Assembly: GCA_964457585.1 (NCBI GenBank) | Contig: CAYWFU010000007.1 | Span: forward strand, 5,275 to 69,274 | Direction: 5' to 3' | Source: an uncultured bacterium | GTDB taxonomy: Bacteria; JACRDZ01 | Length of the DNA stretch: 64,000 nt | Part shown: one piece after another, positions 1-64,000 of the stretch | Layout of the letters: the number at the start of each line of letters is the position of its first letter | Position numbering within the stretch: position 1 is the first letter of the stretch | Made by a program: the position numbers and the translations under genes | The notes under the pieces: model-generated | What the model was told of the DNA's origin: nothing | What the model saw: the letters and a program-made list of their open reading frames with translations, nothing else | The model's database searches: none

Positions 1-681
1 AGAAAAGATGGCTTATCTCCACAGAATGCCATTACCTTAATTTTTCCTTTTTCTAAACCAGACGATGAACCTGTTACTGTTAAGGAAACATACAAAGGTC
101 CTATAACTGACAGAATAGCGAGTCTTGATATATCATTCAAAATACCTAATAAATTTATTTCACCTATTGGTTTATCAGGAATGAAACTTTACTGGGAATA
201 TGGAGCTGAAGATTTTGAAAATATTGATAAACTTTATAGATTTCCCTGGTTTGGAGCTGCCAGTGATATAATTGGAATGTATGTTGATTCTGGAACAACA
301 GATTTTAGAATTGAATATACAACTATGAAATCTACTGATCGAGTGTATTGGTACAGCCATAGCCAATTTAAGGATGGGTACAGACATTATGGGCAAATAA
401 TAGGACATCATCTTGGAGGATGGGGAGATGATATTTTTTTCAGGATTACTCATCCTATAAAAAATAATTTGAAATTTATTTTTGATTTTGATCAGGAAAA
501 ACTTGCTCGTGAAATAAATGGTGAATTTAATTTAAAAACGCACTATAATATAGGATTGAATTATAAATTATCAGATGAAACAGAGTTAATTTTTAATAAT
601 AGATTTGAAATATTAAAACCATTTGATTCTGATTCATCAAATGAAACTATTTCTCAATTGGGAGTAAAATATAGTTTTTAA
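1..681 (+). CDS. outer-membrane beta-barrel protein, 5'-truncated at window edge (possibly capsule-assembly Wzi-like)
   Basis: Frame 1 is open from nt 1 with no stop before the annotated Met at 181, so the gene begins upstream of the window. C-terminus ...LGVKYSF ends in Phe as OM beta-barrels do. Amphipathic strand pattern. Sits next to wzz. Confidence 0.5.
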   Translation, partial: RKDGLSPQNAITLIFPFSKPDDEPVTVKETYKGPITDRIASLDISFKIPNKFISPIGLSGMKLYWEYGAEDFENIDKLYRFPWFGAASDIIGMYVDSGTTDFRIEYTTMKSTDRVYWYSHSQFKDGYRHYGQIIGHHLGGWGDDIFFRITHPIKNNLKFIFDFDQEKLAREINGEFNLKTHYNIGLNYKLSDETELIFNNRFEILKPFDSDSSNETISQLGVKYSF

Positions 682-777
682 ACTCCCCTGCCCCTCTTTG
701 AAAAAAAGAGGGGAATAAAGAGGTATTATGTAGACTTAATTCTGTGGTGCTGTACTAAGAAAAATAAGAGAGAAATT

Positions 778-1173
778 ATGAAAACAAAAAAGAGTGTTAA
801 TGCAACTAAACAAAAAAAAAATGAACATGAAATTGGATGCAGACCATGGGGGAAATATATTGTTCTCGATGAAGGGGAAAAATATAAAATAAAAAAAATA
901 GTTGTAAATCCTGATGGGAAATTAAGCTTGCAAAAACATATCCATCGGTCTGAACATTGGATTGTAGTAAAAGGTAAAGCAAAAGTGACAATTGGGGATA
1001 AAAAAATAGTCATTAATGAAAATGAATCGGTTTTTGTTCCTAAAACAACCTATCACAGACTTGAAAATGAAGAAAAAATACCATTAGAAATTATTGAAGT
1101 TCAGAATGGAGAATATCTTGGAGAAGATGATATTATTAGGGTAGAAGATATTTATGGAAGGAATAAGGTATAG
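778..1173 (+). CDS. cupin-domain protein, mannose-6-phosphate isomerase type II C-terminal-like
   Basis: RPWGKY...HIHRSEHWIVVKGKAKV...ESVFVPKTTYHRLEN...IIEVQNGEYLGEDDIIRVEDIYGR matches the cupin_2 domain of ManC/PMI. Too short to be full ManC. Confidence 0.65.
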   Translation: MKTKKSVNATKQKKNEHEIGCRPWGKYIVLDEGEKYKIKKIVVNPDGKLSLQKHIHRSEHWIVVKGKAKVTIGDKKIVINENESVFVPKTTYHRLENEEKIPLEIIEVQNGEYLGEDDIIRVEDIYGRNKV

Positions 1174-1232
1174 GAATAGTTGTCCTAATTTAATTATTAA
1201 ACAATCCGATGATTTAAATTGAAAGGTATAGC

Positions 1233-2492
1233 ATGATACAGCCTGATGAGCATTTAGGGAAAAAAGGAAATGAGATAAATTTAATAGAGCTTCTGGTAAT
1301 TATTATAAAATACCGCTGGATGATTATAGGTTTTACTTTATTAGCAAGTATTTTAACAGTTATTTATAGTTTAAAACTACCAAATATTTATAAGGCTACT
1401 GCAAAAATTTTTCCGCCAGCAAAAGAAAGTTCATCATTAAATGCACTTGCTTCACAACTACCAGGGGGGATGGCTTCTATTGCAAGCGGTGCTTTAGGTA
1501 TAAAAGATCCATCAGAATTATATATTGGTATGTTAAGAAGTCATGCTATAAATGATAAAATTATAGAAAAATTTGATCTTATGAAAGTATATGAAGCCAC
1601 ACACATTAATGAGGTTAGAGGAATAGTGGAAGGTAATTCATCTTTTGAAGCAGATAAAAAGAGTGGGATAATAAGTATTAGCGTTGAAGACGAATCTCCT
1701 GAAAGAGCGGCAGGTATTGCAAATGAATATGTGAATTTGCTTAGAGGATTAAATAATAAAATAAATTTAACTTCTGCACAAAAAGAGCGGATATTTTTAG
1801 AGCAGAGATTAAAAATAGCTAAAGATGAATTAGTAACAGCTCAGGAAAATTTTAAAAAATTTCAACAAGAGAATAAAGCCATAGATATTTATGTTCAGGG
1901 AAAATCTGTTATGGAAGCAGGAGCTAGCCTTCAAGGATTAATTATTGAGTCAGAAGTAGAATTAAAATCATTGCAAACTTTATTAAGTCCTGACAGCGCT
2001 CGAATTAGGGCGCTAAAGGAAAAAATAAAAGAGTTAAAAAAACAATTAAAAGGGATAGAGGGAAATAATAATATTTTATTATCTGATTCAGATAATATTT
2101 CAAGTAAGTTTTATACTCCAATTAGTGATATCCCAGCAATTAGTGTTAAATATGCAGATTTATTTCGTGAAGTAAAAATACAGGAAACATTGTTCGAAAT
2201 TTTAATAAAACAATATGAATTAGCTAAAATTAATGAAGCAAGAGAATCTTCAAATATTCAAGTTCTAGATTTAGCAGAAGTTCCAGGGAAAAATGAAATA
2301 ATAAGACCAAAAAGAAGGCGGATGATAATGATAGTTAGTTTTTCAGCTTTCTTTTTAAGCATATTTTTAGCTTTTTTTATAGAATGGATAAAAAAAATAA
2401 ATCAAAATGATCCTGATGGATATCAAAAATTAAATATGATAAAAAATAGTATTACTACGGATTTTAAAAAAATATTATTTTGGAAGAATTAA
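1233..2492 (+). CDS. wzz: polysaccharide co-polymerase / chain-length determinant (Wzz-type, no kinase domain)
   Basis: N-terminal TM (LIELLVIIIKYRWMIIGFTLLASIL), long periplasmic coiled-coil region, C-terminal TM (MIMIVSFSAFFLSIFLAFFIEWI). Typical PCP-1 architecture. Confidence 0.75.
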   Translation: MIQPDEHLGKKGNEINLIELLVIIIKYRWMIIGFTLLASILTVIYSLKLPNIYKATAKIFPPAKESSSLNALASQLPGGMASIASGALGIKDPSELYIGMLRSHAINDKIIEKFDLMKVYEATHINEVRGIVEGNSSFEADKKSGIISISVEDESPERAAGIANEYVNLLRGLNNKINLTSAQKERIFLEQRLKIAKDELVTAQENFKKFQQENKAIDIYVQGKSVMEAGASLQGLIIESEVELKSLQTLLSPDSARIRALKEKIKELKKQLKGIEGNNNILLSDSDNISSKFYTPISDIPAISVKYADLFREVKIQETLFEILIKQYELAKINEARESSNIQVLDLAEVPGKNEIIRPKRRRMIMIVSFSAFFLSIFLAFFIEWIKKINQNDPDGYQKLNMIKNSITTDFKKILFWKN

Positions 2493-2540
2493 AAAATTTA
2501 GTGTTAAGATTTCGATCATTAAAAAAAAACAAATAGAGGA

Positions 2541-3557
2541 GTGAATGTGTTAAAAGGTAAATCTATACTAGTTACTGGAGGAACAGGTTCATTTGGTAAA
2601 AAATTTGTAGAAATAGTCTTAAATAAATATCCTGAAATTGAGAGATTAGTTGTTTATTCTCGAGATGAACTTAAGCAATTTGAGATGACCCAGATATTTT
2701 CAGATAAAAAGTTTCCTCAGTTAAGATATTTTATTGGTGATGTAAGGGATAAAGATCGGTTATTTCGTGCTATGGAAGGAATCGATATTGTAGTTCATGC
2801 TGCTGCACTGAAGCAGGTACCTGCTGCTGAGTATAATCCATTTGAAGCAGTGAAGACTAACATTATTGGCGCTCAAAATGTAATTGAAGCTGCTATTGAC
2901 AGAGGAGTTAAGCAGGTAGTAGCTTTAAGTACAGATAAAGCTGCTGCGCCCATTAATCTGTATGGAGCTACAAAACTTTGTTCAGATAAGATTTTTGTTG
3001 CAGCTAATAACTTTAAAGGGAAACATGATATTAAGTTTTCAGTTGTTAGATATGGAAATGTTTTAGGGAGCAGAGGGAGTGTTATTCCATTTTTTATAGA
3101 AAAACGCAAATATGGAGTTGTACCTATCACTGATAAACGAATGACTAGATTTAATATTACTTTAGATGAAGGTGTGAAATTTGTTCTTTTTGCGTTAAAA
3201 AATATGTGGGGAGGAGAGATATTTATACCTAAAATACCAAGTTATCGTATTTTGGATGTAGCAGAAGCTATTGCCCCTGGTGTAAAACAAGAAATAGTGG
3301 GTATTAGACCAGGTGAAAAATTACATGAGGAAATGATTACTGAGACAGATGCATTAAATACTGCAGAGTTCGATAATTATTATGTTATATTCCCATCTTT
3401 GCAATTATGGTCAATAGAGGATTTTATAAGAACATTTAAAGGAAATATGTGTCGGGAAAATTTTAAATATAACAGTGAAATGAATACTGATTGGCTTACT
3501 GTTGAAAGGATAAGAGAATTAATTAAGCAACATATAGATCCAAATTTCTTAGCTTAA
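2541..3557 (+). CDS. pseB: UDP-N-acetylglucosamine 4,6-dehydratase (inverting), PseB
   Basis: ILVTGGTGSFGK Rossmann motif and YSRDELKQFEM, closely like Campylobacter PseB/FlaA1; ~336 aa. AGGAG at 2535-2539 suggests the real start is the GTG at 2547 rather than 2541. Confidence 0.8.
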   Translation: MNVLKGKSILVTGGTGSFGKKFVEIVLNKYPEIERLVVYSRDELKQFEMTQIFSDKKFPQLRYFIGDVRDKDRLFRAMEGIDIVVHAAALKQVPAAEYNPFEAVKTNIIGAQNVIEAAIDRGVKQVVALSTDKAAAPINLYGATKLCSDKIFVAANNFKGKHDIKFSVVRYGNVLGSRGSVIPFFIEKRKYGVVPITDKRMTRFNITLDEGVKFVLFALKNMWGGEIFIPKIPSYRILDVAEAIAPGVKQEIVGIRPGEKLHEEMITETDALNTAEFDNYYVIFPSLQLWSIEDFIRTFKGNMCRENFKYNSEMNTDWLTVERIRELIKQHIDPNFLA

Positions 3558-3569
3558 TAGTGAATAAAT

Positions 3570-4736
3570 ATGAGAAATTGTATTCCTTATGGACATCAAT
3601 CTATATCTGAAGAAGATGTTGATGCTGTTATTGAAGTGTTAAGATCTGATTGCCTTACACAGGGTCCAGCGATTGAACGCTTTGAAAAAGCTGTTGCAGA
3701 TTATTGCAACACAAAATACGCGGTAGCGGTAAACAGCGCTACATCTGCGCTTCACATTGCATGTATTGCTGCAGGATTAGGGAAAGGGGATATTTTATGG
3801 ACTTCTCCTAATACATTTGTAGCTTCTGCAAATTGCGGATTATATTGTGGAGCTTCAATAGATTTTGTAGATATAGACTCTCATACATATAATATAAGTA
3901 TAAACGAACTTAAAATTAAATTGAAAGAATCAAAATCAACAGGAAAGCTTCCAAAGATAGTTATTCCTGTTCATTTTGCAGGACAGTCATGCGATATGGA
4001 AGCTATTTCACGTCTTGCAAAACAATATGCTTTTAAAATTATTGAAGATGCATCACATGCAATTGGGGGGGCTTACCAGAAGAGTCGAATAGGGTCATGC
4101 TTTTTTTCCGATATGACTGTTTTTAGTTTTCACCCGGTAAAAATTATTACAACTGGCGAAGGGGGAATGATTCTAACCAACTCCAGGGATTTGTTTAATA
4201 AACTTGTTCTTTTACGTTCACATGGGATTACTAGAAATACTGAATTTATGGCGGGGGAAACACACGGACCATGGTATTACCAGCAGATTGAGTTGGGTTT
4301 TAATTATAGAATGACAGATATGCAAGCAGCTCTTGGGTATAGCCAGATGAAGCGTATTGATGATTTTGTATATCGTCGTAATTATTTGGCAAATCGATAT
4401 ACCCAATTAATGAAAGATTTACCTTTATCTTTACCTTATCTAGATGTAGATTCATATTCAGCTTATCATTTATATGTTATATGTTTAAAGCTGGATAAGA
4501 TTAATAAATCTCATCGTCAAGTATTTGAAGAACTCAGGAGTGCGGGTATTGGTGTGAATTTACATTATATTCCAGTGCATACACAACCTTATTATCAAAA
4601 ATTAGGTTTTAAAATAGGGGATTTCCCAGCAGCAGAAAAATATTATTCAGAAGCGATTAGTTTACCTTTATTTTATTCGCTTAAAGAAAAAGATCAAGAT
4701 TATATTATTAATTCCATAATAGAAGTATTAAAATGA
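3570..4736 (+). CDS. pseC: DegT/DnrJ/EryC1 PLP-dependent aminotransferase, PseC-like
   Basis: IPYGHQSISEEDVDAV...LTQGP N-terminus and overall DegT-family fold; immediately follows pseB; stop overlaps next start (ATGA). Confidence 0.75.
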   Translation: MRNCIPYGHQSISEEDVDAVIEVLRSDCLTQGPAIERFEKAVADYCNTKYAVAVNSATSALHIACIAAGLGKGDILWTSPNTFVASANCGLYCGASIDFVDIDSHTYNISINELKIKLKESKSTGKLPKIVIPVHFAGQSCDMEAISRLAKQYAFKIIEDASHAIGGAYQKSRIGSCFFSDMTVFSFHPVKIITTGEGGMILTNSRDLFNKLVLLRSHGITRNTEFMAGETHGPWYYQQIELGFNYRMTDMQAALGYSQMKRIDDFVYRRNYLANRYTQLMKDLPLSLPYLDVDSYSAYHLYVICLKLDKINKSHRQVFEELRSAGIGVNLHYIPVHTQPYYQKLGFKIGDFPAAEKYYSEAISLPLFYSLKEKDQDYIINSIIEVLK

Positions 4737-5461
4737 AAATAGTTATAATTGTTCAGGCGAGAATGACATCTGTTCGATTGCCAGGTAAAGTTTTAAAAGA
4801 AGTGCTTAATAAACCACTGTTAGAATATCAAATAGAAAGACTCAAACGTGTAGCTTATAAAGATGAAATAATAGTTGCAACAACTTTAAACAATACTGAT
4901 CAGCCGATTGTTGAATTATGTAATAAATTATTAATATCTTTTTATCGCGGACCAGAAGATGATGTGTTATCCCGTTATTATAATGCAGCTTTATATACAA
5001 ATGCGGATGTTATTATTAGAGTAACTTCGGATTGTCCTATCATTGATCCAAATGTAATTGATAAAACCATACGTTTTTATCTTGATAATAATTCTAAATT
5101 TGATTATGTTTCTAATTGCTTGAAACGTACTTATCCAAGAGGGATGGATACTGAAGTTTTTCCTTTTAGAGTATTAAAAGAAGCTTATAATGAAGCAACA
5201 AAAAAAATGGAGAGAGAACACGTTACTTCATTTATTCATAAACAACCTGACCGTTATCGTTTAGGTAATTTTTTTTATTATCAAGATAAAAGTAATCATA
5301 GATGGACAGTTGATATGCCTGAAGATTTTGAACTGATAAAAAAGATTATTGAAAATCTTTATATGAAAAATCAGGAATTTACTTTAGAAGATGTATTAAA
5401 AATGTTTGAAGAAGATCCTAATCTTTTTTTAATAAATGCACATATTGAACAAAAAGTTTGA
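4733..5461 (+). CDS. pseF: nonulosonic-acid cytidylyltransferase (CTP_transf_3; PseF by synteny, SpsF/KdsB-like sequence)
   Basis: MKIVIIVQARMTSVRLPGKVL N-terminal nucleotide-binding motif of the KdsB/NeuA/SpsF superfamily; sits in the canonical pseB-pseC-pseF position. Confidence 0.6.
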   Translation: MKIVIIVQARMTSVRLPGKVLKEVLNKPLLEYQIERLKRVAYKDEIIVATTLNNTDQPIVELCNKLLISFYRGPEDDVLSRYYNAALYTNADVIIRVTSDCPIIDPNVIDKTIRFYLDNNSKFDYVSNCLKRTYPRGMDTEVFPFRVLKEAYNEATKKMEREHVTSFIHKQPDRYRLGNFFYYQDKSNHRWTVDMPEDFELIKKIIENLYMKNQEFTLEDVLKMFEEDPNLFLINAHIEQKV

Positions 5462-5490
5462 AATAAATTTTTTTTAAAGGAGCCTGATAA

Positions 5491-6111
5491 ATGGGAAATT
5501 TTAAAACAGAGCAAGAAAAGTTTTGGGCTGGTAATTTTGGAGATGAATACACCTCTAGAAATCAAGGTGTAAAATGTATAGCCAGCAATCTTGCATTATT
5601 TGCAAAGATTCTAAATGAAACCAAGACTATTAAATCTGTAATTGAATTTGGTGCAAATTTAGGATTAAATTTATTAGCGATTAAACAACTTTTACCAGAG
5701 GCTAAGTTATCAGCTATAGAGATTAATTTAAAAGCAGTTGAGTATTTAAATAAAATTGACGATATAAAAGTTTACCATAAATCAATTCTCGATTTTTTAC
5801 CTGAATGTAATCACGATTTAGTGCTTATCAAAGGGGTATTGATTCATATCAATCCTGACAGCCTGCCACAAGTTTACGATTCGCTTTATAATACAAGCAG
5901 TCGTTATATTTGTATTGCTGAATATTATAATCCAAGTCCAGTTGAAGTTATTTATAGGGGTGAAAAAGGTAAATTGTTTAAACGTGATTTTGCTGGTGAA
6001 ATGTTAGATAGATTTAAAGACCTTCAGTTGGTTAATTACGGTTTTGTTTATCGCAGGGATGAAAAATTTCCGCAAGATGATATCACTTGGTTTTTATTAG
6101 AAAAAAAATAA
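5491..6111 (+). CDS. SAM-dependent methyltransferase, pseudaminic-acid-biosynthesis-associated methylase-like
   Basis: Motif I VIEFGANLGLNL; ~200 aa. Placement inside the pse cluster matches the Pse-associated methylase family as I recall it. Confidence 0.5.
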   Translation: MGNFKTEQEKFWAGNFGDEYTSRNQGVKCIASNLALFAKILNETKTIKSVIEFGANLGLNLLAIKQLLPEAKLSAIEINLKAVEYLNKIDDIKVYHKSILDFLPECNHDLVLIKGVLIHINPDSLPQVYDSLYNTSSRYICIAEYYNPSPVEVIYRGEKGKLFKRDFAGEMLDRFKDLQLVNYGFVYRRDEKFPQDDITWFLLEKK

Positions 6112-6138
6112 TTAAATTATAAGTATTGGAGATAAAAA

Positions 6139-7284
6139 ATGAATTATTGCAAGAGATGTGTTATGCCTGATACAAAACCGGATCTTTATATAGATCAGGA
6201 AGGCGTTTGTAATGCATGCAGGAGTTATGAAAATAGGAAGAGTATTAATTACGATCAACGTAAAAAAGAATTATTAACAATACTTGATAAATATAGATCA
6301 AAAGATGGAAAAAATTGGGATTGTATTATACCTGTCAGCGGGGGAAAAGATAGTCATTATCAAGTTATTAGAATGCTTCAATTTGGAATGAATCCATTAT
6401 GTGTAACAGCTTCAACATGTGACCTTTCAGAAATTGGGCGAAAAAATATTGAAAATATAAAAAAACTTGGAGTGGATTATTTGGAATTTTCTCCAGATAA
6501 AATCATAAGAAGAAAACTAAATCGAATAGGTTTAACTCAAGTTGGAGATATCTCATGGCCTGAGCATGTAGGGATATTTACTATTCCCGTAAGAGCGGCA
6601 GTTCAATATAATGTTCCTTTACTTATATGGGGAGAAAATTCGCAACATGAGTATGGTGGACCTGCATCTGCTAGTGAAAATAATATATTAAATAGGCAAT
6701 GGCTTGAAGAGTTTGGAGGGTTATTAGGATTACGTGTTTCTGATATTATTGGTTTGGATGGAATAGAAGAAAAGCATCTTATTCCTTATAATTATCCTGG
6801 TGATGAAGAACTTAAGAGAATCGGCGTTACAGGAGTATTTCTCGGGCATTATATTCCATGGGATGGTTATTCAAATGCTTTAATAGCTCAGGCTCATGGG
6901 TTTACAACATTGAATACTACTGTTGAGGGTTCTATTGTAAATTATGAGAATTTAGATAATTATCATACGGGTATTCATGATTATTTTAAGTTTTTGAAAT
7001 TTGGTTTTGGCCGTGCAACTGATATAGCCTGTCTTCATATAAGAAGAGACCGTATTACCCGTCAGGATGGTATTGAGTTGATAAATAAGCATGATGGTAA
7101 ATTCCCATGGACATATTTAGGAAAACCTATTGAACAGATTCTTTATCCGCTTGACCTAACGATTGATGAGTTTATAAAAATCTGTGATCGCTTCACAAAT
7201 AAGAAAATATTTCGTACAAATTCAAAAGGTGAGTTGTGTAAGGATAAGCATGGTAATTTAATTCTTATTAATAGTTGCAAATAA
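6139..7284 (+). CDS. N-acetyl sugar amidotransferase (WbuX/PseA-like, PP-loop ATPase)
   Basis: N-terminal Cys cluster CKRCVMPDT...CNAC, PP-loop SGGKDS. Accompanied downstream by HisH-like and HisF-like genes, as in the WbuX/Y/Z triad. Confidence 0.75.
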   Translation: MNYCKRCVMPDTKPDLYIDQEGVCNACRSYENRKSINYDQRKKELLTILDKYRSKDGKNWDCIIPVSGGKDSHYQVIRMLQFGMNPLCVTASTCDLSEIGRKNIENIKKLGVDYLEFSPDKIIRRKLNRIGLTQVGDISWPEHVGIFTIPVRAAVQYNVPLLIWGENSQHEYGGPASASENNILNRQWLEEFGGLLGLRVSDIIGLDGIEEKHLIPYNYPGDEELKRIGVTGVFLGHYIPWDGYSNALIAQAHGFTTLNTTVEGSIVNYENLDNYHTGIHDYFKFLKFGFGRATDIACLHIRRDRITRQDGIELINKHDGKFPWTYLGKPIEQILYPLDLTIDEFIKICDRFTNKKIFRTNSKGELCKDKHGNLILINSCK

Positions 7285-7347
7285 CCCAAGTTAAAGTATT
7301 GTTATAATAAAAAATTATTAATATAGTAAAAAGAAAGATGAAAAGTT

Positions 7348-8292
7348 ATGCATAATTTACCATTTCCAAGAGTTATCCGAATAGAACCGGCTAGCTTATG
7401 TAATCTAAAATGTTCACATTGTCCTACAGGGACTATTAAATTAGAACGTGGGATAATGGACATAACAACATTTCAGATTGTTATTGAAAATATAAAAAAA
7501 AATATTGATTTTATAAAAGTAGCAGTAATGTATCATGGAGGGGAACCTCTTATTAACAAAGACCTGTCCATGATGATATCAGAAGTAAAAGATATAGGTA
7601 TCCCCTTTGTAAAGACTGTATCAAACGGAATGTTTCTAAATGAAAAATCGACTGAAGCTTTAGTTAAAAGCGGGTTAGATAGTATTGAAATTTCCATTGA
7701 TGCAACAAGTTCAGAAATTAGCGATTTTGTTAGAAAAAATAGCAACTCAAAAAAAATAATGGAGAACATAAAAAGATTTATATCTATTAAAGATGAGTTA
7801 AAATTAAGCACTCCAGAGGTTTTTATTGCTACAACCCAATTCAAAGACAAAGCATCTACATTTGTTGAAGCTCAGGTTCCTAAATACCTTCTGGATGAAT
7901 TTCGGGATTTATATAAGGAGAAAAAGCTTAATTTCATATCGACTTACGCAATGCTATGGCCTCACATGGAAGTAGACACATCAATATATGATGTATTTTG
8001 TATTAAAGAGTCAAAAGGAGCCAATGATACCTGCGATCACCTTAATAATACTATGACAATAAGATGGAATGGGGATATTGTCCCTTGTTGTTATGACCTT
8101 ACAAGTAGATATGTGATTGGCAACATCCATTCTGAAAAACTTTCAGAGATATGGAATAATGCTAGGCACAAAGCAATAAGGGATGGAATATTAAACAAAA
8201 AGTTCATTGGGCCTTGCAAGAGTTGCAATATGGTATTACCTGGTAATTATATATCATTGAAAGAAGAAGTAATACGCAGAGTCACAGGATAA
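7348..8292 (+). CDS. radical SAM enzyme with C-terminal SPASM/twitch-like Cys-rich domain
   Basis: CNLKCSHCPTG (Cx3Cx2C) near N-terminus; C-terminal NGDIVPCCYD...GPCKSCN auxiliary-cluster motif. Confidence 0.75.
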   Translation: MHNLPFPRVIRIEPASLCNLKCSHCPTGTIKLERGIMDITTFQIVIENIKKNIDFIKVAVMYHGGEPLINKDLSMMISEVKDIGIPFVKTVSNGMFLNEKSTEALVKSGLDSIEISIDATSSEISDFVRKNSNSKKIMENIKRFISIKDELKLSTPEVFIATTQFKDKASTFVEAQVPKYLLDEFRDLYKEKKLNFISTYAMLWPHMEVDTSIYDVFCIKESKGANDTCDHLNNTMTIRWNGDIVPCCYDLTSRYVIGNIHSEKLSEIWNNARHKAIRDGILNKKFIGPCKSCNMVLPGNYISLKEEVIRRVTG

Positions 8293-8296
8293 TATT

Positions 8297-8911
8297 ATGA
8301 GCTTGATTGTAATAGATTATGGTATGAGCAACCTTGGATCAATAAGACGTTCATTTGAGGAATGCGGTGCAGACGTAATTGTTTCTGATGATCCTCAAGA
8401 TTTGAAATTAGCAAGTCATATTGTACTTCCCGGTGTAGGTTCGTTTTCAGATGGCATGATAAATCTCCAGAAAAAGGGATGGGTACATTCTATTAAAGAG
8501 GCGGTTGTTGAAAAGCAAATCCCTTTACTTGGTATTTGTCTAGGGATGCAGCTACTTGCAGACAAAGGCTATGAGGGTGGTAATATTACAGGTCTTGAGC
8601 TGATACATGGGGAAGTTAAAAAATTAGAAACTAATTCTCAATCAGAAAGAATTCCGCATGTGGGATGGAATGAAATTATTAAAAATATTTCATCTCCGCT
8701 TTTTTATGAAATACCGGATAGATCGGATTTTTATTTTGTTCATAGTTATCATTTTATACCTAATCAAAGAGAAAATATTTTAGCTTTTACACCATATTGT
8801 GATAATTTTGTTTCGGCTGTTGTAAATAATAATGTTTATGGAGTACAATTCCATCCGGAAAAAAGTGGACGTTTTGGAATGCGGCTTCTTAAAAATTTTA
8901 TTAATATATAA
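8297..8911 (+). CDS. imidazole-glycerol-phosphate-synthase HisH-like glutamine amidotransferase (WbuY-like)
   Basis: Class-I GATase motifs GICLGMQLL, HVGWN, FHPEKS. Confidence 0.85.
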   Translation: MSLIVIDYGMSNLGSIRRSFEECGADVIVSDDPQDLKLASHIVLPGVGSFSDGMINLQKKGWVHSIKEAVVEKQIPLLGICLGMQLLADKGYEGGNITGLELIHGEVKKLETNSQSERIPHVGWNEIIKNISSPLFYEIPDRSDFYFVHSYHFIPNQRENILAFTPYCDNFVSAVVNNNVYGVQFHPEKSGRFGMRLLKNFINI

Positions 8912-8926
8912 GGAGTTAGTAAAAAA

Positions 8927-9715
8927 TTGTTAAAAGTTCGTTTGATACCTACTTTACTATTGAAGGATGTTGGTTTAGTAAAAGGTATTGGTTTTAACAG
9001 CTGGCGCAGAGTTGGTACAGTTATGCCCGCAATCAAGGTTTATAATACCAGACAAGTGGATGAGCTTATTATTGTTGATATTACGGCATTTAGAGAAGGT
9101 CGTTTACCAGATTGTGATCAAATAAAAGATTTTTCAGCGGATTGTTTTGTACCTTTAACCATAGGCGGCGGGATACGTAGTTTTGATGATATAAGGAATT
9201 TACTTCGTGCCGGAGCAGATAAAGTATGTATCAATAGCATAACTTATGAAAAACCTGAATTTATCAAAGAAGCTGCAAATAAATTTGGTTCGCAGTGTAT
9301 AGTTGTAAGCATTGATGTGGGGAAAAAAAATGATGGAAGTTATGAGTGTTTTAGTTATTCAGGATCAAAATCAACAGGAAAAGATCCTGTAACTTGGGCT
9401 AAAGAGATTGAATCTTTAGGTGCGGGAGAATTATTAATCACATCTATTGAAAGAGATGGAACTATGCAGGGATACGATTTAGAGTTAATTAAAAAAATTA
9501 CTAAAAGTGTAAATATTCCAGTAATTGCTTCAGGTGGTTGTGGAAATTATAATCACATGTATGAAGTTATATCTTATTCCGGAGCTTCTGCTGTAGCAGC
9601 AGCAAGTATTTTTCATTTTACTCATCAAACACCAATGGAGGCAAAGCTTTTTTTATCATCTAAAGGAATGCCGGTAAGAAACGTAAATATTAATAAGAAT
9701 ATAATAGAGAATTAA
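8927..9715 (+). CDS. HisF-like cyclase subunit (WbuZ-like)
   Basis: MLKVRLIPTLLLKD N-terminus like HisF (RIIPCLDVKDG), (beta/alpha)8 pattern, GGGIRS. TTG start. Confidence 0.85.
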   Translation: MLKVRLIPTLLLKDVGLVKGIGFNSWRRVGTVMPAIKVYNTRQVDELIIVDITAFREGRLPDCDQIKDFSADCFVPLTIGGGIRSFDDIRNLLRAGADKVCINSITYEKPEFIKEAANKFGSQCIVVSIDVGKKNDGSYECFSYSGSKSTGKDPVTWAKEIESLGAGELLITSIERDGTMQGYDLELIKKITKSVNIPVIASGGCGNYNHMYEVISYSGASAVAAASIFHFTHQTPMEAKLFLSSKGMPVRNVNINKNIIEN

Positions 9716-9717
9716 TT

Positions 9718-10752
9718 ATGTCGATAAATGTTATGTTTAGAGCAGATTCGTCATCGATTATTGGTACAGGTCATATAATGCGTTGTTTGACTTTGGCAGA
9801 TTCTCTAAAAGAAAAAGGTGTTGAAATAAGTTTTATTAGTATTAAAGAAAAAGGAAATTTAATACAATTAATTGAAGAAAAAGGATATAAGGTTTATAAA
9901 TTACCTATAAAATCTGATGAGAAAAAAACCTTAGATATATTAAAAAACCAAAAATCTACAATAGATTGGCTGATAATAGACCATTATAATATTGATACTT
10001 TTTGGGAAACCAAATTTAATAAATTTGTTAAAAAAATAATGGTAATTGATGATCTGGCAAATAGAAAACATAATTGTGAGCTTTTATTAGATCAAAATTA
10101 TTATCTTAAAAAAAATAGATATAAAGGATTAATTTCTAATAAATGTAAGCAATTAATTGGCCCTGATTTTGCATTAATTAAAAAAGAGTTTTTAAAGTTA
10201 CGAAAAAAATTAGAACCACGTACAGGAAAAGTAAAACAAATATTGGTTTTTATGGGTGGTGCAGATTTTACAAATGAAACTTCAAAAATACTAAAAGCTA
10301 TTAAATTGTTGAATAATCCTGGTATTAAATTTAATATTGTTATAGGCCCTGCTAATCAGTATTACAATAAATTAAAAAAAGAAATAGCCAAAATATCAAA
10401 TGCTGTTTGTTTTTATAATATAAATAATATGGCCGAATTAATGTTTAATGCTGATTTATGTATCGGAGCATGCGGTTCTACAACATGGGAAAGATTAATT
10501 ATGGGTATTCCAAGTATTGTTATTATTATTGCTGATAATCAAAAAGAAAATGCTGAAAGTCTTGATAAAAAAGAATGTATAATAAATCTTGGATTTTATA
10601 ATAAGGTTACTATTAAAAACGTATTTACAAAAATAGAATATTTAATTAACAATCCTAATATTATTAAACGAATGAGCAAAAAAGCGCAAAAAATTGTTGA
10701 TGGCAAAGGTACTGGCAGGGTTACAAATATTTTATTAAAGGCAGGTCAATAA
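9718..10752 (+). CDS. pseG: UDP-2,4-diacetamido-2,4,6-trideoxy-beta-L-altropyranose hydrolase, PseG
   Basis: FRADSSSIIGTGHIMRCLTLA matches the PseG N-terminal signature [21 protein letters not shown]; GT-B-like length. Confidence 0.8.
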   Translation: MSINVMFRADSSSIIGTGHIMRCLTLADSLKEKGVEISFISIKEKGNLIQLIEEKGYKVYKLPIKSDEKKTLDILKNQKSTIDWLIIDHYNIDTFWETKFNKFVKKIMVIDDLANRKHNCELLLDQNYYLKKNRYKGLISNKCKQLIGPDFALIKKEFLKLRKKLEPRTGKVKQILVFMGGADFTNETSKILKAIKLLNNPGIKFNIVIGPANQYYNKLKKEIAKISNAVCFYNINNMAELMFNADLCIGACGSTTWERLIMGIPSIVIIIADNQKENAESLDKKECIINLGFYNKVTIKNVFTKIEYLINNPNIIKRMSKKAQKIVDGKGTGRVTNILLKAGQ

Positions 10753-11456
10753 TGTCAATAAAAAACAGGATAGTAATTGCAACTATTAAGTCATGGAATA
10801 TAGCAAACGCAATAAAATTTAAGAATATTCATAGCGAAGAATTTGAAACGTTAATAATTACTAAAAAAGAAGATTTGAATTTAAATTATATAAAAGATTT
10901 TGATCCAAAATATATTTTTTTCCCGCATTGGTCATGGATAATTAAAAATGATATATACGATAATTTTGATTGTATAGTTTTTCATATGACAGATTTACCA
11001 TTTGGAAGAGGAGGCAGTCCCCTTCAGAATTTAATTATAAATAAAATTTACAATACAAAAATTTCTGCCATTAAAGTAGACGGTGAAATAGATACTGGTA
11101 AAATTTATTTTAAAGAAGATTTTTATATAGGATTGGGTAATGCAGATGAGATCTTTCAAAGAATTTCAGAATTAATATTTTTTAAAATGATACCAAATAT
11201 TTTGAAAAACAATATAATTCCACAAGAACAAACAGGCGATATAACTTATTTCAACAGAAGAACTCCGGAAGATAGCGATATTTCTAAAGCTAGTTTAAAC
11301 AATTTTGATGATTTATATGATTTTATTAGAATGTTAGATGGGGAAGGTTATCCAAATGCTTTTTTAAAACTTGGAAAATTTAAAATATCCTTTAAAGAAA
11401 TATCTGAAAAATCTGATAAAGTTACAGGAAGATTTGAAATTGAGGAGGAAAAATGA
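10752..11456 (+). CDS. formyltransferase-domain protein (Fmt/PurN N-terminal-like)
   Basis: HMTDLPFGRGGSPLQNLII resembles the formyltransferase catalytic core (His...Asp, SLLP-like loop); overlaps neighbours by ATGA. Confidence 0.55.
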   Translation: MSIKNRIVIATIKSWNIANAIKFKNIHSEEFETLIITKKEDLNLNYIKDFDPKYIFFPHWSWIIKNDIYDNFDCIVFHMTDLPFGRGGSPLQNLIINKIYNTKISAIKVDGEIDTGKIYFKEDFYIGLGNADEIFQRISELIFFKMIPNILKNNIIPQEQTGDITYFNRRTPEDSDISKASLNNFDDLYDFIRMLDGEGYPNAFLKLGKFKISFKEISEKSDKVTGRFEIEEEK

Positions 11457-12130
11457 AAAGAGTTCTTATTGTTGCTGCTCATCCTGACGATGAAGTTTTA
11501 GGTTGTGGCGGAACTGCTGCGAGATTAATAAAAAACAACTATGAAATATTTACTCTTATTCTTGGCGAAGGAATTACTTCAAGAGATTATATAAAAAATA
11601 TAGAAAATCGAAAAAAAGAAATTGATGAATTGAAACATGAAATAAAACAAGCAAATAAAATTATTGGGATAAAAAACGTTTTCACTTTTGATTTTCCTGA
11701 TAACAGGTTTGATACAATTGCTTTATTGGATATTGTAAAAGCTATTGAAAAAATAAAAAATGAAGTTAACCCGGAAATTATATTTACACATTATGAAAAA
11801 GATTTAAACATTGATCATAAGATTACTTTTAACGCAGTAATGACTGGAACCAGACCATTTGGTAAAGAAATTGTAAAAGAAATATATTCTTTTGAGATTC
11901 CGTCTTCAACAGAATGGAATTGTCCTTTGAGTTTCTCCCCTGATGTTTTTTTTGATATTGATAATACACTTGAATGTAAATTAAAAGCAATAGAAGCATA
12001 TAAAACAGAATTAAAAGAATTCCCTCATCCAAGATCTATTGAAGGGATTAAACGGCACGCAAAATATTGGGGTATATGTGTTGGTTTAAATCAAGCCGAA
12101 GCATTCAAAAGTATAAGAGTAATAAAATAA
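11453..12130 (+). CDS. PIG-L/LmbE family N-acetylglucosaminyl deacetylase
   Basis: VLIVAAHPDDEVLGCGGT zinc-binding AHPDDE motif. Confidence 0.85.
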   Translation: MKRVLIVAAHPDDEVLGCGGTAARLIKNNYEIFTLILGEGITSRDYIKNIENRKKEIDELKHEIKQANKIIGIKNVFTFDFPDNRFDTIALLDIVKAIEKIKNEVNPEIIFTHYEKDLNIDHKITFNAVMTGTRPFGKEIVKEIYSFEIPSSTEWNCPLSFSPDVFFDIDNTLECKLKAIEAYKTELKEFPHPRSIEGIKRHAKYWGICVGLNQAEAFKSIRVIK

Positions 12131-12142
12131 TTATAATAATTA

Positions 12143-12691
12143 TTGAATATACTGGTTAACTCAATGAAAAAATTAAAAAAAAATTTTAAGATTGAAGACG
12201 GCATTTTTATTAATTTTGTTAATATTAATGTTGAAGAAAAAGAAATAGTTCGAAATTGGAGAAATGATAAAAATATCAGACAATGGATGTACAATGATCA
12301 TAAAATTTCTTCTTTGGAGCATGCTGAATTTTTAGAAAAATTAAAATATGATAAAAAAAATTTTTATTGGCTTATAAAAAAAAATCAAGAGTATATAGGT
12401 GTTATTTATTTTAATAAAGTTGATTTAAAAAATAAAAATGCATATTTTGGTATTTATACTAATCCTGAAAACTATAAAAAAGGGAATGGGCAATTAATTT
12501 TTAGATATTCAAAAAAAATAATTTTTGAAATAGCTAATTTTCATACAATAAAATTGGAAGTAATTGAAAATAATCATAAAGCTATAAATTTTTATAAAAA
12601 AGTTGGATTTTTCAAAGAAGGAACTTTAAAAGAATTTATTTTTAAAGATGGAAAATGGCTTGATGTAATTATTATGGGCATTGTAAATTAA
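12143..12691 (+). CDS. pseH: GNAT N-acetyltransferase, PseH-like
   Basis: VRNWRND..IRQWM, EHAEFLEKL, YWLI....IGVIYFN......AYFGIY parallels Campylobacter PseH (KWRNHPDINQFM ... FGLY). Likely true start at Met 12164. Confidence 0.75.
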   Translation: MNILVNSMKKLKKNFKIEDGIFINFVNINVEEKEIVRNWRNDKNIRQWMYNDHKISSLEHAEFLEKLKYDKKNFYWLIKKNQEYIGVIYFNKVDLKNKNAYFGIYTNPENYKKGNGQLIFRYSKKIIFEIANFHTIKLEVIENNHKAINFYKKVGFFKEGTLKEFIFKDGKWLDVIIMGIVN

Positions 12692-12727
12692 TATATTATA
12701 TCAAATAATAAAAAAGGGGAAGAATAG

Positions 12728-13780
12728 TTGAATCCAATTCAAATTAGTAATAAAAAAATAGGGCAGGGTTATGAACCATTTATTATTGCTGAAATGTCAG
12801 GGAATCATAATCAGTCATTAGAAAGAGCTTTAGCTATAATTGAAGCAGCAGCAAAAACAGGTGTCCATGCTTTGAAGCTGCAAACTTATACGGCAGATAC
12901 AATGACTTTAGATATTGAAGAAGGGGATTTTTTTATTGAAGATCCAAAAAGTTTATGGAAAGGAACTTCATTATATAAACTTTACCAAAAAGCTTACACT
13001 CCATGGGAATGGCATGAGCCTATTTTTAAGCGGTGTAAAGAATTGGGCTTAATCGCGTTTAGTACTCCTTTTGATGAGACATCTGTGGATTTTTTAGAAA
13101 AATTGAATGTCCCAGCATATAAAATAGCATCATTTGAAAATAATCATATACCTTTAATTCGTAAAGTTGCATCTACGGGAAAACCTATGATTATATCTAC
13201 CGGTATGGCAACAATAGCAGAGCTTGATGAAACAATCAGAACAGCAAGAAATTCCGGCTGTAATGATATAATATTGCTCAAATGTACAAGTACATATCCT
13301 GCTACACCGGAAGATGCAAATATCATGACCATACCGCATATGCACAAATTATTCAATGTGCAGGTTGGCTTATCCGACCACACAATGGGAATAGGTGTTG
13401 CAATAGCAAGTGTAACATTGGGAGCAACAGTTGTTGAAAAACATTTCACACTAAGACGTGCTGATGGTGGTGTGGATTCAGCATTTTCAATAGAACCGGA
13501 AGAAATGCAAATGCTTGTAAAAGAAACTAATAATGCATGGCAGGCGTTAGGAAAAGTTAATTACGGCCCAACTAAAACAGAAAAATCATCGATGAGATAT
13601 CGAAGATCTCTTTATGTGATTCAAGATATTGAAGCAGGAGGGCAATTCACCCATGATAATATTAAGGCAATTAGACCGGGTTTTGGTTTACCAACTAAAT
13701 ATATTGAAATAATTATTGGAAGAAAAGCAAAAAAAATAATTAAAAAAGGCACTCCTTTATATTGGGATTTAATTTTTTAA
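12728..13780 (+). CDS. pseI: pseudaminic acid synthase, PseI (NeuB family, full length with C-terminal SAF domain)
   Basis: PFIIAEMSGNHNQSLERALAIIEAAAKTGVHALKLQTY NeuB TIM-barrel signature plus C-terminal antifreeze-like domain; TTG start. Confidence 0.85.
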   Translation: MNPIQISNKKIGQGYEPFIIAEMSGNHNQSLERALAIIEAAAKTGVHALKLQTYTADTMTLDIEEGDFFIEDPKSLWKGTSLYKLYQKAYTPWEWHEPIFKRCKELGLIAFSTPFDETSVDFLEKLNVPAYKIASFENNHIPLIRKVASTGKPMIISTGMATIAELDETIRTARNSGCNDIILLKCTSTYPATPEDANIMTIPHMHKLFNVQVGLSDHTMGIGVAIASVTLGATVVEKHFTLRRADGGVDSAFSIEPEEMQMLVKETNNAWQALGKVNYGPTKTEKSSMRYRRSLYVIQDIEAGGQFTHDNIKAIRPGFGLPTKYIEIIIGRKAKKIIKKGTPLYWDLIF

Positions 13781-13846
13781 GAATAAGTCTTCATAGTGTT
13801 GAATATGTTTTATAATTAGTTTTAATATGATAAAGAATAGGGGGAT

Positions 13847-14611
13847 ATGAAATTGAAAAATAAAATAAGTCAAGACAAAATTTATAGCACAGAGGAACAA
13901 CTTAGTGTTAAAACACAATTGGGTGATTTGTTTGAGTCTGATAGAGGGCAAACATCTGATAAATTAAGCGCTTTTACAAAGTATATTACCAGACAAGATT
14001 TAAGTCTTTTTCTGGCACGATATGAAATTTTTAAAAAAGTCATGGGTATTAAAGGCTCAATTATTGAATGTGGAGTTTATTTTGGAAATGGGCTTATGAC
14101 TTATTCACAACTGAGTGCTGCATTGGAACCAATAAATTATAATCGACGAATTATAGGTTTTGATACATTTTGCGGGAACAAGGGGGAAACGAAAAACGAT
14201 TTACCTAGTAAAGCAGCTGCTGGTTTAACGCAAGCACAATATGATATTGATTCAGAAAATGAAATACTAAAATGTATAAATATTTATGATAAAAATCGTT
14301 TTTTAAATCATATTTCTAAAGTAGAGTTGGTAAGGGGAGATATTATTAAAACAATTCCACAATATATTATTGAAAATCCACACTTAATAGTGAGTATTTT
14401 AGAGCTATCTGTAAATCTTTATGAGCCGACTAAAGTCGCATTAAAACATATCTTACCAAGAATGACAAAAGGGTCAATTATTTCGGTTAATACTTTGAAT
14501 GAAGGGATTTTTCCTGGTGTAACTTTGGCTATTAAAGAAGAATTGGGAATTAATAATGTGTGTATTCAAAGTTTTGAATATGCACCAAACCTCTCTTATA
14601 TTGTTTTATAA
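13847..14611 (+). CDS. TylF/MycF-family class I SAM-dependent (O-)methyltransferase
   Basis: IIECGVYFGNGLMTYS and IIGFDTFCG resemble macrocin-O-methyltransferase family motifs (E.GV..G.S ... FDSF.G). Confidence 0.5.
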   Translation: MKLKNKISQDKIYSTEEQLSVKTQLGDLFESDRGQTSDKLSAFTKYITRQDLSLFLARYEIFKKVMGIKGSIIECGVYFGNGLMTYSQLSAALEPINYNRRIIGFDTFCGNKGETKNDLPSKAAAGLTQAQYDIDSENEILKCINIYDKNRFLNHISKVELVRGDIIKTIPQYIIENPHLIVSILELSVNLYEPTKVALKHILPRMTKGSIISVNTLNEGIFPGVTLAIKEELGINNVCIQSFEYAPNLSYIVL

Positions 14612-14654
14612 TTTAATATCTAATCACCATTCTTAAAATTCAAGGATAAAATAA

Positions 14655-15944
14655 ATGAAGTTTCGTTATATGAAAAGATTTATCGATGAATTAATAGAAT
14701 ATTTTCTTGTGAATTTAAAGGGTTATAAGAATTCAAAAGATTCTGAACTATTAAACAATACTATTTCTTTGAAAAATAAGTACAAAGGAGAGCGGCTGTT
14801 TATATTTTTTTCAGGGGTGAGTATAAAAAAAATAAATTTGGATATTTTCAACAACGAATATACAATGGCAACAAATTATTTTGTACTTCATTATAAGTTT
14901 AAAAAACTTAATTTTGATTTTTATAGTATGGTTGCTTCTTGGAATATGAAAGAAGCCATTAACTATGAGTGGCTTACCGGTATTGTCTATAATAAAGTGA
15001 AACCGGAAATGAAGATATTTCTTCATTCCTCATCGCATAGCTGGCTTTCAAATATACCTTCATATAAACCCGAGATTACGTATTATGTTTCACCCTTACC
15101 TAATGGATTTCCTGATTATTGCAATGTGCAGGATTCAATGAAAGGAGTGTTCACTTGTAGCATATCTTTAGCAATACATATGGGATTTAAAGAAATTTAC
15201 CTTGTTGGTTCAGATTATACAAAATCACCGCAAATTGTAGGACATTTCTATGATGGGGAATATGTTAAGCAAGAGCCAACCAAAGAATTGTTAGAAATGC
15301 ACACTAATGTAAATGAATATGCGAAAAAAAATGGGGTAAAAATTTTTAATATAATTGAAGACGATTTTAAAAGTCCCATATTTGAGGGTATTAATATAAA
15401 TGACATTTATGCTCTTTTTAATAATCAAAATAAACAGTCTTATACTGATAAATTGATTGATAGGATCGATGCTTTAGTATTCGATTTTGATGGTGTATTG
15501 ACAGACAATTTAGTATATGTTGATCAGAACGGTAATGAACAGGTTTGCTGTAATCGAGGTGATGGACTTGCTTTTGATGCGCTTCGCAAGCTTAATATAA
15601 AGACTTTTATTATATCTACCGAAACAAATTCTGTTGTGGCAGAACGGGCAAAAAAATTAAAAATTCCTGTACAACAAGGTATTGCCAATAAACTGGAAGC
15701 ATTAATATCTTTAGCAAAAAAAGAAAATATAGATATAGCTCGTATATTGTATGTTGGAAATGATTTAAACGATCTGGAAGTTATGAAAACATGCGGGTTG
15801 TCTGCCTGTCCTGCGGATAGTCATGAAAGAATTAAAGAGATTAGCCGTTTTAAATTAAAAACTTTAGGTGGAAAAGGACTCGTTCGAGAGTTAGTAGAAG
15901 ATTTATTAAAAATAAATATTGAAGAAATTCTATATAAAAAATAA
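14655..15944 (+). CDS. fusion protein: N-terminal DUF115/MptE-like (Maf-type) domain + C-terminal KdsC-type HAD sugar-acid phosphate phosphatase
   Basis: N-terminal half: LFIFFSGVSI ... SISLAIHMGFKEIYLVGSDYT, the DUF115 pattern. C-terminal ~165 aa: ALVFDFDGVLTDN...GDGLA...YVGNDLNDLEVM...ADSH, the KdsC HAD motifs I-IV. Confidence 0.7.
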   Translation: MKFRYMKRFIDELIEYFLVNLKGYKNSKDSELLNNTISLKNKYKGERLFIFFSGVSIKKINLDIFNNEYTMATNYFVLHYKFKKLNFDFYSMVASWNMKEAINYEWLTGIVYNKVKPEMKIFLHSSSHSWLSNIPSYKPEITYYVSPLPNGFPDYCNVQDSMKGVFTCSISLAIHMGFKEIYLVGSDYTKSPQIVGHFYDGEYVKQEPTKELLEMHTNVNEYAKKNGVKIFNIIEDDFKSPIFEGININDIYALFNNQNKQSYTDKLIDRIDALVFDFDGVLTDNLVYVDQNGNEQVCCNRGDGLAFDALRKLNIKTFIISTETNSVVAERAKKLKIPVQQGIANKLEALISLAKKENIDIARILYVGNDLNDLEVMKTCGLSACPADSHERIKEISRFKLKTLGGKGLVRELVEDLLKINIEEILYKK

Positions 15945-15964
15945 AAAAAGGAGGAATTGAATTA

Positions 15965-16795
15965 ATGTTTATTATTGCAGAGATAGGAATCAATCATAAT
16001 GGTGATTTAAAAATCGCCAAACAGCTTATTGATGTTGCAAAGATCGCTGGTTGTGATGCAGTCAAATTCCAAAAAAGAACCATAGATTTGGTTTACACTA
16101 AGGAATTATTGGATTCACCGCGGGAAAGTCCATGGGGAAAAACACAGCGAGCCCAAAAAGAAGGCTTAGAGTTTAATTATGCTCAGTATAAAGAAATAGA
16201 CGATTATTGTCGTCATAAAGAAATTGAATGGTTTGCGTCTGCCTGGGATCATGAAAGCCAGAAATTCATAAGACAGTTTGATTTTAAACATAATAAAGTT
16301 GCATCAACAATGATAGTTGATGAGAAATTTTTAAAAATGGTTGCGAGCGAAGGAAAACATACATTTATATCTACAGGGATGAGTTCCCTGGATATAATCG
16401 ATAAAGCTGTTCAAATTTTCAGGGATATGAAATGTTCATTTGAACTTATGCATTGTGTTGCTACATATCCTATGAAAGATGAAGATGCAAATCTTAATTG
16501 TATTCCTATGCTTCGTGAGCGATATAAATGCGATGTTGGATATAGCGGACATGAAACAGGTTTGGCTATATCCTACGCTGCTGCGGCATTTGGAATATCC
16601 TCACTTGAAAGACATATAACATTAGACCGCGCTATGTATGGTTCCGATCAATCTGCTTCTGTTGAACCTATAGGTATTATGCAATTGGTTGGAGGTGTGC
16701 GAAAAATTGAACGTGTGCTTGGAAATGGTAAAAAAACAATTATAGAAGCAGAAATTCCAATTGCAAAAAAACTTCGTGCGCATATTCAAGGGTAA
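15965..16795 (+). CDS. NeuB-family sugar-phosphate/PEP-condensing synthase, short form lacking the SAF domain
   Basis: MFIIAEIGINHNGDLKIAKQLIDVAKIAGCDAVKFQK NeuB catalytic barrel; only 276 aa, no C-terminal antifreeze-like domain. Confidence 0.75.
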   Translation: MFIIAEIGINHNGDLKIAKQLIDVAKIAGCDAVKFQKRTIDLVYTKELLDSPRESPWGKTQRAQKEGLEFNYAQYKEIDDYCRHKEIEWFASAWDHESQKFIRQFDFKHNKVASTMIVDEKFLKMVASEGKHTFISTGMSSLDIIDKAVQIFRDMKCSFELMHCVATYPMKDEDANLNCIPMLRERYKCDVGYSGHETGLAISYAAAAFGISSLERHITLDRAMYGSDQSASVEPIGIMQLVGGVRKIERVLGNGKKTIIEAEIPIAKKLRAHIQG

Positions 16796-16806
16796 AGGGG
16801 AAAATT

Positions 16807-18246
16807 ATGATTATTAAAGATAAACGTAAATTTTTAAATGAAGAAACATGTTATAGTCCTGATTTTCATATAGCGGACTATGAATTGGGAAAATATTCTT
16901 TTAACGAATCCGCACTTTCAAATCTTGGAATTAAATCAACTATGACCAAATCTGAAGACTTATGGAAACGCGGGCGTAAAATTATTCCCTGTGGTACTCA
17001 GACACTTGGAAAGAGCCCGATAGGTTTTATTGATGGCGTTGCCCCTAAATATTTATCACATGGAAAAGGCGGCCGAGTCTGGGATGTTGACGGAAATGAA
17101 TATATAGATTGCTGGCTTGCCTGTTTACCAATAACGTTTGGATATCGTGTTGAAGAAATAGATAATGCTATAATCGAGCAGGTAACAAAAAGCGGAATTA
17201 CTTTTTCCCTAATGCATTCATTAGAGGTGGAAGTTGCTGAAATGCTGCAGGAAGATATTTCAATTGCTGAACAAATAAGGTTTACAAAAAACGGTTCTGA
17301 TGTTTGTGAAGCTGCTGTTCGTTTAGCAAGATATTTAACAAAACGAGATAAAGTTATTACTTTAGGTTATCATGGTTTTCATGATTGGTATATAGCAAGC
17401 ACTGATCGTAATGGCGGAATTCCTGATTGCATAAAAGAAAGAACTTTGCGTTTTGCTTATAATAATATTGATAATTTAAAAAAATTGTTTGATACAAATA
17501 AAAATGAGATAGCCTGTGTAATTATGGAGCCTACTATTTTTGAAGCTCCTAAGGATGATTTTTTAGCTAAAGTAAAAGATGTTTGTCATAAAAATGGAGC
17601 ATTATTGATTTTTGATGAAATGCTCACTGGTTATAGATTCTCAACTAACGGTGCAATGTCTTTTTTTGAAGTTGAGCCGGATTTAGCTACTTTCGGAAAA
17701 GGAATTGCTAATGGAATGCCGATAGGCATTCTCGTTGGATTAGAAAAACACATGCGAGGATTTGAAGAAGTTTTTCTTTCAAGCACTTATGGCGGGGAGA
17801 CTCTTACTCTTGCGGCAACATTAGCAGGTCTTAAGTATCACCGTAAGAATGATGTTGTTGGCCACATGTGGCAAATAGGGAAAATTGTTCTGGATAATTT
17901 CAGACAATCGATCAAAAAATTTAATTTAGAAAAAAACATATCAGCTATTGGTTACCCTGTACGACAAACATTGACTTTTAAAAAAGATAATGGGGAACCT
18001 GATTATAGCTTAGCAGGTCTTTTTCAACAGGAAATGCTGAAAAATGGTGTGCTATGCAATTCAGGACTTGGTTTTTGTCATAAACATTCTGCTAATGATG
18101 CTATGCATGTAGCAAGAAGTTTTGACAAAGCATGCTTATTAATGCAAGAAGCTATAAAATCCGGTAACCTTGAACGTTATTTAAAAGGTAACCCTGCGCA
18201 ACCTGTTTTTCGTGGATTGCGCGATCAGAAAGTAACATCAAATTAA
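16807..18246 (+). CDS. class-III PLP aminotransferase (glutamate-1-semialdehyde aminomutase-like)
   Basis: Fold-type I class III pattern; the catalytic-Lys region contains DEMLTGYRFSTNGAMSFF, with the lysine in ATFGKGIANGMPIGIL. Confidence 0.75.
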   Translation: MIIKDKRKFLNEETCYSPDFHIADYELGKYSFNESALSNLGIKSTMTKSEDLWKRGRKIIPCGTQTLGKSPIGFIDGVAPKYLSHGKGGRVWDVDGNEYIDCWLACLPITFGYRVEEIDNAIIEQVTKSGITFSLMHSLEVEVAEMLQEDISIAEQIRFTKNGSDVCEAAVRLARYLTKRDKVITLGYHGFHDWYIASTDRNGGIPDCIKERTLRFAYNNIDNLKKLFDTNKNEIACVIMEPTIFEAPKDDFLAKVKDVCHKNGALLIFDEMLTGYRFSTNGAMSFFEVEPDLATFGKGIANGMPIGILVGLEKHMRGFEEVFLSSTYGGETLTLAATLAGLKYHRKNDVVGHMWQIGKIVLDNFRQSIKKFNLEKNISAIGYPVRQTLTFKKDNGEPDYSLAGLFQQEMLKNGVLCNSGLGFCHKHSANDAMHVARSFDKACLLMQEAIKSGNLERYLKGNPAQPVFRGLRDQKVTSN

Positions 18247-18255
18247 AAGGACATC

Positions 18256-19083
18256 ATGCTAGGAAGTTCATTGTTTGGAGTAATGCAGGGCAGATTACTT
18301 CCTAAATATAAAGGACGTTATCAAGCCCATCCATTAGGATATTGGCAGGAAGAATTTTTTATTGCTGCAAAATTTGGTTTGGATATTATTGAATTTATTC
18401 TTGATTATGAAGATGCTGAAAAAAATCCAATTTTATTTGATCCTGATTCAATATGTAAAATAATTGAAAAAACAGGAGTGAAAGTAAAAAGCGTATGCGC
18501 AGATTATTTTATGGAAGCTCCTGTATATTCAAACCCTGATAGCAGTGCTATTCTTGAACGTTTAATTCGAAATGCGAGTATTGTTGGAATACGTGATATT
18601 GTTATCCCATGTGTGGATAAATCCAGTCTTCATGGACGCAAAGAAGCAGCATCATTTATTGAAAATTTGCTTGCTGTCATTCCTTTAGCAGAGAAAACAG
18701 AAGTGAATTTGGCTCTTGAAACTGATTTGCCCCCGGATGATTTTGCATGGTTGTTATCACAATTTAATTCTAAAGTAGTGACAGTTAATTATGATACCGG
18801 TAACAGCGCTTCTTCAGGGTATAATCTGATTGAAGAATTTGAAGCCTATGGTGATCGCATTACTGATATACATATAAAAGATAGAATTTGCGGAGGAGGC
18901 TCGGTATTATTAGGTACCGGCAATACAGACTTTGATGCACTTTTTTTATTTTTATCAAAAAACAAATTTAGTGGACCATTAATTATGCAAGCTTATCGAG
19001 ATGACGAGGGTATTGAGATTTTCAAACAACAACAAAAGTGGATACAAGATCGGTATAATAGATTTATAGAAAGGATTAAATAA
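18256..19083 (+). CDS. xylose-isomerase-like TIM-barrel sugar(-phosphate) isomerase/epimerase
   Basis: Metal-ligand motifs LALETD and DIHIKD typical of the AP_endonuc_2 / xylose isomerase-like TIM barrel. Confidence 0.55.
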   Translation: MLGSSLFGVMQGRLLPKYKGRYQAHPLGYWQEEFFIAAKFGLDIIEFILDYEDAEKNPILFDPDSICKIIEKTGVKVKSVCADYFMEAPVYSNPDSSAILERLIRNASIVGIRDIVIPCVDKSSLHGRKEAASFIENLLAVIPLAEKTEVNLALETDLPPDDFAWLLSQFNSKVVTVNYDTGNSASSGYNLIEEFEAYGDRITDIHIKDRICGGGSVLLGTGNTDFDALFLFLSKNKFSGPLIMQAYRDDEGIEIFKQQQKWIQDRYNRFIERIK

Positions 19084-19844
19084 TGTCAAATGTAAACGTA
19101 GTTGCTTTAATTCAAGCTCGGGGAGGTTCTAAAGGTGTACCGGGAAAAAATATACGACCATTGGGTGGATACCCTTTAATAGCATGGTCAGTAGTAGCAT
19201 GCAAATTATGTAAAAATATTGACCGAGTTGTTATTTCAACAGACAGCCATGAAATCGCTGATATAGGAAAGAAATATGGGGCAGAAGTTCCTTTTATGCG
19301 TCCTGCTGAATTCGCTACTGATACAGCTAATGATTTAGATGTTATTAAGCATGCATTAGGATGGTTCAAAGATGTTGAAAAAAGAATTCCTGATTTAATA
19401 ATTCAAATTAGACCAACGACGCCGCTGCGAGAACCATCTTTAATGGATGATGCAATTCGTTTGATGCAGAAACATCCTGAAGCTACTGGATTATTATCGG
19501 TATTTGAAATGCCTGAATCTCATTGCAAAATGTTCGGCATGAAGAAAGATGGGTTCTTACATGGATTATGTCCTGATGATCCGCGTCCTGAATATTTTAA
19601 TTTACCACGTCAAGTATTTCCTCCAACATATTTTGCAGGCGGATATATTGATATTATCAAACCAGGCACAGTATTAGATTTGAAAATGTGTTATGGTGAT
19701 CGTATACTTGGTTTTATTTCACCAGATAGCGGTGAAGTTGATAGTCCGGAAGATTTTAAACGTTTAGAATATTTAATGAGCGATTATGGGCAAACAGTAT
19801 ATGAATATTTAAGGAAAAATTTTTATGAAAAAAACTGTAATTGA
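19083..19844 (+). CDS. acylneuraminate (CMP-nonulosonate) cytidylyltransferase, NeuA family
   Basis: VALIQARGGSKGVPGKNIRPLGGYPLIAWSV classic NeuA N-terminus. Confidence 0.8.
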   Translation: MSNVNVVALIQARGGSKGVPGKNIRPLGGYPLIAWSVVACKLCKNIDRVVISTDSHEIADIGKKYGAEVPFMRPAEFATDTANDLDVIKHALGWFKDVEKRIPDLIIQIRPTTPLREPSLMDDAIRLMQKHPEATGLLSVFEMPESHCKMFGMKKDGFLHGLCPDDPRPEYFNLPRQVFPPTYFAGGYIDIIKPGTVLDLKMCYGDRILGFISPDSGEVDSPEDFKRLEYLMSDYGQTVYEYLRKNFYEKNCN

Positions 19845-20652
19845 TATATTTGATTTGACTGGAAGAGTAGCTATTATTACAGGCGGCGCAGGTTTGCTTG
19901 GTATAAAACATGCTGAAGCTATATCAGAATTAGGCGGGATTCCGGTTCTACTTGATATATCAAAAGAGGCAATAGATGCAGCAGTTGTTAAAATAAATAA
20001 GCCTTGTGCGGGACTTATAGCTGATATTACCGATGAAAAAGCATTAACTGACACGCTAGAACGTGTAGTACATGATTATAATCGGATTGATATTTTAATC
20101 AATAATGCGGCAGATAATCCAAAAGTCGAGAGTAAAGAATTTGCGAGCAAACAATGGTGCAGGCTGGAAAATTTTCCTCTTAACGCATGGGAAAAAAGTA
20201 TTTCTGTAGGATTAACAGGAGCATTCCTTTGTTCAAAAGTTTTTGGTACTGAAATGGCAAAACGTGGTAAAGGAGTTATTCTCAATATTGCTTCAGACCT
20301 TGCTGTTATTGCTCCCGATCAACGAATTTACCGCACACCAGGATTATCTATAGAAAACCAACCTGTTAAGCCTGTTACTTATTCAGTGGTAAAAGCTGGA
20401 TTGATAGGACTAACACGTTATATTGCCACTTATTGGAATGAATTTGGTGTGCGCTCAAATGCACTTGTGCCGGGTGGCGTATACAATGAACAGCCGGATG
20501 ATTTTGTTCAGCGTTTGACCAATCTTATTCCTATGGGACGAATGGCAAATGCTGATGAATATAAAGCCGCAGTGGCATTTTTAGTTTCCGATGCCTCATC
20601 TTATATGACAGGCGCCTCTCTGGTAATCGATGGTGGAAGAACCGCATGGTGA
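19825..20652 (+). CDS. short-chain dehydrogenase/reductase (classical SDR)
   Basis: TGGAGLLG dinucleotide motif, NNAA, catalytic YSVVK (YxxxK). Confidence 0.85.
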   Translation: MKKTVIDIFDLTGRVAIITGGAGLLGIKHAEAISELGGIPVLLDISKEAIDAAVVKINKPCAGLIADITDEKALTDTLERVVHDYNRIDILINNAADNPKVESKEFASKQWCRLENFPLNAWEKSISVGLTGAFLCSKVFGTEMAKRGKGVILNIASDLAVIAPDQRIYRTPGLSIENQPVKPVTYSVVKAGLIGLTRYIATYWNEFGVRSNALVPGGVYNEQPDDFVQRLTNLIPMGRMANADEYKAAVAFLVSDASSYMTGASLVIDGGRTAW

Positions 20653-21899
20653 GTCCTTCAGATAATTTAGTGCAAAATAACAATCAAAAATGGTATTTAT
20701 CATATAGCATAAATTTATCAGAAAAAAGTATTTATACATTTTTATTTGTTTTATCATTGATTTACTCAACACTATTAATCAGAATAATGAATCCCTTAGT
20801 CAATAATGAGCATCTTACGTATTCCTTATTGGTGATAGAGGAATATGTTTTATTGTTCATTTTATTAGTTTGTTATTTTTTACGGAATTCGATAAAAATA
20901 CCTGATATTACAATGACAGTGCTGGTGATAGCATATATGTATTTTTCAGCATGGATAAAACATGATGCGGATATTTATTATTTAAAATTATCAATATTTT
21001 TTTTTCTTCACTATTTAGTTTATATTAATATTTTTGAACGATTGGATAAACGTATAGTTTTTTATATTCTTATGCTGTATGGATTTCTTATTTCAATATT
21101 CTATATTAATTTAATGTATTCAAATGTTAATATTATTGCATCGACAGAAGTTGCAGGACATCTCGGCAAAAGAGGTTCCTCTGAAGAATTTGGTATGCTT
21201 ACTAATGTAAATAATATTTCAATGATATTAGTTGGAATTTCAACACTTTTAGTAGTTATAAAACATAATTTTGAGATTAGTAAAAAAATGATATTATTAT
21301 CATTAATTCTACATTTAACAGTATTATTAGTTTTAATAATCAATGCAACCGTTTCAGCTATTTTATTTTTCATTTCTTTATTAATTTATGATCTTTATAA
21401 AATGTATGGTTTTTCTAGTTTCGCAGTTTTATTATTAATTATAAGTGTAATAGGCTATTTTGGATTTAATATATCTAATTTATTAATATTTCAACGTGCG
21501 GAGTCCGGTGCTACATTTGATATTAGAATAATAAATATGATGCAATCACTTGATATATTTAAAAATAATCCATTTTTTGGCATTGGTCATTCACTCATTG
21601 CTGAAATAGAGACAGGATTGGTTTATTCTACTGATCATAATTTTTACACAAAACTTTTGGGTGCTGAAGGAATGATTGGTTTTTTATTATATGGTTGTTT
21701 TTTTTATAATTTTTTACGTTCACGTAGAGTATATTTCAAAGGTCTAAACCTGTTACGTTTCTATTTTTTATTTTTCTTGATTTTCACACCCGCCGGTTGT
21801 TCAGTTATGATGATTGTTGCAGCTTTAATTTATGAGATTAGCGGATATTATTCAATTTCAAATAATTCTCATATAAACGAAAATGGATATTTGATTTAA
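20646..21899 (+). CDS. polytopic membrane protein, Wzy polymerase / O-antigen-ligase-like
   Basis: About 10 hydrophobic helices with one larger loop; the only Wzy-like candidate in the locus. Real start probably an internal Met. Confidence 0.45.
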   Translation: MVSPSDNLVQNNNQKWYLSYSINLSEKSIYTFLFVLSLIYSTLLIRIMNPLVNNEHLTYSLLVIEEYVLLFILLVCYFLRNSIKIPDITMTVLVIAYMYFSAWIKHDADIYYLKLSIFFFLHYLVYINIFERLDKRIVFYILMLYGFLISIFYINLMYSNVNIIASTEVAGHLGKRGSSEEFGMLTNVNNISMILVGISTLLVVIKHNFEISKKMILLSLILHLTVLLVLIINATVSAILFFISLLIYDLYKMYGFSSFAVLLLIISVIGYFGFNISNLLIFQRAESGATFDIRIINMMQSLDIFKNNPFFGIGHSLIAEIETGLVYSTDHNFYTKLLGAEGMIGFLLYGCFFYNFLRSRRVYFKGLNLLRFYFLFFLIFTPAGCSVMMIVAALIYEISGYYSISNNSHINENGYLI

Positions 21900-21901
21900 A
21901 C

Positions 21902-22573
21902 ATGAATATTTTAAAAGATAAATTAAAGAAATTGCGAAGAAAAATTTATTGTTTCCGTTTTCCATATTTTAAAGCTTATGCTAATTTATTGATTAAATTT
22001 AATTTTTCAATAAAATTATTTTTAATTTGGTTGAAAAATGTATTATTTTTTGATCAGATGATAAGATTTCAATGTAATAAAGTTGGTAAAAATATATTTA
22101 TTTGGAAGGAATATCCATCAATTTTAAATAAAGGATATATTGAAATGGGAGATAATATAAATATATTTGGGGAAAATTATTTTAGAGTCGGGATTATCCT
22201 TTCTGATATTAATAAACCAAGATTGATCATAGGTAATAATGTTGATATTGGGTATCAATGTGATATTAATGTTGCGGGTATCGTTAGTATTGGTAATAAT
22301 GTTTTTCTAGCAAATGGTGTGAAAATATTTGATAATAATTCACATCCATTAGATATAAAAGAAAGACAGCATAAATCTCCTTTAGCAAATGAACATATAT
22401 CTCCTGTTGTTATAAAAGATGATGCATGGATTGGAATAAATGCAATAATTTTAAAAGGGGTTACTATAGGTAGAGGTGCAATAATAGGAGCAGGATCTGT
22501 TGTAACTAAGGACATTCCAGATAATGTAATTGCAGTGGGTAATCCAGCCAGAGTTATTAAGGATATTAAATAA
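21902..22573 (+). CDS. hexapeptide-repeat (LbH) sugar O-acetyltransferase
   Basis: Tandem [LIV]G..xx[IV] hexapeptides: IGNNVDIGYQCDINVAGIVSIGNNVFLANGVKI ... IGINAIILKGVTIGRGAIIGAGSVV. Confidence 0.8.
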   Translation: MNILKDKLKKLRRKIYCFRFPYFKAYANLLIKFNFSIKLFLIWLKNVLFFDQMIRFQCNKVGKNIFIWKEYPSILNKGYIEMGDNINIFGENYFRVGIILSDINKPRLIIGNNVDIGYQCDINVAGIVSIGNNVFLANGVKIFDNNSHPLDIKERQHKSPLANEHISPVVIKDDAWIGINAIILKGVTIGRGAIIGAGSVVTKDIPDNVIAVGNPARVIKDIK

Positions 22574-22737
22574 AAAAGCAATATTTTATAAATATAAAAA
22601 ATATTTATATTTTTGATTAAGGAATATCAATAATGAGTTCGGAGAAAATTTGTCAGGTTTGTGGAACATATGATTTAAAGGAGAGATTCAATTAGATGTG
22701 TGCTTAGGAAAAACTCAAACATATAGAAGGGGAAAAA

Positions 22738-23679
22738 ATGGAAACAAAAAATGATAATACAAAAAAGATGACGGTTAGCGAAACTTATAGTAAGTATGTT
22801 TTTTCAGAATGGCCTGATGTTTTGGGAGACCTGTACGCGAAATATAAAGACCGTAACCATGTCGTTACTTATAAAGGAAATATTAATAATGTATTTCGAG
22901 CTGTATTTGTGTTCGATTATTTAAAAAAATTTTTTCCTAATGGTTGCAAAGTTATCGATATTGGTTGTGGTATAGGTTATATCTCTCATTACCTGTCTAA
23001 AAATGGTTATGATGTCCATGCCTTCGACGCTAGCGATACTGGAATCTTAAAAGCTAAAGAAGTAGCGAGTCAGATCGGTATTAATCCGGATATATTTGTG
23101 TGTCATGACCATACATACCTTGAAAAAGTTCCTAGTGAATCTGTAGATGTTGCACTAGCGATGGGGTTTCTTTATTATCTGGATGAAAAGACCAGAGATT
23201 ATTGTTATAAGCAAATTAACAGAATCTTAAAGAAAAAGGGGCGTTTTTTAATGACTGGTAATAATAAATTATTTGAAGCTTTTGCTCTAAATGATACTAC
23301 ACTTAAATTTTGGGCAGAGATGATAGATGATTTTTCTCCAGTATCGAAGTTGCTTACTCCAAAAACGACTCTTGATGCTTTATGTGAAAAAGTCAAAGTA
23401 CCAAAAAGAATATTTGAAGAAAAGAGTATCAGCAAAAAATTTAAGTTACTTGAAGATAATCCGCTGACTTTCCATAAAGATTTACGTGAGTATGATTTTG
23501 AAGTTGAAGAAATACTTTATCCCGATAGTCATTTATTAATTCCCGCCCTTGAAGCTGAAGTTGATCAAGATGCTTTGTTGAAATTAAAAGCTGAATATTG
23601 TGTTCAGAAAGCCAGAGACTGGCGAGGTATATTTATGTGTTATGAATTTCTTGCCTTTATGCATAAGGGCGCTGTTTAA
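22738..23679 (+). CDS. class I SAM-dependent methyltransferase (Methyltransf_11/23-like)
   Basis: Motif I VIDIGCGIGYIS, motif post-I DVHAFDAS. Confidence 0.7.
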   Translation: METKNDNTKKMTVSETYSKYVFSEWPDVLGDLYAKYKDRNHVVTYKGNINNVFRAVFVFDYLKKFFPNGCKVIDIGCGIGYISHYLSKNGYDVHAFDASDTGILKAKEVASQIGINPDIFVCHDHTYLEKVPSESVDVALAMGFLYYLDEKTRDYCYKQINRILKKKGRFLMTGNNKLFEAFALNDTTLKFWAEMIDDFSPVSKLLTPKTTLDALCEKVKVPKRIFEEKSISKKFKLLEDNPLTFHKDLREYDFEVEEILYPDSHLLIPALEAEVDQDALLKLKAEYCVQKARDWRGIFMCYEFLAFMHKGAV

Positions 23680-23763
23680 TTATAAGATGTTATTTAATGT
23701 TTAATTTTTGATTGAATAATTTATTTTTATAAATATAATATTATTTATGGATAAGGAGTTATT

Positions 23764-25146
23764 ATGGTAGTAGAAAAGTATCAATTTAGTCTTGAACCAA
23801 AAAAAGTTCCACTAGTGGAAACAAAAAATCGTCGAATTAAAACAGCAATCCCTGCTCCGGGAACAAAAGAGCTTATGGAGCGAATTGCAGCTGTTGAAAG
23901 TTCCAATGCAATGGATCAGCTTCCTGTAATATGGGATAGAGCTTTAGGCCATCAGATTTTCGATCCATGGGGAAATTGTTGGATAGATTTTACATCAACT
24001 ATATTTGTGACAAATGTCGGGCATGCGCATCCATACATGAAAGAATCGATAAAAAAACAAATGGATAATCTGATGCATTCATATAGTTATCCAACTGAAA
24101 TTCGTGCTCGTTATGTTGAAAAATTAATTGCATTTACCCCTAGCAATCTTAAGAAAGCTTCTCTTTTTTCAACAGGGACAGAAGCGGTTGAAAGAGCAGT
24201 TAAGATTGCGCGGCTTTATGGCTTAAAATCTAATCCTGCACGAAAACTTATTGTTGGATGGGATGGAAATTTTCATGGTAAAACCATGGGATCTCAAATG
24301 GTTGGCGGACAGCATGCTGATAAATATTGGATAGGTTATCTTGATCCAAATATGACACATCTTCCATTTCCATTTCCATGGGTTATGGAAAAATCAGGAT
24401 TAACAGGTGAGGAGAAGTTCAAACAGGATATTAATTCATTAAAAGAAAAAGGTATTAATTTAAAAGATATAACTGCTTTTATTGTTGAAACATTTCAAGG
24501 TTGGGGTGCAGTTTTTTATCCTAAAGATTATATCCAAGCAATGAGATGCTGGGCAGATGAAAATGATGTATTATTAATATTTGATGAGATTCAAGCTGGC
24601 TTTGGTCGTACAGGACGCTTGTTTGCTTATGAACATTATGATGTGAATGCAGATGTTGTAATTTGTGGTAAAGGAATTTCAGGAAGTATTCCTCTTTCTG
24701 CTGTAATTGGCAGAGCTGATGTAATTGATCTTGATCCTGCGTATACAAGTACTCATGGCGGGCATCCTCTTGCATGTACAGCCGGACTTGCTAATATAGA
24801 AATTTTTGAAAAAGAAAATCTTATAAGTGAGTCAAAGCGAAAAGAAGGAATATTTCTTTTTGAATTAAATCGATGGAAAGAACATTTCCCAAAAAGAATA
24901 GGCAGAATTTTAGGTAAAGGAATGATTTGGGGCGTTTACATTACAACTCCTGGAGGAAAAGACGAACTCGATACTGTTTTTTGTGATAAAATTATTGAGC
25001 GCGCTTTGCAGAAAGGCGTGTTCAACATCAGAACAGGCAAGGGAACCATCAAAATAGGTCCGCCTTTAAACATTCCGGATGATGCATTGATTGAAGGTTT
25101 ACGAGTGATAGAAGAGAGTATATCCGAACTTATAAAAAATAACTAA
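23764..25146 (+). CDS. class-III PLP aminotransferase (second paralogue)
   Basis: IFDEIQAGFGRTGRLFA, CGKGISG (catalytic Lys), THGGHP; AT-III family. Confidence 0.8.
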   Translation: MVVEKYQFSLEPKKVPLVETKNRRIKTAIPAPGTKELMERIAAVESSNAMDQLPVIWDRALGHQIFDPWGNCWIDFTSTIFVTNVGHAHPYMKESIKKQMDNLMHSYSYPTEIRARYVEKLIAFTPSNLKKASLFSTGTEAVERAVKIARLYGLKSNPARKLIVGWDGNFHGKTMGSQMVGGQHADKYWIGYLDPNMTHLPFPFPWVMEKSGLTGEEKFKQDINSLKEKGINLKDITAFIVETFQGWGAVFYPKDYIQAMRCWADENDVLLIFDEIQAGFGRTGRLFAYEHYDVNADVVICGKGISGSIPLSAVIGRADVIDLDPAYTSTHGGHPLACTAGLANIEIFEKENLISESKRKEGIFLFELNRWKEHFPKRIGRILGKGMIWGVYITTPGGKDELDTVFCDKIIERALQKGVFNIRTGKGTIKIGPPLNIPDDALIEGLRVIEESISELIKNN

Positions 25147-25206
25147 TTTTGTATACTATTTTCAGCAAAATACTTACGAAATTATTATAATTATATTTTA
25201 TATTTA

Positions 25207-25568
25207 GTACTACAGCGCTATAGTGAGATAGTGCGACAGAGCGACCAATGGCATTGACACTAAATCTATTATTAAATTGAGCATTGAGCATTGACAATTG
25301 AGCATTGAGCATTAAATCATCCTTTTGCCTATTGTTTTTATGCTGTTATTAATAATTTTACATAATTTATTACATTCTTTCATAGTATAATCTATGGAAT
25401 TATTTTAGCCCTTAATGCTCAATTGTCAATGCTCAATGCTCAATCGTCAATTTAGTGTCAATGCCATTGACAGAGCGACAGCCTGCAGTATGAGATGACT
25501 AGAACTGACAATAGACACAGGCTAACTTGCATAAAACTGTCGTACTATCGCACTGTAGCGCTGTAGTA
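25207..25568. repeat. MITE-like non-coding element with 18-bp terminal inverted repeats and long internal inverted repeat of (TTGAGCA)n / ATTGACA units
   Basis: Terminal inverted repeat tactacagcgctatagtg (25209-25226) vs cactgtagcgctgtagta (25551-25568), 1 mismatch. Inner arms ~25228-25314 vs ~25411-25481 are largely reverse-complementary. TTAG directly flanks both ends. No ORF. Confidence 0.55.
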
Positions 25569-25606
25569 TTAGTATTCACATATTAATAATTAAGGAGAAT
25601 ATAGTA

Positions 25607-26995
25607 ATGAGAATTCTTTTAATAGCTTATGATAATGATTCACATATTTCGGTTTTTCCTCTCGGTTTGGCATATATAGCAGCTGTTTGTAGAAATGCAG
25701 GTCATGATGTGGTGATTTACAATCAAGATATTCATCACTGGTCTGAATCACATTTATTGGAGTTTTTGAATAAAAATAAGTTCAATGTAGTTGGGTTGGG
25801 TGTTGTAGGTGGTTATTATCAATATAGAAAATTGCTAAAAATATCAGGAGCAATTAATAAAGCAAAGAATAAACCTTTTTACATTATTGGTGGACATTGT
25901 CCCTCTCCCGATCCGGAATACTTTTTGAAAAAGACACAAGCAGATGTTGTAGTAATTGGAGAAGGTGAAAATACGATACTGGACTTGTTAAAAGTGTTAG
26001 AAGAGAAAAAAGATATATCATCTGTTGATGGAATTGCGTTTATGAAGGATGGAAGATGTTTTCAAACACCTAGACGTGCACTAATACAAGATATAGATAA
26101 TATTCCCCACCCTGCATGGGATTTATTTCCAATGGAGCACTATGTTTTATTGCGAGAAGCAAATGCCAAAAAAACCGAACGTAGTATGCATGTCTTATCA
26201 GGCAGAGGATGTATTTTTAAATGCAATTTTTGTTATAGAATGGATGAAGGTTACAGAGCAAGGTCTTCCGACGCTATAATAGAAGAAATAAGGAAATTAC
26301 AAAAAGAATATTCTATTTCATATATCGACTTCCTAGATGAACTTTTTATGGTTTCAGAAAAAAGGACAATCGAATTATGTGAGAGCTTTATTAAATCAAA
26401 GATTAAATTTAATTGGTTTTGTAGTGGGAGATTAAATTTTGCCAAGACAGATGTTCTTAAACTTATGAAAGATGCAGGATGTGTGTTTATTAATTATGGA
26501 ATTGAGTCATTAGATGAAAATGCTCTACGTGTTATGAATAAAGCTCTTACTGTTAAACAAATTATTACGGGTATTGAAAATACATTATCAGTTGGAATAA
26601 GCCCGGGTTTAAATATTATATGGGGAAATATTGGAGAAACAATTGAATCATTAAAGATGGGAGTTGATTTTTTATTAAAATATGATGACCATGCACAAAT
26701 GAGAACAATCAGGCCTGTAACACCATATCCAGGATCTCCGCTTTATTATTATGCTATTGAAAAGGGTCTATTGAAAGACTGTAAAGATTTTTATGAAAAT
26801 AAGCATATTAATTCTGATTTATTAGCAGTTAATTTTACCAATTTGACTGATGACGAATTCCATAAGGCATTATTTGAAGCAAATAAAATACTTATAAATA
26901 AGTACTATGATTCTCAAAACAAAAAAGTAATCGAAAATGCATGTAAGCTATATTTTGATAAGGATGTCTCATTCAGAGGGTTTAGACAGACTTGA
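25607..26995 (+). CDS. B12-binding-domain radical SAM enzyme (class B), paralogue 1
   Basis: N-terminal cobalamin-binding Rossmann-like domain (ILLIAY...GLGVVGG...IIGGHCPS), then SGRGCIFKCNFCYR CxxxCxxC. Confidence 0.8.
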   Translation: MRILLIAYDNDSHISVFPLGLAYIAAVCRNAGHDVVIYNQDIHHWSESHLLEFLNKNKFNVVGLGVVGGYYQYRKLLKISGAINKAKNKPFYIIGGHCPSPDPEYFLKKTQADVVVIGEGENTILDLLKVLEEKKDISSVDGIAFMKDGRCFQTPRRALIQDIDNIPHPAWDLFPMEHYVLLREANAKKTERSMHVLSGRGCIFKCNFCYRMDEGYRARSSDAIIEEIRKLQKEYSISYIDFLDELFMVSEKRTIELCESFIKSKIKFNWFCSGRLNFAKTDVLKLMKDAGCVFINYGIESLDENALRVMNKALTVKQIITGIENTLSVGISPGLNIIWGNIGETIESLKMGVDFLLKYDDHAQMRTIRPVTPYPGSPLYYYAIEKGLLKDCKDFYENKHINSDLLAVNFTNLTDDEFHKALFEANKILINKYYDSQNKKVIENACKLYFDKDVSFRGFRQT

Positions 26996-27027
26996 ATTTA
27001 GGTATAGGAATTTGAAACGCTCGATAA

Positions 27028-27055
27028 GTAGAGACGCAAAATTTTGCGTCTCTAC
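27028..27055. terminator. perfect 10-bp-stem hairpin gtagagacgc-aaaatttt-gcgtctctac, 33 bp after the stop at 26995
   Basis: Read directly from the sequence. The identical 28-mer recurs at 53954-53981, where it is followed by a T-run. Confidence 0.5.
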
Positions 27056-27129
27056 ATGAAATTTTTGTAGTTGCCTGATTTATCAGGCTTAATTTAATAT
27101 TCGAATATTTGTGAGAGGTAAATAGTAAG

Positions 27130-28341
27130 ATGGAAAAAAATATTATATTTTTTGTTATCCAATCACTTAATGATGATTATGCAAGGAAGTTTGGTTTTGA
27201 TTTACTCAAAAAAAGAGGATTTGATATATATATTTTTAATCTCTTTAATTGGATTTTCAAAAATGCCCAGGAGAAATTTCCACAACACAATAAGCTGGAA
27301 CCAATTAACGACATCAAACAGGTAAAAATTTGTAATCAAGAAGAACTATATAATGCTTTGCGTAATATAAAAGGATGGAAAGTGGTATTTTTATCTACCC
27401 CAGTGACGCCAGTCCTACTTAAAACCTTACAAAAATTGGATATTCCTTATATAATATATCCTTCTTGGGGATGTGTGCATGGAGTCCAACAAAAGAGATT
27501 TTTATTGTTGAGGGTATATAATGCTATTTCAGAGTTGTTTACATCTCCTTTGAATAGAATGCTCGCATTTGTAATACATAAGAGAACAGAATATAGTATA
27601 AAAAAATATCCTCCTACCTATACTATTACAATGTTTAAGAAAGATAATACAATAGATTTAGAAAGAACGAAAGTTATTCTTAATCATGCCTTTGATTACG
27701 ATCGCTATCTTCAAAATAAAGATAAGCCAAGACCAAAATATATTTTTGCAGGAGATTATATTTTATTATTACCTAATCATACTTGGCCTATTCATGATTA
27801 TTTAGTAGTCAAAGGAATGATAGGTAAAAGTGCAGTAACCAAAGAAGAATATCAAATTTTGATTAATCATGCATTAGACAATATTGAGAAATTAACAGGG
27901 AAAAAAATAATTATTGCAGGATATCCTAATGCGACTAAAGATGAAGATATATATGAAGGAAGACATTTTGTTCTTGGTGGAGATACGGAACAATTGGTCA
28001 AATATTCTTCCGGCGTCATGGGGCACCATACAAGCGCGTTTAATTTTGCCATAATACATAATAAACCAATACGCTTGATTAATTTTAGAATATTAAAAAA
28101 TGATAAACATTTTGATAAATCGATGAAACTTTATGAGAATGTACTTAGAACTGAAAGCAAGTATGTTGATACTTTTGAAGATTGCCATAAGCTAGTGGAA
28201 GAGGGTATGTTTGTCTATAATCGGGAATTATATAGTGAATATATGAGAAAATATGTTATTTCAGAAGATGTTGCTGCACTTCCGTTAAAGCTATACTGGG
28301 ATAGAGTGGCTGATGCGCTTGATGCTGATATAGAGGCATAA
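27130..28341 (+). CDS. hypothetical protein (possible novel GT-B-like transferase)
   Basis: 403-aa ORF with good coding character and no motif I can assign; flanked by two B12-radical-SAM genes. Confidence 0.3.
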   Translation: MEKNIIFFVIQSLNDDYARKFGFDLLKKRGFDIYIFNLFNWIFKNAQEKFPQHNKLEPINDIKQVKICNQEELYNALRNIKGWKVVFLSTPVTPVLLKTLQKLDIPYIIYPSWGCVHGVQQKRFLLLRVYNAISELFTSPLNRMLAFVIHKRTEYSIKKYPPTYTITMFKKDNTIDLERTKVILNHAFDYDRYLQNKDKPRPKYIFAGDYILLLPNHTWPIHDYLVVKGMIGKSAVTKEEYQILINHALDNIEKLTGKKIIIAGYPNATKDEDIYEGRHFVLGGDTEQLVKYSSGVMGHHTSAFNFAIIHNKPIRLINFRILKNDKHFDKSMKLYENVLRTESKYVDTFEDCHKLVEEGMFVYNRELYSEYMRKYVISEDVAALPLKLYWDRVADALDADIEA

Positions 28342-28351
28342 GGAGACAAGT

Positions 28352-30166
28352 ATGTCAGATATCGTATTTATACAATTACCCCTTTGGGGGATTGGTGTCC
28401 CGCCTCTCGGCACAGCTTTGCTGAAAAGTTATTTAAAACAGCATGGTGTGACATCTACAATATTCGATGTGAATATTCATGCTTATTCTATAAGAGGTGA
28501 AAGATTTGAAGATTATTGGGATGTGAAAAATGGGTGGAATCATGTAAGCAGCGAAGAGAAAATGGTTGAATTTTACAATAAATATAGAGCCCTATTTTCA
28601 TTTTATATAGATAAAATTGAAAAAATTAATCCACGTATTGTTGGGCTGACTATTTATTACTCTAATATGATACTTTCAAAAATATTTATCGAAGAGCTTA
28701 AAAGTAAATGTCCATTAATTAAAATTATTTTAGGCGGACCACATGCCACGGAGTTTAGTAAAGATGAACTTCTTTCATCTCCGTCAGTTGATGCTGTCAG
28801 CTTAGGTGAAGGCGAAAAAGCAATACTTGCATATTATAATGAAGTTCTTAACGAAAAGAACGAAAGCTTACCGGGCATTGCATACAAAAAAAATAATTCT
28901 GTAATCGAAGCAAAACCCATAGAATATATTAAAAATTTAGATGATCTTCCATTCCCTGATTTTGATGATTTTAATTTGTCTTTATATTTCACAGGGAGAT
29001 ATGTTTATCTACCGAGTTATATTTCAAGAGGCTGTATTAATAAATGTATTTATTGTACAGAAAGAAGCTTCATGAAGCAGTTTCGTTTTAGATCTGCTAA
29101 AAGAGTTGTTGATGAATTTGAATATTTTTTAAAGAAATATCCGGCAGTAAAAGGAATTCGAATGTGCGATAGCATAACAAACGCAAGCATTCCAATGCTT
29201 AATGAATTTTGTGATCTGATGATAGAAAAAAAGATACCTTTGAGCTGGAGTATGGAAAATGCCGCAATTCGAAAAGAAATGCGCACACCTCTTTATAAGA
29301 AACTTAAAAAAGCGGATTGTACATTAATAGGTTATGGAATGGAAACACCTTCTGAAAAATTGTTGAAAAACATTGGGAAAACACTTGCGCAAGGTGTTGA
29401 TATAGAAAAAGTATTAAAAGAAGGAAAAAAATCAGGAATACATATTAGTGTGAATATTATGTTCGGCCTTCCGGGTGAAACAGATGAAGATTTTGAAAAT
29501 CTCCTAAATTTTCTTAAAAAAAATAGAAAGTCTTTAAGTATGGTAAATCCTTCACTTAATCTTTGTGCCTTTTTTCCGGGATCATTAGGTTATAGTACTC
29601 CGGAAAAATATGAAGTTGATATGACTCATGGACCGGATTTTTGGAAGACTATTGATAATAAAAATAATTTCCCTATTAGAATGAATAGATTTGAAAAATT
29701 TATTCTAGAAGCAAAAAAAAATAAACTGGATAATTTTTTGAATGCTACGGAAATTCCAAATAAAAATCAGCGGCTATTTGAATATTATTGCGCAGTGGAA
29801 GATAAGGAAAACGCATTAAAATATTATAATTTGATATCTGAAAAGGATTTAACCGGCGAGTACACAAAACTTTATAATAAACTTAACGGAGATAATAGTT
29901 CTAATGATTTGACATATGTTGTTTCAAATTTTATTCAATCTCTTAATAGTAAAGAAAGAGATGTTGCAATTAGACAATCCTTAAGCTGGCTTATAAGTGA
30001 GTATGAGAAGAAAGGTATATTTTTAGAAAATACATGGTCAAAAGATATTCATCCAATTAAAGCACGTATAAGGGATTTGATTCATAGAGCAATAGGAATT
30101 CATTATATTGAAAAAAGAATTAACGGCGTTCTTGAGATTTTAAAAATTGCAAACAGACAAGAATGA
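28352..30166 (+). CDS. B12-binding-domain radical SAM enzyme, paralogue 2 (long form, 604 aa)
   Basis: VFIQLPLWGIGVPPLG..., ILGGPHAT B12 domain; ISRGCINKCIYCTE cluster motif; extra ~150-aa C-terminal extension. Confidence 0.8.
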   Translation: MSDIVFIQLPLWGIGVPPLGTALLKSYLKQHGVTSTIFDVNIHAYSIRGERFEDYWDVKNGWNHVSSEEKMVEFYNKYRALFSFYIDKIEKINPRIVGLTIYYSNMILSKIFIEELKSKCPLIKIILGGPHATEFSKDELLSSPSVDAVSLGEGEKAILAYYNEVLNEKNESLPGIAYKKNNSVIEAKPIEYIKNLDDLPFPDFDDFNLSLYFTGRYVYLPSYISRGCINKCIYCTERSFMKQFRFRSAKRVVDEFEYFLKKYPAVKGIRMCDSITNASIPMLNEFCDLMIEKKIPLSWSMENAAIRKEMRTPLYKKLKKADCTLIGYGMETPSEKLLKNIGKTLAQGVDIEKVLKEGKKSGIHISVNIMFGLPGETDEDFENLLNFLKKNRKSLSMVNPSLNLCAFFPGSLGYSTPEKYEVDMTHGPDFWKTIDNKNNFPIRMNRFEKFILEAKKNKLDNFLNATEIPNKNQRLFEYYCAVEDKENALKYYNLISEKDLTGEYTKLYNKLNGDNSSNDLTYVVSNFIQSLNSKERDVAIRQSLSWLISEYEKKGIFLENTWSKDIHPIKARIRDLIHRAIGIHYIEKRINGVLEILKIANRQE

Positions 30167-31404
30167 ATAAATTAAAAAAAATACTTATCTATACAGATGT
30201 TCCGTATTTTGCAGGATGTGAAAATGTTTTAGAGAATATTGTTTCATATACAAAAATAAATACTGAATTTGAAATTGTTTTTTGTTATAGAAGAAGTCAT
30301 CAATACACTTATGATTTAAAAAATAGATCAATAAATGTTCCTATATTTCCTGTCTTTGTACTTTCAAACGATCCGATTTTTTCTTTTTTAAAAAATATAT
30401 TCGGAACAGGTTTATTATATCGTCTTGCCAAATTGCCTTTTTCTATAATAGAAAGAAGCTTTGTACTTTCCATAGTAAATTTTTTTATTCTATATAGACT
30501 TGTCTGCAAACATGCACCGGATATTGTACATATTAATAATGGCGGATACCCGGGTGCGGCAACATGCAGAGTTATGGCTTTATCTGCAAAAAAGGCGGGT
30601 ATTAAAAAAATAATATTTACTGTAAACAATATTGCCTGTCCACAAACAGGAATAATTGATAAACTTTTAGATAAAGCTATAGATGCACGAGTTAACTATT
30701 TTACAACTGCATCGCATGCAGCGTCTAATCAACTTACAATATCTAGAGGTTTTTATAATGATAAATTAAAAGTTATAGCAAATACAATTTTATTTGATGG
30801 GGAAAAGTTGAAATTTACACCCAGGCTAAGAAAAGAATTTAGTATTCCCAAAGATGTAAAGATTATAGGATCTGTTGGCTTATTAACAAAAAGAAAAGGC
30901 TATCATGTTCTGATTGAAGCGGCTAAACAAATTGTAACTTATTCAAATTGGTGCATATTCATTTTTGGAGAAGGAGAAGAACGTGAAATTCTCAATGAAA
31001 TGATAAAAAAAAATAATTTATCAGATAGAATTTTTTTACCGGGATTTCGTTCTAATATTATGGATTATGTATTGGATTTTGATGTATTTGTGCTTCCTTC
31101 AACAAATAATGAAGATTTACCGAATGTTATTAATGAAGCTATGCTACTGGGAAAGCCTGTAATTGGAACCATGGTTGCTGGTATTCCTGAACAAATTGAC
31201 GATGGTGTAACAGGTTACCTTGTAAAGCCCCAAGACGAGAAAGAATTAAGTGAAGCATTAGCAAAAGTTACACAAATGAGTTATAATCAACTTGAAAACA
31301 TGGGGAAATCAAGTAAAAATAAATATTTGAATCAATTTTCATATTGTAAATCAATGGATAAATATTATACCTTATATAAGAGTTTAGCTTTAATTGTACA
31401 ATAA
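30163..31404 (+). CDS. glycosyltransferase family 4 (GT-B, group 1)
   Basis: C-terminal domain FVLPS...E.LPNVINEAMLLGKPVIGTMVAGIPEQIDDGVTGYLV, the EX7E-type GT4 signature. Confidence 0.8.
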   Translation: MNKLKKILIYTDVPYFAGCENVLENIVSYTKINTEFEIVFCYRRSHQYTYDLKNRSINVPIFPVFVLSNDPIFSFLKNIFGTGLLYRLAKLPFSIIERSFVLSIVNFFILYRLVCKHAPDIVHINNGGYPGAATCRVMALSAKKAGIKKIIFTVNNIACPQTGIIDKLLDKAIDARVNYFTTASHAASNQLTISRGFYNDKLKVIANTILFDGEKLKFTPRLRKEFSIPKDVKIIGSVGLLTKRKGYHVLIEAAKQIVTYSNWCIFIFGEGEEREILNEMIKKNNLSDRIFLPGFRSNIMDYVLDFDVFVLPSTNNEDLPNVINEAMLLGKPVIGTMVAGIPEQIDDGVTGYLVKPQDEKELSEALAKVTQMSYNQLENMGKSSKNKYLNQFSYCKSMDKYYTLYKSLALIVQ

Positions 31405-31430
31405 CAATTTTTTTGAAATTTGGAGGTTAA

Positions 31431-32360
31431 ATGAAAGTTTTAATTACAGGTGGATTTGGTTATATAGGGTCCTGGCTTAGCAATTATTTTTGTAAAAATG
31501 GATATGATGTACATATTCTTTCAAATTCGAATGATAGATTTTTAAAAGGTGTAAATTATAATTTTATTAAAGCAGATGTATCTAATATAAATGAATTAAA
31601 ATCTAAAGTTAAAGAAAATTATGATTATTGTATTCATCTGGCAAGTAATAATGATTATTTTATAGAAGGTTATGCGGAAAAAGCACTTCATATTAATGCT
31701 CTTGGAACCAGAAATATATTAGAAACAATTGTTAATAAAAATATTAAAAAATTTATCTATTTTTCCACATCTCATGTTTATGGAGCTGCAAAAGAAATGG
31801 TTGACGAATCTTTTCTGCCAAATCCTCTAAATGATTATGCTTGCACACAATTATTTGGGGAGTACTATGTAAGACAATTTGGTATAATAAATCAATTACC
31901 TTATACAATTGTGCGTCCTACAAATGGGTATGGTGCCCCAAAATTTTTAAATACAACGAAATGGTATCTTGTATTTAATTCTTTGGTTAGATCAGCTTAT
32001 GAAAATAAAGAAATAATATTAAATTCAGATGGACAGGCAATGAGAGATTTTATTTGGATTGGAGATATTTGTAAAATTATTGAATCCATTTTGATTACTA
32101 AAGAGACAGTCAATGAAATAATAAATTTATCATCAGGAAAAATGTATAAAATTATTGAAATAGCTGAAATAGTAAAAAAAGTTTATGAAAGCAGATATAA
32201 ACGTTCTATATCTATAAAAATTAATCCTAATAATAATCCCAAATTTTATTCACTTAAAATAAGTAATCAAAAATTGTGTAAACTGATTAATTTTCATCCA
32301 AATGAGAAATTTTTAGAGGAAGCTGATAGTATTTTTTCTTTGCTTGAGGGAGGACGTTAA
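31431..32360 (+). CDS. NAD-dependent sugar epimerase/dehydratase (extended SDR)
   Basis: MKVLITGGFGYIGSWL; YxxxK present in YGAAK region. Confidence 0.8.
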   Translation: MKVLITGGFGYIGSWLSNYFCKNGYDVHILSNSNDRFLKGVNYNFIKADVSNINELKSKVKENYDYCIHLASNNDYFIEGYAEKALHINALGTRNILETIVNKNIKKFIYFSTSHVYGAAKEMVDESFLPNPLNDYACTQLFGEYYVRQFGIINQLPYTIVRPTNGYGAPKFLNTTKWYLVFNSLVRSAYENKEIILNSDGQAMRDFIWIGDICKIIESILITKETVNEIINLSSGKMYKIIEIAEIVKKVYESRYKRSISIKINPNNNPKFYSLKISNQKLCKLINFHPNEKFLEEADSIFSLLEGGR

Positions 32361-32365
32361 TAATT

Positions 32366-33169
32366 GTGCAACCACTCGTTTCTATTGTTACTCCTATGTT
32401 TAATGCTGAAGCTTATGTTTCACAGACAATTGAATCTGTTTTGTCTCAAACTTATTCAAATTGGGAAATGATAATTGTTGATAATTATTCAACAGATAAA
32501 AGCAAAGAAATTGTCCATGAATATTGTAAAAAAGATAATAGAATAAAGCTTGTCAAGTTAGATTATAATTCAGGTGGTCCGGCCAGACCTCGTAATGTAG
32601 GAATAAAAAATAGCAAAGGTGATTTTATTGCTTATTTAGATGCAGATGATTTATGGCAAAAAGATAAATTGGAAAAGCAGTTAAATTTTTTTCAAAATAA
32701 TCCTGATGTTTATTTATGTTATTCGACTTATCAATTGATAAATGAAAATAGTACAAAATTAGATGTAATGCTTGAAAAGCGTAAAAAATCTAATGGTTGC
32801 ACTTTTGAATCACTTTTTCTTTCTTTTAATTTTATACCAAGCGCCTCTGTAATGATAAAAATATATGATAAAGAAGTAATATTTTTTGATGAGAATCCAA
32901 AACTGGTTGCAGCAGAAGATTTTGATTTATGGTTAAGAATAGCTAAAAGTAAAAAAATAGGTTTTATTGATGAACCATTGTTGTTATACCGAATACATGA
33001 AAATAACACTTCCGGAAATGTAAGCTACCGCATTTCAAGAAATTGGAATTTAATACAAAAATGGAAAATAGAAGTTAATAATATATTACTTGTTAAAAAA
33101 TATTTTTTATTTTTTATTTACGTAATATTTTCTTTTTATCGAGCTGCTATTCGAGAATTTAACAAATAA
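32366..33169 (+). CDS. glycosyltransferase family 2
   Basis: VSIVTPMFNAEAYVSQTIESVLSQTYSNWEMIIVDNYSTD ... YLDADDLW (DXD); GTG start. Confidence 0.8.
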   Translation: MQPLVSIVTPMFNAEAYVSQTIESVLSQTYSNWEMIIVDNYSTDKSKEIVHEYCKKDNRIKLVKLDYNSGGPARPRNVGIKNSKGDFIAYLDADDLWQKDKLEKQLNFFQNNPDVYLCYSTYQLINENSTKLDVMLEKRKKSNGCTFESLFLSFNFIPSASVMIKIYDKEVIFFDENPKLVAAEDFDLWLRIAKSKKIGFIDEPLLLYRIHENNTSGNVSYRISRNWNLIQKWKIEVNNILLVKKYFLFFIYVIFSFYRAAIREFNK

Positions 33170-33181
33170 TAGGAGGGTAAT

Positions 33182-34123
33182 ATGCCAGGGAATTGTACTT
33201 GTAGCCTAGAAAATAAAAGTGAATTTGTAACGATATATAAACATCTCACAAAAGAAGATGAACAACATCTGGGTAAAATGGAGATACATCGTTGTTTGAA
33301 TTGTTCATTAGCATTTGCAAATCCCCAGCCCGATATATCAAAACTCGAATATTATTACGACAAAATATATAGGAAAGAAGGAAGACCAAATTTTATAAGC
33401 AATCCGGAAAAGACTGGGCCGGGTAATCTGGAAAAATCACAGTATGCTTATATTGCTAAATACGTAAATTTATCCAATATAAATAGTATTCTTGATATTG
33501 GTGCTGGTTATGGATTTTTTTTACGTGAAATAAGAAAAATGCATTCTTCCATAGAATTATTTTTTGATGATTTAGATATTAAATCTACACAATATTTAGA
33601 AAAATATAATATAAATAGGTACGATCATAAAATAAATAATAGTATAGATTTAATCATTTCTTCACATAATTTGGAACATTTTACTACACCTGATGCTTTT
33701 TTTGAAAAAGTTAAATTTATATTAAAACCAAAAGGTTATCTATTTATTGAAGTTCCAAACGATTCTTTTGATAGTAAAAAAAGTGAAGAAAAATCGCATT
33801 ACAGCCCTCATTTATTGTTTTTTTCAAAAAAATCACTTCAATTTTTTATGGAAAAACATGGTTTTAGAATAATTAATATTGAAACATGCGGATGGCCAAT
33901 TAATACCGAAATTGAGCTTCTTAAATCTGAAATGAAAGTATATAAAGATCAAGATATTGTTAAAAGTTTGCACAATAAATTTGCAAGTCTGATTCCGACA
34001 AATTTAAAGGAATTTATACGAAGAAAAATTTTAAATAAAAGTAATATTGACCTAACCTTGGAAAATTTCAATTATGGTGGTGATAGGCGCGCTATTAGAG
34101 CAATAGCTGTCTTTGATAAATAG
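33182..34123 (+). CDS. class I SAM methyltransferase with N-terminal zinc-ribbon
   Basis: N-terminal CTCS...HRCLNCSLAF (CxC...CxxC), then LDIGAGYGFF motif I. Confidence 0.65.
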   Translation: MPGNCTCSLENKSEFVTIYKHLTKEDEQHLGKMEIHRCLNCSLAFANPQPDISKLEYYYDKIYRKEGRPNFISNPEKTGPGNLEKSQYAYIAKYVNLSNINSILDIGAGYGFFLREIRKMHSSIELFFDDLDIKSTQYLEKYNINRYDHKINNSIDLIISSHNLEHFTTPDAFFEKVKFILKPKGYLFIEVPNDSFDSKKSEEKSHYSPHLLFFSKKSLQFFMEKHGFRIINIETCGWPINTEIELLKSEMKVYKDQDIVKSLHNKFASLIPTNLKEFIRRKILNKSNIDLTLENFNYGGDRRAIRAIAVFDK

Positions 34124-35420
34124 TAATAAATATATTATGAAAAAGATTTTTAACAAATTTATGAATGTATTGCCGTATTTTCCGCGGCAAAGATATGGGA
34201 TTTTTACGGGAACTAATAGTATACAAGAATGGAATGAGGCAATTCGTTCTCTGTTAACTTTTGAGAGTAGTGATGTTTTAGATGTAATTAAGGAATATGA
34301 AAATCGTTTTGCTAAAGTTGTCGGGGTTGAACATGGAGTTAGTTTTGGTGCAGGCAGGATGGCGCTATATGCAATATTAGAAGTAATGAAAATCGGGCAG
34401 GGAGATGAGGTTGTTATTCCTGCATTTACCTGTGTTGTTGTTCCAAACGCAATTATTTATAGAGGAGCGCGTCCGGTTTATGTGGACATTGATCCTCAAA
34501 CGTTTAATATTGATGTAAAGCAGGTCGAAGCTGTTATTAGTCCGTCAACTAAAGCTTTATATGCACAGCATACTTTTGGGATTCCTTGTGATCTTAAAGC
34601 ACTTTGTGAAATCGGAAAGCGGCACGGTATACCTGTTATTGAAGATTGCGGTCATGCGCTTGGATCAAAATATGAAAATAAATTTGTAGGGTCTATTTCC
34701 GATGTTGCCTATTTTACAACTGATCATTCTAAAGTGATTAACACTCATTTAGGCGGAATGGCTGTAACTAATAATTATGAGTTAGCACAACGTCTAAAAA
34801 CTATACAGGAAAAAACACCATTTTTAGATTCATCAACAAATCGACGAATGCTCTTTTCTTTTATTGTGGAATATTTTTGTTTTTCTCCATATTTTTTATG
34901 GTTTGGTAGTTTTTTACATAAAATTTTTGCCAAAATTGGATTATTGTTTTATTTTCATGATGAAATGTTGACAGAGTTACCAAAAAAATATCCTTATCCA
35001 TGCAGGTTGTCGGCTCAGCAAGCTAAGATTGGACTTTCACAGCTTGATCTGCTTGAAAAAAACATAGCTCATCGTCGTATGATTGCAAGCTGGCTGGAGG
35101 AAAAGATAGGTTGGTATGGTTTTAATAAGAATGAAATTGATAATTTTGCATGGCTTAGATATTCTTTTTTAGTAAAGAATCGTGATGAATTTATAAAACG
35201 GTTTTCAAAACATTTTGATCTTGCTGTATGGTTTACCAGTGTGGTTGGCGGACGTAATTCTGATTTTGAGGCAGTCGGTTATAAAGTGGGAAGTTGTCCT
35301 GTTGCTGAACACGTTGCACAACATATAGTAAATTTTCCTACTCATAATCGCATTCCCCTAAATATTATAAAAAGAGAAATAGAAAAAAATTTAGACTGGA
35401 TTAAAAGGCAGAGACTTTAA
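34113..35420 (+). CDS. DegT/DnrJ/EryC1 PLP-dependent sugar aminotransferase (with hydrophobic insertion)
   Basis: GAGRMALYAILEVMKIGQGDEVVIPAFTCVVVPNAI ... DCGHALGS, the DegT pattern. Unusual ~45-aa Phe/Leu-rich insert (LFSFIVEYFCFSPYFLWFGSFLHKIF...). Likely start at Met 34137. Confidence 0.75.
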   Translation: MINSNKYIMKKIFNKFMNVLPYFPRQRYGIFTGTNSIQEWNEAIRSLLTFESSDVLDVIKEYENRFAKVVGVEHGVSFGAGRMALYAILEVMKIGQGDEVVIPAFTCVVVPNAIIYRGARPVYVDIDPQTFNIDVKQVEAVISPSTKALYAQHTFGIPCDLKALCEIGKRHGIPVIEDCGHALGSKYENKFVGSISDVAYFTTDHSKVINTHLGGMAVTNNYELAQRLKTIQEKTPFLDSSTNRRMLFSFIVEYFCFSPYFLWFGSFLHKIFAKIGLLFYFHDEMLTELPKKYPYPCRLSAQQAKIGLSQLDLLEKNIAHRRMIASWLEEKIGWYGFNKNEIDNFAWLRYSFLVKNRDEFIKRFSKHFDLAVWFTSVVGGRNSDFEAVGYKVGSCPVAEHVAQHIVNFPTHNRIPLNIIKREIEKNLDWIKRQRL

Positions 35421-35433
35421 AAGAAAGGCATTT

Positions 35434-36528
35434 ATGTTTTTTGATAAATTTAAAGGTGCACGAGTATTAGTTACAGGACATACAGGTTTTAAGGGATCAT
35501 GGCTATCTGCATGGCTTATAAGATTGGGAGCGCAGGTTACAGGTGTTTCAATTGGTATTCCAACTGAGCCATCCAATTTTATTGTTTCAAATCTTAATGA
35601 AAAAATGGAAGATAAACGAACTGATATAGGGGATATTGAGCAATTACGCACAATAGTAAATTTTGTTCAGCCGGATTATGTATTTCATCTTGCTGCTCAA
35701 TCTCTTGTACGCTATTCTTATACTAATCCCATTGAGACTTATCGTACGAATGTTTTAGGTACAGCACATGTTTTAGAAAGTTTAAGAATTTTAAATAAGC
35801 CTTGTGTTGCTGTTATTATTACAAGTGATAAATGTTATGATAATGTTGAATGGGTATGGGGATATAGAGAAACAGATCGTCTTGGCGGAGTTGATCCTTA
35901 TAGCGCTTCAAAAGGTGCGGCAGAGATTATAATCCGTTCGTATGTTCATTCATTTTTCCCTGCTAATGGACGAGTGCGTATTGGTATTGGACGCGCTGGG
36001 AATGTTATTGGAGGAGGAGATTGGGCATGTGATCGCATTGTTCCTGATTGCATAAGAGCATGGGCAATGAATAAAGAAGTTTTATTAAGGAATCTTCATG
36101 CTACTCGTCCATGGCAGCATGTATTAGAGCCGTTAAGCGGTTATCTTCTTTTAGCAGCGCAACTGCCAGACAAACCGGAACTGCATGGCGAACCCTTTAA
36201 TTTTGGGCCGCCTTCAGATCATAATTACAGCGTTCTAGAATTAGTAAAAGAAATGCAATCTTATTGGAATGGCGCTAACTGGCGCGATATTTCAGAAAAA
36301 GAAATTCATCGCAAAGAAGCAGGGCTTTTGAAACTAAATTGTGATAAAGCATTGCACCTACTTAAATGGAAAACAGTAATGAATTTTAAAGAGACAGCAG
36401 AAATGACAACGAATTGGTATAGAAATTATTATTCCAATGATAATAAAAATATGTGGCAGATAACAAGCAGCCAAATAGATCAATATACGAAATTGTCTTT
36501 TGATAGAGGAAATTTATGGGCGAAGTAA
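35434..36528 (+). CDS. rfbG: CDP-glucose 4,6-dehydratase
   Basis: KGARVLVTGHTGFKGSWLSAWL N-terminus characteristic of RfbG/DdhB; followed by cupin and rfbF. Confidence 0.8.
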   Translation: MFFDKFKGARVLVTGHTGFKGSWLSAWLIRLGAQVTGVSIGIPTEPSNFIVSNLNEKMEDKRTDIGDIEQLRTIVNFVQPDYVFHLAAQSLVRYSYTNPIETYRTNVLGTAHVLESLRILNKPCVAVIITSDKCYDNVEWVWGYRETDRLGGVDPYSASKGAAEIIIRSYVHSFFPANGRVRIGIGRAGNVIGGGDWACDRIVPDCIRAWAMNKEVLLRNLHATRPWQHVLEPLSGYLLLAAQLPDKPELHGEPFNFGPPSDHNYSVLELVKEMQSYWNGANWRDISEKEIHRKEAGLLKLNCDKALHLLKWKTVMNFKETAEMTTNWYRNYYSNDNKNMWQITSSQIDQYTKLSFDRGNLWAK

Positions 36529-36962
36529 AAATTGCTGATTTAATAATAACGCCTCTTCGCATTATCCCTTTAGCAGATGGAGATGTTTTTCACGGTATGA
36601 AGTCATCTGATCTGGGATATAAAGGTTTTGGCGAAGCTTATTTTTCTTCGATAAAGAAGAACGCAATAAAAGCATGGAAGCGCCATAATAAGATGACTCT
36701 GAATCTGATAGTTCCAGTTGGAGCAATTCGTTTTGTTATTTATGACGATCGCGAAAAATCGATAACAAAAAATTGTTTTCAAATTGTCGAATTATCCAGA
36801 GAGAATTACTGCAGGTTTACTGTTCCACCGTGTGTCTGGATGGGATTTAAAGGATTAAGCGATGAAGTGAGCTTATTGTTAAATATTGCTGATATATCAC
36901 ACGACCCTAATGAAATTGAACGAAAGAGCATTGAAGAAATTAAATATGATTGGAGTAAATAA
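36516..36962 (+). CDS. small RmlC-like cupin (putative CDP-4-keto-6-deoxyhexose epimerase/isomerase)
   Basis: 148 aa, beta-rich; GYKGFGEAYFSS reminiscent of RmlC/FdtA-type cupins; sits between rfbG and rfbF. Confidence 0.45.
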   Translation: MGEVKIADLIITPLRIIPLADGDVFHGMKSSDLGYKGFGEAYFSSIKKNAIKAWKRHNKMTLNLIVPVGAIRFVIYDDREKSITKNCFQIVELSRENYCRFTVPPCVWMGFKGLSDEVSLLLNIADISHDPNEIERKSIEEIKYDWSK

Positions 36963-36965
36963 AAT

Positions 36966-37730
36966 ATGAAAATAGTTATTTTAGCCGGTGGATTTGGAAC
37001 ACGAATGTCTGAATATACTGAAGTTATTCCTAAGCCAATGGTAACTGTCGGTGGAAAACCTATTTTATGGCATATCATGAAAACCTATGCGAAATACGGA
37101 CATAAAGATTTTTATATTGCTCTTGGCTATAAAGGAGAGATGATAAAAGATTATTTTATTAATTATAGAGATCTTAATGCGGATTTTACTATTGATCTTT
37201 CTAACGGGCTGGTAGTATCTCATCAAACAGATAATGTGGATTGGAAAGTTACTCTTGTTGATACAGGTTTGGATACATTAACAGGTGGGCGTGTAAAACG
37301 ATTACAGCCATTTATCAGTAATGAACCATTTTTGCTTACCTATGGTGACGGAGTGGCAGATATAAATATTGATCAGTTAATCGCATTTCATCGTAATCAT
37401 AGAAAAATGATAACAGTCAGCGCTGTCCATCCTACTGCTCGTTTTGGTGAATTGAGTTTTGATAGAGAAAAGGTTATATCCTTCAAAGAAAAACCTCAAT
37501 TGAATCAAGGTTGGATTAATGGAGGTTATTTTGTAGTTGAACCCGCATTTTTCAATTTGATTAAAGATGATAAAACTATTTTAGAACGTGAACCCTTGGA
37601 AAATGCTGCAAGAATGCATGAATTGATGGCTTTTAAACATAATGGATTTTGGCAATGTATGGATACAAAGCGGGACCGCGATTTGCTTGAAGAATTATGG
37701 CAGTCAGATTCTGCACCATGGAAGGTATAA
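36966..37730 (+). CDS. rfbF: glucose-1-phosphate cytidylyltransferase
   Basis: MKIVILAGGFGTRMSEYTEVIPKPMVTVGGKPILWHIMK, a near-canonical RfbF N-terminus. Confidence 0.85.
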   Translation: MKIVILAGGFGTRMSEYTEVIPKPMVTVGGKPILWHIMKTYAKYGHKDFYIALGYKGEMIKDYFINYRDLNADFTIDLSNGLVVSHQTDNVDWKVTLVDTGLDTLTGGRVKRLQPFISNEPFLLTYGDGVADINIDQLIAFHRNHRKMITVSAVHPTARFGELSFDREKVISFKEKPQLNQGWINGGYFVVEPAFFNLIKDDKTILEREPLENAARMHELMAFKHNGFWQCMDTKRDRDLLEELWQSDSAPWKV

Positions 37731-37734
37731 ACAT

Positions 37735-38856
37735 ATGAGAAAATTGATACGACTTTCGAAATCTTGTATTGGTGAAGCAGAAAAAAAAGCTGTTATGAAT
37801 GTTTTAGATCGAGAACTTTTAGGTATGGGAGCCGAAGTTCAAAAATTCGAATCTGCTTTAAAGGATTTTTTTGAGCGTCAAGCTGTATGTGTTGTAAATG
37901 GAACTTCTGCTTTACATCTGGCTGTTCAAGCATGCGGTATTGGTTTTGAAGATGAAGTATTACTTCCTTCTCTCACTTATATTGCATCTTTTCAAGCTAT
38001 TTCCGCAACAAATGCAACACCAGTGGCATGTGATATTGATCCTATAACTTTAACTCTTGACTGGCGTGATGCGGAAAAACGTTTAACTAAAAAAACTAAA
38101 GCTATAATGCCGGTTCATTTTACCGGTGGAGTGGGAGATTTAGAAGGAATATACGAATTTGCCAAAAAAAATGGTTTGCGTGTTATAGAAGATGCTGCTC
38201 ATGCTTTTGGATCACAATATAAAGGTAAAAAAGTCGGCAGTTTTGGTGATATTGCCTGCTTTAGTTTTGATGGAATTAAAAATATTACATCAGGAGAAGG
38301 CGGATGCGTAGTTAGCGAAGATGCTGCAGTTTTACAGCGCACTAAAGATGCCCGTTTATTAGGTGTTGAAAATGACACAGAAAAACGTTTTAATGCTCAG
38401 CGCAGTTGGGATTTTGATGTTACCAGGCAGGGTTGGCGATACCATATGAGCAACATTATGGCGGCAATTGGAATTGAACAATTTCGCCGATTACCGGAGT
38501 TCATTGCAAAGAGGCAGGAACTGGCTAGATATTACGACGAGCAATTTGCAAAAAGCATTTCTATAAAAACTATTCCTCATAACTATTCTTTAATATCGCC
38601 TCATATATATATTATACGTATAAAGGGATTAAAAGATCGCATTAAATTACAATCGCGACTTTTGGAATTAGGAATAGAAACGGGAGTTCATTACAAACCT
38701 AATCATCTGTTGACTAAATATAAAGAAATTGTAAAATTACCTTTAACAGTAACAGAAAACGTTTATCAAGAAATACTTACTCTACCCTTACACTTCGATC
38801 TAAACAAGTTGGATATCGATTATATATGCAAATCTTTGCTTGAGGCTGTATCATGA
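37735..38856 (+). CDS. DegT-family PLP aminotransferase/dehydrase (CDP-sugar pathway)
   Basis: Start moved to ATG 37735, residue 32 of the track ORF, just after the rfbF stop. MNVLDRELLGMGAEVQKFE ... DAAHAFGS ... SFDGIKNITSGEGG, the DegT signature. Confidence 0.8.
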   Translation: MRKLIRLSKSCIGEAEKKAVMNVLDRELLGMGAEVQKFESALKDFFERQAVCVVNGTSALHLAVQACGIGFEDEVLLPSLTYIASFQAISATNATPVACDIDPITLTLDWRDAEKRLTKKTKAIMPVHFTGGVGDLEGIYEFAKKNGLRVIEDAAHAFGSQYKGKKVGSFGDIACFSFDGIKNITSGEGGCVVSEDAAVLQRTKDARLLGVENDTEKRFNAQRSWDFDVTRQGWRYHMSNIMAAIGIEQFRRLPEFIAKRQELARYYDEQFAKSISIKTIPHNYSLISPHIYIIRIKGLKDRIKLQSRLLELGIETGVHYKPNHLLTKYKEIVKLPLTVTENVYQEILTLPLHFDLNKLDIDYICKSLLEAVS

Positions 38857-39836
38857 ACGAAAATCAGCCGCTTGTTAGTGTTATTATGAATTGCTACAAT
38901 GGTGGCAAGTACGTTGGCAAAGCCATTGAATCTGTAATAGCGCAAAATTATAAAAATTGGGAAATAATATTCTGGGATAACGCCAGCAATGATAACAGCG
39001 CATCTATTGCGAAAAGCTACAATGATTCACGTATTCGTTATTTTAAAAGTGATACAACAACCCCGCTTGGAGAAGCCAGAAACAATGCGGTAAAACAGGT
39101 GAAAGGTGATTATATTTCGTTTCTTGATTGCGATGATATCTGGATGTATGAAAAGTTACAGCTGCAGATAGATTTTTTAATAAAAAATAAAGATATTTCT
39201 TTTTTATATTCTAACGCATGGGTAAGATTCTCTCCAGAAAAAAAACGTATTCTTTATTCTCGTTTTTCAACATTACCTGCTGGAGATATTTTTAGTCATT
39301 TGCTCATCAATAACTTTATTAATTTGCAAACAGTAATATTCAGAAAACAGTTATTAGATGGATTAGAACAATGGTTTGATCCGAAGTTTGAAATAGCTGA
39401 AGAGTATGATTTGTTTCTTAGAATGCTTTATGGTAAAAAATCCGCATATTTAAGTGAACCTCTTGTAGAATATAGAATTCATAATTCTATGAGTACTATA
39501 TCCAAATTTCATTTAATTCCAAACGAATTGGAATTGATTTTAAAAAAATTAAAGGATATCGTCCCAAATTTGCATAAAAATTATCATAAAAATTTACAAT
39601 TTTATTATGGAAGGATAGCATTAACAGCAGCAACACAATGTTTAATTGAAAAGGATAAAAAAAATGCAATTTTAAAATTGTATCCATACAGATATTTAAA
39701 TATAAAATATTTTTTATTATTTTTAATTATGCATATATCTGTTCTATTATCAATAATTATACTCAGTACAAAAAATTCAGGAGCAAGAGGCGCTTTAAGT
39801 ACAATTAAATCTGAGGTAAAGAAAAATAAAAAGTAA
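38853..39836 (+). CDS. glycosyltransferase family 2 with C-terminal TM segment
   Basis: VSVIMNCYNGGKYVGKAIESVIAQNYKNWEIIFWDNASND ... FLDCDDIW. Confidence 0.8.
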   Translation: MNENQPLVSVIMNCYNGGKYVGKAIESVIAQNYKNWEIIFWDNASNDNSASIAKSYNDSRIRYFKSDTTTPLGEARNNAVKQVKGDYISFLDCDDIWMYEKLQLQIDFLIKNKDISFLYSNAWVRFSPEKKRILYSRFSTLPAGDIFSHLLINNFINLQTVIFRKQLLDGLEQWFDPKFEIAEEYDLFLRMLYGKKSAYLSEPLVEYRIHNSMSTISKFHLIPNELELILKKLKDIVPNLHKNYHKNLQFYYGRIALTAATQCLIEKDKKNAILKLYPYRYLNIKYFLLFLIMHISVLLSIIILSTKNSGARGALSTIKSEVKKNKK

Positions 39837-39843
39837 TATAAGA

Positions 39844-40959
39844 ATGAAAAAATATAAAATATTCATTAATGGTATTGCTGCTCGACGGGGTGGCGGTGTA
39901 ACTTATCTCAATATTTTATTATTTTTTTTATTAGAACGTGAGGACGTAGATGTAACAATTTATGGCTTTTCTCGTATAAATTCCGAACTACGAAATAATA
40001 AAAAACTTAAAATTATTGATCTAACTTTTGTTCATAGAAATATTTTTTTTCGAATATTGCTTGAAAAGATATTCTTCCCTTTTGTAATTTGGCTTAAAGA
40101 ATTTGACATAGCTTTTTTCCCGAATGGAATGGTTACAGGATATGTTCCATCATCAACAAAATCTATAACAATGTTTCAAAATATGCTGCCCTTTAGTGAC
40201 AGAGACATAGCTAAATTTCCTATTGGGTATGATAAATTTCGTTATTGGTTTTTAAAACAAGCATATTTGAAAAGTTATAAAAAAGCTGATCATGTAATTT
40301 TTATATCCGAATATGCGCAGTATGTAATTACTCAATTTGTACCGGAAATTAAAATGAGATCTTCAGTCATTCCCCATGGTATTCCGGAGGTATTCCGAAA
40401 ACAGAAAAAAGTAGACACATCGTTGCCTATGTTATATGTGTCGATTTATAATGAATACAAACATCAGATCGAAATAGTAAAAGGGCTGGCTCTTTATAAA
40501 AAAAAGTATGGAACTGCACCGCGTTTACAATTAGCAGGATTTGCTAAAAAAGAATATTTAAAAAAACTTAAACAAGTAATTCATGACTTGAATCTTGATA
40601 AACATGTAGATATACTAGGCCCAATACTGTATGAGGATATTCCTGATTTATATCAAAATTCAGGGTGGGTGATATTTGGCTCAACTTGTGAGAATTGTCC
40701 GACAATTTTATTAGAGGCAATGGGAAGCGGAAGTCCGATTATTTGTTCATCATATCAACCAATGCCTGAATTTTTAAAAGATGCGGGTGTATATTTTGAT
40801 CCTGAAAAGCCCGAGTCCTTTGCCAATGCATTGGAAATTGCTATAAGTTATTCACAGAAAGAAGTTCAGGACATTGGAAATAAGACCTATAACATTGCAT
40901 TGAAGTATACATGTAAAAAAAATGTTAATGAAACATGGAAAGTTTTTTCTGGAGAATAA
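39844..40959 (+). CDS. glycosyltransferase family 4
   Basis: C-terminal FGSTCENCPTILLEAMGSGSPIICSS (GT4 E...E motif region). Confidence 0.75.
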   Translation: MKKYKIFINGIAARRGGGVTYLNILLFFLLEREDVDVTIYGFSRINSELRNNKKLKIIDLTFVHRNIFFRILLEKIFFPFVIWLKEFDIAFFPNGMVTGYVPSSTKSITMFQNMLPFSDRDIAKFPIGYDKFRYWFLKQAYLKSYKKADHVIFISEYAQYVITQFVPEIKMRSSVIPHGIPEVFRKQKKVDTSLPMLYVSIYNEYKHQIEIVKGLALYKKKYGTAPRLQLAGFAKKEYLKKLKQVIHDLNLDKHVDILGPILYEDIPDLYQNSGWVIFGSTCENCPTILLEAMGSGSPIICSSYQPMPEFLKDAGVYFDPEKPESFANALEIAISYSQKEVQDIGNKTYNIALKYTCKKNVNETWKVFSGE

Positions 40960-40987
40960 AATAAATATTTTTATATAGGAGAAAAAA

Positions 40988-42430
40988 TTGAACATATTGT
41001 TCATATATTCATTGCAAGATGCGAGATCTTCTCAAAAACCTTTACAGAATCAAGGGCAGATGCAGTTTGGTATATCATATATATCAGCTTTTTTAAAAAA
41101 ACATCGACATAATACAAAATTACTTGTTTTAAACAGAGAAGCAAAAAAAGAAAAAATAGCAGCGGTAATTAGAGAATTTAAACCGAGGTTGATATGCTTT
41201 TCTACGGTAACAATTGAGTTTGAATTTATAACTCAAATTGCTAAAGATATTAAGAAAAATTTTCCTGATATTTTTTTGCTGATTGGAGGAGTTCATGTTT
41301 CTTTAAATCCTTCGGAAAAGATGCTTGAAGTTTTTGATGCATTATGTATCGGAGAAGGAGAGTATCCAACTTTTGAATTAATCGAACAATTAGAAAAAGG
41401 GTTTTTCCCTTCAAAAATTTTAAATCTTTGGATAAAAAATAAATCAGAAATAGAAAAAAATAAAACACGACCTTTTTACCAAAATTTGGATGAATTGCCT
41501 TTTCCTGATAGAGATATATGGATGGATTGGATACAAGAACCAACAACAGGGTATACTATTCTTCTTGGACGAGGGTGCCCTTTTATTTGTGCTTATTGTT
41601 CAAATCATGCTATAAGAAGATTAAGTGACGGAAAATATGTTAGACAGAGATCGTCTGAAAATATTATCGGTGAATTGAAAGAACTAACAGATAAGATTCC
41701 TTCCATAAAAAATATTTATCTTGAAGTTGAAACTTTTGGCGCAAATAAAAAGTGGGCTATTGATTTATGTGAAAAATTAAGAGATTTTAATAAAAACAAC
41801 AAAAAAGAAATTTTTTTTGGAACGAATTTACGAGTGACACCTAATAAAGATTATGATCAACTTTTTGCAGAGTTGAAAAAAAGCAATTTTACTTTTATTA
41901 ATATTGGGCTAGAATCCGGTAGTGAAAGAGTTCGGCGAGAAGTGCTGAAAAGAAATTATTCAAATGAAGATATTATTAAAGCTGTTTCATCCGGTAGAAA
42001 ACATGGATTGAAAATCAAATTTTTTAATTTAATTGGTATTCCTGGTGAAACTTATAATGATTTTATGGAAACCGTGAAAATGAATAGAATTTGTTTGCCT
42101 GACACGAATTATTTATCTATATTTTTCCCATATCCGGGAACCTCATTACATAAGTTATGTATAGAGCAAGGACTAATAACAAATAAACTTGATACTCAAA
42201 TGGAAAGAAGAAGGTCAACATTAAATTTACCTGACTTTAGTAAAAAACAGATTCAAACGTGTTTTGTATGGTTTGAATACTATGCGTTTAAAGGATGTAA
42301 GCCGATATATAAAATATTATCCAAAGTTATGGTGAATAAAATTCATTCTAATTATTATTTGAATTTATGTTATAGAAGGTTAACATCGTTAACTTTTTTT
42401 AAAATTTTGAAAAAAAGTTTACAATCATAA
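40988..42430 (+). CDS. B12-binding-domain radical SAM enzyme, paralogue 3
   Basis: LLIGGVHVS, GEGE B12-domain features; GRGCPFICAYCSNHA cluster motif; TTG start with AGGAG 8 nt upstream. Confidence 0.8.
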   Translation: MNILFIYSLQDARSSQKPLQNQGQMQFGISYISAFLKKHRHNTKLLVLNREAKKEKIAAVIREFKPRLICFSTVTIEFEFITQIAKDIKKNFPDIFLLIGGVHVSLNPSEKMLEVFDALCIGEGEYPTFELIEQLEKGFFPSKILNLWIKNKSEIEKNKTRPFYQNLDELPFPDRDIWMDWIQEPTTGYTILLGRGCPFICAYCSNHAIRRLSDGKYVRQRSSENIIGELKELTDKIPSIKNIYLEVETFGANKKWAIDLCEKLRDFNKNNKKEIFFGTNLRVTPNKDYDQLFAELKKSNFTFINIGLESGSERVRREVLKRNYSNEDIIKAVSSGRKHGLKIKFFNLIGIPGETYNDFMETVKMNRICLPDTNYLSIFFPYPGTSLHKLCIEQGLITNKLDTQMERRRSTLNLPDFSKKQIQTCFVWFEYYAFKGCKPIYKILSKVMVNKIHSNYYLNLCYRRLTSLTFFKILKKSLQS

Positions 42431-42475
42431 AATATTAAACAAATTTGAGTTTTAAAAATTTAAGAAAGAATAACA

Positions 42476-44200
42476 ATGAAATCTTTTTTTAAAAAATTTA
42501 TATTCATTTTGGGTGATGAAAAATCCAAACTAAAATATCTAACAGCGCTTTTTTTGTTATCATCATTATTAGATGTTCTTGGTATAGCATTAATAGGTCC
42601 ATTTTTTAATAAGCTCAATAATAGCAATACAGGAATTACATTAAATATAGCATCTAATTCTACAAAAGAATTTATTGCATGTATGATTATTTTTGTGTTT
42701 GTTTTTAAAGGAATAGTTGCATATTTTGTTAATAAAAAAATACTTTATTATTCATATAATCAACAAGGTATTTTAATTAAAAAAATAATGAAGTCATACC
42801 AGAAATGCCCATTAGAAAAAATAATATCAATAAATACAGCAGAGGTTATTAACATAATAAATAATTTTACAAATACTTTTGCCAGCAGTGTTTTAATGAA
42901 TATATTGTCTTTGGCTGCAAATTTATTAATAGTTATCGCAATCATTTTATTTTTGGCAATACAAAATATTATGATTATTTCTATTTTGGTTGCTTTAATG
43001 GTTATTTCTACTCTATTTTATGATTTCTTTTTTAAGAAGAGCTTAAAAAAGACAGGTGTTATAGCCGCACAAGCTCAGGAAAATATTATAAAGTGGGTTA
43101 ATCAATCATTAGGAGGATTTAAAGAAATAAATCTTTTAAATGTAGATAAATTTTTTTATGAAAAAGTATCAAAACAAACTGATGATTATGCTGAGTCGAA
43201 TTCCATTGCCAATGCATTACAGCTTATTCCGCGTTATGTAATTGAAGATACAGTAATTATATTTGTAGTATCAATTTTAATAATTCAATATAGAACCTCA
43301 GGAAATATTAATGAGATAATGGCTTTATTAAGTATGTATGCAGTTAGCGCAATTAGACTAATGCCTGCTGTAAATGAATCTATAAGATCAATTAGTAAAA
43401 TGCGATTTTCATTACCTGTTATTGATAAATTATATGATGTTTTACAAAATTTAGAATTTGAAGAATCTTTTCAATCTAATAAAGATAGTTCATTATTTAA
43501 AAATTTTAATGAAGTTAAATTACTTGATGTCTCATATAAATATCCCGAGACCAAGAATTACGCATTAGATAATGTCAGTATTGCTATACAAAAAGGCCAA
43601 TCAATAGGTATAATAGGAAAATCAGGATCAGGAAAAACAACACTGGTAAATATTATTCTCGGATTACTTGCTATTCAAAAAGGCTCTCTTGTTGTAGATG
43701 AAATTGTTATAAATGATAAAAAAAAAATGTATGACTGGAGAAAACATTTGGCTTATATTCCTCAGGATATATTTTTGCTTGATGATTCAATTGCGCGAAA
43801 TATAGCCTTTGGTATTAATGATTCTGATTATTCCGAATCGCAGATATTGCATGCGCTTAAAGTTGCTCATTTATATGATTTTGTAAATACTTTACCGAAT
43901 AAATTGGATACAATGGTTGGAGAACGCGGTGTGAAATTATCCGGTGGACAAAGACAAAGAATAGCAATAGCCAGAGCAATTTATCATGATAGAAATATAA
44001 TTGTGATGGACGAGGCTACGTCTGCGCTCGATAACGAAACGGAAAAAACAATAGTTGATGCAATAGAAGGATTAAAAGGTGATAGAACGCTAATCGTTAT
44101 CGCTCATAGACATACAACGCTAAAAAATTGTGATTATATATATAAAATGGAGGATGGGTCAATTGTTGCTCATGGCAAATACGACTCAATTTGTAAATGA
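42476..44200 (+). CDS. ABC exporter, fused permease + ATPase (MsbA-like)
   Basis: Six N-terminal TM helices; Walker A GKSGSGKTT, signature LSGGQRQRIAIARA, Walker B IIVMDEATSALD. Confidence 0.85.
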   Translation: MKSFFKKFIFILGDEKSKLKYLTALFLLSSLLDVLGIALIGPFFNKLNNSNTGITLNIASNSTKEFIACMIIFVFVFKGIVAYFVNKKILYYSYNQQGILIKKIMKSYQKCPLEKIISINTAEVINIINNFTNTFASSVLMNILSLAANLLIVIAIILFLAIQNIMIISILVALMVISTLFYDFFFKKSLKKTGVIAAQAQENIIKWVNQSLGGFKEINLLNVDKFFYEKVSKQTDDYAESNSIANALQLIPRYVIEDTVIIFVVSILIIQYRTSGNINEIMALLSMYAVSAIRLMPAVNESIRSISKMRFSLPVIDKLYDVLQNLEFEESFQSNKDSSLFKNFNEVKLLDVSYKYPETKNYALDNVSIAIQKGQSIGIIGKSGSGKTTLVNIILGLLAIQKGSLVVDEIVINDKKKMYDWRKHLAYIPQDIFLLDDSIARNIAFGINDSDYSESQILHALKVAHLYDFVNTLPNKLDTMVGERGVKLSGGQRQRIAIARAIYHDRNIIVMDEATSALDNETEKTIVDAIEGLKGDRTLIVIAHRHTTLKNCDYIYKMEDGSIVAHGKYDSICK

Positions 44201-46329
44201 AACAATTAATTCAATCTTATAAAACTGGGGAACTTGGATTATTTGAAATTCCAGAACCTATATGCGGCAAAAATGGAATATTGATAAATACCACTGCTTC
44301 TCTTGTTTCTGCTGGTACAGAAAAAATGATAGTGGATATTGCAAAAAAATCTCTTCTTGGAAAAGCTAAGGCACGTCCTGACCTTGTTAAACAAGTAATT
44401 GAAAAAATGAAACAAGAAGGGATAATGAACACCCTTGAAAAAGTATTTAACAAACTTGACACTCCGATCCCTCTTGGGTATTCTTGTGCTGGCAATGTGA
44501 TGGAAATTGGCAAAAATATATCCGGTATTTCAATTGGTGACAGAGTAGCTTGCGGCGGAGCAGGTTATGCAAATCATAGCGAGGTAAATTATATACCGAA
44601 GAATTTATTTGTAAAAGTACCTGATAATGTTGATGATATTGGAGCCTCTTTTGTTACTGTGGGAGCAATTGCCCTGCAAGGTGTTAGACAGGCTTGTCCA
44701 GCTATTGGTGAGATTATTGCAGTAATAGGGCTTGGTCTTATTGGACAATTAACCATTCAGATTCTTAAAGCTAATGGTTGCAAGGTACTTGGAATTGACA
44801 TTGATGACAATAAATTGAAACTTGCCAAAGAACTTGGGGCTGATGTGGTTTGCAAATCAGAAGAGATTATTTCTACTGCCTTGCAATTCAGTAATGGTTA
44901 TGGTGTAGATATCAGTATTATTACTGCTTCTACTACTAGCAATCAACCTATTATAGATGCTGGTGAAATTACAAGGATTAAAGGAAAAGTTGTTGTAGTA
45001 GGAATGGTTGGTATGGATATACCACGAAATATTTATTATAAAAAAGAACTTGATGTCCGACTTTCTATGGCTTACGGACCGGGACGATATGATACTAATT
45101 ATGAACAAAAAGGGATAGATTACCCGTATGGTTATGTTAGGTGGACAGAGCAACGAAATTTTATAGCTTTTCTTGATTTGATATCATCAAAAAGTATCAA
45201 TATTAAGTCTTTAATAACTCACAGATTTAAATTTTATGATGCAATGAATGCATATCAACTAATTCAAGATAATCTCGAACCATATCTTACAATAGTTTTT
45301 GAGTATCCTCACTCTGTAAACCAGGATGGACGATTAAAAGGACGTACAGTTATTCTCAATTCAAAAATATTTTCATACAGTCGACAAGATGTTGTAGTTG
45401 GTTTTATAGGTGCCGGCAATTATGCAAGTCTAATTCTTCTGCCAGCTATAAAAAAAGCAGGGGTCAAGCTTAAGACTATTGCATCGTTAACAGGTATTTC
45501 TGGAACAAAGCTTGGTCAAAAATTTGGTTTTGAAAAAAGCACTACAAGCATAAATGAAATTATTGATAATCCTGAGATTAATACTGTTATTATAGCAACG
45601 CGTCACGATTCGCATGCAGACCTGGTTCTATCAGCATTAGGTGCGGGGAAACATGTTTTTGTAGAGAAGCCTTTATGTATAAGCATAGATGAACTCGACA
45701 AGATTGAAGCTGCTTACTCAAAAATCAGAAATCAAAATTTAAAACCACCGTTATTGATGGTTGGATTCAATCGACGTTTTTCTTTGCTAATTCAAAAAAT
45801 GAAAACTTTACTGGATGGAATGAAAGAACCGAAAAGTATGGTTATGATGGTGAATGCAGGTAAAATACCTTTTGAGCATTGGACTCAAGATCCAAAGGTC
45901 GGAGGTGGTAGGATAATTGGCGAAGCATGTCATTTCATTGATCTTTTGATGTATTTAACCATGAGTAAGGTACATAAGGTCTCGATTGATAAGATTAAGG
46001 GTGTCTCCGATACCGTCAGTATACAGATGTCCTTTGTAGACGGATCAATTGCTACAATTCATTATTTTGCTAACGGTTGTAAGGATTTCCCAAAAGAACG
46101 GCTTGAAATCTTTTGTGGTGAAAAAATTTTACAACTCGACAATTTTAGAACATTGCGGGGATGGGGCTGGAAAAATTTTACTCGTAATAAGTTGTGGTCT
46201 CAAGACAAGGGGCAAGTTAACAGCGTTAAAGCTTTTTTTGAAGCTATACATGCAGGTGGCGAACCACCTATACCGATTGAAGAAATATTTGATGTAACGC
46301 GGATTACTTTGGATTTATCGCAACAATAA
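44197..46329 (+). CDS. bi-domain oxidoreductase: N-terminal MDR zinc-type alcohol dehydrogenase fused to C-terminal Gfo/Idh/MocA oxidoreductase
   Basis: N-terminal half: GLGLIGQLTIQILKANGCKV Rossmann of MDR. C-terminal half: VVVGFIGAGNYASLILLPAI, then EKPLCIS (GFO/IDH/MocA EKP motif). Confidence 0.75.
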   Translation: MKQLIQSYKTGELGLFEIPEPICGKNGILINTTASLVSAGTEKMIVDIAKKSLLGKAKARPDLVKQVIEKMKQEGIMNTLEKVFNKLDTPIPLGYSCAGNVMEIGKNISGISIGDRVACGGAGYANHSEVNYIPKNLFVKVPDNVDDIGASFVTVGAIALQGVRQACPAIGEIIAVIGLGLIGQLTIQILKANGCKVLGIDIDDNKLKLAKELGADVVCKSEEIISTALQFSNGYGVDISIITASTTSNQPIIDAGEITRIKGKVVVVGMVGMDIPRNIYYKKELDVRLSMAYGPGRYDTNYEQKGIDYPYGYVRWTEQRNFIAFLDLISSKSINIKSLITHRFKFYDAMNAYQLIQDNLEPYLTIVFEYPHSVNQDGRLKGRTVILNSKIFSYSRQDVVVGFIGAGNYASLILLPAIKKAGVKLKTIASLTGISGTKLGQKFGFEKSTTSINEIIDNPEINTVIIATRHDSHADLVLSALGAGKHVFVEKPLCISIDELDKIEAAYSKIRNQNLKPPLLMVGFNRRFSLLIQKMKTLLDGMKEPKSMVMMVNAGKIPFEHWTQDPKVGGGRIIGEACHFIDLLMYLTMSKVHKVSIDKIKGVSDTVSIQMSFVDGSIATIHYFANGCKDFPKERLEIFCGEKILQLDNFRTLRGWGWKNFTRNKLWSQDKGQVNSVKAFFEAIHAGGEPPIPIEEIFDVTRITLDLSQQ

Positions 46330-46343
46330 GGAGATGGTATGAT

Positions 46344-46424
46344 AGTGTCAGAGAGTCAAAGTGTCAGAATAAAATCTCAAAATTCCTTTGCTCTGACTCT
46401 CTGACACTTTGACTCTCTGACACT
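46344..46424. repeat. perfect 25-bp inverted repeat (agtgtcagagagtcaaagtgtcaga / tctgacactttgactctctgacact) with 31-bp spacer
   Basis: Read directly; arms at 46344-46368 and 46400-46424. An SD-led 21-codon ORF (46339-46404) runs across it. The motif ctctgacac recurs at 55921-55942. Confidence 0.7.
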
Positions 46425-46442
46425 TATCCCTAAGGAGAATAT

Positions 46443-47414
46443 TTGAAAAAAATAGATTATATAGAACGTATTTTTTCTGCTTATATTTTGAGAAAAAATA
46501 GTCAACTAACTTTTTGGCATGAAAATCCGGAGATCAATACTGACGCAGATACACAAGGGATAGGGCAGTATTATATGACTTTTGCCAAAAAAGCATGTTA
46601 TCCGGGTCCGTTTGATTCCATGGGTGTGCCGATGCTTAATTATCATGGGAAAGTGGGTAAACAGTATAACCCTATTGCTATAGCGCATTTTGCACTGGCT
46701 AACTATAATTTAGCAAAGAAAACAAATGACAAATTATATTATGATCGTTTTTATAAAAATGCTCAATGGTTACTGGATAATCTTGCAATAAATTCAAAGG
46801 GATGTTATGTTTGGTACCATCATTTTGATTTCGAGTATTTTCGTCCATTACTAGCTCCATGGTTTTCAGGGCTAGCTCAAGGGCAGGGATTATCAGTACT
46901 TGTCAGGACTTATGTCGAAACTAAGGATAATAGATATATCCATGCAGCGGATGAGGTTTTTAGGTCGCTTGATATAGTTATTGATGATGGTGGTGTGCTA
47001 TTTAAGGATGATCAAAAACGCTTATGGATTGAAGAGTATATCGTAACCCCACCGACTCACATATTAAATGGATTTATATGGGCATTATGGGGTATTTATG
47101 ACTATTACTTGCTTACCAGATCTAATAAAGCTCTTCTTCTTTACGAATCATGTGTTGAGACATTGTCAGAAAATCTTTATCGTTTTGATGCTGGTTTTTG
47201 GTCGTACTATGAGCTAACACCACAGAGAATCAAATCGCTTGCAAGTCCGTACTATCATAGTCTTCATATAGTTCAACTGAGAATTATGCATAAGTTGACA
47301 AAGAAAAAGATTTTTTCCGAATATGCAGATAAATGGGAAAAATACAGTCAATTTTTCATTTTTAAAGCTTTGGCAATATTATATAAAATTTGTTTTAAAT
47401 TTATTTATTATTAA
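46443..47414 (+). CDS. hypothetical protein (possibly D-glucuronyl C5-epimerase C-terminal-like alpha-toroid)
   Basis: TTG start with AAGGAG 5 nt upstream; Trp/Tyr-rich repeats. Family assignment is only a weak impression. Confidence 0.3.
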   Translation: MKKIDYIERIFSAYILRKNSQLTFWHENPEINTDADTQGIGQYYMTFAKKACYPGPFDSMGVPMLNYHGKVGKQYNPIAIAHFALANYNLAKKTNDKLYYDRFYKNAQWLLDNLAINSKGCYVWYHHFDFEYFRPLLAPWFSGLAQGQGLSVLVRTYVETKDNRYIHAADEVFRSLDIVIDDGGVLFKDDQKRLWIEEYIVTPPTHILNGFIWALWGIYDYYLLTRSNKALLLYESCVETLSENLYRFDAGFWSYYELTPQRIKSLASPYYHSLHIVQLRIMHKLTKKKIFSEYADKWEKYSQFFIFKALAILYKICFKFIYY

Positions 47415-47427
47415 ATGAGGTTATAAA

Positions 47428-48921
47428 ATGAGAATTTTACTGATAGATCCTCCTACTAATTGTTTTACCGGGCTTATGAAAAGGGGCTATCCAATTGGAT
47501 TATGCATGCTTGCTGCTGTAGCTAAAAATGAAGGAATCCAGGATGTAAGTGTTTATGATGTAGATAAGTCTTTGCCTCCTACATATGGTCTGAATTTCAG
47601 CAATCAAAAACAAAATATGGCTCGTTTTCTCGATGGAGTAAATAATCTTGATCATCCTGTTTGGAAAAGCATAAGCCAAACACTTGATTCCTTTAAACCG
47701 GATATTGTTGGTATAACCACAATGACGATACAGTATGCTGCGGCAATGCGTGTTGCTCAAACAGTTAAATCATGGGACAAAAAGTGTCCTGTTATTGTGG
47801 GAGGCGCTCATACCAGCGTAATGCCCATCAGTACAATTGAATGGCCTTATATTGATATGATAGTCAAAGGAGAGGGAGAGGAAGCTTTTAGGCAAATTAT
47901 TCAAAGATTAAAAGATGGGCAGACAGATATGTCTGATATACATGGAGTTATAACCAAAAGTAATGCTTCTATGACAAATATACCGCCAATTGAAATTTCT
48001 GATTTAGATATTCTTCCTATCCCGGCAAGAGAAATGCTTATGCATAAAGAGCGCTATACTCCTGAAGATTTGGCATTGATTTTGACTTCACGCGGTTGCC
48101 CTTATCATTGCAGTTATTGCAGTAATTTTTCAAGAAAAACGCGTTTTAGATCAATCGAAAATGTAATTAATGAAATTGAGATTGTTAAGAATAAATATAA
48201 CGCTTCGCAATTTATGTTTAAGGATGATTCTTTTTCTTTAAGACGTAACCGAGTTGAAGAATTTTGTCGAAAACTTCATGAAAAGAAATTGGATATAAAT
48301 TGGGAGTGTACAACGCGTCTTGACTTGTTAGATGATAGTCTTGTTAAAATGATGATGTCCGCAGGGTGTAATCGTATAGGTGTAGGTGTTGAATCCGGCG
48401 ATGAACAAATGCTTCAAATCTATAGTAAGAGACTTACAAAGGATCAGATACGAAAAGGAGCAAAAATATTAAATGCCAATAAAATGTTTTGGACTGCTTA
48501 TTTTATGATGGGATTGCCAATGGAAAGTGAACAGCAGATTTATAGTACCATTGGTTTTATGAAAGAAATAAAACCTTCATATGCAGCAATAGGTATTTAT
48601 AAACCTTATCCTGGCACAAAACTTTTTGATATGGCTGCTGATCTGGGATTGGTAGATGCTAATGTGCCGAATGAACACTTTTTAAATACAAATCCAGTGG
48701 ACTATTTTTTCAAAGATGCAGGTAAAAGATGCGCTTATATCTCTCTAGACAAACTGACAGAATTAACCTGTTTTATGGAACAAGAATTTGAAAAGTATAA
48801 TAAAAAATTTTCAAAAATATTTAAACGAGCAATTTCAAGATATAAATTGTATTTATCTGACTATAAGAGCTTTACTACGGATATAAAAAGGATTATTAGA
48901 TGGTATATTCCTAAAACATAG
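47428..48921 (+). CDS. B12-binding-domain radical SAM enzyme, paralogue 4
   Basis: MRILLIDPP... (same N-terminus style as paralogue 1), VIVGGAHTS, GEGEE; SRGCPYHCSYCSN cluster motif. Confidence 0.8.
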   Translation: MRILLIDPPTNCFTGLMKRGYPIGLCMLAAVAKNEGIQDVSVYDVDKSLPPTYGLNFSNQKQNMARFLDGVNNLDHPVWKSISQTLDSFKPDIVGITTMTIQYAAAMRVAQTVKSWDKKCPVIVGGAHTSVMPISTIEWPYIDMIVKGEGEEAFRQIIQRLKDGQTDMSDIHGVITKSNASMTNIPPIEISDLDILPIPAREMLMHKERYTPEDLALILTSRGCPYHCSYCSNFSRKTRFRSIENVINEIEIVKNKYNASQFMFKDDSFSLRRNRVEEFCRKLHEKKLDINWECTTRLDLLDDSLVKMMMSAGCNRIGVGVESGDEQMLQIYSKRLTKDQIRKGAKILNANKMFWTAYFMMGLPMESEQQIYSTIGFMKEIKPSYAAIGIYKPYPGTKLFDMAADLGLVDANVPNEHFLNTNPVDYFFKDAGKRCAYISLDKLTELTCFMEQEFEKYNKKFSKIFKRAISRYKLYLSDYKSFTTDIKRIIRWYIPKT

Positions 48922-50177
48922 TGATGAAATCCGATATGAAATCAAATACAAGTCCTAAAAATTTTTTAATTATAACGCAATATTATTATCCTGACATTAC
49001 TGCAGCAGCTTTTAGAATCAGGGAAACTGTTGATATCTTAAAATCAAAAGGACATAATATTGTTGTTGTTGCGGCAAAACCTCACAAAGGGGAATCTGTA
49101 AATAAAATCCAGATTGATGATGGGGGTATAAAAGTAATCAGAGTCCCAATAATTAAATATCGGGGCAAGGGAAAATGGAATTACATTTTACATTACCTGT
49201 CATTTATGATAATGGCAATCTTAGCTGGTTTATATAGAGTTAAAGGCAAAAAAGATGTGGTTATAGCATCGAGTCCTCCGTTATTTGTCGGAGTTGCTGG
49301 ATTAATAGTATCAAAATTTAAAAGAGCCAGATTTGTTCTTGATATAAGAGATATTTGGCCTGATTCGGCAGTTGTTACCGGTCAATTAAGCAAAAACAGT
49401 TTACTTTATAAATATGCTAAAAAAGTTGAGAAAAGATTATATAAAGTAAGCCATCTTATATCATGTGTTGCAAAACCAATGGCAGCTTATATTGGAGATA
49501 TTGTTGATTCTAAAAAAGTTGTTGTTGTCTATAATGGATTAGCAGAAAAATATTCAAAATTAGATAATATTGAAAAATCATCAAGTAAAAATATTTTATT
49601 ATCTAAGGATAAAATAAATATTGTATATGTCGGTAATATGGGATGGTGTCAGGATTTAAAATTAATATTAATATCTGCCCAGCAAATTAAAAACGAAGGA
49701 ATAAATAATATTGTTTTTTATTTGATTGGCGATGGAGTAGAAAAAGAAGAATTATTAAGAATAAAAGAGGAAAAGCAAATCGGAAATGTAATTATTGCTG
49801 GACCTGTTGAAAAAAGTGAAGCAGTAAACTTAATTTATAACAGTTCAGTTCTTTTTTTACAATTGAAAGATGATAAAACAATGGAGAAAACAATTCCTTC
49901 AAAGGTTTTTGATTATATGATAGCAGGAAAACCAATATTATTTGGAATTCAAGGTGAAGGGAAAGAGATTTTGAGTAATGTAAAAGGTAACATTTATTTT
50001 GATTCTGGTTCTGTTGAATCATTTAATGAAGCACTTATAAAAATTCAAAAGAATTACAATTTTTTTGCAGTGTATGCAAAAGAAAATCGAGAAATTGTAA
50101 TTAAAGATTATAGTAGAGAAAAAATGGTTGAAAGACTTGAAGAGAGAATACAAAATTTTTTTTATAAGGATATATAA
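48921..50177 (+). CDS. glycosyltransferase family 4 (WbuB-like)
   Basis: FLIITQYYYPDITAAAFRIRETVDILKSKGHNIVVV N-terminus typical of WbuB-type GT4; GT-B length. Confidence 0.75.
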   Translation: MMKSDMKSNTSPKNFLIITQYYYPDITAAAFRIRETVDILKSKGHNIVVVAAKPHKGESVNKIQIDDGGIKVIRVPIIKYRGKGKWNYILHYLSFMIMAILAGLYRVKGKKDVVIASSPPLFVGVAGLIVSKFKRARFVLDIRDIWPDSAVVTGQLSKNSLLYKYAKKVEKRLYKVSHLISCVAKPMAAYIGDIVDSKKVVVVYNGLAEKYSKLDNIEKSSSKNILLSKDKINIVYVGNMGWCQDLKLILISAQQIKNEGINNIVFYLIGDGVEKEELLRIKEEKQIGNVIIAGPVEKSEAVNLIYNSSVLFLQLKDDKTMEKTIPSKVFDYMIAGKPILFGIQGEGKEILSNVKGNIYFDSGSVESFNEALIKIQKNYNFFAVYAKENREIVIKDYSREKMVERLEERIQNFFYKDI

Positions 50178-50178
50178 C

Positions 50179-51249
50179 ATGAGAATTATATTAGTAGCTG
50201 GCGCAAGACCAAATTTCATGAAAATAGCGCCAATTGTGCATGAATTAAAAAAAAATTATAATAGAGTCGCATGGAAACTTATTCATACAGGACAGCATTA
50301 TGATTATGAGATGTCAAAAATTTTTTTTGAAGATCTTGATATATCCGAGCCGGATTATTTTTTAAATGCTGGTGGCGGAACCCATGCGGAACAAACAGCG
50401 AAGGTCATGGTTGAATTTGAGAAAGTATGTATAAAAGAAAAACCTGAAATTGTCGTTGTGGTAGGAGATATTAATTCTACTCTTGCATGTTCAATAACTG
50501 CAAAAAAATCAGGGGTTAAATTAGCTCATATCGAAGCAGGTTTAAGAAGCAGAGATATGCTTATGCCCGAAGAAATAAATAGAATAGTAACAGATTCAAT
50601 CTCGGATTATCTTTTTGTAACAGAAAAAAGCGGTATGAATAATTTAGTTAATGAAGGAAAGGAAAAAGAGAAAATATTTTTTGTCGGCAATATAATGATT
50701 GATACTTTACATTACAGCCTGGAAAAATTAAAAAAAATAAAGCCCTTTGAAGTTAATTCTTTAAAATATGCTGTTGTTACATTACATAGACCTTCAAATG
50801 TTGATAACAAAGATAAACTTGAAAATATTTTTTTAGCATTAAACCATATTGCTAAAGATATGGATATCTTTTTCCCTATTCATCCCAGGACAAAAAAAAA
50901 TATAGAAAATTTTAATTTAAACCATTTATTAGATAAAAGAATTAAAATAATACCTCCAATGTCATATCATAAGTTTCTAAACTTATGGAGGAATTCTGTT
51001 CTTGTTTTAACAGATAGCGGCGGAATACAAGAAGAAACTACTGTTTTAGGCATACCCTGTTTTACAATCAGAGATAATACAGAACGGCCAATAACTATCG
51101 AAGAAGGTACAAATATATTAGTGGGTACTACTTTTGAAAAAATAACAGAAGAATACAATAAAATGAAAAACGGTATTAAGAAAAATGGAAAAATTCCAGA
51201 ATTGTGGGATGGTAATACTGCGCAAAGAATTTTGAAAGTACTTATTTAA
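50179..51249 (+). CDS. wecB: UDP-N-acetylglucosamine 2-epimerase (non-hydrolysing)
   Basis: MRIILVAGARPNFMKIAPIV...IHTGQHYDYEMS, the canonical WecB/MnaA N-terminus. Start at second Met (50179) of the track ORF. Confidence 0.85.
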   Translation: MRIILVAGARPNFMKIAPIVHELKKNYNRVAWKLIHTGQHYDYEMSKIFFEDLDISEPDYFLNAGGGTHAEQTAKVMVEFEKVCIKEKPEIVVVVGDINSTLACSITAKKSGVKLAHIEAGLRSRDMLMPEEINRIVTDSISDYLFVTEKSGMNNLVNEGKEKEKIFFVGNIMIDTLHYSLEKLKKIKPFEVNSLKYAVVTLHRPSNVDNKDKLENIFLALNHIAKDMDIFFPIHPRTKKNIENFNLNHLLDKRIKIIPPMSYHKFLNLWRNSVLVLTDSGGIQEETTVLGIPCFTIRDNTERPITIEEGTNILVGTTFEKITEEYNKMKNGIKKNGKIPELWDGNTAQRILKVLI

Positions 51250-51323
51250 AGTATAGGAATTTCATTTGACTTTTTTAAAAAATAAATGATATATTTGATT
51301 GTAAATAATGGAGGTATGTTAAA

Positions 51324-51911
51324 ATGTTTAATAAAGAAATAAATGTAAACCCGAATAATGCATTACCAATACATCGATTTACAATTGATGAATATTATCA
51401 TTTAGCTGAAGCAGGCATTTTACATGAGGATGATAATGTTGAGCTTATCGAAGGGAGGATAATTGACATGACACCTATTGGAAGTAAACATGCGTCATGT
51501 GTAAAGCGTATTATAGAATTATTAACTGATAGATTACAAAAAAGAGCAACTATTGGGGTACAAGATCCTATTGATTTAAATGAACAAACTGAGCCAGAAC
51601 CGGATATAACTATTTTAAAAAAACGTTCGGATTTTTATGCAGAACATCATCCTCGTCCTGAAGATGTATTGTTAATTATTGAAGTAGCAGACAGTTCTAT
51701 TAACTATGATCGTTCAATTAAAATTCCGCTTTATGCTAAAAGTGGAATTCAGGAAGTATGGTTAATAAATCTTATAGAAAATATTATTGAAGTATATCAA
51801 AATCCATCACAGATAGGATATAAAATTTGTAAAAAAGTATATAAAGAAGATACAATTTCACCATTATGTTTTTCTGATATTAATATAAAAGCATCGGAAA
51901 TAGTTGGATAA
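51324..51911 (+). CDS. Uma2-family (DUF820) putative endonuclease
   Basis: FTIDEYYHLAEAGIL....VELIEGRIIDMTPIGSKHASCV...DITIL...PDLVIEV-like layout of PD-(D/E)xK Uma2 proteins. Confidence 0.75.
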   Translation: MFNKEINVNPNNALPIHRFTIDEYYHLAEAGILHEDDNVELIEGRIIDMTPIGSKHASCVKRIIELLTDRLQKRATIGVQDPIDLNEQTEPEPDITILKKRSDFYAEHHPRPEDVLLIIEVADSSINYDRSIKIPLYAKSGIQEVWLINLIENIIEVYQNPSQIGYKICKKVYKEDTISPLCFSDINIKASEIVG

Positions 51912-51968
51912 AAGATGATAATAAAAGCAAAAGTGGATATTGCCCAAAAGATAAGTTAGGGTTAATTT

Positions 51969-52547
51969 ATGATAAAGGAATGGACTTTAAATTATATTTC
52001 TGATCTTAAAAATGTTTTTGATAATTTTCCAGTGGAAAAATTTGAGAAAATAGCAAATATACTTCTAGATACATATGAAAGAGATTGTACAATTTTTACA
52101 TTTGGTAATGGTGGAAGCGGGTCTACGGCTTCACATCTTGCTTGTGATATTAATAAAGGAGTAAGTCAGGAATTAAATAAAAGATTTAGAGTTATATGTC
52201 TTAATGATAATATCCCTACTTTGCTTGCATATGCTAATGATCTGTCGTATGAGGATGTATTTGTTGAACAATTAAAAAATTTTTTAAAACCTAATGATGT
52301 TATAATAGGAATTTCCGGAAGTGGAAATTCTAAAAATATTTTAAAAGCAATCCAATATGGAAATGAAAATTCTGCTATAACAGTTGGTTTTACAGGTTTT
52401 GATGGAGGAAAACTTGCGGTTATAGCAAAAGAATCCTTTATCGCTCCTTCAAATGATATGCAAAAAATTGAGGATGTACATTTAATTTTAACTCATATAT
52501 TTATGCAAATATTTATAAGAAAATTAAAAGAAGAAGATGCAAAATAA
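51969..52547 (+). CDS. SIS-domain sugar-phosphate isomerase (GmhA/DiaA-like, sedoheptulose-7-P isomerase family)
   Basis: FGNGGSGSTASHLACDI and ISGSGNS, the SIS motifs of GmhA. Confidence 0.7.
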   Translation: MIKEWTLNYISDLKNVFDNFPVEKFEKIANILLDTYERDCTIFTFGNGGSGSTASHLACDINKGVSQELNKRFRVICLNDNIPTLLAYANDLSYEDVFVEQLKNFLKPNDVIIGISGSGNSKNILKAIQYGNENSAITVGFTGFDGGKLAVIAKESFIAPSNDMQKIEDVHLILTHIFMQIFIRKLKEEDAK

Positions 52548-52586
52548 TGATACTCCAGAAATATATATTTTCAAAGGGAATTACTA

Positions 52587-53957
52587 ATGTTATTAAAACG
52601 TTTATCTAAAAAAATGGCTTTGGTTTTTTTAGGTGATATCTTTTTAATATTATTTGCTCAATATTTAAATGATCTACTATTTTTAAAATTTACTTCAAGA
52701 CCAATCCCCGCAAGTTTTGACATGTTATTTGTTACTGCAATTTTCTGCTTTATTTTTTATATTTTTGATTTACATGATCCAAATATAAGTTTTAAAGGTA
52801 CGCGTTTTTTTACTAAATTTTTAATTGCAATTCTAATTAGCAGCGGGATTGTCTCAATTAGTTTTTATTTTAGATTTTCATTAGAATATGGACGGATAAT
52901 ATTTCTTTCCAGTGTGATATTAATAGGATTTTTAACTTATACATGGCGTTTATTTTTGAATAAATATTTTAGAGAATTAACTCCTGAAAAAAAAATTATT
53001 ATTGTTGGTGCAGGACGTGCCGGATTAGCAATGTATAAAACATTAAAAGGGAGAAGATTTTATAAAGTAGTTGGTTTCCTTGATGATGACGAAGAAAAAA
53101 TTGGTAAAGTAATGGGCTCACCGCAAGTTATAGGAAATACTTATTTAATGAATGATATAATTAATAGTCGTAAAGCGGATATTTTAATCCTCGCAATTAC
53201 ACATCAAAAAAATCCTGAAATTTTTAAAATTATGCTTGACGCTAAAATGAAAGGTATTGATGTTTATGATATGCCGACATTCTATGAAATAGTTAATTGC
53301 GAAGTTCCTGTTGAGCATATCAAGGATTCGTGGTTTGTTTATACTGAGCTGTCAGGTGTAAAGGTTGGGATTTATAATCGTCATATTAAAAGGATTTTAG
53401 ATATTTTATTATCCTTTTTTCCTTTGATATTAACCTTGCCTGTTACAGTTGTAACCGCATTATTAATAAAATTGGATTCAGCAGGCCCAATATTTTATAT
53501 TCAGGAAAGAGTTGGATTAAATAATAAAATATTTAAGATAATAAAATTCCGTTCAATGAAAAAAAATGCGGAAACGAATGGGGCTGTTTGGGCACAAGAA
53601 AATGATTCCAGAGTAACAAATATTGGTAAAATAATCAGGAAATTGCGTATTGATGAAATACCGCAATGCTGGAATGTTTTAAAAGGTGATATGAGTTTTA
53701 TTGGTCCAAGACCTGAAAGATCAGAATTTATTGAACACCTGTCGAAAGAAATACCATATTATACCTTAAGGCATTATGTTCGTCCAGGGATTACTGGCTG
53801 GGCACAGGTAAATTATCATTACGGAGCATCAAAAGAAGATGCATTGAAAAAATTACAATACGATTTATATTATATAAAAAATTTGTCATTTGTTATAGAT
53901 TTACATATTTTATTAAAGACAGTCAAAGTAATATTATGGGGTAAAGGATCAAGGTAG
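52587..53957 (+). CDS. undecaprenyl-phosphate hexose-1-phosphate transferase (WbaP/bacterial sugar transferase family), initiating enzyme
   Basis: Four N-terminal TM helices plus Rossmann-like linker; C-terminal catalytic domain KIIKFRSM, IDEIPQCWNVLKGDMSFIGPRPE. Confidence 0.85.
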   Translation: MLLKRLSKKMALVFLGDIFLILFAQYLNDLLFLKFTSRPIPASFDMLFVTAIFCFIFYIFDLHDPNISFKGTRFFTKFLIAILISSGIVSISFYFRFSLEYGRIIFLSSVILIGFLTYTWRLFLNKYFRELTPEKKIIIVGAGRAGLAMYKTLKGRRFYKVVGFLDDDEEKIGKVMGSPQVIGNTYLMNDIINSRKADILILAITHQKNPEIFKIMLDAKMKGIDVYDMPTFYEIVNCEVPVEHIKDSWFVYTELSGVKVGIYNRHIKRILDILLSFFPLILTLPVTVVTALLIKLDSAGPIFYIQERVGLNNKIFKIIKFRSMKKNAETNGAVWAQENDSRVTNIGKIIRKLRIDEIPQCWNVLKGDMSFIGPRPERSEFIEHLSKEIPYYTLRHYVRPGITGWAQVNYHYGASKEDALKKLQYDLYYIKNLSFVIDLHILLKTVKVILWGKGSR

Positions 53958-53981
53958 AGACGCAAAATTTTGCGTCTCTAC
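53954..53981. terminator. bidirectional rho-independent terminator: hairpin gtagagacgc-aaaatttt-gcgtctctac followed by TTTTTATTTTT
   Basis: Overlaps the TAG stop of the 52587 gene and the stop of the convergent minus-strand gene (53978); T-run downstream. Confidence 0.8.
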
Positions 53982-54508
53982 TTTTTATTTTTAATATAAA
54001 AAGAAGATACTAAAAAATCCACATCTAAAAATGATGAATTCATTTCCTTTGGTCTAATATGAATTTGAGTTATTTTTATAGATTTATTTTTATGTTCAAT
54101 ATTATATAAAAAAGAGATTAAATTACTTAATTGAACTTCCTCAAGTTTGACTTCTATTGTATCCACCTTGTATGATTTATCCCCTTTTCCGCTTAATGGC
54201 CTCATTTGTGATATTTTTTCTTTAATTTGTGATTCAGAAGCCAATTTTTCTAAATAGGAGAAAATAGCAAAATCTTCTTGTTTTTCATTTAATTGTTCAT
54301 AAAGTTTTTTCTTTTTTAAAATAATATCAGAATATTCCGCTTTTAATTCCATAATTTTTAATAAGTCTTTCTCTTTATTATTTATTTGAATTTCCAGAGT
54401 ATGCAATTTATTATTTAATGGAGAAATAATAAATTGATAAAAAATATAAAAAACGATAAAGAAAGTACCAATAATAATATAGATTTTTTCACGCTTTTCT
54501 AAAGTCAT
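53978..54508 (-). CDS. membrane-anchored coiled-coil protein (PilO/GspM/FtsB-like topology), function unknown
   Basis: N-terminal TM IYIIIGTFFIVFYIFYQFII, then Lys/Glu-rich heptad region; GAGGA SD 4 nt upstream of ATG on minus strand. Confidence 0.45.
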   Translation of the reverse strand: MTLEKREKIYIIIGTFFIVFYIFYQFIISPLNNKLHTLEIQINNKEKDLLKIMELKAEYSDIILKKKKLYEQLNEKQEDFAIFSYLEKLASESQIKEKISQMRPLSGKGDKSYKVDTIEVKLEEVQLSNLISFLYNIEHKNKSIKITQIHIRPKEMNSSFLDVDFLVSSFYIKNKK

Positions 54509-54642
54509 ATTATCCTCATAAATTAATTTAATTTATATTTTACCACATAAAATTTAAAATTAAAAGAATATATAAAATAAACTTGACATAACGTATCTAA
54601 CAGAATTAAGATGCGTAATACATTAGTCTGAATGGAGCAATT

Positions 54643-55473
54643 TTGAAAAAAAAGAATGCTAAAAAGAAAATAACTAAAAAAGAAAACACATCTTTTGAAA
54701 AACTTGTTGATTTAATGCAAATTTTACGAGGTGAAAAAGGATGTCCATGGGACAAAGAACAAACTCATAAAAGTCTTAGAAATTGCCTGCTTGAAGAGGC
54801 ATACGAAGTTATTGAGACTCTGGATGAAGAAAATCCTGATAAATTAAAAGAAGAATTAGGAGATTTGCTTCTGCAGATACTTTTTCATTCTCAAATAGCG
54901 AAAGAAAATAAACATTTTACAATAGATGATGTTGTTAAAGCAATCATAGATAAAATTATACGCAGACATCCGCATGTGTTTTCCAATGTATCGCTCAAAA
55001 ATTCAAAAGAAGTTTTACTAAATTGGGAACAAATTAAATTAAAAGAAAAAAAAGATGCCGGGTATTCATCAATTTTGGATGGAATACCAAAATATATTCC
55101 ATCACTTTTAAAAGCGCATAGAATTCAAGATCGAGTTGCAAGAGTAGGGTTTGACTGGGAACATATAAGCGATGTATATAATAAAATAGATGAAGAACTT
55201 AAAGAATTTAAAGAAGCATATGAAAGAAAGGATCAGAAAGCTATTCTTGAAGAATTAGGAGATGTATTTTTTTCATTGGTAAATATAGCGCGTTTTTTAA
55301 ATACAAACCCTGAAGAAGCGCTGGAGAAAACAATCAGCAAATTTATAAAAAGATTTAAATATATAGAAAAGCATATCCATTCAAAGAAAAAATCATTTAC
55401 TGATTATGATCTTGTTGAACTTGAAAAATTATGGGAAGAATCGAAAAAAATTAAATCAAAGATAAAATCATAA
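54643..55473 (+). CDS. mazG: nucleoside triphosphate pyrophosphohydrolase MazG (tandem MazG domains)
   Basis: GCPWDKEQTHKSLRNCLLEEAYEVIE and EELGDLLLQI (first EExxE domain); second domain EELGDVFFSLVNIAR. Confidence 0.85.
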   Translation: MKKKNAKKKITKKENTSFEKLVDLMQILRGEKGCPWDKEQTHKSLRNCLLEEAYEVIETLDEENPDKLKEELGDLLLQILFHSQIAKENKHFTIDDVVKAIIDKIIRRHPHVFSNVSLKNSKEVLLNWEQIKLKEKKDAGYSSILDGIPKYIPSLLKAHRIQDRVARVGFDWEHISDVYNKIDEELKEFKEAYERKDQKAILEELGDVFFSLVNIARFLNTNPEEALEKTISKFIKRFKYIEKHIHSKKKSFTDYDLVELEKLWEESKKIKSKIKS

Positions 55474-55867
55474 TTCCAGCAACAGTATTTGATATAAAAT
55501 CATAATAATAAATTATTCCAGATATATTAGAAATATAACCGGCAATTAAAGATCCTATCCCAAAAATAATTAAAAAAATAGCTATCAAATAATGAAATTT
55601 TTTTGAAATAGTATTATTTACAATTTCTTTATAAAATAAAAAAAATATTATTCCAAATGCTGCAAAAATAATAAGAGAAGAGCGGTAGAAGTAAAAAAAG
55701 AATGGATTGTTTATCCAGCTTATTGGGAATTTTGTCCCGGTAATAAATATGAAAAAGTTGAATAAAGATATATCAGAAAAAAAAAGTAATATACCAAGAG
55801 AAGTATACTCTACAGCTTTAAATAAATATACAAATTGTAGTAGTCTATTTTTTATTGATAATTGCAT
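55451..55867 (-). CDS. small 4-TM membrane protein (uncertain)
   Basis: Hydrophobic ORF of 138 aa; its 3' end overlaps mazG by 23 nt on the opposite strand. No motif. Confidence 0.25.
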   Translation of the reverse strand: MQLSIKNRLLQFVYLFKAVEYTSLGILLFFSDISLFNFFIFITGTKFPISWINNPFFFYFYRSSLIIFAAFGIIFFLFYKEIVNNTISKKFHYLIAIFLIIFGIGSLIAGYISNISGIIYYYDFISNTVAGIMILSLI

Positions 55868-55944
55868 ATATTTATCTCAGGAAATTGGAAATTGAATGTT
55901 AAAGTACTATGGTACTTATTCTCTGACACTCTGACTCTTTGAAA

Positions 55945-58900
55945 CTATTCTTTAATCTGAACAGGTATTTCTTTCCATGCGGAACCATTTCCCAGTTGTC
56001 CAAATCCATTATATCCCCAGCTCCAGACTGAACCATCTGATTTTAAAGCTAATGAATGATATGCTCCAGCAGAGATTGCTATCCAGTTATTATCATTATT
56101 AATCTGAATAGGGATATTTTTTCCTTCTATGGAATCATTCCCTAATTGTCCGTACCAGTTATATCCCCATGCCCATAATGTTCCATCTGATTTCAAAGCT
56201 AATGAATGTTCCCTGCCGGCAGAAATTGCTATCCAGTCATTATCAGCATTGATTTGAATAGGAGATGCATTATCTTCATTAGTATTGTCTCCAAGTTGAC
56301 CATAAAGATTTTTCCCCCATGCCCATAATGTTCCATCTGATTTCAAAGCCAATGTATAGTTACCTCCGGCAGAAATTGCTGTCCAATTATTATCGCCAAT
56401 TTGAACAGGAGAATTACTATCTTCATGATTATTTATACCTAACTGTCCAAATTCATTATTCCCCCATGCCCAGAGGGAGCTATCTGATTTTATTGCTATT
56501 GTATGATACTCTCCGGCAGAAATAATGCTCCATTTATTATCAATACCAACCATAACGGGTAAGTTTTTATTTACAAAAGATCCTTCGCCAAGTTGTCCGT
56601 AACTATTATTCCCCCATGCCCATAATGTTCCATCTGTTTTTATTGCTAATGAATGATACCATCCGGAAAAAGTTGATTCCCATTCATTAATTCCAGTCTT
56701 AATTGGAGTATCGCTGTTTTCATTTGTCCCATCACCTAATTGTCCGAATTCATTATCCCCCCATGCCCATAATGTTTTATCTGATTTTAATGCTAATATG
56801 TTATATACCCCTGTAGATATAGTTTGCCAGTCGCTTTCAGTATTAAATAATGTTAGATTATTTAAATTTTTTCCCGTATTATTCCCCATTTGCCCATATA
56901 AATTATTGCCGCTTACCCATAAAGTATTATCCATTTTTAATAAAATAGTATGATACCCGCCAGCATAAATTGCTTTCCAGTTATAATCAAAATTAATTAA
57001 ATTTGGTATATTTTTTGTTTTGTCAGCCATTTGTCCATATCTATTATCACCCCACGCCCAAAGTGATTTATCTGATTTTAATGCTATAGTATAATATCCG
57101 CCTGCATAAATTGATATCCAATTATTGTTATCATCAATTTTTGTTGGTATTTTTTTATTTATTGTCGAATTGTCGCCAAGTTGCCCAAATTCATTATTCC
57201 CCCAAGCCCAGATTGTGCCATCAGATTTTAACGCGACGGTATGATATATTCCGGCAGATATTACTATCCAATTGCTATCAGTACCAATTTGAACCGGACT
57301 ATTTTTATTTTCATTTGTACCAATCCCCAATTGCCCAAATTCATTATTCCCCCAAGCCCAGATTGTACTATCTGATTTCAAAGCAATAGAATGGTATTCT
57401 CCCAGTGAAACTGCTGCCCATTTTCCAGCAGCATTTACTTTTGCTGGTTTGTTTTTTTCTATATTTGTTCCATCTCCCAATTGTCCATATTCATTCGTTC
57501 CCCACATCCATAATGTATTATCCGATTTTATTGCAGCACTGTGTTTTTTCCCTGTAGAAATTGTTCTCCAATCCGGACTTGTACTTATTTTTGTTGGAAT
57601 ATTTCTATTTATTCGGGTCCCATCGCCTAATTGACTATATTGATTATTTCCCCATGCCCATAATGTACTATCAGATTTTATTGCTATTGTATGTGTTTCA
57701 CCGGCTGATATTTTTATCCATTTATCATTCCCAATTTGAACAGGTTCAAGACGGCTCATTTCCGAAACATTCCCTAATTGACCAAATTCATTATCCCCCC
57801 ATGCCCATAAAGTATTGTCAGATTTTATCACAATTGTATAAGCTTCACCTGCGGATATTTCTATCCAATCATATATGTTATCTAAAAGAGAAACTTTATT
57901 TATTTTTTCTGTGATATAACTATTTACCTGCCCGTCTTTATTGTATCCCCAGCCCCATAAAGAGCTGTCAGATTTTATAGCTAAAATATGATAATGACCA
58001 GCAGAAATTTTTTCCCATAAAATAAATCTTTCCGTATTAAATTTTATTGAATAATCTGTATTTAATGAATTTCCTGATAAATCTTTTATCCTGGTAGTAA
58101 TTGTAATCGTATATTTTGAACTATGTGTAAGTATTGTATCAGGAATGAATGTAATAGAAGTTTCATTTGAAATAATCGTACCGGAAATAACTGAATTATT
58201 AATGTCTTTAACAAAGAAAGTTGCTTTATTAATTGTTGATACCTCAATAGGTTCAGAAAAAAAAGCTTCAATTTTTGAATCAATAGCAATATTTATAGCA
58301 TTATTTTCCGGAGTTGTTGATATAACTTCAGGCGGTGTTGTATCCTTAATTCTGCCGGTATTAAATGTAAAAATATAAGCGGTTTTAAGATTGTTTTCTG
58401 ATAAATCTTTTATATCAGTGGTAATTGTAACAATATATTTTGAATCAGGAATAAGATCTTCATTTGATATAAAAGTAGCTGTTGTTCCGCTGTAAGTGAC
58501 TGTACCAATAGTGAGAGCATTATCAATATCTCTTTTTATCTGAAATGTCGCAGTTGTGATTGTGGATATATTAATTGATTCAGAAAAAGTAGCTGTGATT
58601 CGTGTATTAAAGGGTAAATTTGAATCCCCGCTTTCCGGAGTTGTTGATATAACTTCAGGCGGAGTTGTATCTGATATAGACCCTGTAGTAAATGACCATA
58701 CATAATCAGTTCCCATTTCATTGCCAGATAAATCTTTTACCTTTGCAGTGATTGCTGCTGTATATATAGTATCTGCTTCAAAATTCTCTTCTGGAATAAA
58801 TGTTAATGTTGTTCCATTATACATAATTATCCCGGCAACAGGATAATTATCAATATTTTTTATAATTTGGAATGTTTCTGAACTGATTGTTGAAATGTCC

Positions 58901-60120
58901 ATTGGTTCTGAAAATAGCGCAGAAATATTTGTACTGAACGATATATCAATAGCTTTATTTTCTGGACTTGTTTGTATGATTTGAGGTGGAATAGTATCAG
59001 TAATCAAACCTATTGTAAATGACCATTTATAGTTTTCTATTAATGTATTACCTGATAAATCTTTTATATTTTTTGAAATAATAGCAGTATATACTACACC
59101 GGGAATAAGGTCATTTTCAGGTATGAAAGTTATTGTTGTTCCATAATATTTAACTGTCCCTTTAATTGGAAGAAAATCAATATTACTAATAACCTGAAAT
59201 ACATCATTGGTAATTGTCGATACATCTATTTGTTCTGTAAAAATTGCTACAATGTTCGTGCTAATTGGTACATTAATAGCGTCTTTTTCAGGAGTTGTTA
59301 ATGTTATTTTGAGTGGTACGATATCAATATTTAAACCTGTTGTAAATGACCATGAATATGATTCTAAAAGTGAATTACCAGATAAATCTTTTATTTCCGT
59401 TGTAAGAGTTGCTGTATATTGTGTATTATAAGACATATTATTTTGGGGAATGAATGTCGCTGTATTTTCATTGTATATAATTTCTCCTGAAATAGTGGCG
59501 CTGCCTGATATATTTACTATTTTAAATGTTTCTGAATTAAGTGTTGTTTTATCTATTGGTTCAGAAAACATTACAGTAATTTTTGTGTTCAAAGGGACAT
59601 CAACTGTACCATTTAATGGGTTTGTTAATATAATTTGCGGAGGAATAAGATCAGGAATAGAAACAGCGCCGGTGGTAAATTTAAAAATATAATCAGATTT
59701 TAAATAATTTCCTGATTTATCTTTTATTTTTGAAGTTATTGTAACAGAATACTGTGTAGCAGGAGTTAATTCAGGATTTGATGCAAATTCAGCAATTGTA
59801 TTACTATATATAATTTCTCCCTGAACAAATGATGAATCTGATAAATTCATCACTTTAAATGTATCAGAAGTGATGGTTGTTGAATCAATTGATTCAGAAA
59901 ATGTTATAGTTATTTTAGTATTAATAGGTATATCTGTTGAATTATCTGCCGGGCTTGTTGCTATTATATAAGGAGCTGTGGTATCGAGTAAAGGTTTAAT
60001 TGAATCTGTGTGTTTTTTAGATTTGGATTTTCCAATGCATGAAAAAGCAAAAATAAAAAAAATAATAAATAGAATATTGATAATTTTATACAAAAATTTA
60101 AAATTATAATTTGGTATCAT
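55945..60120 (-). CDS. large secreted/surface protein: signal-anchor + 6 tandem SbsA-type Ig-like (Big_5) repeats + 14-blade RCC1-like beta-propeller
   Basis: N-terminal hydrophobic IINILFIIFFIFAFSCIG. Six ~108-aa repeats (T.PP.IISTTPEN.AINI....I.A.FSEPID.STI...TF.V.......GT..Y.GTT.TFIP...L.....YT.TIT..IKDLSGN.L...Y.W.FTTG). Then 14 repeats of LW[AG]WG.N.[FY]GQLG.G. Confidence 0.85.
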   Translation of the reverse strand: MIPNYNFKFLYKIINILFIIFFIFAFSCIGKSKSKKHTDSIKPLLDTTAPYIIATSPADNSTDIPINTKITITFSESIDSTTITSDTFKVMNLSDSSFVQGEIIYSNTIAEFASNPELTPATQYSVTITSKIKDKSGNYLKSDYIFKFTTGAVSIPDLIPPQIILTNPLNGTVDVPLNTKITVMFSEPIDKTTLNSETFKIVNISGSATISGEIIYNENTATFIPQNNMSYNTQYTATLTTEIKDLSGNSLLESYSWSFTTGLNIDIVPLKITLTTPEKDAINVPISTNIVAIFTEQIDVSTITNDVFQVISNIDFLPIKGTVKYYGTTITFIPENDLIPGVVYTAIISKNIKDLSGNTLIENYKWSFTIGLITDTIPPQIIQTSPENKAIDISFSTNISALFSEPMDISTISSETFQIIKNIDNYPVAGIIMYNGTTLTFIPEENFEADTIYTAAITAKVKDLSGNEMGTDYVWSFTTGSISDTTPPEVISTTPESGDSNLPFNTRITATFSESINISTITTATFQIKRDIDNALTIGTVTYSGTTATFISNEDLIPDSKYIVTITTDIKDLSENNLKTAYIFTFNTGRIKDTTPPEVISTTPENNAINIAIDSKIEAFFSEPIEVSTINKATFFVKDINNSVISGTIISNETSITFIPDTILTHSSKYTITITTRIKDLSGNSLNTDYSIKFNTERFILWEKISAGHYHILAIKSDSSLWGWGYNKDGQVNSYITEKINKVSLLDNIYDWIEISAGEAYTIVIKSDNTLWAWGDNEFGQLGNVSEMSRLEPVQIGNDKWIKISAGETHTIAIKSDSTLWAWGNNQYSQLGDGTRINRNIPTKISTSPDWRTISTGKKHSAAIKSDNTLWMWGTNEYGQLGDGTNIEKNKPAKVNAAGKWAAVSLGEYHSIALKSDSTIWAWGNNEFGQLGIGTNENKNSPVQIGTDSNWIVISAGIYHTVALKSDGTIWAWGNNEFGQLGDNSTINKKIPTKIDDNNNWISIYAGGYYTIALKSDKSLWAWGDNRYGQMADKTKNIPNLINFDYNWKAIYAGGYHTILLKMDNTLWVSGNNLYGQMGNNTGKNLNNLTLFNTESDWQTISTGVYNILALKSDKTLWAWGDNEFGQLGDGTNENSDTPIKTGINEWESTFSGWYHSLAIKTDGTLWAWGNNSYGQLGEGSFVNKNLPVMVGIDNKWSIISAGEYHTIAIKSDSSLWAWGNNEFGQLGINNHEDSNSPVQIGDNNWTAISAGGNYTLALKSDGTLWAWGKNLYGQLGDNTNEDNASPIQINADNDWIAISAGREHSLALKSDGTLWAWGYNWYGQLGNDSIEGKNIPIQINNDNNWIAISAGAYHSLALKSDGSVWSWGYNGFGQLGNGSAWKEIPVQIKE
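55948..58020. repeat. 14 ~150-bp degenerate tandem coding repeats (RCC1 blades)
   Basis: Recurrent ccatgcccataatgt / ccaagcccagattgt / attattcccccatgccca segments on the + strand every ~150 bp (the reverse complement of WAWGNNE...). Confidence 0.7.
58020..59985. repeat. six ~325-bp degenerate tandem coding repeats (Big_5/SbsA Ig-like modules) inside the 55945..60120 gene
   Basis: Protein-level periodicity mapped back to DNA. Generates a ladder of out-of-frame ORFs on the + strand (58145, 59207, 59450 ...). Confidence 0.7.
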
Positions 60121-60252
60121 ATATAAAATTATACGTTATTATTATGTATAACTCAAGTTAGGCTGCTTTCGGCATTTTTTGAGCAAATAGTAATTGACAT
60201 TTTTTTCAAATACTTTATACTTTCATAGTTCAATATTTTAGAGGATTAATAA

Positions 60253-61803
60253 ATGAGAAAATATCTTCAACACATTTTAGTTTTTGCTGGAATATTAATT
60301 TTTTTTGGATATATTCAATCTGTTGCAGAAAAGGTAGTATGCAACGATGTTTTTTTTCATATTAAATATAGTTTTCTTTTACGTAAAAATGGTCTAATCA
60401 GAGAACTTCCATGGCTGCAATATACAATAATGAAAGATGGCTGGGTTGATCATCATTTTTTATTTCATGTTTTTCTCATTCCTTTTACATTTTTTAGCAA
60501 TTTAATATGGGGTGCTAAATTTGCTGCAATTTTTTTTGCGAGCATAGCATGTTTTAGCTGTTATTTTTTAATGGTAAAATATCAAATAAAGTATTCAATA
60601 TTCTGGACCGCATGCCTTCTGGTCGGAAGCTGGTCATTTTTATTTCGCATGAATATGACCAGGGCGCAATCAATGGGCCTTACTTTTTTTATAATTTCAA
60701 TTGGTTTATTGTTAAGAAAGAAATATGCTGCGCTGGGAATTATATCATTCTTTTTTATGTGGCTTTATCAATTGTCAATTCTCTTGATTCCTATTGTTTT
60801 GATTGCGGTTATTATTGATTGGATACAGGGAAATAAATTTGACTATAAAATTTTATTGGTAACAATATCTGGACTTCTGTCCGGACTGATTATTAATCCA
60901 TATTTTCCGCAGAATGTTAAATTTTTTTATTTGCATGTATTTAAAACAGCATTAAATCTGGAACGGCTTAATGCAGGCGGTGAATGGCTGCCTTATGATT
61001 CATGGTTCCTTGTAATTACTAGTTTCCCTCCATTTGTATTATTTTTTACAACAATTTTTTTAGCTTTTATAAATAATCAAAAACTATCGCGTAGCACGGT
61101 AATTTTATTTACAATTACTATATTATTTTTTTTAATGTACACAAAATCGAAACGATTCATTGAATACTGGCCGCCATTTCCGATATTATTCAGCGCATTT
61201 GCTTTTAATGATTTTTTAGAAAATAATAGTTTTAAAGAAAAATTTGATTTCCTGAAAAAATTTATATATATTCCTTTAGGAATAATTTTAATTGTTTTAT
61301 TTATTATTAATATAAAAATAGCTCGTTCTGAAATCGATGGAGCGAATTATACTTATCGTTATCAAAAATCTGCCAGATGGCTTGAGCAAAATACTTCTGC
61401 AGGTGATATAATTTATACAACTGATTGGGATGATTTCCCTGAATTATTTTTTTTCAACTCAAAAAATTATTATATTGTTGGAATGGATCCTTCATGGATG
61501 TTTTATTATGATAAGAAACTTTATAAAGAATGGGATGATATTAATTTAGGAAGAGCCTGCGATCCGGATGTTATTTCAAAGAAATTTAAATCCAGATTTG
61601 TTTTTACTGATAATAAGCATGGCGGTTTTATAAATAATGCAATGACAAATGAAAGATTTAAACGGGTATATAGTGATGAGGAAGCATCGATTTTTGAAGT
61701 GCTCCCGCCTGATGTTAATAAAAATAAGAAAGCTTCAAAATTATCTAAAATGCCATTTAACATAAAAAATCTTATTCGGAGAAAATTTGGCGGCTTTTTA
61801 TGA
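60253..61803 (+). CDS. polytopic integral membrane protein, possible GT-C-fold (ArnT/PMT-like) glycosyltransferase
   Basis: About 11-13 TM helices with an early loop DGWVDHH and a large C-terminal soluble domain; topology like GT-C enzymes. No firm motif. Confidence 0.35.
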   Translation: MRKYLQHILVFAGILIFFGYIQSVAEKVVCNDVFFHIKYSFLLRKNGLIRELPWLQYTIMKDGWVDHHFLFHVFLIPFTFFSNLIWGAKFAAIFFASIACFSCYFLMVKYQIKYSIFWTACLLVGSWSFLFRMNMTRAQSMGLTFFIISIGLLLRKKYAALGIISFFFMWLYQLSILLIPIVLIAVIIDWIQGNKFDYKILLVTISGLLSGLIINPYFPQNVKFFYLHVFKTALNLERLNAGGEWLPYDSWFLVITSFPPFVLFFTTIFLAFINNQKLSRSTVILFTITILFFLMYTKSKRFIEYWPPFPILFSAFAFNDFLENNSFKEKFDFLKKFIYIPLGIILIVLFIINIKIARSEIDGANYTYRYQKSARWLEQNTSAGDIIYTTDWDDFPELFFFNSKNYYIVGMDPSWMFYYDKKLYKEWDDINLGRACDPDVISKKFKSRFVFTDNKHGGFINNAMTNERFKRVYSDEEASIFEVLPPDVNKNKKASKLSKMPFNIKNLIRRKFGGFL

Positions 61804-61928
61804 TGAATTATATTAAAGAAAAAAGGGTTTTATACCGATTTATTTAAGTATATCAGGAACAAAAATAGTAAATGAATAAATATTTACTCATCACTCATTG
61901 CTCATTGCTATCTTTTTATGGAGTATTT

Positions 61929-64000
61929 ATGATAAAAAAAACAGTAAATTTAAAATTAATTTTTCTTTTTGCAATATTTTTTTCTTTTATAGTTAATATT
62001 CACGCACAAAGTCTGGATGAAGATGAGCATTATCATATTGCGCTTAACGCTTTTACTGATCAATTATTTGATCTGGCATTAAATCAGTTTAATAAATTTA
62101 TTGAAAATTTTCCGGAAAGCAAAAAGATAGATAAAGCGCAATATTTAATAGCTGAATGTAATTATAAACTCGGAAAACTGGAAGATGCAATTATAAATTT
62201 TGAAAAACTGATAAATAAATATCCGCAGAGTGAATTCATTGAAGATGCTTATACTAGAATCGGAGAAGTATATTTCCTGCAAAAAAAATATGATAAAGTA
62301 ATTACGCAATATACTAATTTATTAATTTATAATCCCAGGAGTAAATACGCAGCTGATGCCCAGTACTGGATAGCCGAAGCATATTTTAACTTAAAGAATT
62401 ACAATAGAGCTATTCTGTATTATCAAAATATAATTACTAATTTTAATAAAAGCAAAAAGGTTCCATTTGCTTATTATTCAATTGGTTGGTGTTATTTTTT
62501 AGATAGTAAATTTGAAAATGCGATAAAAATGTTTCAGCAGGTTATAAAACAGTATTCCGAGATGCCTATAGTTGAATCATCCAGATATTATCTCGCAGAA
62601 TCATTTTTAAGAATTGGAGACAGCAATAATGCTATTATAGAGTTCAATCAATTTATTAAATCATATCCTGACAGTAAATTTATTGATAATGCATATTATT
62701 ATAGAAGTGAAGCATATTTCAGGCTTAAAGATTATACAAAAGCGCGCGAAGGGTATTATAATTTAAAAAATAAATTTCCTGACAGCCAGTGGTTTGATGA
62801 TGCGGCATATAATATTGGCCTTACTTATTATTATGAAAAAAATTATGATTTTGCGGTTGTAGAATTTTTAAATTTCACAAAAGAATTTCCAAAAAGCGAA
62901 TGGATTCAATATGCAGTTCAGAAAATCGCTCAGGTATATGAAGATACCAATAAATACGGAGATGCGGTAAAACGATATAACGAATTAATAAAAGGCAATA
63001 GCGAAAATGAAGTCAAAGATAATTTTTATTATGGAGTGGCATATGCTTATTTTAAATTAGGTTTATATGATTCCTCAATTAATGCCGCAAATAAAGTTGT
63101 TGCTGAATATAAAAATAGCAAATTGGTTTCGCCTTCTTTATATCTTGTGGGTGAAAATCTTTTTTCGCAAAAAAAATATATTGAAGCAATAAAAATTTAT
63201 GAAGAAGTTCTAAAGAGCAAAGCTCCATCAACTCTTGAAGCAGATGCTAAGTATAAAATAGCTCTCTCATATTTTTATTTAAAAGACTATAAAAAATCTT
63301 CTGAATTATTTGAAAATCTGCGTAAAATAAAAGAGTTTAAATCATATGATAAACTCGAATTCCTGATAGCTGAAAGCTATTATCAGCTTGGTCAGTATGA
63401 TATGGCTCTTGCAGTATATAAAAAAATAATTAAAGATTTTCCTGATAGTGAAATTATTAAAGAAGCTCAGTTTGGAGCAGCATGGGTGCATTTAAAAAAA
63501 GGCGATGATTTATTAGCGACACAAAATTTTGAAATTTTAGCAGAGAAATACAAGAATACCGATATTGGAAGTAAAGCAAATATTCAATTAGCAAAAATAT
63601 TTGCAGATAAGAAAAAATATAAGGAAGCAGTTAAATTTTATTCCAGTTTTGTAAAAAATTATCCTCAGCATCCTGAAGCCAGCGACATGCAATATCAGCT
63701 TGCCTGGTGTTATTATAATTTAGATAAATTTGCTGAAGCAAGAGCAGAGTTTAAAGTTTTGTTAAGCCAATATCCAAAAAGTTCCATAAAAGATAATGCG
63801 CAATATTGGCTTGCATGGTCATACTTTAGAGAAAATGATTTTAAAAATGCTATACAGGAATTTAAAAAAATAGAAATCGAGTATCTAAAAAGCAATTTGC
63901 TGATTGATTCGATTTTTCGTATAGGAGATGCATTTTATAATTTGCAGAATTATGATAAAGCAATAGAGAGCTATAGTGTTGTAATCAATAAATCTCCAGG
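61929..64000 (+). CDS. TPR-repeat protein with signal peptide (YbgF/BamD-like TPR_6 repeats), 3'-truncated by window edge
   Basis: Hand-translated frame open from ATG 61929 to the window end with no stop. N-terminal LIFLFAIFFSFIVNIHA signal. Many repeats of ...F..L...YP.S....A.Y.....Y... Confidence 0.8.
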   Translation, partial: MIKKTVNLKLIFLFAIFFSFIVNIHAQSLDEDEHYHIALNAFTDQLFDLALNQFNKFIENFPESKKIDKAQYLIAECNYKLGKLEDAIINFEKLINKYPQSEFIEDAYTRIGEVYFLQKKYDKVITQYTNLLIYNPRSKYAADAQYWIAEAYFNLKNYNRAILYYQNIITNFNKSKKVPFAYYSIGWCYFLDSKFENAIKMFQQVIKQYSEMPIVESSRYYLAESFLRIGDSNNAIIEFNQFIKSYPDSKFIDNAYYYRSEAYFRLKDYTKAREGYYNLKNKFPDSQWFDDAAYNIGLTYYYEKNYDFAVVEFLNFTKEFPKSEWIQYAVQKIAQVYEDTNKYGDAVKRYNELIKGNSENEVKDNFYYGVAYAYFKLGLYDSSINAANKVVAEYKNSKLVSPSLYLVGENLFSQKKYIEAIKIYEEVLKSKAPSTLEADAKYKIALSYFYLKDYKKSSELFENLRKIKEFKSYDKLEFLIAESYYQLGQYDMALAVYKKIIKDFPDSEIIKEAQFGAAWVHLKKGDDLLATQNFEILAEKYKNTDIGSKANIQLAKIFADKKKYKEAVKFYSSFVKNYPQHPEASDMQYQLAWCYYNLDKFAEARAEFKVLLSQYPKSSIKDNAQYWLAWSYFRENDFKNAIQEFKKIEIEYLKSNLLIDSIFRIGDAFYNLQNYDKAIESYSVVINKSP

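Follow-up and report, generated by a model that had tools for sequence, protein, structure and literature searches.

A second, intact gene set adjoins the normal pseudaminic acid set in a bacterial polysaccharide locus

Kdn pathways have been described in Bacteroides thetaiotaomicron (BT1714, BT1713 and a CMP-Kdn synthetase) and in Prymnesium parvum (PMC6200933). In Leptospira interrogans, LA_1613 (sas/neuB2), LA_1614 (a PLP aminotransferase) and LA_1615 (neuA2) were speculatively assigned to Neu5Ac (PMC3438082, PMC4758666), LA_1613 combining a NeuB-domain synthase with an extra domain called "endonuclease/phosphatase-like" (PMC3438082), which we read from that description as AP_endonuc_2. This neuB2 sub-cluster is the only version of the module considered here that has been discussed in print. 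For human NANS, a loop favours the phosphorylated substrate, and NeuB proteins devoid of the SAF domain have already been catalogued as a group without an assigned role (PMC8208679).

The window analysed here (64,000 nucleotides from an uncultured bacterium) carries a polysaccharide locus in which a second, intact gene set adjoins a normal pseudaminic acid (Pse) set. The upstream pse set with its PseI (12728-13780) is real, and the six ORFs that the original prediction had placed behind it were all confirmed on the + strand (14655-15944, 15965-16795, 16807-18246, 18256-19083, 19083-19844 and 19825-20652), together with the domains claimed for them, by Pfam and NCBIfam. The features are as follows.

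13847..14611, + strand: TylF/MycF-like O-methyltransferase (Pfam TylF), possible module accessory
14655..15440, + strand: fused ORF, N-terminal part, Maf/sialyltransferase-like (DUF115/MptE-like superfamily), putative CMP-ulosonate transferase
15456..15944, + strand: fused ORF, C-terminal part, KdsC/Kdn-9-P-phosphatase-type (C0) HAD phosphatase
15965..16795, + strand: short, SAF-less NeuB-family synthase, putative PEP + aldose-phosphate condensing enzyme
16807..18246, + strand: GSA-aminomutase-like class-III aminotransferase (PRK06209)
18256..19083, + strand: xylose-isomerase-like TIM barrel (AP_endonuc_2), UlaE-like sugar-phosphate epimerase/isomerase candidate
19083..19844, + strand: NeuA/KdsB-family cytidylyltransferase (CTP_transf_3), putative CMP-ulosonate synthetase
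19825..20652, + strand: SDR oxidoreductase (adh_short_C2), gluconate-5-dehydrogenase/KduD-like
20646..21899, + strand: Wzy_C-like membrane protein (Pfam Wzy_C; polymerase/ligase), embedded in the block
21902..22573, + strand: hexapeptide-repeat acetyltransferase (Hexapep), candidate N/O-acetyltransferase for an amino-ulosonate
22738..23679, + strand: class-I SAM methyltransferase (Methyltransf_11/25/31)
23764..25146, + strand: second class-III aminotransferase (Aminotran_3), acetylornithine/GABA-AT-like
25607..26995, + strand: B12-binding radical-SAM enzyme (B12-binding + Radical_SAM), putative C-methyltransferase

From 13847 to 22573 the genes are packed in an operon-like manner: neighbours overlap by up to 20 bp or lie no more than 43 bp apart. 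The description of a six-gene block held for its genes but not for its extent: the unit includes a likely transferase domain and exceeds 14655-20652, because orthologues of the genes at 23764-25146 and 25607-26995 lie within this module at other loci. The second aminotransferase (Aminotran_3 280 bits, PRK05769-like 308 bits) shares 43-61% identity with the aminotransferase that follows the cytidylyltransferase in loci L001, L004, L008, L085 and L046 and, judged by sequence, is of the module's common aminotransferase type. The B12-radical-SAM enzyme is 60% identical over 462 aa to a gene of the L004 module. SAM methyltransferases recur in the module (28 loci), and tblastn of the 83 related loci found no direct orthologue of the one at 22738-23679. 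The acetyltransferase (Hexapep, 47.9 bits) shows WbbJ and NeuD-like similarity, and an Antibiotic_NAT acetyltransferase lies between both aminotransferases in related loci. The Wzy_C-like protein (30.8 bits, slightly below the cut-off), whose gene overlaps that of the SDR by 7 bp, has a Wzy_C counterpart in the same position in locus P0122. Module membership of the TylF-like gene (26.8 bits), which ends 43 bp before the fused ORF starts, is uncertain since a homologue occurs in only 2 of the 83 loci; in Azospirillum thermophilum a TylF-like methyltransferase follows the short NeuB and HAD genes.

The short NeuB (276 aa) consists of the Pfam NeuB domain alone (225.8 bits), without the SAF domain, and scores below the NCBIfam equivalog cut-offs for NeuB and PseI. 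Its status as a bona fide second synthase is borne out by an amino acid identity of 30% to the PseI of the window and by intact catalytic residues. Indeed, the 11 catalytic, metal and PEP-binding residues that were mapped are all kept (NmeNeuB equivalents E25, K53, Q55, K129, S132, Y186, S213, H215, E234, H236 and D247) and are shared, like the NeuB TIM barrel, with NmeNeuB (1XUU) and C. jejuni PseI (8H2C), whereas identity to the canonical NulO synthases NeuB, PseI and LegI is 27-34%. A phylogeny, proposed earlier as a check, places the protein in a large, closely conserved monophyletic clade of SAF-less synthases outside NmeNeuB/NeuB, SpsE, PseI and 6NCS, with at least 595 species representatives, archaea among them. 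Its homologues form more than 8000 clusters, the closest being 73-79% identical, about 280 aa long and distributed across phyla. The clade is marked by invariant residues of its own (KFQKR, W94 and SGHE); K37, R38, W94, G195 and E197 are clade-specific, K37/R38 and the SGHE motif distinguishing it from canonical NeuB, PseI and LegI. Canonical enzymes have T and H/Y/F at the positions of the invariant, basic K37 and R38, directly behind the K53/Q55 strand, and we infer that this region corresponds to the loop of human NANS mentioned above. In addition, Met takes the place of the canonical E134 (a sister subclade has Ser there) and Trp that of F112.

The HAD domain spans aa 268-420 of the fused ORF, with the motifs DFDGV at aa 277 and GNDLND at aa 368. 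It scores 107.9 bits against KDN-9-PPhBT (equivalog cut-off 180 bits) and 101.2 bits against the KdsC subfamily, both below the cut-offs; among PDB structures it matches 3MMZ (115 bits), then the Kdn-9-P phosphatase BT1713 (90 bits) and KdsC (73 bits), and is by these scores nearer to BT1713 than to KdsC. A structure model of medium confidence, built from four sequences, gives the N-terminal 262 aa a Maf/sialyltransferase-like fold, closest to Maf flagellin glycosyltransferases and GT42/GT29 sialyltransferases, and this domain is a putative CMP-ulosonate transferase. The TIM barrel (AP_endonuc_2, 72.5 bits) matches L-ribulose-5-P 3-epimerase models weakly and has such an enzyme, UlaE, as its sole PDB match (E 1e-10); NeuB+AP_endonuc_2 fusions are present in other genomes. 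The cytidylyltransferase (CTP_transf_3, 86.5 bits) is often fused to a HAD domain in other genomes. The SDR (adh_short_C2, 126 bits) has its best NCBIfam matches among gluconate 5-DH, GolD and KduD types, all below the cut-offs. The aminotransferase at 16807-18246 is best matched by PRK06209 "GSA aminomutase" (360.7 bits, cut-off 486) and has homologues of up to 72-75% identity. All the module proteins score below curated equivalog cut-offs, which bars the transfer of any specific activity.

Hundreds of species, bacterial as well as archaeal, carry the gene set. Among the 83 related loci, HAD homologues are the most frequent neighbour of the short NeuB (49 loci), followed by the cytidylyltransferase (44-46), the SDR (36, median identity 54%), a GmhA-like SIS_2 protein (33; 190 bits for a cut-off of 209) and the TIM barrel (22-28), in the recurring order SIS2>HAD>NeuB>APe>CTP>AT3>...>SDR. 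The exact order of the window, HAD>NeuB>AT3(479 aa)>APe>CTP>SDR, recurs in another metagenome (L084) at 45-72% amino acid identity, the SDR reaching 66%. The P0244 gene of that locus, a homologue of the first aminotransferase, is also carried on a longer contig, where the six genes are followed by a second class-III aminotransferase (462 aa) in the same relative position as 23764-25146. The predicted linkage of synthase, phosphatase and CMP-transferase is thus conserved across phyla and reinforced by SIS+HAD, HAD+CTP and NeuB+CTP+HAD fusions (cupin+HAD proteins also exist), so that a phosphorylated, Kdn/Kdo-like route fits. The pairing of SDR and class-III aminotransferase is likewise conserved across loci, and it has a sugar precedent since GenB-type C-6' aminotransferases (7LLD, 7LM0) are among the PDB relatives of the 16807-18246 enzyme. 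Of the module's two aminotransferase types, this GSA-like one is met with less often (7 of the 83 loci, versus 16 for the acetylornithine type). As for the suggestion of a possibly novel sugar, the module is very widespread, its Leptospira version had been noticed and SAF-less NeuBs had been catalogued, which tempers it; no published product of this gene set was found in the literature.

We consider it moderately probable, from the sequence comparisons, that 14655 to about 26995 encodes a second route, self-contained and separate from that of Pse, which would use sugar-phosphate chemistry to make a CMP-activated 3-deoxy-2-ulosonic acid. Each step is proposed from family resemblance, the chemistry being that of the Kdo and Kdn routes rather than that of UDP-6-deoxy-hexosamine. 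Briefly, an aldose omega-phosphate would be supplied with the UlaE-like TIM barrel epimerising or isomerising a ketose phosphate, possibly helped by a GmhA-like SIS isomerase as in most related loci; no SIS isomerase was found adjacent to the module in the window, where the candidate helpers are a stand-alone PMI cupin (778-1173) and the only SIS_2 gene (51969-52547), 31 kb away. The SAF-less NeuB would then condense the aldose phosphate with PEP into an ulosonate omega-phosphate, from which the HAD domain would remove the phosphate. The SDR may oxidise a hydroxyl, either the freed terminal CH2OH or, by analogy with KduD/gluconate-5-dehydrogenase, that at C5, and the class-III aminotransferases would add one or two amino groups. 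Acetylation of the amino groups and methylation by the SAM and B12-radical-SAM methylases could follow. The NeuA-type enzyme would make the CMP-sugar, to be transferred into a repeat unit by the Maf/sialyltransferase-like domain and handled there by the embedded Wzy-like protein. The order of amination and CMP activation is guesswork, and amination might precede or follow condensation; the backbone would be C8, C9 (Kdn-like) or C10 (from heptose-7-P), according to the sugar phosphate used.

A plain Kdn or Neu5Ac pathway, which we regard as rather unlikely, would make the short NeuB a Kdn-9-P/Neu5Ac-9-P synthase, the HAD domain its phosphatase, the cytidylyltransferase a CMP-Kdn synthetase and the product a known sialic acid, with the aminotransferases, SDR and TIM barrel serving other sugars of the repeat unit. 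BT1713 is indeed the best named relative of the HAD domain, the PMI cupin could supply Man-6-P, cupin+HAD fusions are known from other loci, and the Leptospira sub-cluster was proposed for Neu5Ac by an animal-like 9-phosphate route, Neu5Ac having been detected (PMC3438082). However, the genes for the aminotransferase, SDR and TIM barrel are interspersed among those of the synthase and cytidylyltransferase in an order kept across distant genomes, which is not expected if they served unrelated sugars; moreover, the commonest partner isomerase is GmhA-like (heptose-type) and not PMI, and the short NeuB lacks E134 and carries its own active-site signature.

It is still more doubtful that the module is an accessory of Pse synthesis, with the short NeuB as a redundant or alternative synthase of the PseI/LegI type, 19083 as the real PseF and the aminotransferases and SDR making N-acyl substituents or modifying CMP-Pse. 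The PseF model does score higher for 19083 (117 bits, cut-off 205.7) than for the cytidylyltransferase at 4733 inside the pse set (26.5 bits), and Leg-pathway genes adjoin the short NeuB in Azospirillum thermophilum. In addition, a GSA-like aminotransferase adjoins a cytidylyltransferase in a conventional 4-epi-legionaminic-type NulO locus of L. pneumophila Sg6/12 (PMC3694923), so that this enzyme could tailor a different sugar, Pse included. Nevertheless, the pse set is complete alone, its PseI being full-length and its pseF position occupied by a cytidylyltransferase; the phosphatase so often found beside the short NeuB, and fused to pathway enzymes, has no role in Pse/Leg chemistry; a PseB-like dehydratase occurs in just 8 of the 83 loci; and the short-NeuB clade lies well apart from PseI and SpsE. 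Finally, the absence of the SAF domain, which supplies a substrate-binding arginine in NmeNeuB (PMC8208679), might suggest that the short NeuB is what is left of a full-length synthase and no longer functions. This reading, like that of a truncated copy of pseI, is refuted by the 30% identity and conserved residues, together with thousands of homologues of the same length, a monophyletic clade in which the short form is the rule and a crystallised SAF-less homologue (6NCS).

The second ulosonic-acid pathway favoured here can be compared with four systems. In Leptospira, synthase, PLP aminotransferase and second CMP-NulO synthetase stand side by side, likened to those of the window by published description, and adjoin a conventional Leg/Pse pathway, a phosphorylated-intermediate route having been proposed there (PMC3438082, PMC4758666). 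Synthase and TIM barrel form one protein in Leptospira; in the window each has its own gene, and that of the aminotransferase lies between the two. The fused domain was speculatively taken as the phosphatase of the Neu5Ac-9-P route, whereas the window has a dedicated KdsC-type phosphatase, so that its TIM barrel more likely has a non-phosphatase role. The Kdn pathway shares the succession of a NeuB-family synthase (sugar 6-phosphate + PEP), a C0-type HAD phosphatase and a CMP-transferase (PMC6200933). The short NeuB is likened to BT1714 by this logic, and the HAD domain falls short of the Kdn-9-P phosphatase cut-off. A Kdn pathway would have no need of the SDR, the TIM barrel, both class-III aminotransferases or the methylases, all conserved extras of the module, whose commonest partner isomerase at other loci is GmhA-like. 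The Kdo pathway (KdsD, KdsA, KdsC, KdsB) has the same four steps, namely ketose-P isomerase, PEP condensation, phosphatase and CMP activation, and the Shewanella Kdo8N system (KdnB oxidase, KdnA aminotransferase) may share the extension in which the freed terminal hydroxyl is oxidised and then transaminated. KdnB is Fe-alcohol-dehydrogenase-like and KdnA of the sugar-aminotransferase type, in place of which the window has the SDR and the class-III aminotransferase; similarly, a GmhA-like SIS or UlaE-like TIM barrel would stand for KdsD and NeuB for KdsA, the phosphatase (KdsC) and the cytidylyltransferase (KdsB) being the only families of the Kdo route in common with the window.

All six open reading frames that the original prediction had placed between 14655 and 20652 are present at exactly those coordinates on the + strand, with the domains it described. 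The unit that they form is nevertheless larger than proposed: since a second class-III aminotransferase and a B12-radical-SAM gene further downstream have counterparts within related modules, it reaches at least position 26995.

Genes of the block and of its downstream extension (domains from Pfam and NCBIfam for the six-gene block; Pfam for sNeuB)
14655-15944, +, fused ORF: N-terminal 262 aa followed by a KdsC/Kdn-9-P-phosphatase-type HAD domain (aa 268-420)
15965-16795, +, sNeuB, the short NeuB-family synthase: NeuB domain alone (225.8 bits), 276 aa, without SAF
16807-18246, +, class-III aminotransferase, 479 aa, top model PRK06209 'GSA aminomutase'
18256-19083, +, xylose-isomerase-like TIM barrel (AP_endonuc_2)
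19083-19844, +, cytidylyltransferase (CTP_transf_3)
19825-20652, +, SDR
21902 (start), hexapeptide acetyltransferase
23764-25146, second class-III aminotransferase, 460 aa
25607-26995, B12-radical-SAM gene

The pse set upstream of the block is complete and comprises PseB, PseC, PseG, a cytidylyltransferase, a Pse-associated methylase, a formyltransferase, a PIG-L deacetylase, a GNAT protein, the WbuX/HisH/WbuZ amidino genes and a 350-aa PseI (12728-13780). The cytidylyltransferase in the pseF position (4733-5461) scores merely 26.5 bits on the PseF model and better on KdsB-like subfamily models, has a weak spiro-SPASM match, and may be functionally linked to the adjoining radical-SAM/SPASM gene (7348-8292). 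From 13847 to 22573 the intergenic spacing ranges between a 20-bp overlap and a 43-bp gap, and a promoter and terminator scan revealed no terminator-like hairpins at gene ends within the six-gene block. Compared with shuffled sequence, promoter-like sites were not more frequent and terminator-like sites slightly commoner.

The whole window corresponds to one large polysaccharide locus of the Gram-negative Wzz/Wzy/Wzi type (~30% GC), including glycosyltransferases, a PglK-like flippase, an initiating phosphotransferase and four B12-binding radical-SAM enzymes (25607-26995, 28352-30166, 40988-42430 and 47428-48921). These four enzymes, an unusual number for one polysaccharide locus, resemble C-/P-methyltransferases or HpnJ and suggest sugars that are C-methylated or carry other radical modifications; comparable genes are found alongside sNeuB in three related loci of other genomes (L002, L004 and L085). 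The second aminotransferase and the first of these genes are separated by an ORF-free gap of 460 bp (25147-25606), a position occupied in related loci by glyoxalase and methyltransferase genes. This gap contains a nested imperfect palindrome of ~400 nt, partly composed of 7-nt units (ATTGAGC/ATTGACA; 8 motif matches against 0.05 expected, every one within the gap), whose predicted fold reaches -166 kcal/mol (z = -14.9 against shuffles) and which may have arisen as a MITE-like insertion or form a large structured RNA. Also uncommon for a bacterial surface-polysaccharide locus are a D-glucuronyl C5-epimerase-like protein (46443-47414, 172 bits) and, beside it, a 710-aa protein in which a zinc-alcohol-dehydrogenase-like domain is fused to a GFO/IolG-like oxidoreductase (44197-46329). 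Just beyond the polysaccharide locus, on the - strand, a gene at 55945-60120 encodes a 1391-aa protein in which six Big_5 Ig-like domains are accompanied by many RCC1 repeats, and the GC skew is locally inverted there.

The NeuB domain of sNeuB (Pfam PF03102, 225.8 bits against a gathering threshold of 22.1) covers profile positions 1-241 of 241. The protein ends ~20 aa past this domain with no match to the SAF domain that would supply R314, and this absence is the rule across the whole clade. It scores below the equivalog cut-offs of both NeuB_NnaB (244.6 vs 399.65 bits) and PseI (180.2 vs 340.25 bits). Among 5.8 billion proteins searched, its homologues formed more than 8000 clusters, the best 120 of which are 275-312 aa long (nearly all ~280), 73-79% identical and drawn from different phyla. 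Carriers numbered at least 595 when one genome per GTDB species was scanned, and include Leptospirales, Elusimicrobiota, Omnitrophota, SAR11, SAR116, Prochlorococcus, Lachnospiraceae, Acidobacteriota, Thermoplasmatales, Methanoperedens and Nitrosopumilus; the closest genome among the matches listed is an uncultured Leptospirales MAG (L004, 74% identity).

Mapping onto N. meningitidis NeuB (NmeNeuB) indicated that the catalytic, metal and PEP residues E25, K53, Q55, K129, S132, Y186, S213, H215, E234, H236 and D247 are kept in sNeuB and in 64 of 64 clade members. Other positions distinguish the clade: the E134 equivalent is Met, the F112 equivalent is an invariant Trp, D214/T216 are replaced by G/E (motif 'SGHE'), and a basic pair, K37-R38 ('KFQKR'), is invariant straight after the K53/Q55 strand. 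The K37/R38 position probably corresponds to a loop that favours the phosphorylated substrate in human NANS (PMC8208679), and both residues are therefore candidate phosphate ligands, the one indirect hint that Man-6-P or ManNAc-6-P may be the substrate condensed with PEP. In a neighbour-joining tree of the NeuB domain, the short synthases form one clade; NmeNeuB, B. subtilis SpsE, the PseIs of C. jejuni and of the window, and 6NCS, a crystallised SAF-less NeuB homologue from L. borgpetersenii, all fall outside. Consistent with this separate position, the possibility envisaged at the outset that sNeuB is a truncated copy or pseudogene of pseI is discarded, given its 30% identity to the window's PseI (259 residues), its conserved length and its intact catalytic residues.

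To describe the surroundings of the synthase, all ORFs within 8 kb were clustered for 83 related loci carrying a homologue, and the cluster representatives were annotated.

Genes accompanying the sNeuB homologue (number of the 83 loci)
KdsC-type HAD phosphatase: 49 (tblastn)
Cytidylyltransferase: 44-46
SDR: 36 (median 54% identity to the window's SDR)
GmhA-like SIS_2 isomerase: 33 (190 bits vs a GmhA cut-off of 209)
NAD-epimerase: 33
SAM methyltransferases: 28
TIM barrel: 22-28
Acetolactate-synthase-like TPP enzyme: 21
Acetylornithine-type class-III aminotransferase: 16
DegT aminotransferase: 14
Radical-SAM/SPASM: 14
Glyoxalase: 11
Class-IV aminotransferase: 10
GFO oxidoreductase: 9

A frequent gene order, found in L001, L008 and L013, is SIS2, HAD, NeuB, TIM barrel, cytidylyltransferase, class-III aminotransferase, glyoxalase, methyltransferase, SDR, SDR. 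The order of the window (HAD, NeuB, the 479-aa GSA-like aminotransferase, TIM barrel, cytidylyltransferase, SDR) is repeated exactly in L084, with 45-72% protein identity. On a longer contig with the same homologue gene (P0244), the block is followed by a second class-III aminotransferase of 462 aa, the counterpart of the 460-aa protein at 23764-25146, which itself shares 43-61% identity with the module aminotransferases of L001, L004, L008 and L085. Other loci carry an Antibiotic_NAT-type acetyltransferase between the two aminotransferases, and the window has its hexapeptide acetyltransferase at 21902; the B12-radical-SAM protein at 25607 is 60% identical to its counterpart in the L004 module. 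Gene fusions in other genomes join the same functions: HAD+CTP_transf_3 (very common), SIS_2+HAD, cupin+HAD, GFO+HAD, methyltransferase+HAD, NeuB+AP_endonuc_2 and even NeuB+CTP+HAD in one 714-aa protein. Since a PseB-like dehydratase occurs in only 8 of the 83 loci, the module is independent of Pse/Leg chemistry.

A sister subclade, with Ser at the E134 position, comprises L059-L078 (Acidobacteriota and others) and L018, L026, L027 and L034 (Lachnospiraceae); its synthase is regularly followed by the HAD phosphatase, an acetolactate-synthase-like TPP enzyme and an FkbM methyltransferase. In Methylomagnum (L088), a split transketolase precedes the class-III aminotransferase, SDR, sNeuB and HAD genes. 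These neighbours suggest that TPP-dependent two-carbon chemistry is coupled to ulosonate synthesis, and hint at still other feeding routes. A protein of ~590 aa of the Pfam family LIC12162, which takes its name from a Leptospira interrogans gene, is encoded directly after the synthase in L085 (16453-18207) and ~7 kb downstream in L002 (17908-19677). Its role may be that of a transferase or polymerase dedicated to the module product; no homologue was found within the window.

The N-terminal 262 residues of the fused ORF matched no curated family, the sole Pfam match being MptE-like/DUF115 at 22 bits against a cut-off of 34.6. An exhaustive HMMER search gave ~1100 representatives of this domain, and its remote homologues (55-145 bits) carry genuine MptE-like/DUF115 domains. 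Stand-alone homologues also exist (37-43% identity), and the locus of one of them additionally encodes a NeuB-SAF-AP_endonuc_2 fusion, a TIM barrel, a cytidylyltransferase and a 474-aa class-III aminotransferase, along with SIS_2, SDR and Wzy-like genes. A structural model of medium confidence predicts a fold like those of Maf proteins and sialyltransferases, and the most economical reading of this model is a putative CMP-ulosonate-dependent glycosyltransferase fused to the pathway phosphatase. The alternative of a degenerate cytidylyltransferase, prompted by a BLAST alignment with P0169 (a HAD+CTP protein), was abandoned, as that alignment is spurious over its N-terminal part and the domain is a family of its own.

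Concerning the enzymes themselves, the HAD domain keeps the DFDGV and GNDLND motifs and adjoins the synthase here as in 49 of the 83 loci. Its PDB matches are 3MMZ (115 bits), a protein of Streptomyces avermitilis, the B. thetaiotaomicron Kdn-9-P phosphatase BT1713 (90), KdsC (73) and the phosphatase-like C-terminal domain of mouse CMP-sialic acid synthetase (60). The top match had brought forward the Streptomyces teichulosonic-acid (Kdn) genes as a functional anchor, which was rejected because a Streptomyces NeuB homologue is just 34% identical to sNeuB and thus lies outside its clade. For the TIM barrel, the sole PDB relative is UlaE, an L-ribulose-5-phosphate 3-epimerase, which points to a sugar-phosphate epimerase or isomerase acting before the condensation; where no SIS gene adjoins the module, as here, it may itself supply the aldose phosphate. 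The PDB relatives of the GSA-like aminotransferase include GSA aminomutases and GenB-type C-6' aminotransferases. The latter transaminate a terminal sugar aldehyde in gentamicin biosynthesis, a direct precedent for oxidising a terminal CH2OH and then transaminating it, as in Kdo8N formation. The SDR resembles the gluconate-5-dehydrogenase and KduD types, which oxidise C5 of (2-keto-3-deoxy-)gluconate and so make C5 an alternative oxidation site. As all module scores lie under curated equivalog cut-offs, no activity can be transferred with confidence.

From co-occurrence, fusions, intact catalytic residues and family-level likeness, we infer the following pathway. The TIM barrel, or elsewhere a GmhA-like SIS enzyme, would epimerise or isomerise a ketose or aldose phosphate from central metabolism; sNeuB would condense the sugar phosphate with PEP and the HAD domain would remove the phosphate from the product. 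One or two amino groups would be added by the SDR together with the class-III aminotransferases, the B12-radical-SAM enzyme and other methyltransferases as well as acetyltransferases would decorate the sugar, and the cytidylyltransferase would form the CMP-sugar to be transferred by the Maf-like domain. Depending on the substrate, Man-6-P would give a Kdn-type C9 sugar, heptose-7-P a C10 sugar and a pentose phosphate a C8 sugar. For the heptose-7-P option, GmhA-like genes are the commonest partner isomerase, and one of them lies in the window (51969-52547) and encodes a SIS_2 protein with 34% identity to the SIS proteins of sNeuB modules. A stand-alone 131-aa mannose-6-phosphate-isomerase (PMI) C-terminal cupin (778-1173), like the cupin+HAD fusions, bears on the Man-6-P option. 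Both genes lie at the locus edges and may supply the aldose phosphate.

We tentatively propose that the sNeuB clade and its partners (KdsC-type phosphatase, UlaE-like TIM barrel, GmhA-like isomerase, SDR, class-III aminotransferases, cytidylyltransferase and methylases) may specify a structurally new class of CMP-amino-ulosonic acids, built from a central-metabolism sugar phosphate and PEP and aminated afterwards; were heptose-7-phosphate supplied by the GmhA-like partner, the backbone could exceed nine carbons. A plain Kdn or Neu5Ac pathway, as would fit the affinity of the phosphatase to BT1713 and the published Leptospira proposal, seems unlikely, since the aminotransferase, SDR and TIM-barrel genes lie in between the core genes and this order is conserved. 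We consider it very improbable that the block has an accessory role in Pse biosynthesis: the 19083 enzyme does have the higher PseF score, sNeuB adjoins Leg genes in Azospirillum and a GSA-like aminotransferase occurs in a Legionella NulO locus, but a KdsC-type phosphatase has no place in Pse chemistry and the pse set is complete without the block.

Bacterial and archaeal surfaces are capped by sialic-acid-like sugars, which control how cells are recognised by the immune system, adsorbed by phages and able to move; current catalogues assume few routes to these sugars (Neu, Leg, Pse, Kdn, Kdo). The module is a further, very widespread gene set, found in relatives of pathogens (Leptospirales), in gut anaerobes and in abundant marine microbes (SAR11, SAR116, Prochlorococcus and ammonia-oxidising archaea). 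If the proposed new class is real, a pathway beyond the UDP/GDP-hexosamine routes (Neu, Leg, Pse) and plain Kdo/Kdn would be in use in hundreds of lineages of bacteria and archaea, among them Leptospirales, SAR11, Prochlorococcus, Nitrosopumilus and gut Lachnospiraceae. Genome annotation would also improve, because all module members of a cultured carrier bear generic names only in NCBI PGAP. The compact, portable gene order and clear diagnostic residues make the products of SAF-less NeuBs and of Leptospira neuB2 directly testable. The window is one more instance of a common module of broad phylogenetic reach.

We therefore regard the module as probably devoted to CMP-ulosonic acid biosynthesis through phosphorylated intermediates. 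This retains the pathway logic of the original prediction and tempers its claim of novelty, as the module is widespread and had been noticed in passing. Indeed, a phylogenomic survey reported that ~30% of 13,941 NulO synthases, mostly environmental, have no SAF domain, and that their significance 'remains to be investigated' (PMC8208679). A literature search on the product, on class-III aminotransferases in NulO pathways and on ten-carbon ulosonic acids found nothing specific; a 2026 preprint describes unassigned higher-carbon CMP-ulosonic acids in Magnetospirillum, for which no link to the sNeuB module was found.

Among known systems, the Kdn-9-P pathway has been characterised in B. thetaiotaomicron and P. 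parvum (PMC6200933). The parallel initially drawn with the Kdn/Neu5Ac 9-phosphate route holds for the synthase-linked C0 HAD phosphatase, with its catalytic motifs and, elsewhere, fusions to SIS, CTP and NeuB; it does not extend to the Kdn-9-P phosphatase equivalog (107.9 bits, cut-off 180), although the domain is nearer to BT1713 than to KdsC. The likeness to Kdo8N formation is, as anticipated, one of logic only: in Shewanella, KdnB is a metal-dependent alcohol-dehydrogenase-like oxidase and KdnA a sugar aminotransferase, whereas here an SDR oxidoreductase and class-III aminotransferases take their place. A close parallel in gene content is the Leptospira sub-cluster LA_1613-LA_1615, where neuB2, in which NeuB is fused to an endonuclease-like 'phosphatase' domain, adjoins a PLP aminotransferase and neuA2, a set proposed to form a putative animal-like Neu5Ac-9-P route (PMC3438082, PMC4758666). 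The Leptospira structure 6NCS belongs outside the sNeuB clade. Compared by published description, the sub-cluster has the same four functions as 15965-19844, namely a NeuB domain, an AP_endonuc_2-type domain, a PLP aminotransferase and a second cytidylyltransferase, beside a Leg/Pse pathway as the block stands beside the pse set (PMC3438082, PMC4758666).

Follow-up and report, generated by a model that had tools for sequence, protein, structure and literature searches.

A nested inverted repeat in the largest gap of a polysaccharide operon: a probable miniature transposon inserted into an older palindromic spacer

The largest non-coding gap of a ~54-kb polysaccharide operon is occupied by a nested inverted repeat of 361 bp (positions 25208-25568), which we interpret as a probable 224-bp MITE inserted in an older palindromic spacer element of 127 bp. 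The inner, 224-bp unit is most likely an ordinary kind of selfish DNA that belongs to a previously unseen family, and on this interpretation the structure illustrates step by step how a confusing "nested palindrome" can be resolved into a miniature transposon inserted into another element.

The window, by which we mean the whole 64-kb stretch of DNA that was analysed, is a polysaccharide locus of ~30% GC. Its genes for polymer handling encode Wzi, Wzz, a Wzy-like polymerase, glycosyltransferases, and a priming sugar transferase, while those for sugar synthesis encode two NeuB-type nonulosonate synthases, cytidylyltransferases, several aminotransferases, and four B12-binding radical-SAM enzymes. 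The gap (25147-25606, 460 nt) sits within a run of ~50 same-strand genes; sugar-biosynthesis genes flank it on both sides, and gene order is colinear across it (Table 1). The initial annotation had described it as the only long non-coding stretch, which is borne out by the sizes of the other large gaps in the window (164, 134, 134, and 132 nt). The spacer flanks around the element have a GC content of 15-18%, and subtracting both units and one copy of TTAG from the gap leaves 95 nt, a typical length for the locus. A domain search of 56 ORFs detected no transposase, integrase, invertase, or other recombinase in the 64 kb.

The window proteins that were tested all lie on one 76.6-kb NCBI contig and are singletons at 90% identity, indicating that no near relative of the organism has been sequenced. 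At lower identity, the radical-SAM gene has homologs in Brocadiaceae, Nitrospirae, Omnitrophica, and Clostridia (70-78%), and the nearest homologs of the aminotransferase (79% and 75%) and of the radical-SAM enzyme (75-78%) are encoded in loci whose arrangement differs from that of the window. In loci L045-L048 three extra genes lie between the aminotransferase and radical-SAM genes, which suggests that the junction between these two genes in the window is a rearranged joint. The element would then mark a rearranged junction within the mosaic polysaccharide locus, the host being an uncultured bacterium of low GC.

Table 1 Coordinates of the nested repeat, its component parts, and the neighbouring genes, numbered from the first position of the window.
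Feature	Position	Strand	Description
Class-III aminotransferase gene	23764-25146		Left neighbour of the gap
TTAG, left copy	25204-25207		4-bp direct repeat adjoining the outer unit
Outer unit	25208-25245 + 25480-25568		127 bp, 46% GC
Left terminal inverted repeat, outer unit	25208-25239		32 nt, in octamers: CTACAGCG CTATAGTG AGATAGTG CGACAG
ACAGAGCGAC, left copy	25236-25245		Putative 10-bp target-site duplication; inside the outer unit, adjoining the left inner repeat
Inner MITE-like unit	25246-25469		224 bp, 29% GC
Left terminal inverted repeat, inner unit	25246-25265		CAATGGCATTGACACTAAAT; 20/20 complementary to the right repeat
Left subterminal heptamer array	25276-25315		ATTGAGC x2, ATTGACA, ATTGAGC x2; contains TTGACA
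Rightward sigma70-like site	25291-25320	+	TTGACA-18-AATCAT, 10/12; consensus match only
AT-rich core of inner unit	25316-25411		96 nt, 23% GC
TATAAT	25386-25391		In the core
Leftward sigma70-like site	25402-25429	-	TTGACA-16-TAAAAT, 11/12; antisense to the operon
Right subterminal heptamer array	25412-25452		Inverted partner of 25276-25315
Right terminal inverted repeat, inner unit	25450-25469		20 nt
ACAGAGCGAC, right copy	25470-25479		Putative 10-bp target-site duplication; identical to the left copy, direct orientation
Central segment of outer unit (right-arm-only)	25480-25536		Small hairpin, AGCCTG 25480-85 / CAGGCT 25518-23
Right terminal inverted repeat, outer unit	25537-25568		32 nt
TTAG, right copy	25569-25572		Adjoins the outer unit
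B12 radical-SAM gene	25607-26995		Right neighbour of the gap; strong AAGGAG ribosome-binding site

Architecture of the nested repeat

The evidence for transposition comes from the edges of the inner unit. With a minimum length of 12 nt, perfect inverted repeats number 23 in the window, and only the one that bounds the inner unit is abutted by a direct repeat of 10 nt; the runners-up are abutted by direct repeats of 5 nt, composed of A and T only, and of 4 nt, the latter being the TTAG of the outer unit. Simple arithmetic from the per-base match rate puts the chance of a 10-nt flanking match at ~0.33^10, or roughly 1e-5. The two copies of ACAGAGCGAC stand in direct orientation, whereas a pure palindrome would have inverted the right copy, and we therefore regard them as a target-site duplication. 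Given that perfect 20-bp ends combined with a perfect 10-bp direct repeat constitute the pattern produced by transposition, the inner unit would be a mobile element.

Inside these ends, the heptamer arms (ATTGAGC/ATTGACA) form an inverted repeat of 41-43 nt at 86-90% (25273-315 / 25412-454), within which 31 nt pair exactly (25276-25306 / 25414-25444). The parts named by the initial annotation are all recovered in this architecture, with some refinement: the 18-bp terminal inverted repeats with one mismatch belong to arms that extend to 32 nt and pair at 29 of 32 positions, the inner inverted repeat of heptamers comprises the perfect 20-nt ends as well as the 41-43-nt arms, and the AT-rich core does contain TATAAT. 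The absence of coding capacity stands in substance, in that no ORF longer than 31 aa lies fully inside the inner unit and the left heptamer array has stop codons in all three forward frames; an antisense ORF of 60 aa (P0127) is nonetheless called over the left half and the inner left end, but a search of 5.8 billion protein clusters returned no relative for it.

The proposal that 25207-25568 is one symmetric element did not survive alignment of the left arm to the reverse complement of the right, as 67 nt of the right arm have no left partner and a separate inner unit interrupts the left shoulder of the outer palindrome. Excising 25246-25479, which comprises the inner unit and one copy of ACAGAGCGAC, restores a clean 127-nt palindrome that is predicted to fold end to end into a single hairpin (-64.9 kcal/mol, z = -11.0). 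The left/right asymmetry of the structure is thus accounted for by insertion of the inner unit, with its duplication, into the outer palindrome. The inner unit alone also folds strongly (-91.6 kcal/mol, z = -14.2), and folding both strands of the 460-nt gap, as had been recommended, gave -171 kcal/mol for the + strand (z = -13.6) and -157.8 kcal/mol for the - strand (z = -12.6) relative to shuffled controls.

The outer unit is bounded by 18-nt ends (TACTACAGCGCTATAGTG at 25208-25225 and CACTGTAGCGCTGTAGTA at 25551-25568) that pair with one mismatch, and a search for such pairing with up to three mismatches allowed returned 2 matches, compared to 0.01 expected by chance. TTAG does abut both ends, as previously suggested for a target-site duplication, but such an abutting pair has a chance probability of ~0.012 and is a weak signature next to the 10-bp repeat of the inner unit. 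Like a MITE, the outer unit has terminal inverted repeats and a candidate 4-bp duplication, but searches of species genomes, metagenomes, and viral contigs gave no sign of several copies. Taken together, the terminal repeats, the duplications, the lack of a gene, and the hairpin agree with the original description of the element as a MITE, with the correction that the mobility signature belongs to the inner unit, the outer unit being single-copy where tested. We consider two origins for the outer unit: an old MITE, now down to one copy, that left a 4-bp duplication, or an intercistronic hairpin native to the operon and comparable to that at 46344-46424. Its predicted empty site would read ...TATATTTAGTATTCAC...

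The hairpin at 46344-46424 is a second intergenic palindrome in the window, built of reiterated octamers with perfect 25-nt arms (-48.1 kcal/mol, z = -7.7). The 12-mer TAAGGAGAATAT followed by a start codon lies just downstream of both palindromes, and this 12-mer occurs nowhere else in the window. A REP-like 28-nt palindrome (GTAG...CTAC) is also present in the window in two copies.

Independent assembly and other copies

We compared the window with Logan contigs assembled at k=31 from run SRR12113406, which derives from the same strain. Three of these contigs matched the window and were identical to it at all but one of ~11,000 positions. One of them, L001, matches with 0 mismatches and ends inside the element, at 25275 (25246 + 29). 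Contig L101 reaches position 23546, whereas L001 already begins at 23518; because these two overlap by 29 nt, Logan contigs appear to extend for 30 nt into a node that consists of one shared 31-mer, and to be left untrimmed. Since L001 stops 30 nt in, the branching 31-mer starts at 25246, which is the first base of the inner repeat. The inner unit's own 31-nt inverted repeat, which begins at 25276, would end the contig at 25305, not at 25275. We infer from this break that the inner unit occurs elsewhere in the sample with another left flank, which is where a contig would be expected to end. The same end point could possibly arise from a variant of the locus that starts exactly at 25276 or from a chance dead end in coverage, either of which would take a coincidence that we estimate at one in thousands. 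Contig ends in k-mer assemblies can in this way mark repeat boundaries to the single base. L001 passes through the outer left arm (25208-25245) without a branch, indicating that the outer unit is single-copy in the SRR12113406 sample.

Further copies were sought with the outer end in genomes, metagenomes, and viral contigs, with the inner end in viral contigs, and with the whole element in plasmids and phages. Among 185,579 species-representative genomes, the 18-mer of the outer end had three matches (L002-L004), all confined to the 18-mer itself, where arithmetic predicts ~35 by chance. In metagenomes the same 18-mer had nine matches, all of them single-ended, unrelated, and attributable to chance, and an outer 24-mer had 0 matches. 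Viral contigs had 0 matches to either the outer 18-mer or the 20-mer of the inner end, BLASTN of the whole element against plasmids and phages found no match, and the rest of the window together with 0.92 Mb of fetched loci contained only generic heptamer tracts and no second copy. Several metagenome matches were examined as candidate copies of the outer unit and set aside: L054-L061 are single-ended and unrelated, L058 among them being an 11-unit tandem array of octamers with no inverted partner, and L062 (31% GC) is CTATAG-rich, of odd composition, and has no second end. The octamer palindrome probe CTCTGACACTTTGACTC gave one chance match in viral contigs, located inside a coding region.

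Alternative explanations

The alternative that survives best is a native regulatory palindrome, either an RNA hairpin or a promoter/terminator cassette, that evolved in place and was never mobile. Restricted to the outer 127-bp unit, this is a serious possibility that we lean only slightly against; extended to the whole structure, it is unlikely. In its favour, the outer unit was single-copy in every search and L001 reads through it, the window holds a comparable octamer palindrome at 46344-46424, both palindromes precede the same 12-mer and start codon, folding is very strong on both strands, and a sigma70-like site matching at 11 of 12 positions is present. Against it, a 10-bp direct repeat exactly abutting a perfect 20-bp inverted repeat is unexpected for a palindrome that evolved in place and is left unexplained, and the end of the k=31 contig, traced to the base where the inner unit starts, implies a further copy. 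Nor does the element behave as a conserved leader: upstream of the radical-SAM genes most similar to that of the window (75-78% identity), the gaps (78-342 nt, including one on a Kuenenia contig) bear no resemblance to it. Conservation as ordinary intergenic DNA in relatives, which the initial annotation had named as an argument against its own proposal, was not observed in the homologs checked.

A cassette of terminator and promoter that divides the operon into two transcription units, as also proposed initially, has little in its favour. No intrinsic terminator consisting of a G+C-rich stem and a T run was detected in 25147-25606, and the only + strand terminator site in 24800-27400 is at 27073-27088. 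No -35 hexamer lies at usable spacing from the TATAAT of the core, the best promoter-like site is directed away from the downstream genes, and the homologous contexts have no such cassette. Searches of the 64 kb with Rfam at the gathering score also gave no match, and relaxing the E-value for the gap brought up only scores far below threshold (best E = 1.4 and 2.8); no tRNA or tmRNA genes were found.

The two sigma70-like sites converge on the core of the inner unit. Such matches are not enriched: at 11 of 12 positions or better, the 64 kb contains 5 compared to 5.8 expected, and promoter-like matches in the region number 15 compared to 14.4 expected. Two of the matches at this level are intergenic, namely the leftward site of the inner unit and one in the true divergent promoter region that precedes gene 60253. 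It is improbable, in our judgement, that the inner unit is a mobile regulatory cassette, in which the opposed heptamer arrays would bind a trans-acting factor and the converging promoters would serve as a switch or antisense module.

We also considered an inverton, in which a recombinase would flip a promoter segment and thereby impose phase variation on the downstream half of the polysaccharide locus. The invertible promoters of Bacteroides PS loci and of fimS are likewise segments of a few hundred bp that are bounded by inverted repeats and contain a promoter-like site, and the PS loci share the surface-polysaccharide setting of the present element. The TTGACA-16-TAAAAT site faces away from the downstream genes at present and would face them once flipped, and Correia elements have been reported to invert (PMC10969869). 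Unlike those systems, however, the present element has no recombinase nearby, with tyrosine and serine recombinases absent from the 64 kb, and its interior is mostly palindromic; as about three quarters of the segment is palindromic, a flip would change little. The flanking 10-bp direct repeat marks transposition rather than inversion, and the promoter-like matches are, as noted, not enriched. The independent assembly bears no sign of two orientations, given that mixed orientations would branch a k=31 contig at ~25239 or 25265 and L001 continues to 25275. We consequently hold this explanation to be very improbable.

It is hardly credible that library preparation or assembly generated the structure as a chimeric fold-back palindrome. 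Artefacts are known to take the form of long palindromes, and the source is a metagenome-assembled contig without close relatives, but an independent assembler recovers, with no mismatch, the sequence from the left flank through the outer arm to the 30th nt of the inner unit, the asymmetry, imperfect arms, and unique core are unlike fold-back chimeras, and gene order is colinear on both sides. A small peptide or type I toxin was rejected since the ORFs of the core (21 aa, hydrophobic, and 23 aa, basic) lack a ribosome-binding site and have the composition expected from AT-rich DNA, and a replication origin with iterons (21-bp units around an AT-rich core) was rejected since cumulative GC skew is unchanged across the site.

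Known elements and possible effects on expression

Prokaryotic MITEs can carry sigma70-like promoters, can insert into one another, and may be present in as few as one copy per genome, and RNase III cleaves the hairpins formed by Correia elements at their terminal repeats (PMC10969869). Like Correia, ERIC, and MITEAba12 elements, the inner unit is small and non-coding and has terminal inverted repeats and a putative target-site duplication, and it shares with them a setting between operon genes, a predicted long RNA hairpin, and sigma70-like hexamers. There are nonetheless clear differences. The present element has no sequence similarity to any searchable bacterial MITE, and the duplication generated by Correia elements is TA, whereas that of the inner unit is 10 bp. 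Unlike in known MITEs, the arms consist of reiterated 7-mers in the inner unit and 8-mers in the outer unit, and it is only the break in the assembly graph that points to multiple copies of the inner unit.

The 10-bp duplication suggests a comparison with the IS4 family, in which duplications are ~10 bp long (range 8-13 bp) and end signatures have been defined as CA------T for IS4Sa (8-10 bp duplication) and -AATR--------WTW for IS4 (10-13 bp) (PMC2266710). The inner end CAATGGCATTGACACTAAAT agrees with the IS4Sa signature at 3 of 3 positions and with the IS4 signature at 6 of 7, these being signatures of low information, and it does not fit the IS231-subgroup signature CAT-------AA--TAA. A duplication of ~10 bp, corresponding to one helix turn, and a 20-bp repeat that starts with CA are common to the inner unit and to IS4-family elements such as IS231 and MIC231; the transposase gene, by contrast, is absent here. 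We therefore treat an IS4-family origin of the inner unit as a lead suggested by its ends and not as membership. The outer end agrees with the IS701 signature at 6 of 7 positions and has the matching 4-bp duplication, which is a weaker lead than that of the inner unit to IS4.

By the mechanism that we propose for the inner unit, a DDE-type transposase encoded elsewhere would act in trans by binding the 20-bp inner ends and would cut the target with a 10-bp stagger, and repair of the staggered cuts would then duplicate ACAGAGCGAC. An enzyme of IS4-family type is suggested by the sequence of the ends and by a duplication that spans one helix turn. If this is correct, the ends CAATGGCATTGACACTAAAT and the 10-bp duplication would define a MITE family that has a presumed IS4-like parent and is absent from the collections searched.

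Other classes of small repeats resemble the element in part. REPs are 20-40 nt long and rely on transposases of the RAYT type, and they create no target duplications. The present units are, like REPs, REPINs, and BIMEs, intergenic, hairpin-forming, and located inside operons, but unlike REPs they measure 127 and 224 bp and have terminal repeats and flanking direct repeats. The STRRs of Cyanobacteria are intergenic direct repeats of heptamers. Repeats of the heptamer TAACTGA occur in intergenic regions of Beggiatoaceae, Cyanobacteria, and Bacteroidetes (PMC4679880). Both kinds of repeat consist of tandem heptamers, as do the arms of the inner unit, which differ in the sequence of the heptamer and in having only 2+1+2 units, placed as opposed arrays in a bounded element.

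Given that the gap contains no terminator, read-through of the operon transcript into the long hairpin is probable. The transcript would then form a hairpin with perfect or near-perfect helices of 20-40 bp. If it behaves as in Correia elements, this hairpin would be open to cleavage by RNase III or would block exonucleases, and it could uncouple the stability of the upstream message from that of the downstream one. Judging from its sequence, the inner unit also appears to bring in candidate sigma70-like promoters that face its core. Should the element be transcribed through, the ~360-nt hairpin and these promoters could alter expression of the two halves of the 54-kb operon.

The heptamer of the inner arms recurs well outside this locus. 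Arrays of (ATTGAGC)n were found in 29 unrelated viral contigs that range from 36 to 69% GC, mostly in intergenic positions, compared to 23 and 14 contigs for shuffled-heptamer controls, which are mostly without arrays. As (ATTGAGC)n is a recurrent simple repeat and the shuffled controls give similar contig counts, we did not retain the heptamer arm as a marker of the family. In the viral contigs L011, L029, L032, and L035 the heptamer recurs, sometimes as opposed arrays that give hairpins beside gene starts, and such viral heptamer hairpins could mark an undescribed, cross-lineage class of "heptamer-armed" hairpin elements.

Heptamer and octamer arrays in other contigs

The heptamer of the inner-unit arms of the 361-bp nested element also recurs in viral sequence. 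Tandem (ATTGAGC)n arrays were detected in 29 viral contigs from IMG/VR (L010-L038), which range from 36 to 69% GC and carry them chiefly in intergenic positions; shuffled-heptamer controls matched 23 and 14 contigs, seldom as arrays. Among low-GC phage contigs that are close relatives of one another (L016, L019, L023-26, L030 and L038) the copy number varies from 2 to ~11, and in some high-GC contigs (L011, L029, L032 and L035) opposed ATTGAGC arrays form hairpins. In the metagenome contig L058 (ERZ1740059 NODE-61022), octamers resembling NTACAGNG, such as ATACAGTG and CTACAGCG, form a tandem array of eleven; these are the units that compose the 32-nt ends of the outer unit, and the array has no inverted partner.

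Other palindromes and short repeats of the locus

The arms of a second large intergenic palindrome consist of the octamers AGTGTCAG AGAGTCAA AGTGTCAG, with a predicted fold of -48.1 kcal/mol (z = -7.7) and no flanking duplication. The window contains eight copies of CTGACAC, where 1.6 would be expected, and the octamers recur as a half-copy at 55920-55944; the octamer palindrome itself was not detected in viral contigs.

Table. Coordinates of repeats, palindromes and associated genes in the window.
Feature	Position	Description
Single 31-mer	23517-23547	Branching node in Logan assembly; within methyltransferase gene
12-mer TAAGGAGAATAT	25591-25602; 46431-46442	Ribosome-binding site and spacer
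B12-binding radical-SAM genes	25607-26995; 28352-30166; 40988-42430; 47428-48921	
GTATAGGAATTT	27002-27013; 51251-51262	No other site in window
28-nt palindrome GTAGAGACGCAAAATTTTGCGTCTCTAC	27028-27055; 53954-53981	Perfect; two copies in window
Second intergenic palindrome	46344-46424	Perfect 25-nt arms, 31-nt spacer
Half-copy of its octamers	55920-55944	
1391-aa protein	55945-60120 (- strand)	RCC1-like and Big_5 Ig-like repeats

A shorter palindrome, GTAGAGACGCAAAATTTTGCGTCTCTAC, lies downstream of the radical-SAM gene next to the element, with a second copy at the locus's convergent end. Exact matches were found in five IMG/VR contigs (L039-L043; 40-56% GC), one of which, L043, holds three copies, while in L040 the palindrome adjoins a variant with an identical stem and a different loop. 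This palindrome is a putative REP-like hairpin (5' GTAG ... CTAC 3') common to very different genomes.

Two further repeats sit beside gene boundaries. Both copies of TAAGGAGAATAT, the only two in the whole 64 kb, are located directly 3' of a large intergenic palindrome (one each), with a start codon just after. GTATAGGAATTT directly follows the stop codon of the radical-SAM gene next to the element and that of the UDP-GlcNAc 2-epimerase gene, which is unrelated to it.

Coding sequences and an assembly node

Four B12-binding radical-SAM genes are present in the locus. The protein encoded next to the element (25607-26995) shares 70-78% identity with proteins of Brocadiaceae, Nitrospirae, Omnitrophica, Clostridia and others, and this breadth indicates a sugar-modification gene that is widely exchanged. 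Within the methyltransferase gene, two Logan contigs of the same strain as the window (L101 and L001) both end on the same 31-mer, which implies that this 31-mer is present elsewhere in their source metagenome. The DNA of the minus-strand repeat-protein gene shows tandem periodicities of 150/297/327 nt.

Follow-up and report, generated by a model that had tools for sequence, protein, structure and literature searches.

Four families of class-B-architecture radical SAM enzymes in a surface-glycan locus of an uncultured bacterium: probable glycan-tailoring enzymes

GenK and GenD1 of gentamicin biosynthesis and MoeK5 of moenomycin biosynthesis are cobalamin-dependent radical SAM C-methyltransferases of sugars, which have the two-domain class-B architecture and modify carbons of the sugars in glycosylated intermediates; for MoeK5, action on a lipid-linked saccharide beside glycosyltransferases has been proposed. 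In hopanoid biosynthesis, the glycosyltransferase HpnI, the PIG-L deacetylase HpnK and HpnJ are a precedent for the joint action of a glycosyltransferase and a B12-radical-SAM enzyme on a sugar bound to lipid, the reaction of HpnJ itself being just proposed. AprD4 (PDB entry: 6FD2), the radical SAM 1,2-diol dehydratase of apramycin biosynthesis, also has a sugar substrate, works with a partner reductase and is cobalamin-independent. The solved cobalamin-dependent methylases QCMT/MgmA (9CCB), TokK (7KDX), CysS (9N1B) and TsrM (6WTE) have non-glycan substrates, namely a protein glutamine, carbapenams, a carrier-bound polyketide unit and tryptophan. The characterised class-B enzymes are mostly methylases (PMC12931638, PMC9204698), and AprD4 and ArsL-like proteins, although they bind no cobalamin, fall among the class-B enzymes in sequence networks (PMC12931638).

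The window considered here, the whole stretch of 64,000 nucleotides that was analysed, contains a surface-glycan locus (O-antigen or capsule) of an uncultured low-GC diderm bacterium, which spans ~53 kb on a single strand and combines nonulosonic-acid, amino-deoxyhexose and uronic-acid-type branches. Its glycan genes encode Wzz, Wzy, a Bac_transf initiating transferase and a PglK-like ABC protein (Pfam/NCBIfam), along with many GT2 and GT4 glycosyltransferases, NDP-sugar enzymes and two NeuB proteins (Pfam). All genes of the locus point in one direction and follow each other with very short gaps or overlaps. This is in agreement with the initial annotation, which placed four B12-binding radical SAM genes in a glycan locus; these four ORFs, all intact, are as follows.

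25607..26995 (+), RS1, class-B-architecture radical SAM enzyme, 462 aa; Pfam B12-binding 66.4 bits, Radical_SAM 68.6 bits
28352..30166 (+), RS2, class-B radical SAM enzyme, 604 aa; Pfam B12-binding 45.6 bits, Radical_SAM 66.2 bits
40988..42430 (+), RS3, class-B radical SAM enzyme, 480 aa; Pfam B12-binding 63.4 bits, Radical_SAM 85.8 bits
47428..48921 (+), RS4, class-B-architecture radical SAM enzyme, 497 aa; Pfam B12-binding 64.3 bits, Radical_SAM 76.9 bits

All four proteins exceed the Pfam gathering scores of both domains (32.1 bits for B12-binding and 29.5 bits for Radical_SAM), the B12-binding profile PF02310 being aligned over nearly its whole length, and each has the CxxxCxxC motif, starting at residue 202 (RS1, where it reads CIFKCNFC), 228 (RS2), 197 (RS3) and 224 (RS4). 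The GGxH and GEGE motifs are also common to the four, and the N-terminal domain is strongly conserved inside each family, for example with 38 invariant positions within residues 1-140 of RS1. The initial annotation had staked its assignment on the fold of the N-terminal domains; the AlphaFold models of RS1 and RS4 (pLDDT 89.6 and 93.1) show the class-B fold: an N-terminal five-strand α/β domain is followed by a β/α barrel core, and the top solved structures all have the class-B architecture (AprD4, TsrM, QCMT/MgmA, OxsB, CysS and TokK). For RS1, the fold search ranks QCMT first. Domain order and fold are thus those of the solved methylases QCMT, TokK, CysS and TsrM, although the identity to them is only 15-20%.

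The description of the four enzymes as paralogues holds at the superfamily level, but not in the sense of a recent expansion: their pairwise identity is only 24-27%, and they are therefore four old families rather than recent duplicates. The ORF lengths agree with those of the closest homologues (462 aa against 462 for RS1, 604 against 605-621 for RS2, 480 against 484-501 for RS3 and 497 against ~495 for RS4). Judged by sequence comparison, each enzyme represents its own widespread, individually conserved and uncharacterised family; no characterised member is found in any of the four, and none of RS1-RS4 reaches an equivalog cut-off of NCBIfam. The families recur in glycan loci across phyla, which is the opposite of the possibility, raised earlier, that their relatives are common outside such loci. 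The clustering of the RS genes is not due to chance: in unrelated genomes, too, members of these families are found together with glycan genes and with one another.

The remainder of the locus contains the following features.

2541..13780 (+), Pse-like nonulosonic-acid sub-cluster, with PseB-, PseC-, PseF-, PseG-, PseH- and PseI-like genes (Pfam)
7348..8292 (+), SPASM-type fifth radical SAM enzyme; Radical_SAM 66 bits, SPASM 58 bits
13847..14611 (+), TylF-like SAM O-methyltransferase; PF05711 26.8 bits, cut-off 23
14655..20652 (+), second ulosonic-acid module (Pfam)
22738..23679 (+), class-I SAM methyltransferase; Methyltransf_11 and Methyltransf_25
33182..34123 (+), class-I SAM methyltransferase; Methyltransf_23 8.7e-16
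42476..44200 (+), PglK/MsbA-like ABC exporter; ABC_tran and ABC_membrane, NCBIfam PglK 291.8 bits, cut-off 1000
52587..53957 (+), WbaP/PglC-type initiating phosphoglycosyl transferase; Bac_transf 9.4e-70

The Pse-like sub-cluster additionally holds formyltransferase-like and PIG-L deacetylase genes (Pfam), and the fifth radical SAM gene, which the initial annotation had also reported, sits inside it. The second ulosonic-acid module encodes a HAD hydrolase, a short NeuB without SAF domain, a class-III aminotransferase, an AP_endonuc_2 protein, a CMP-transferase and an SDR protein. The ABC exporter is a candidate flippase for the lipid-linked glycan, and the initiating transferase marks the 3' end of the locus. 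Three of the four ordinary SAM methyltransferases named in the initial annotation pass the Pfam thresholds; the fourth (5491-6111) has only a weak, sub-threshold match. These three or four methyltransferases could explain methyl groups of the glycan, which is a point against a methylating function of the RS enzymes.

RS1 is associated with nonulosonic-acid genes. Among the 120 matches listed, its orthologues are 67-78% identical and nearly all 462 aa long, and they occur in Planctomycetota, Nitrospirae, Firmicutes, Omnitrophica and WOR-1. NeuB and CMP-transferase genes lie within 10 kb of the RS1 gene in the window and in four out of five related loci, and Leg/NulO genes adjoin it in L004, L090, L091 and L094; the locus of Kuenenia has no NeuB within 10 kb. 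Two RS1 loci are Firmicute flagellin-glycosylation islands, one of which also has a Maf-like transferase. In L091 the RS1 orthologue is likewise adjoined by a short NeuB and a CMP-transferase, and beside it a gene resembling the SPASM enzyme of the window is found close to HisH/HisF-like genes.

RS2 is preceded and followed by these genes.

27130..28341 (+), X403, 403-aa protein between RS1 and RS2, no family assigned
30163..31404 (+), GT4 glycosyltransferase; Glycos_transf_1 1.7e-35

The start of the GT4 gene overlaps the RS2 stop by 4 nt. L008 and L009 share a conserved gene order, in which the RS2 orthologue is followed by a GT4 gene and preceded by the genes of a LIC12162-family protein and, next to RS2, a small transferase, and in one RS2-family member (P0355) a GT2 domain is fused to the enzyme. 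RS2 has a helical C-terminal extension of roughly 200 aa; among the solved structures, CysS and TokK, both true methylases, are closest to it in sequence, a match to AprD4 is not found, and of the NCBIfam families the RiPP C-methyltransferase TIGR03975 scores best (138 bits, cut-off 282). X403 has no match in Pfam and NCBIfam. It occupies the upstream slot equivalent to that of the LIC12162-family proteins in L008 and L009, but a relationship to them was rejected (hhalign probability 0.2, BLASTP E 0.017), and X403, a 332-aa protein of L004 and the LIC12162-family proteins have no mutual homology.

The RS3 gene is directly preceded by a glycosyltransferase gene.

39844..40959 (+), GT4 glycosyltransferase; Glycos_transf_1 3.6e-22

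The RS3 family has 2537 cluster representatives at E<=1e-30. Within it, a GT2 fusion is carried by P0365 (53% identical), GT4+GT2+GT4 fusions by P0366 (2088 aa) and P0379, and fusions to SAM methyltransferase domains by P0473 and P0456. The neighbours of RS3 orthologues (at least 42% identity; six loci, n=45) comprise GT4 glycosyltransferases (7/45), GT2 glycosyltransferases (2/45) and methyltransferases (7/45).

RS4 belongs to a conserved cassette, whose other genes are as follows.

44197..46329 (+), fused zinc-ADH/Gfo-Idh-MocA oxidoreductase, 710 aa, first gene of the cassette (Pfam)
46443..47414 (+), protein resembling the C-terminal domain of D-glucuronyl C5-epimerase; PF06662 1.1e-50
48921..50177 (+), GT4 glycosyltransferase, overlapping the RS4 stop codon with its start (Pfam)
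50128..51249 (+), UDP-GlcNAc 2-epimerase; PF02350 8.5e-107

The orthologues of RS4 are 38-64% identical and spread over many phyla. At 58-60% identity, the cassette order of oxidoreductase, C5-epimerase-like gene, RS4 and GT4 is retained; at 40%, RS4 and GT4 still form a pair. In L001, L002 and L092, the RS4 orthologue is immediately preceded by the C5-epimerase-like gene; a GT4-type gene is downstream in these three loci and in L093, and the oxidoreductase fusion is upstream in L002 and L092 and also beside RS3-like genes in L012 and L019. In L002 the UDP-GlcNAc 2-epimerase is part of the cassette too.

The initial annotation regarded four copies in one polysaccharide cluster as highly unusual, which does not hold when other genomes are considered. 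Within 20 kb, the Kuenenia stuttgartiensis locus (L006/L007) has four B12-radical-SAM genes and a further, plain radical SAM gene. Of the 43 related loci with a length of 10 kb or more, 11 have two or more B12-radical-SAM genes and 5 have three or more. The RS1 orthologue of Kuenenia is 75% identical and is accompanied by methyltransferase, DegT, GT2 and GT4 genes, whereas its three other B12-radical-SAM enzymes are merely 25-30% identical to RS2-RS4. The S-layer O-glycans of Kuenenia are heavily methylated, and its CMP-nonulosonic acids include +14 Da variants (PMC5088730; bioRxiv 10.1101/2020.12.03.409086; bioRxiv 10.64898/2026.04.20.719630), the +14 Da species being interpreted by their authors as O-methylation. 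By analogy, this glycan methylation is consistent with a methylating chemistry of the RS enzymes; no publications were found that tie the Kuenenia B12-radical-SAM genes to glycans.

A glycan-tailoring role of RS1-RS4 is very probable. RS1 would act in the nonulosonic-acid (legionaminic/pseudaminic-type) branch, probably on a sugar or nucleotide-linked precursor, and RS2, RS3 and RS4, each paired with a glycosyltransferase, would probably modify a sugar that is already on a lipid-linked or growing chain. In the proposed mechanism, the [4Fe-4S] cluster would split SAM, and the 5'-deoxyadenosyl radical thus generated would take a hydrogen from an unactivated sugar carbon; methyl transfer from methylcobalamin would then give C-methyl or branched sugars. 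From the statistics of the enzyme class, C-methylation is most likely the reaction; the substrate level, the use of cobalamin and the type of reaction are inferred. That the four families are dedicated glycan-tailoring enzymes with methyl transfer as the likeliest outcome is, as a whole, the best explanation, with a chance slightly above even; for any given one of the four, the assignment as a methylase is tentative and falls somewhat short of an even chance. The comparison with GenK, GenD1 and MoeK5 is by description only: these belong to actinomycete antibiotic pathways, whereas the RS enzymes belong to surface-glycan and nonulosonic-acid loci of anaerobes, and the proteins of the window have no match to NCBIfam models for GenK, GenD1 or MoeK5.

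It is rather unlikely, though it deserves weight, that some or all of the enzymes, RS4 and RS3 first, are non-methylating and perform other radical sugar chemistry, such as an AprD4/AprD3-type 1,2-diol dehydration leading to deoxygenation, the hexosamine ring contraction to a cyclitol proposed for HpnJ, or a BchE-type oxidation or cyclisation. Dehydration and ring contraction are kept as options because AprD4 is the best solved sequence match of RS1 (66 bits), RS3 (62 bits) and RS4 (108 bits) and the first fold match of RS4 (TM 0.69/0.75, with a full-length alignment), ranking third for RS1 (TM 0.72/0.73). HpnJ and BchE, which are non-methylases, are among the top NCBIfam matches of RS1, RS3 and RS4, HpnJ (TIGR03471) ranking first for RS3 and second for both RS1 and RS4, and the hopanoid system likewise combines a glycosyltransferase with a radical SAM enzyme to process a lipid-anchored sugar; hopanoid genes are absent from the window. 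The dehydrogenase fusion, which could be the redox partner of RS4 as AprD3 is for AprD4, and the C5-epimerase-like protein, both constant companions of RS4, also suggest a context of redox and rearrangement rather than methylation. However, the scores are far below the cut-offs (132, 80 and 66 bits against 500 for the AprD4 model; 105-157 bits against 577.6 for HpnJ), and most characterised class-B enzymes are methylases, as cited above. The sequence matches to AprD4 start only at residues 158-190, past the end of the N-terminal domain, which is likewise omitted in the match to the AprD4 model of NCBIfam (for example, residues 169-420 of RS4 against 146-405 of the model), whereas the N-terminal domains of RS1, RS3 and RS4 pass the B12-binding threshold.

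It is improbable that the N-terminal domains are relic Rossmann folds without cobalamin, the RS proteins then being plain radical SAM enzymes such as epimerases or dehydrogenases. The cobalamin-free AprD4 and ArsL-like proteins of the class-B networks (PMC12931638) agree with this, as does the fold search, which for RS1 and RS4 does not distinguish AprD4 from cobalamin binders; the PF02310 scores of 45-66 bits across nearly the entire profile, the conservation of the N-terminal domain including GGxH and GEGE, and the matches to TokK, QCMT, CysS and OxsB, which reach into the second half of this domain, argue against it. That the RS genes are passengers of another pathway is strongly disfavoured and highly improbable: RiPP (ApyD, TIGR03975), lipid (ladderane, HpnJ/HpnR) and tetrapyrrole (BchE) families are the top NCBIfam similarities, but all are far below cut-off, precursor-peptide, lipid or tetrapyrrole genes are absent from the Pfam annotation of the window, the orthologues in other phyla have glycan neighbourhoods, RS2- and RS3-family proteins are covalently joined to glycosyltransferases, and the genes are co-oriented and tightly packed.

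In the literature searched, no paper connects radical SAM enzymes with nonulosonic-acid, O-antigen or flagellin-glycan loci, in line with the earlier suggestion that the chemistry is undescribed. Since they belong to uncharacterised families of their own that recur in sugar-chain loci, RS1-RS4 probably perform unusual, undescribed sugar chemistry, and in them a known enzyme class is put to a use that has not been described.

The genes studied here lie in a single long run of co-oriented plus-strand ORFs (approximately 180 to 53,957) of the window, which has a GC content of about 30%. The initial annotation had placed four B12-binding radical SAM genes, here called RS1 to RS4, and a fifth radical SAM gene of the SPASM type in this run; the four are all present and intact, and the fifth is found as well:

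7348-8292, plus strand, SPASM-type fifth radical SAM enzyme
25607-26995, plus strand, RS1 (462 aa)
27130-28341, plus strand, X403, a 403-aa protein between RS1 and RS2
28352-30166, plus strand, RS2 (604 aa)
40988-42430, plus strand, RS3 (480 aa)
47428-48921, plus strand, RS4 (497 aa)
52587-53957, plus strand, WbaP-type initiating transferase

This is the surface-polysaccharide locus of a diderm bacterium. For glycan assembly and export the window encodes a Wzi fragment, Wzz, Wzy and a PglK/MsbA-like ABC exporter, together with the WbaP-type transferase; for sugar synthesis and transfer it has at least seven GT2/GT4 genes, an NDP-hexose 4,6-dehydratase/aminotransferase set and two ulosonic-acid modules, each with NeuB and a CMP-transferase. 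Four ordinary SAM methyltransferases had also been counted, of which three score above the Pfam thresholds and the fourth is a weak match only. No tRNA is found in the window, nor any Rfam family, the cobalamin riboswitch included.

In the Pse-like nonulosonic-acid sub-cluster (2541-13780), a formyltransferase-like gene (10752-11456) and a PIG-L deacetylase gene (11453-12130) lie between the PseG-like and PseH-like genes. A 2026 preprint (10.64898/2026.04.20.719630) attributes to the same combination those CMP-nonulosonic acids of Kuenenia that bear one N-formyl group beside one free amine, and by analogy the window organism may produce a sugar resembling these. The SPASM gene adjoins HisH/HisF-like amidotransferase genes inside the nonulosonic-acid cluster (7348-9715), an arrangement seen again beside an RS1 orthologue in the locus of a proteobacterial MAG (L091, 12195-15975). 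The product of the second ulosonic-acid-type module (14655-20652) is not obvious; this module encodes a 429-aa HAD-domain protein, a 276-aa short NeuB without SAF domain, a 479-aa class-III aminotransferase, a xylose-isomerase-like TIM barrel, a CMP-transferase and an SDR, and a short NeuB and a CMP-transferase are likewise located beside the RS1 orthologue of L091. The nucleotidyltransferase ORF (36966-37730) and the next DegT ORF (37642-38856), as listed, share 89 nt, and the true DegT start is probably farther downstream, because the Pfam match starts only at residue 42. Inside the glycan locus, the UDP-GlcNAc 2-epimerase and GmhA-like SIS genes are separated by an inserted gene for a putative endonuclease of the Uma2 family (51324-51911). 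Just outside the glycan locus, the minus strand (55945-60120) encodes a protein of 1391 aa that contains about six Big_5 Ig-like domains together with many RCC1 repeats, and this is followed by a 516-aa ORF (60253-61803) without a family match.

The predicted architecture of a B12-binding domain followed by a CxxxCxxC radical SAM core is confirmed for all four proteins by the Pfam HMMs. The scores against PF02310 (gathering score 32.1) are 66.4, 45.6, 63.4 and 64.3 bits for RS1, RS2, RS3 and RS4, covering positions 12-120 (RS1, RS4), 15-116 (RS3) and 44-118 (RS2) of the 121 profile positions. Behind this domain, as in class B, is the radical SAM core, where the motif (starting at residues 202, 228, 197 and 224, respectively) is accompanied by PF04055 matches of 68.6, 66.2, 85.8 and 76.9 bits (gathering score 29.5), which places the proteins in the radical SAM superfamily. 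The AlphaFold models of RS1 and RS4, calculated from family alignments (pLDDT 89.6 and 93.1, respectively), show a five-strand alpha/beta N-domain and then a beta/alpha barrel, being the class-B fold. When these two models are compared with the PDB using Foldseek, the top matches are all of class-B architecture (AprD4, TsrM, QCMT/MgmA, OxsB, CysS and TokK), with E values of 1e-15 to 1e-23. The fold search was considered as a means of discriminating methylases from nonmethylases and was rejected, as AprD4, a radical SAM 1,2-diol dehydratase, and the true cobalamin methylases obtain like scores with both models.

The pairwise identities of RS1 to RS4 are only 24-27%, which rules out a recent duplication, and the four proteins therefore represent four families, each of which has close orthologues of its own in other phyla. 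None of them reaches an NCBIfam equivalog cut-off, the methylase models included. The best models are BchE for RS1 (147 bits, cut-off 481), the RiPP C-methyltransferase TIGR03975 for RS2 (138 bits, cut-off 282), HpnJ for RS3 (131 bits, cut-off 578) and ApyD for RS4 (176 bits, cut-off 750). Membership of four known families was considered and rejected. For BchE (TIGR02026, 481.35 bits), RS2, RS3 and RS4 score 97, 87 and 153 bits, and there is no bacteriochlorophyll or other tetrapyrrole gene context around RS1 to RS4 in the window. For HpnJ (TIGR03471, 577.6 bits), RS1, RS2 and RS4 score 130, 105 and 157 bits, and no hopanoid genes are present among the Pfam-annotated genes of the window. For TIGR03975 (281.85 bits), the proteins other than RS2 score 46-104 bits, and no RiPP genes are seen in the window. 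For the AprD4 family (NF033070, 500 bits), RS4, RS1 and RS3 score 131.7, 80.0 and 66.4 bits in alignments that cover the core only, and RS2 is unlisted. As judged from sequence, RS1 to RS4 fit a known superfamily and subclass by architecture and fall outside every characterized family therein.

The best 120 database matches of RS1 are all 67-78% identical to it and nearly all exactly 462 residues long; they include proteins of Kuenenia/Brocadiaceae, Nitrospirae, Omnitrophica, WOR-1, Proteobacteria, Desulfoscipio, Desulfitobacterium, Desulfosporosinus and Syntrophomonas. At the sequence level this conservation is very strong by the standards of tailoring enzymes. In Desulfoscipio geothermicus, the orthologue has a Maf-like flagellin glycosyltransferase gene on one side and a complete legionaminic-acid operon on the other, right behind the flagellin genes. 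A Desulfosporosinus MAG has it as the first gene of its legionaminic-acid operon, preceded by flgM, flgN, flgK, a flagellin gene, fliW and csrA. The WOR-1 orthologue belongs to a NeuB/Epimerase_2/CMP-transferase cluster, where its two neighbors are the DegT aminotransferase and dehydratase genes, and in the proteobacterial MAG the orthologue is followed by short NeuB, CMP-transferase, SPASM radical SAM and HisH/HisF-like genes, elements that also occur in the window. Among the RS1 neighborhoods examined, a NeuB gene within 10 kb of the orthologue is absent only in the Kuenenia locus. RS1 is therefore assigned to the nonulosonic-acid branch.

The 460-nt gap upstream of RS1 contains an imperfect palindrome of about 400 nt (arms roughly 25188-25316 and 25404-25588), of which the arms hold runs of ATTGAGC/ATTGACA heptamers; its 17-mer core occurs eight times there and nowhere else in the window (chance expectation 0.05). 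A MITE-like insertion and a large regulatory hairpin are both conceivable explanations for it. LIC12162-family (PF27859) proteins adjoin RS1 orthologues or precede RS2 orthologues in the Kuenenia locus (L006, 11475-13259) and in two further loci (L008, 7443-9107; L009, 7182-9098). The name of PF27859, which refers to the Leptospira gene LIC12162, suggests that Leptospira LPS loci could hold related modules. The ideas that X403 belongs to the LIC12162 family or is a conserved partner of RS1 were dismissed after BLASTP and hhalign comparisons, in which no relatedness to PF27859 is detectable.

The orthologues of RS1 to RS4 in other lineages are also found in glycan loci or fused to glycosyltransferases, so the proposed association with glycan loci holds outside the window. 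RS2 orthologues (44-60% identity) keep the gene order LIC12162-family protein, small methyl- or sulfo-transferase, RS2 and GT4, downstream of which come methyltransferase, DegT, epimerase and GT2 genes, an arrangement resembling that of the window, where the RS2 stop and the GT4 start overlap; the RS2-family protein P0355 bears an N-terminal GT2 domain. For RS3, the full HMMER scan gives 2537 cluster representatives at E<=1e-30, and its close relatives are fused to GT2 (P0365, 53% identical), to GT4+GT2+GT4 (P0366, 2088 aa; similarly P0379, 1400 aa) and to SAM methyltransferase domains (P0473, P0456). The metagenome scan with RS3 as a single-sequence query matched nothing, and an alignment query was used instead; the 45 neighboring genes in the six metagenomic loci with orthologues of at least 42% identity include seven GT4, two GT2, seven methyltransferase and two UDP-GlcNAc 2-epimerase genes. 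A Sedimentisphaerales MAG (60% identity) has exactly the RS4 cassette of the window, which consists of the fused ADH/Gfo oxidoreductase, C5-epimerase-like, RS4 and GT4 genes; the cassette of MAG SKS1.bin41 (58%) differs only by a UDP-GlcNAc 2-epimerase gene between the oxidoreductase and C5-epimerase-like genes, and the RS4-GT4 pair is still together at 40% identity.

The first two genes of this cassette (44197-47414), encoding a 710-aa zinc-ADH and Gfo/Idh/MocA fusion and a heparosan-type glucuronyl C5-epimerase-like protein, form a pair that is conserved across phyla (loci L002, L092, L012 and L019) and also found beside RS3-like genes. The giant multidomain fusions (P0366, P0379, P0365, P0355 and P0456, the latter joining B12-radical-SAM, methyltransferase and APH-type kinase domains) are promising targets for biochemistry.

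The presence of four copies in one cluster had been regarded as highly unusual, but it is not very unusual in such organisms. In the Kuenenia locus, likewise, 20 kb contain four B12-radical-SAM genes and a plain radical SAM gene, amid methyltransferase, DegT, GT2 and GT4 genes. Of 43 retrieved loci that span 10 kb or more, 11 contain at least two B12-radical-SAM ORFs and five contain at least three, although not all lower-identity RS3-like loci are confirmed as glycan loci.

The architecture, the fold, the conservation and a close genetic or physical coupling to glycan enzymes are directly shown. The fusions and overlapping genes suggest that RS2 to RS4 would act on the sugar handled by the partner transferase, being a lipid-linked or nascent glycan, whereas RS1 would more likely act on a nonulosonic acid or a precursor thereof. 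We know of no diagnostic sequence motif for class B methyl transfer. By analogy with the class, of which methylation of an unactivated carbon is the commonest outcome (PMC12931638, PMC9204698), the most likely reaction would be methylation of an unactivated sugar carbon. It is possible, if on the doubtful side, that some or all of the four enzymes do other chemistry: AprD4, which acts as a cobalamin-independent sugar diol dehydratase (PMC12931638), is the best solved sequence match for RS1, RS3 and RS4 and in the fold search comes first for RS4 and third for RS1, HpnJ and BchE are high in the NCBIfam rankings, and RS4 sits within a redox and epimerase cassette. RS2, in contrast to these three, has no AprD4 match, and among solved structures its sequence is closest to two true methylases, CysS and TokK. 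Given the AprD4 precedent, the class-B fold alone is insufficient to infer cobalamin binding, but cobalamin-free N-terminal domains are improbable here, as the AprD4 similarity begins only past this domain, the TokK, QCMT, CysS and OxsB matches run into it, it scores comfortably above the Pfam threshold and, with its GGxH and GEGE motifs, it is highly conserved in each family.

Class-B radical SAM enzymes are known from the biosynthesis of antibiotics, cofactors, lipids and RiPPs. The literature search found none assigned to a bacterial O-antigen, capsule, S-layer or flagellin glycan, and nothing relevant tying radical SAM enzymes to Leptospira rfb loci or to nonulosonic, pseudaminic or legionaminic acids. 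In agreement with the suggestion that the chemistry is probably undescribed, the setting of surface-glycan and nonulosonic-acid tailoring appears to be undescribed in the searchable literature.

Published mass spectrometry data provide possible products. The S-layer O-glycans of Kuenenia are unusually methylated and contain an unidentified 174-Da unit (PMC5088730), and its undescribed nonulosonic-acid variants at m/z 261, 275 and 289 form a 14-Da ladder (bioRxiv 10.1101/2020.12.03.409086). According to the preprint 10.64898/2026.04.20.719630, the CMP-nonulosonic acids of Kuenenia bear a free amine and a formyl group and have variants at +14.01 Da, the +14 Da being read as O-methylation by its authors; it also describes C10 "extended backbone" CMP-ulosonic acids of Magnetospirillum, for which the available text names no biosynthetic enzyme. 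Radical SAM enzymes are not mentioned in these three sources. An RS1-type C-methylase would be a plausible source of the +14 Da and C10 species. A joint reading, which as a whole is unlikely, is that RS1 is a nonulosonic-acid C-methyltransferase and that RS2 to RS4 with their partner glycosyltransferases represent a general, so far unrecognized way in which anaerobic bacteria tailor their surface glycans by radical chemistry after glycosylation. RS1 would then extend a legionaminic/pseudaminic-type backbone by a carbon, for example at the terminal C9 methyl, like TokK and CysS, which build ethyl groups, and this would yield the C10 species of Magnetospirillum and the +14 Da variants of Kuenenia.

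The observation is thus real and gives a testable lead; the rarity and the methylation claimed by the initial annotation are not established. Together, the four conserved families tied to surface-glycan loci, of which one is strongly conserved across phyla and locked to nonulosonic-acid operons and two have members fused to glycosyltransferases, point to an uncharted layer of surface-sugar chemistry in anaerobes. The unexplained methylated and carbon-extended nonulosonic acids, for which the available text names no biosynthetic enzyme, add to this lead, which is directly testable since cultured hosts exist, such as D. geothermicus. Such sugars are relevant to phage and immune recognition and to glycoconjugate synthesis.
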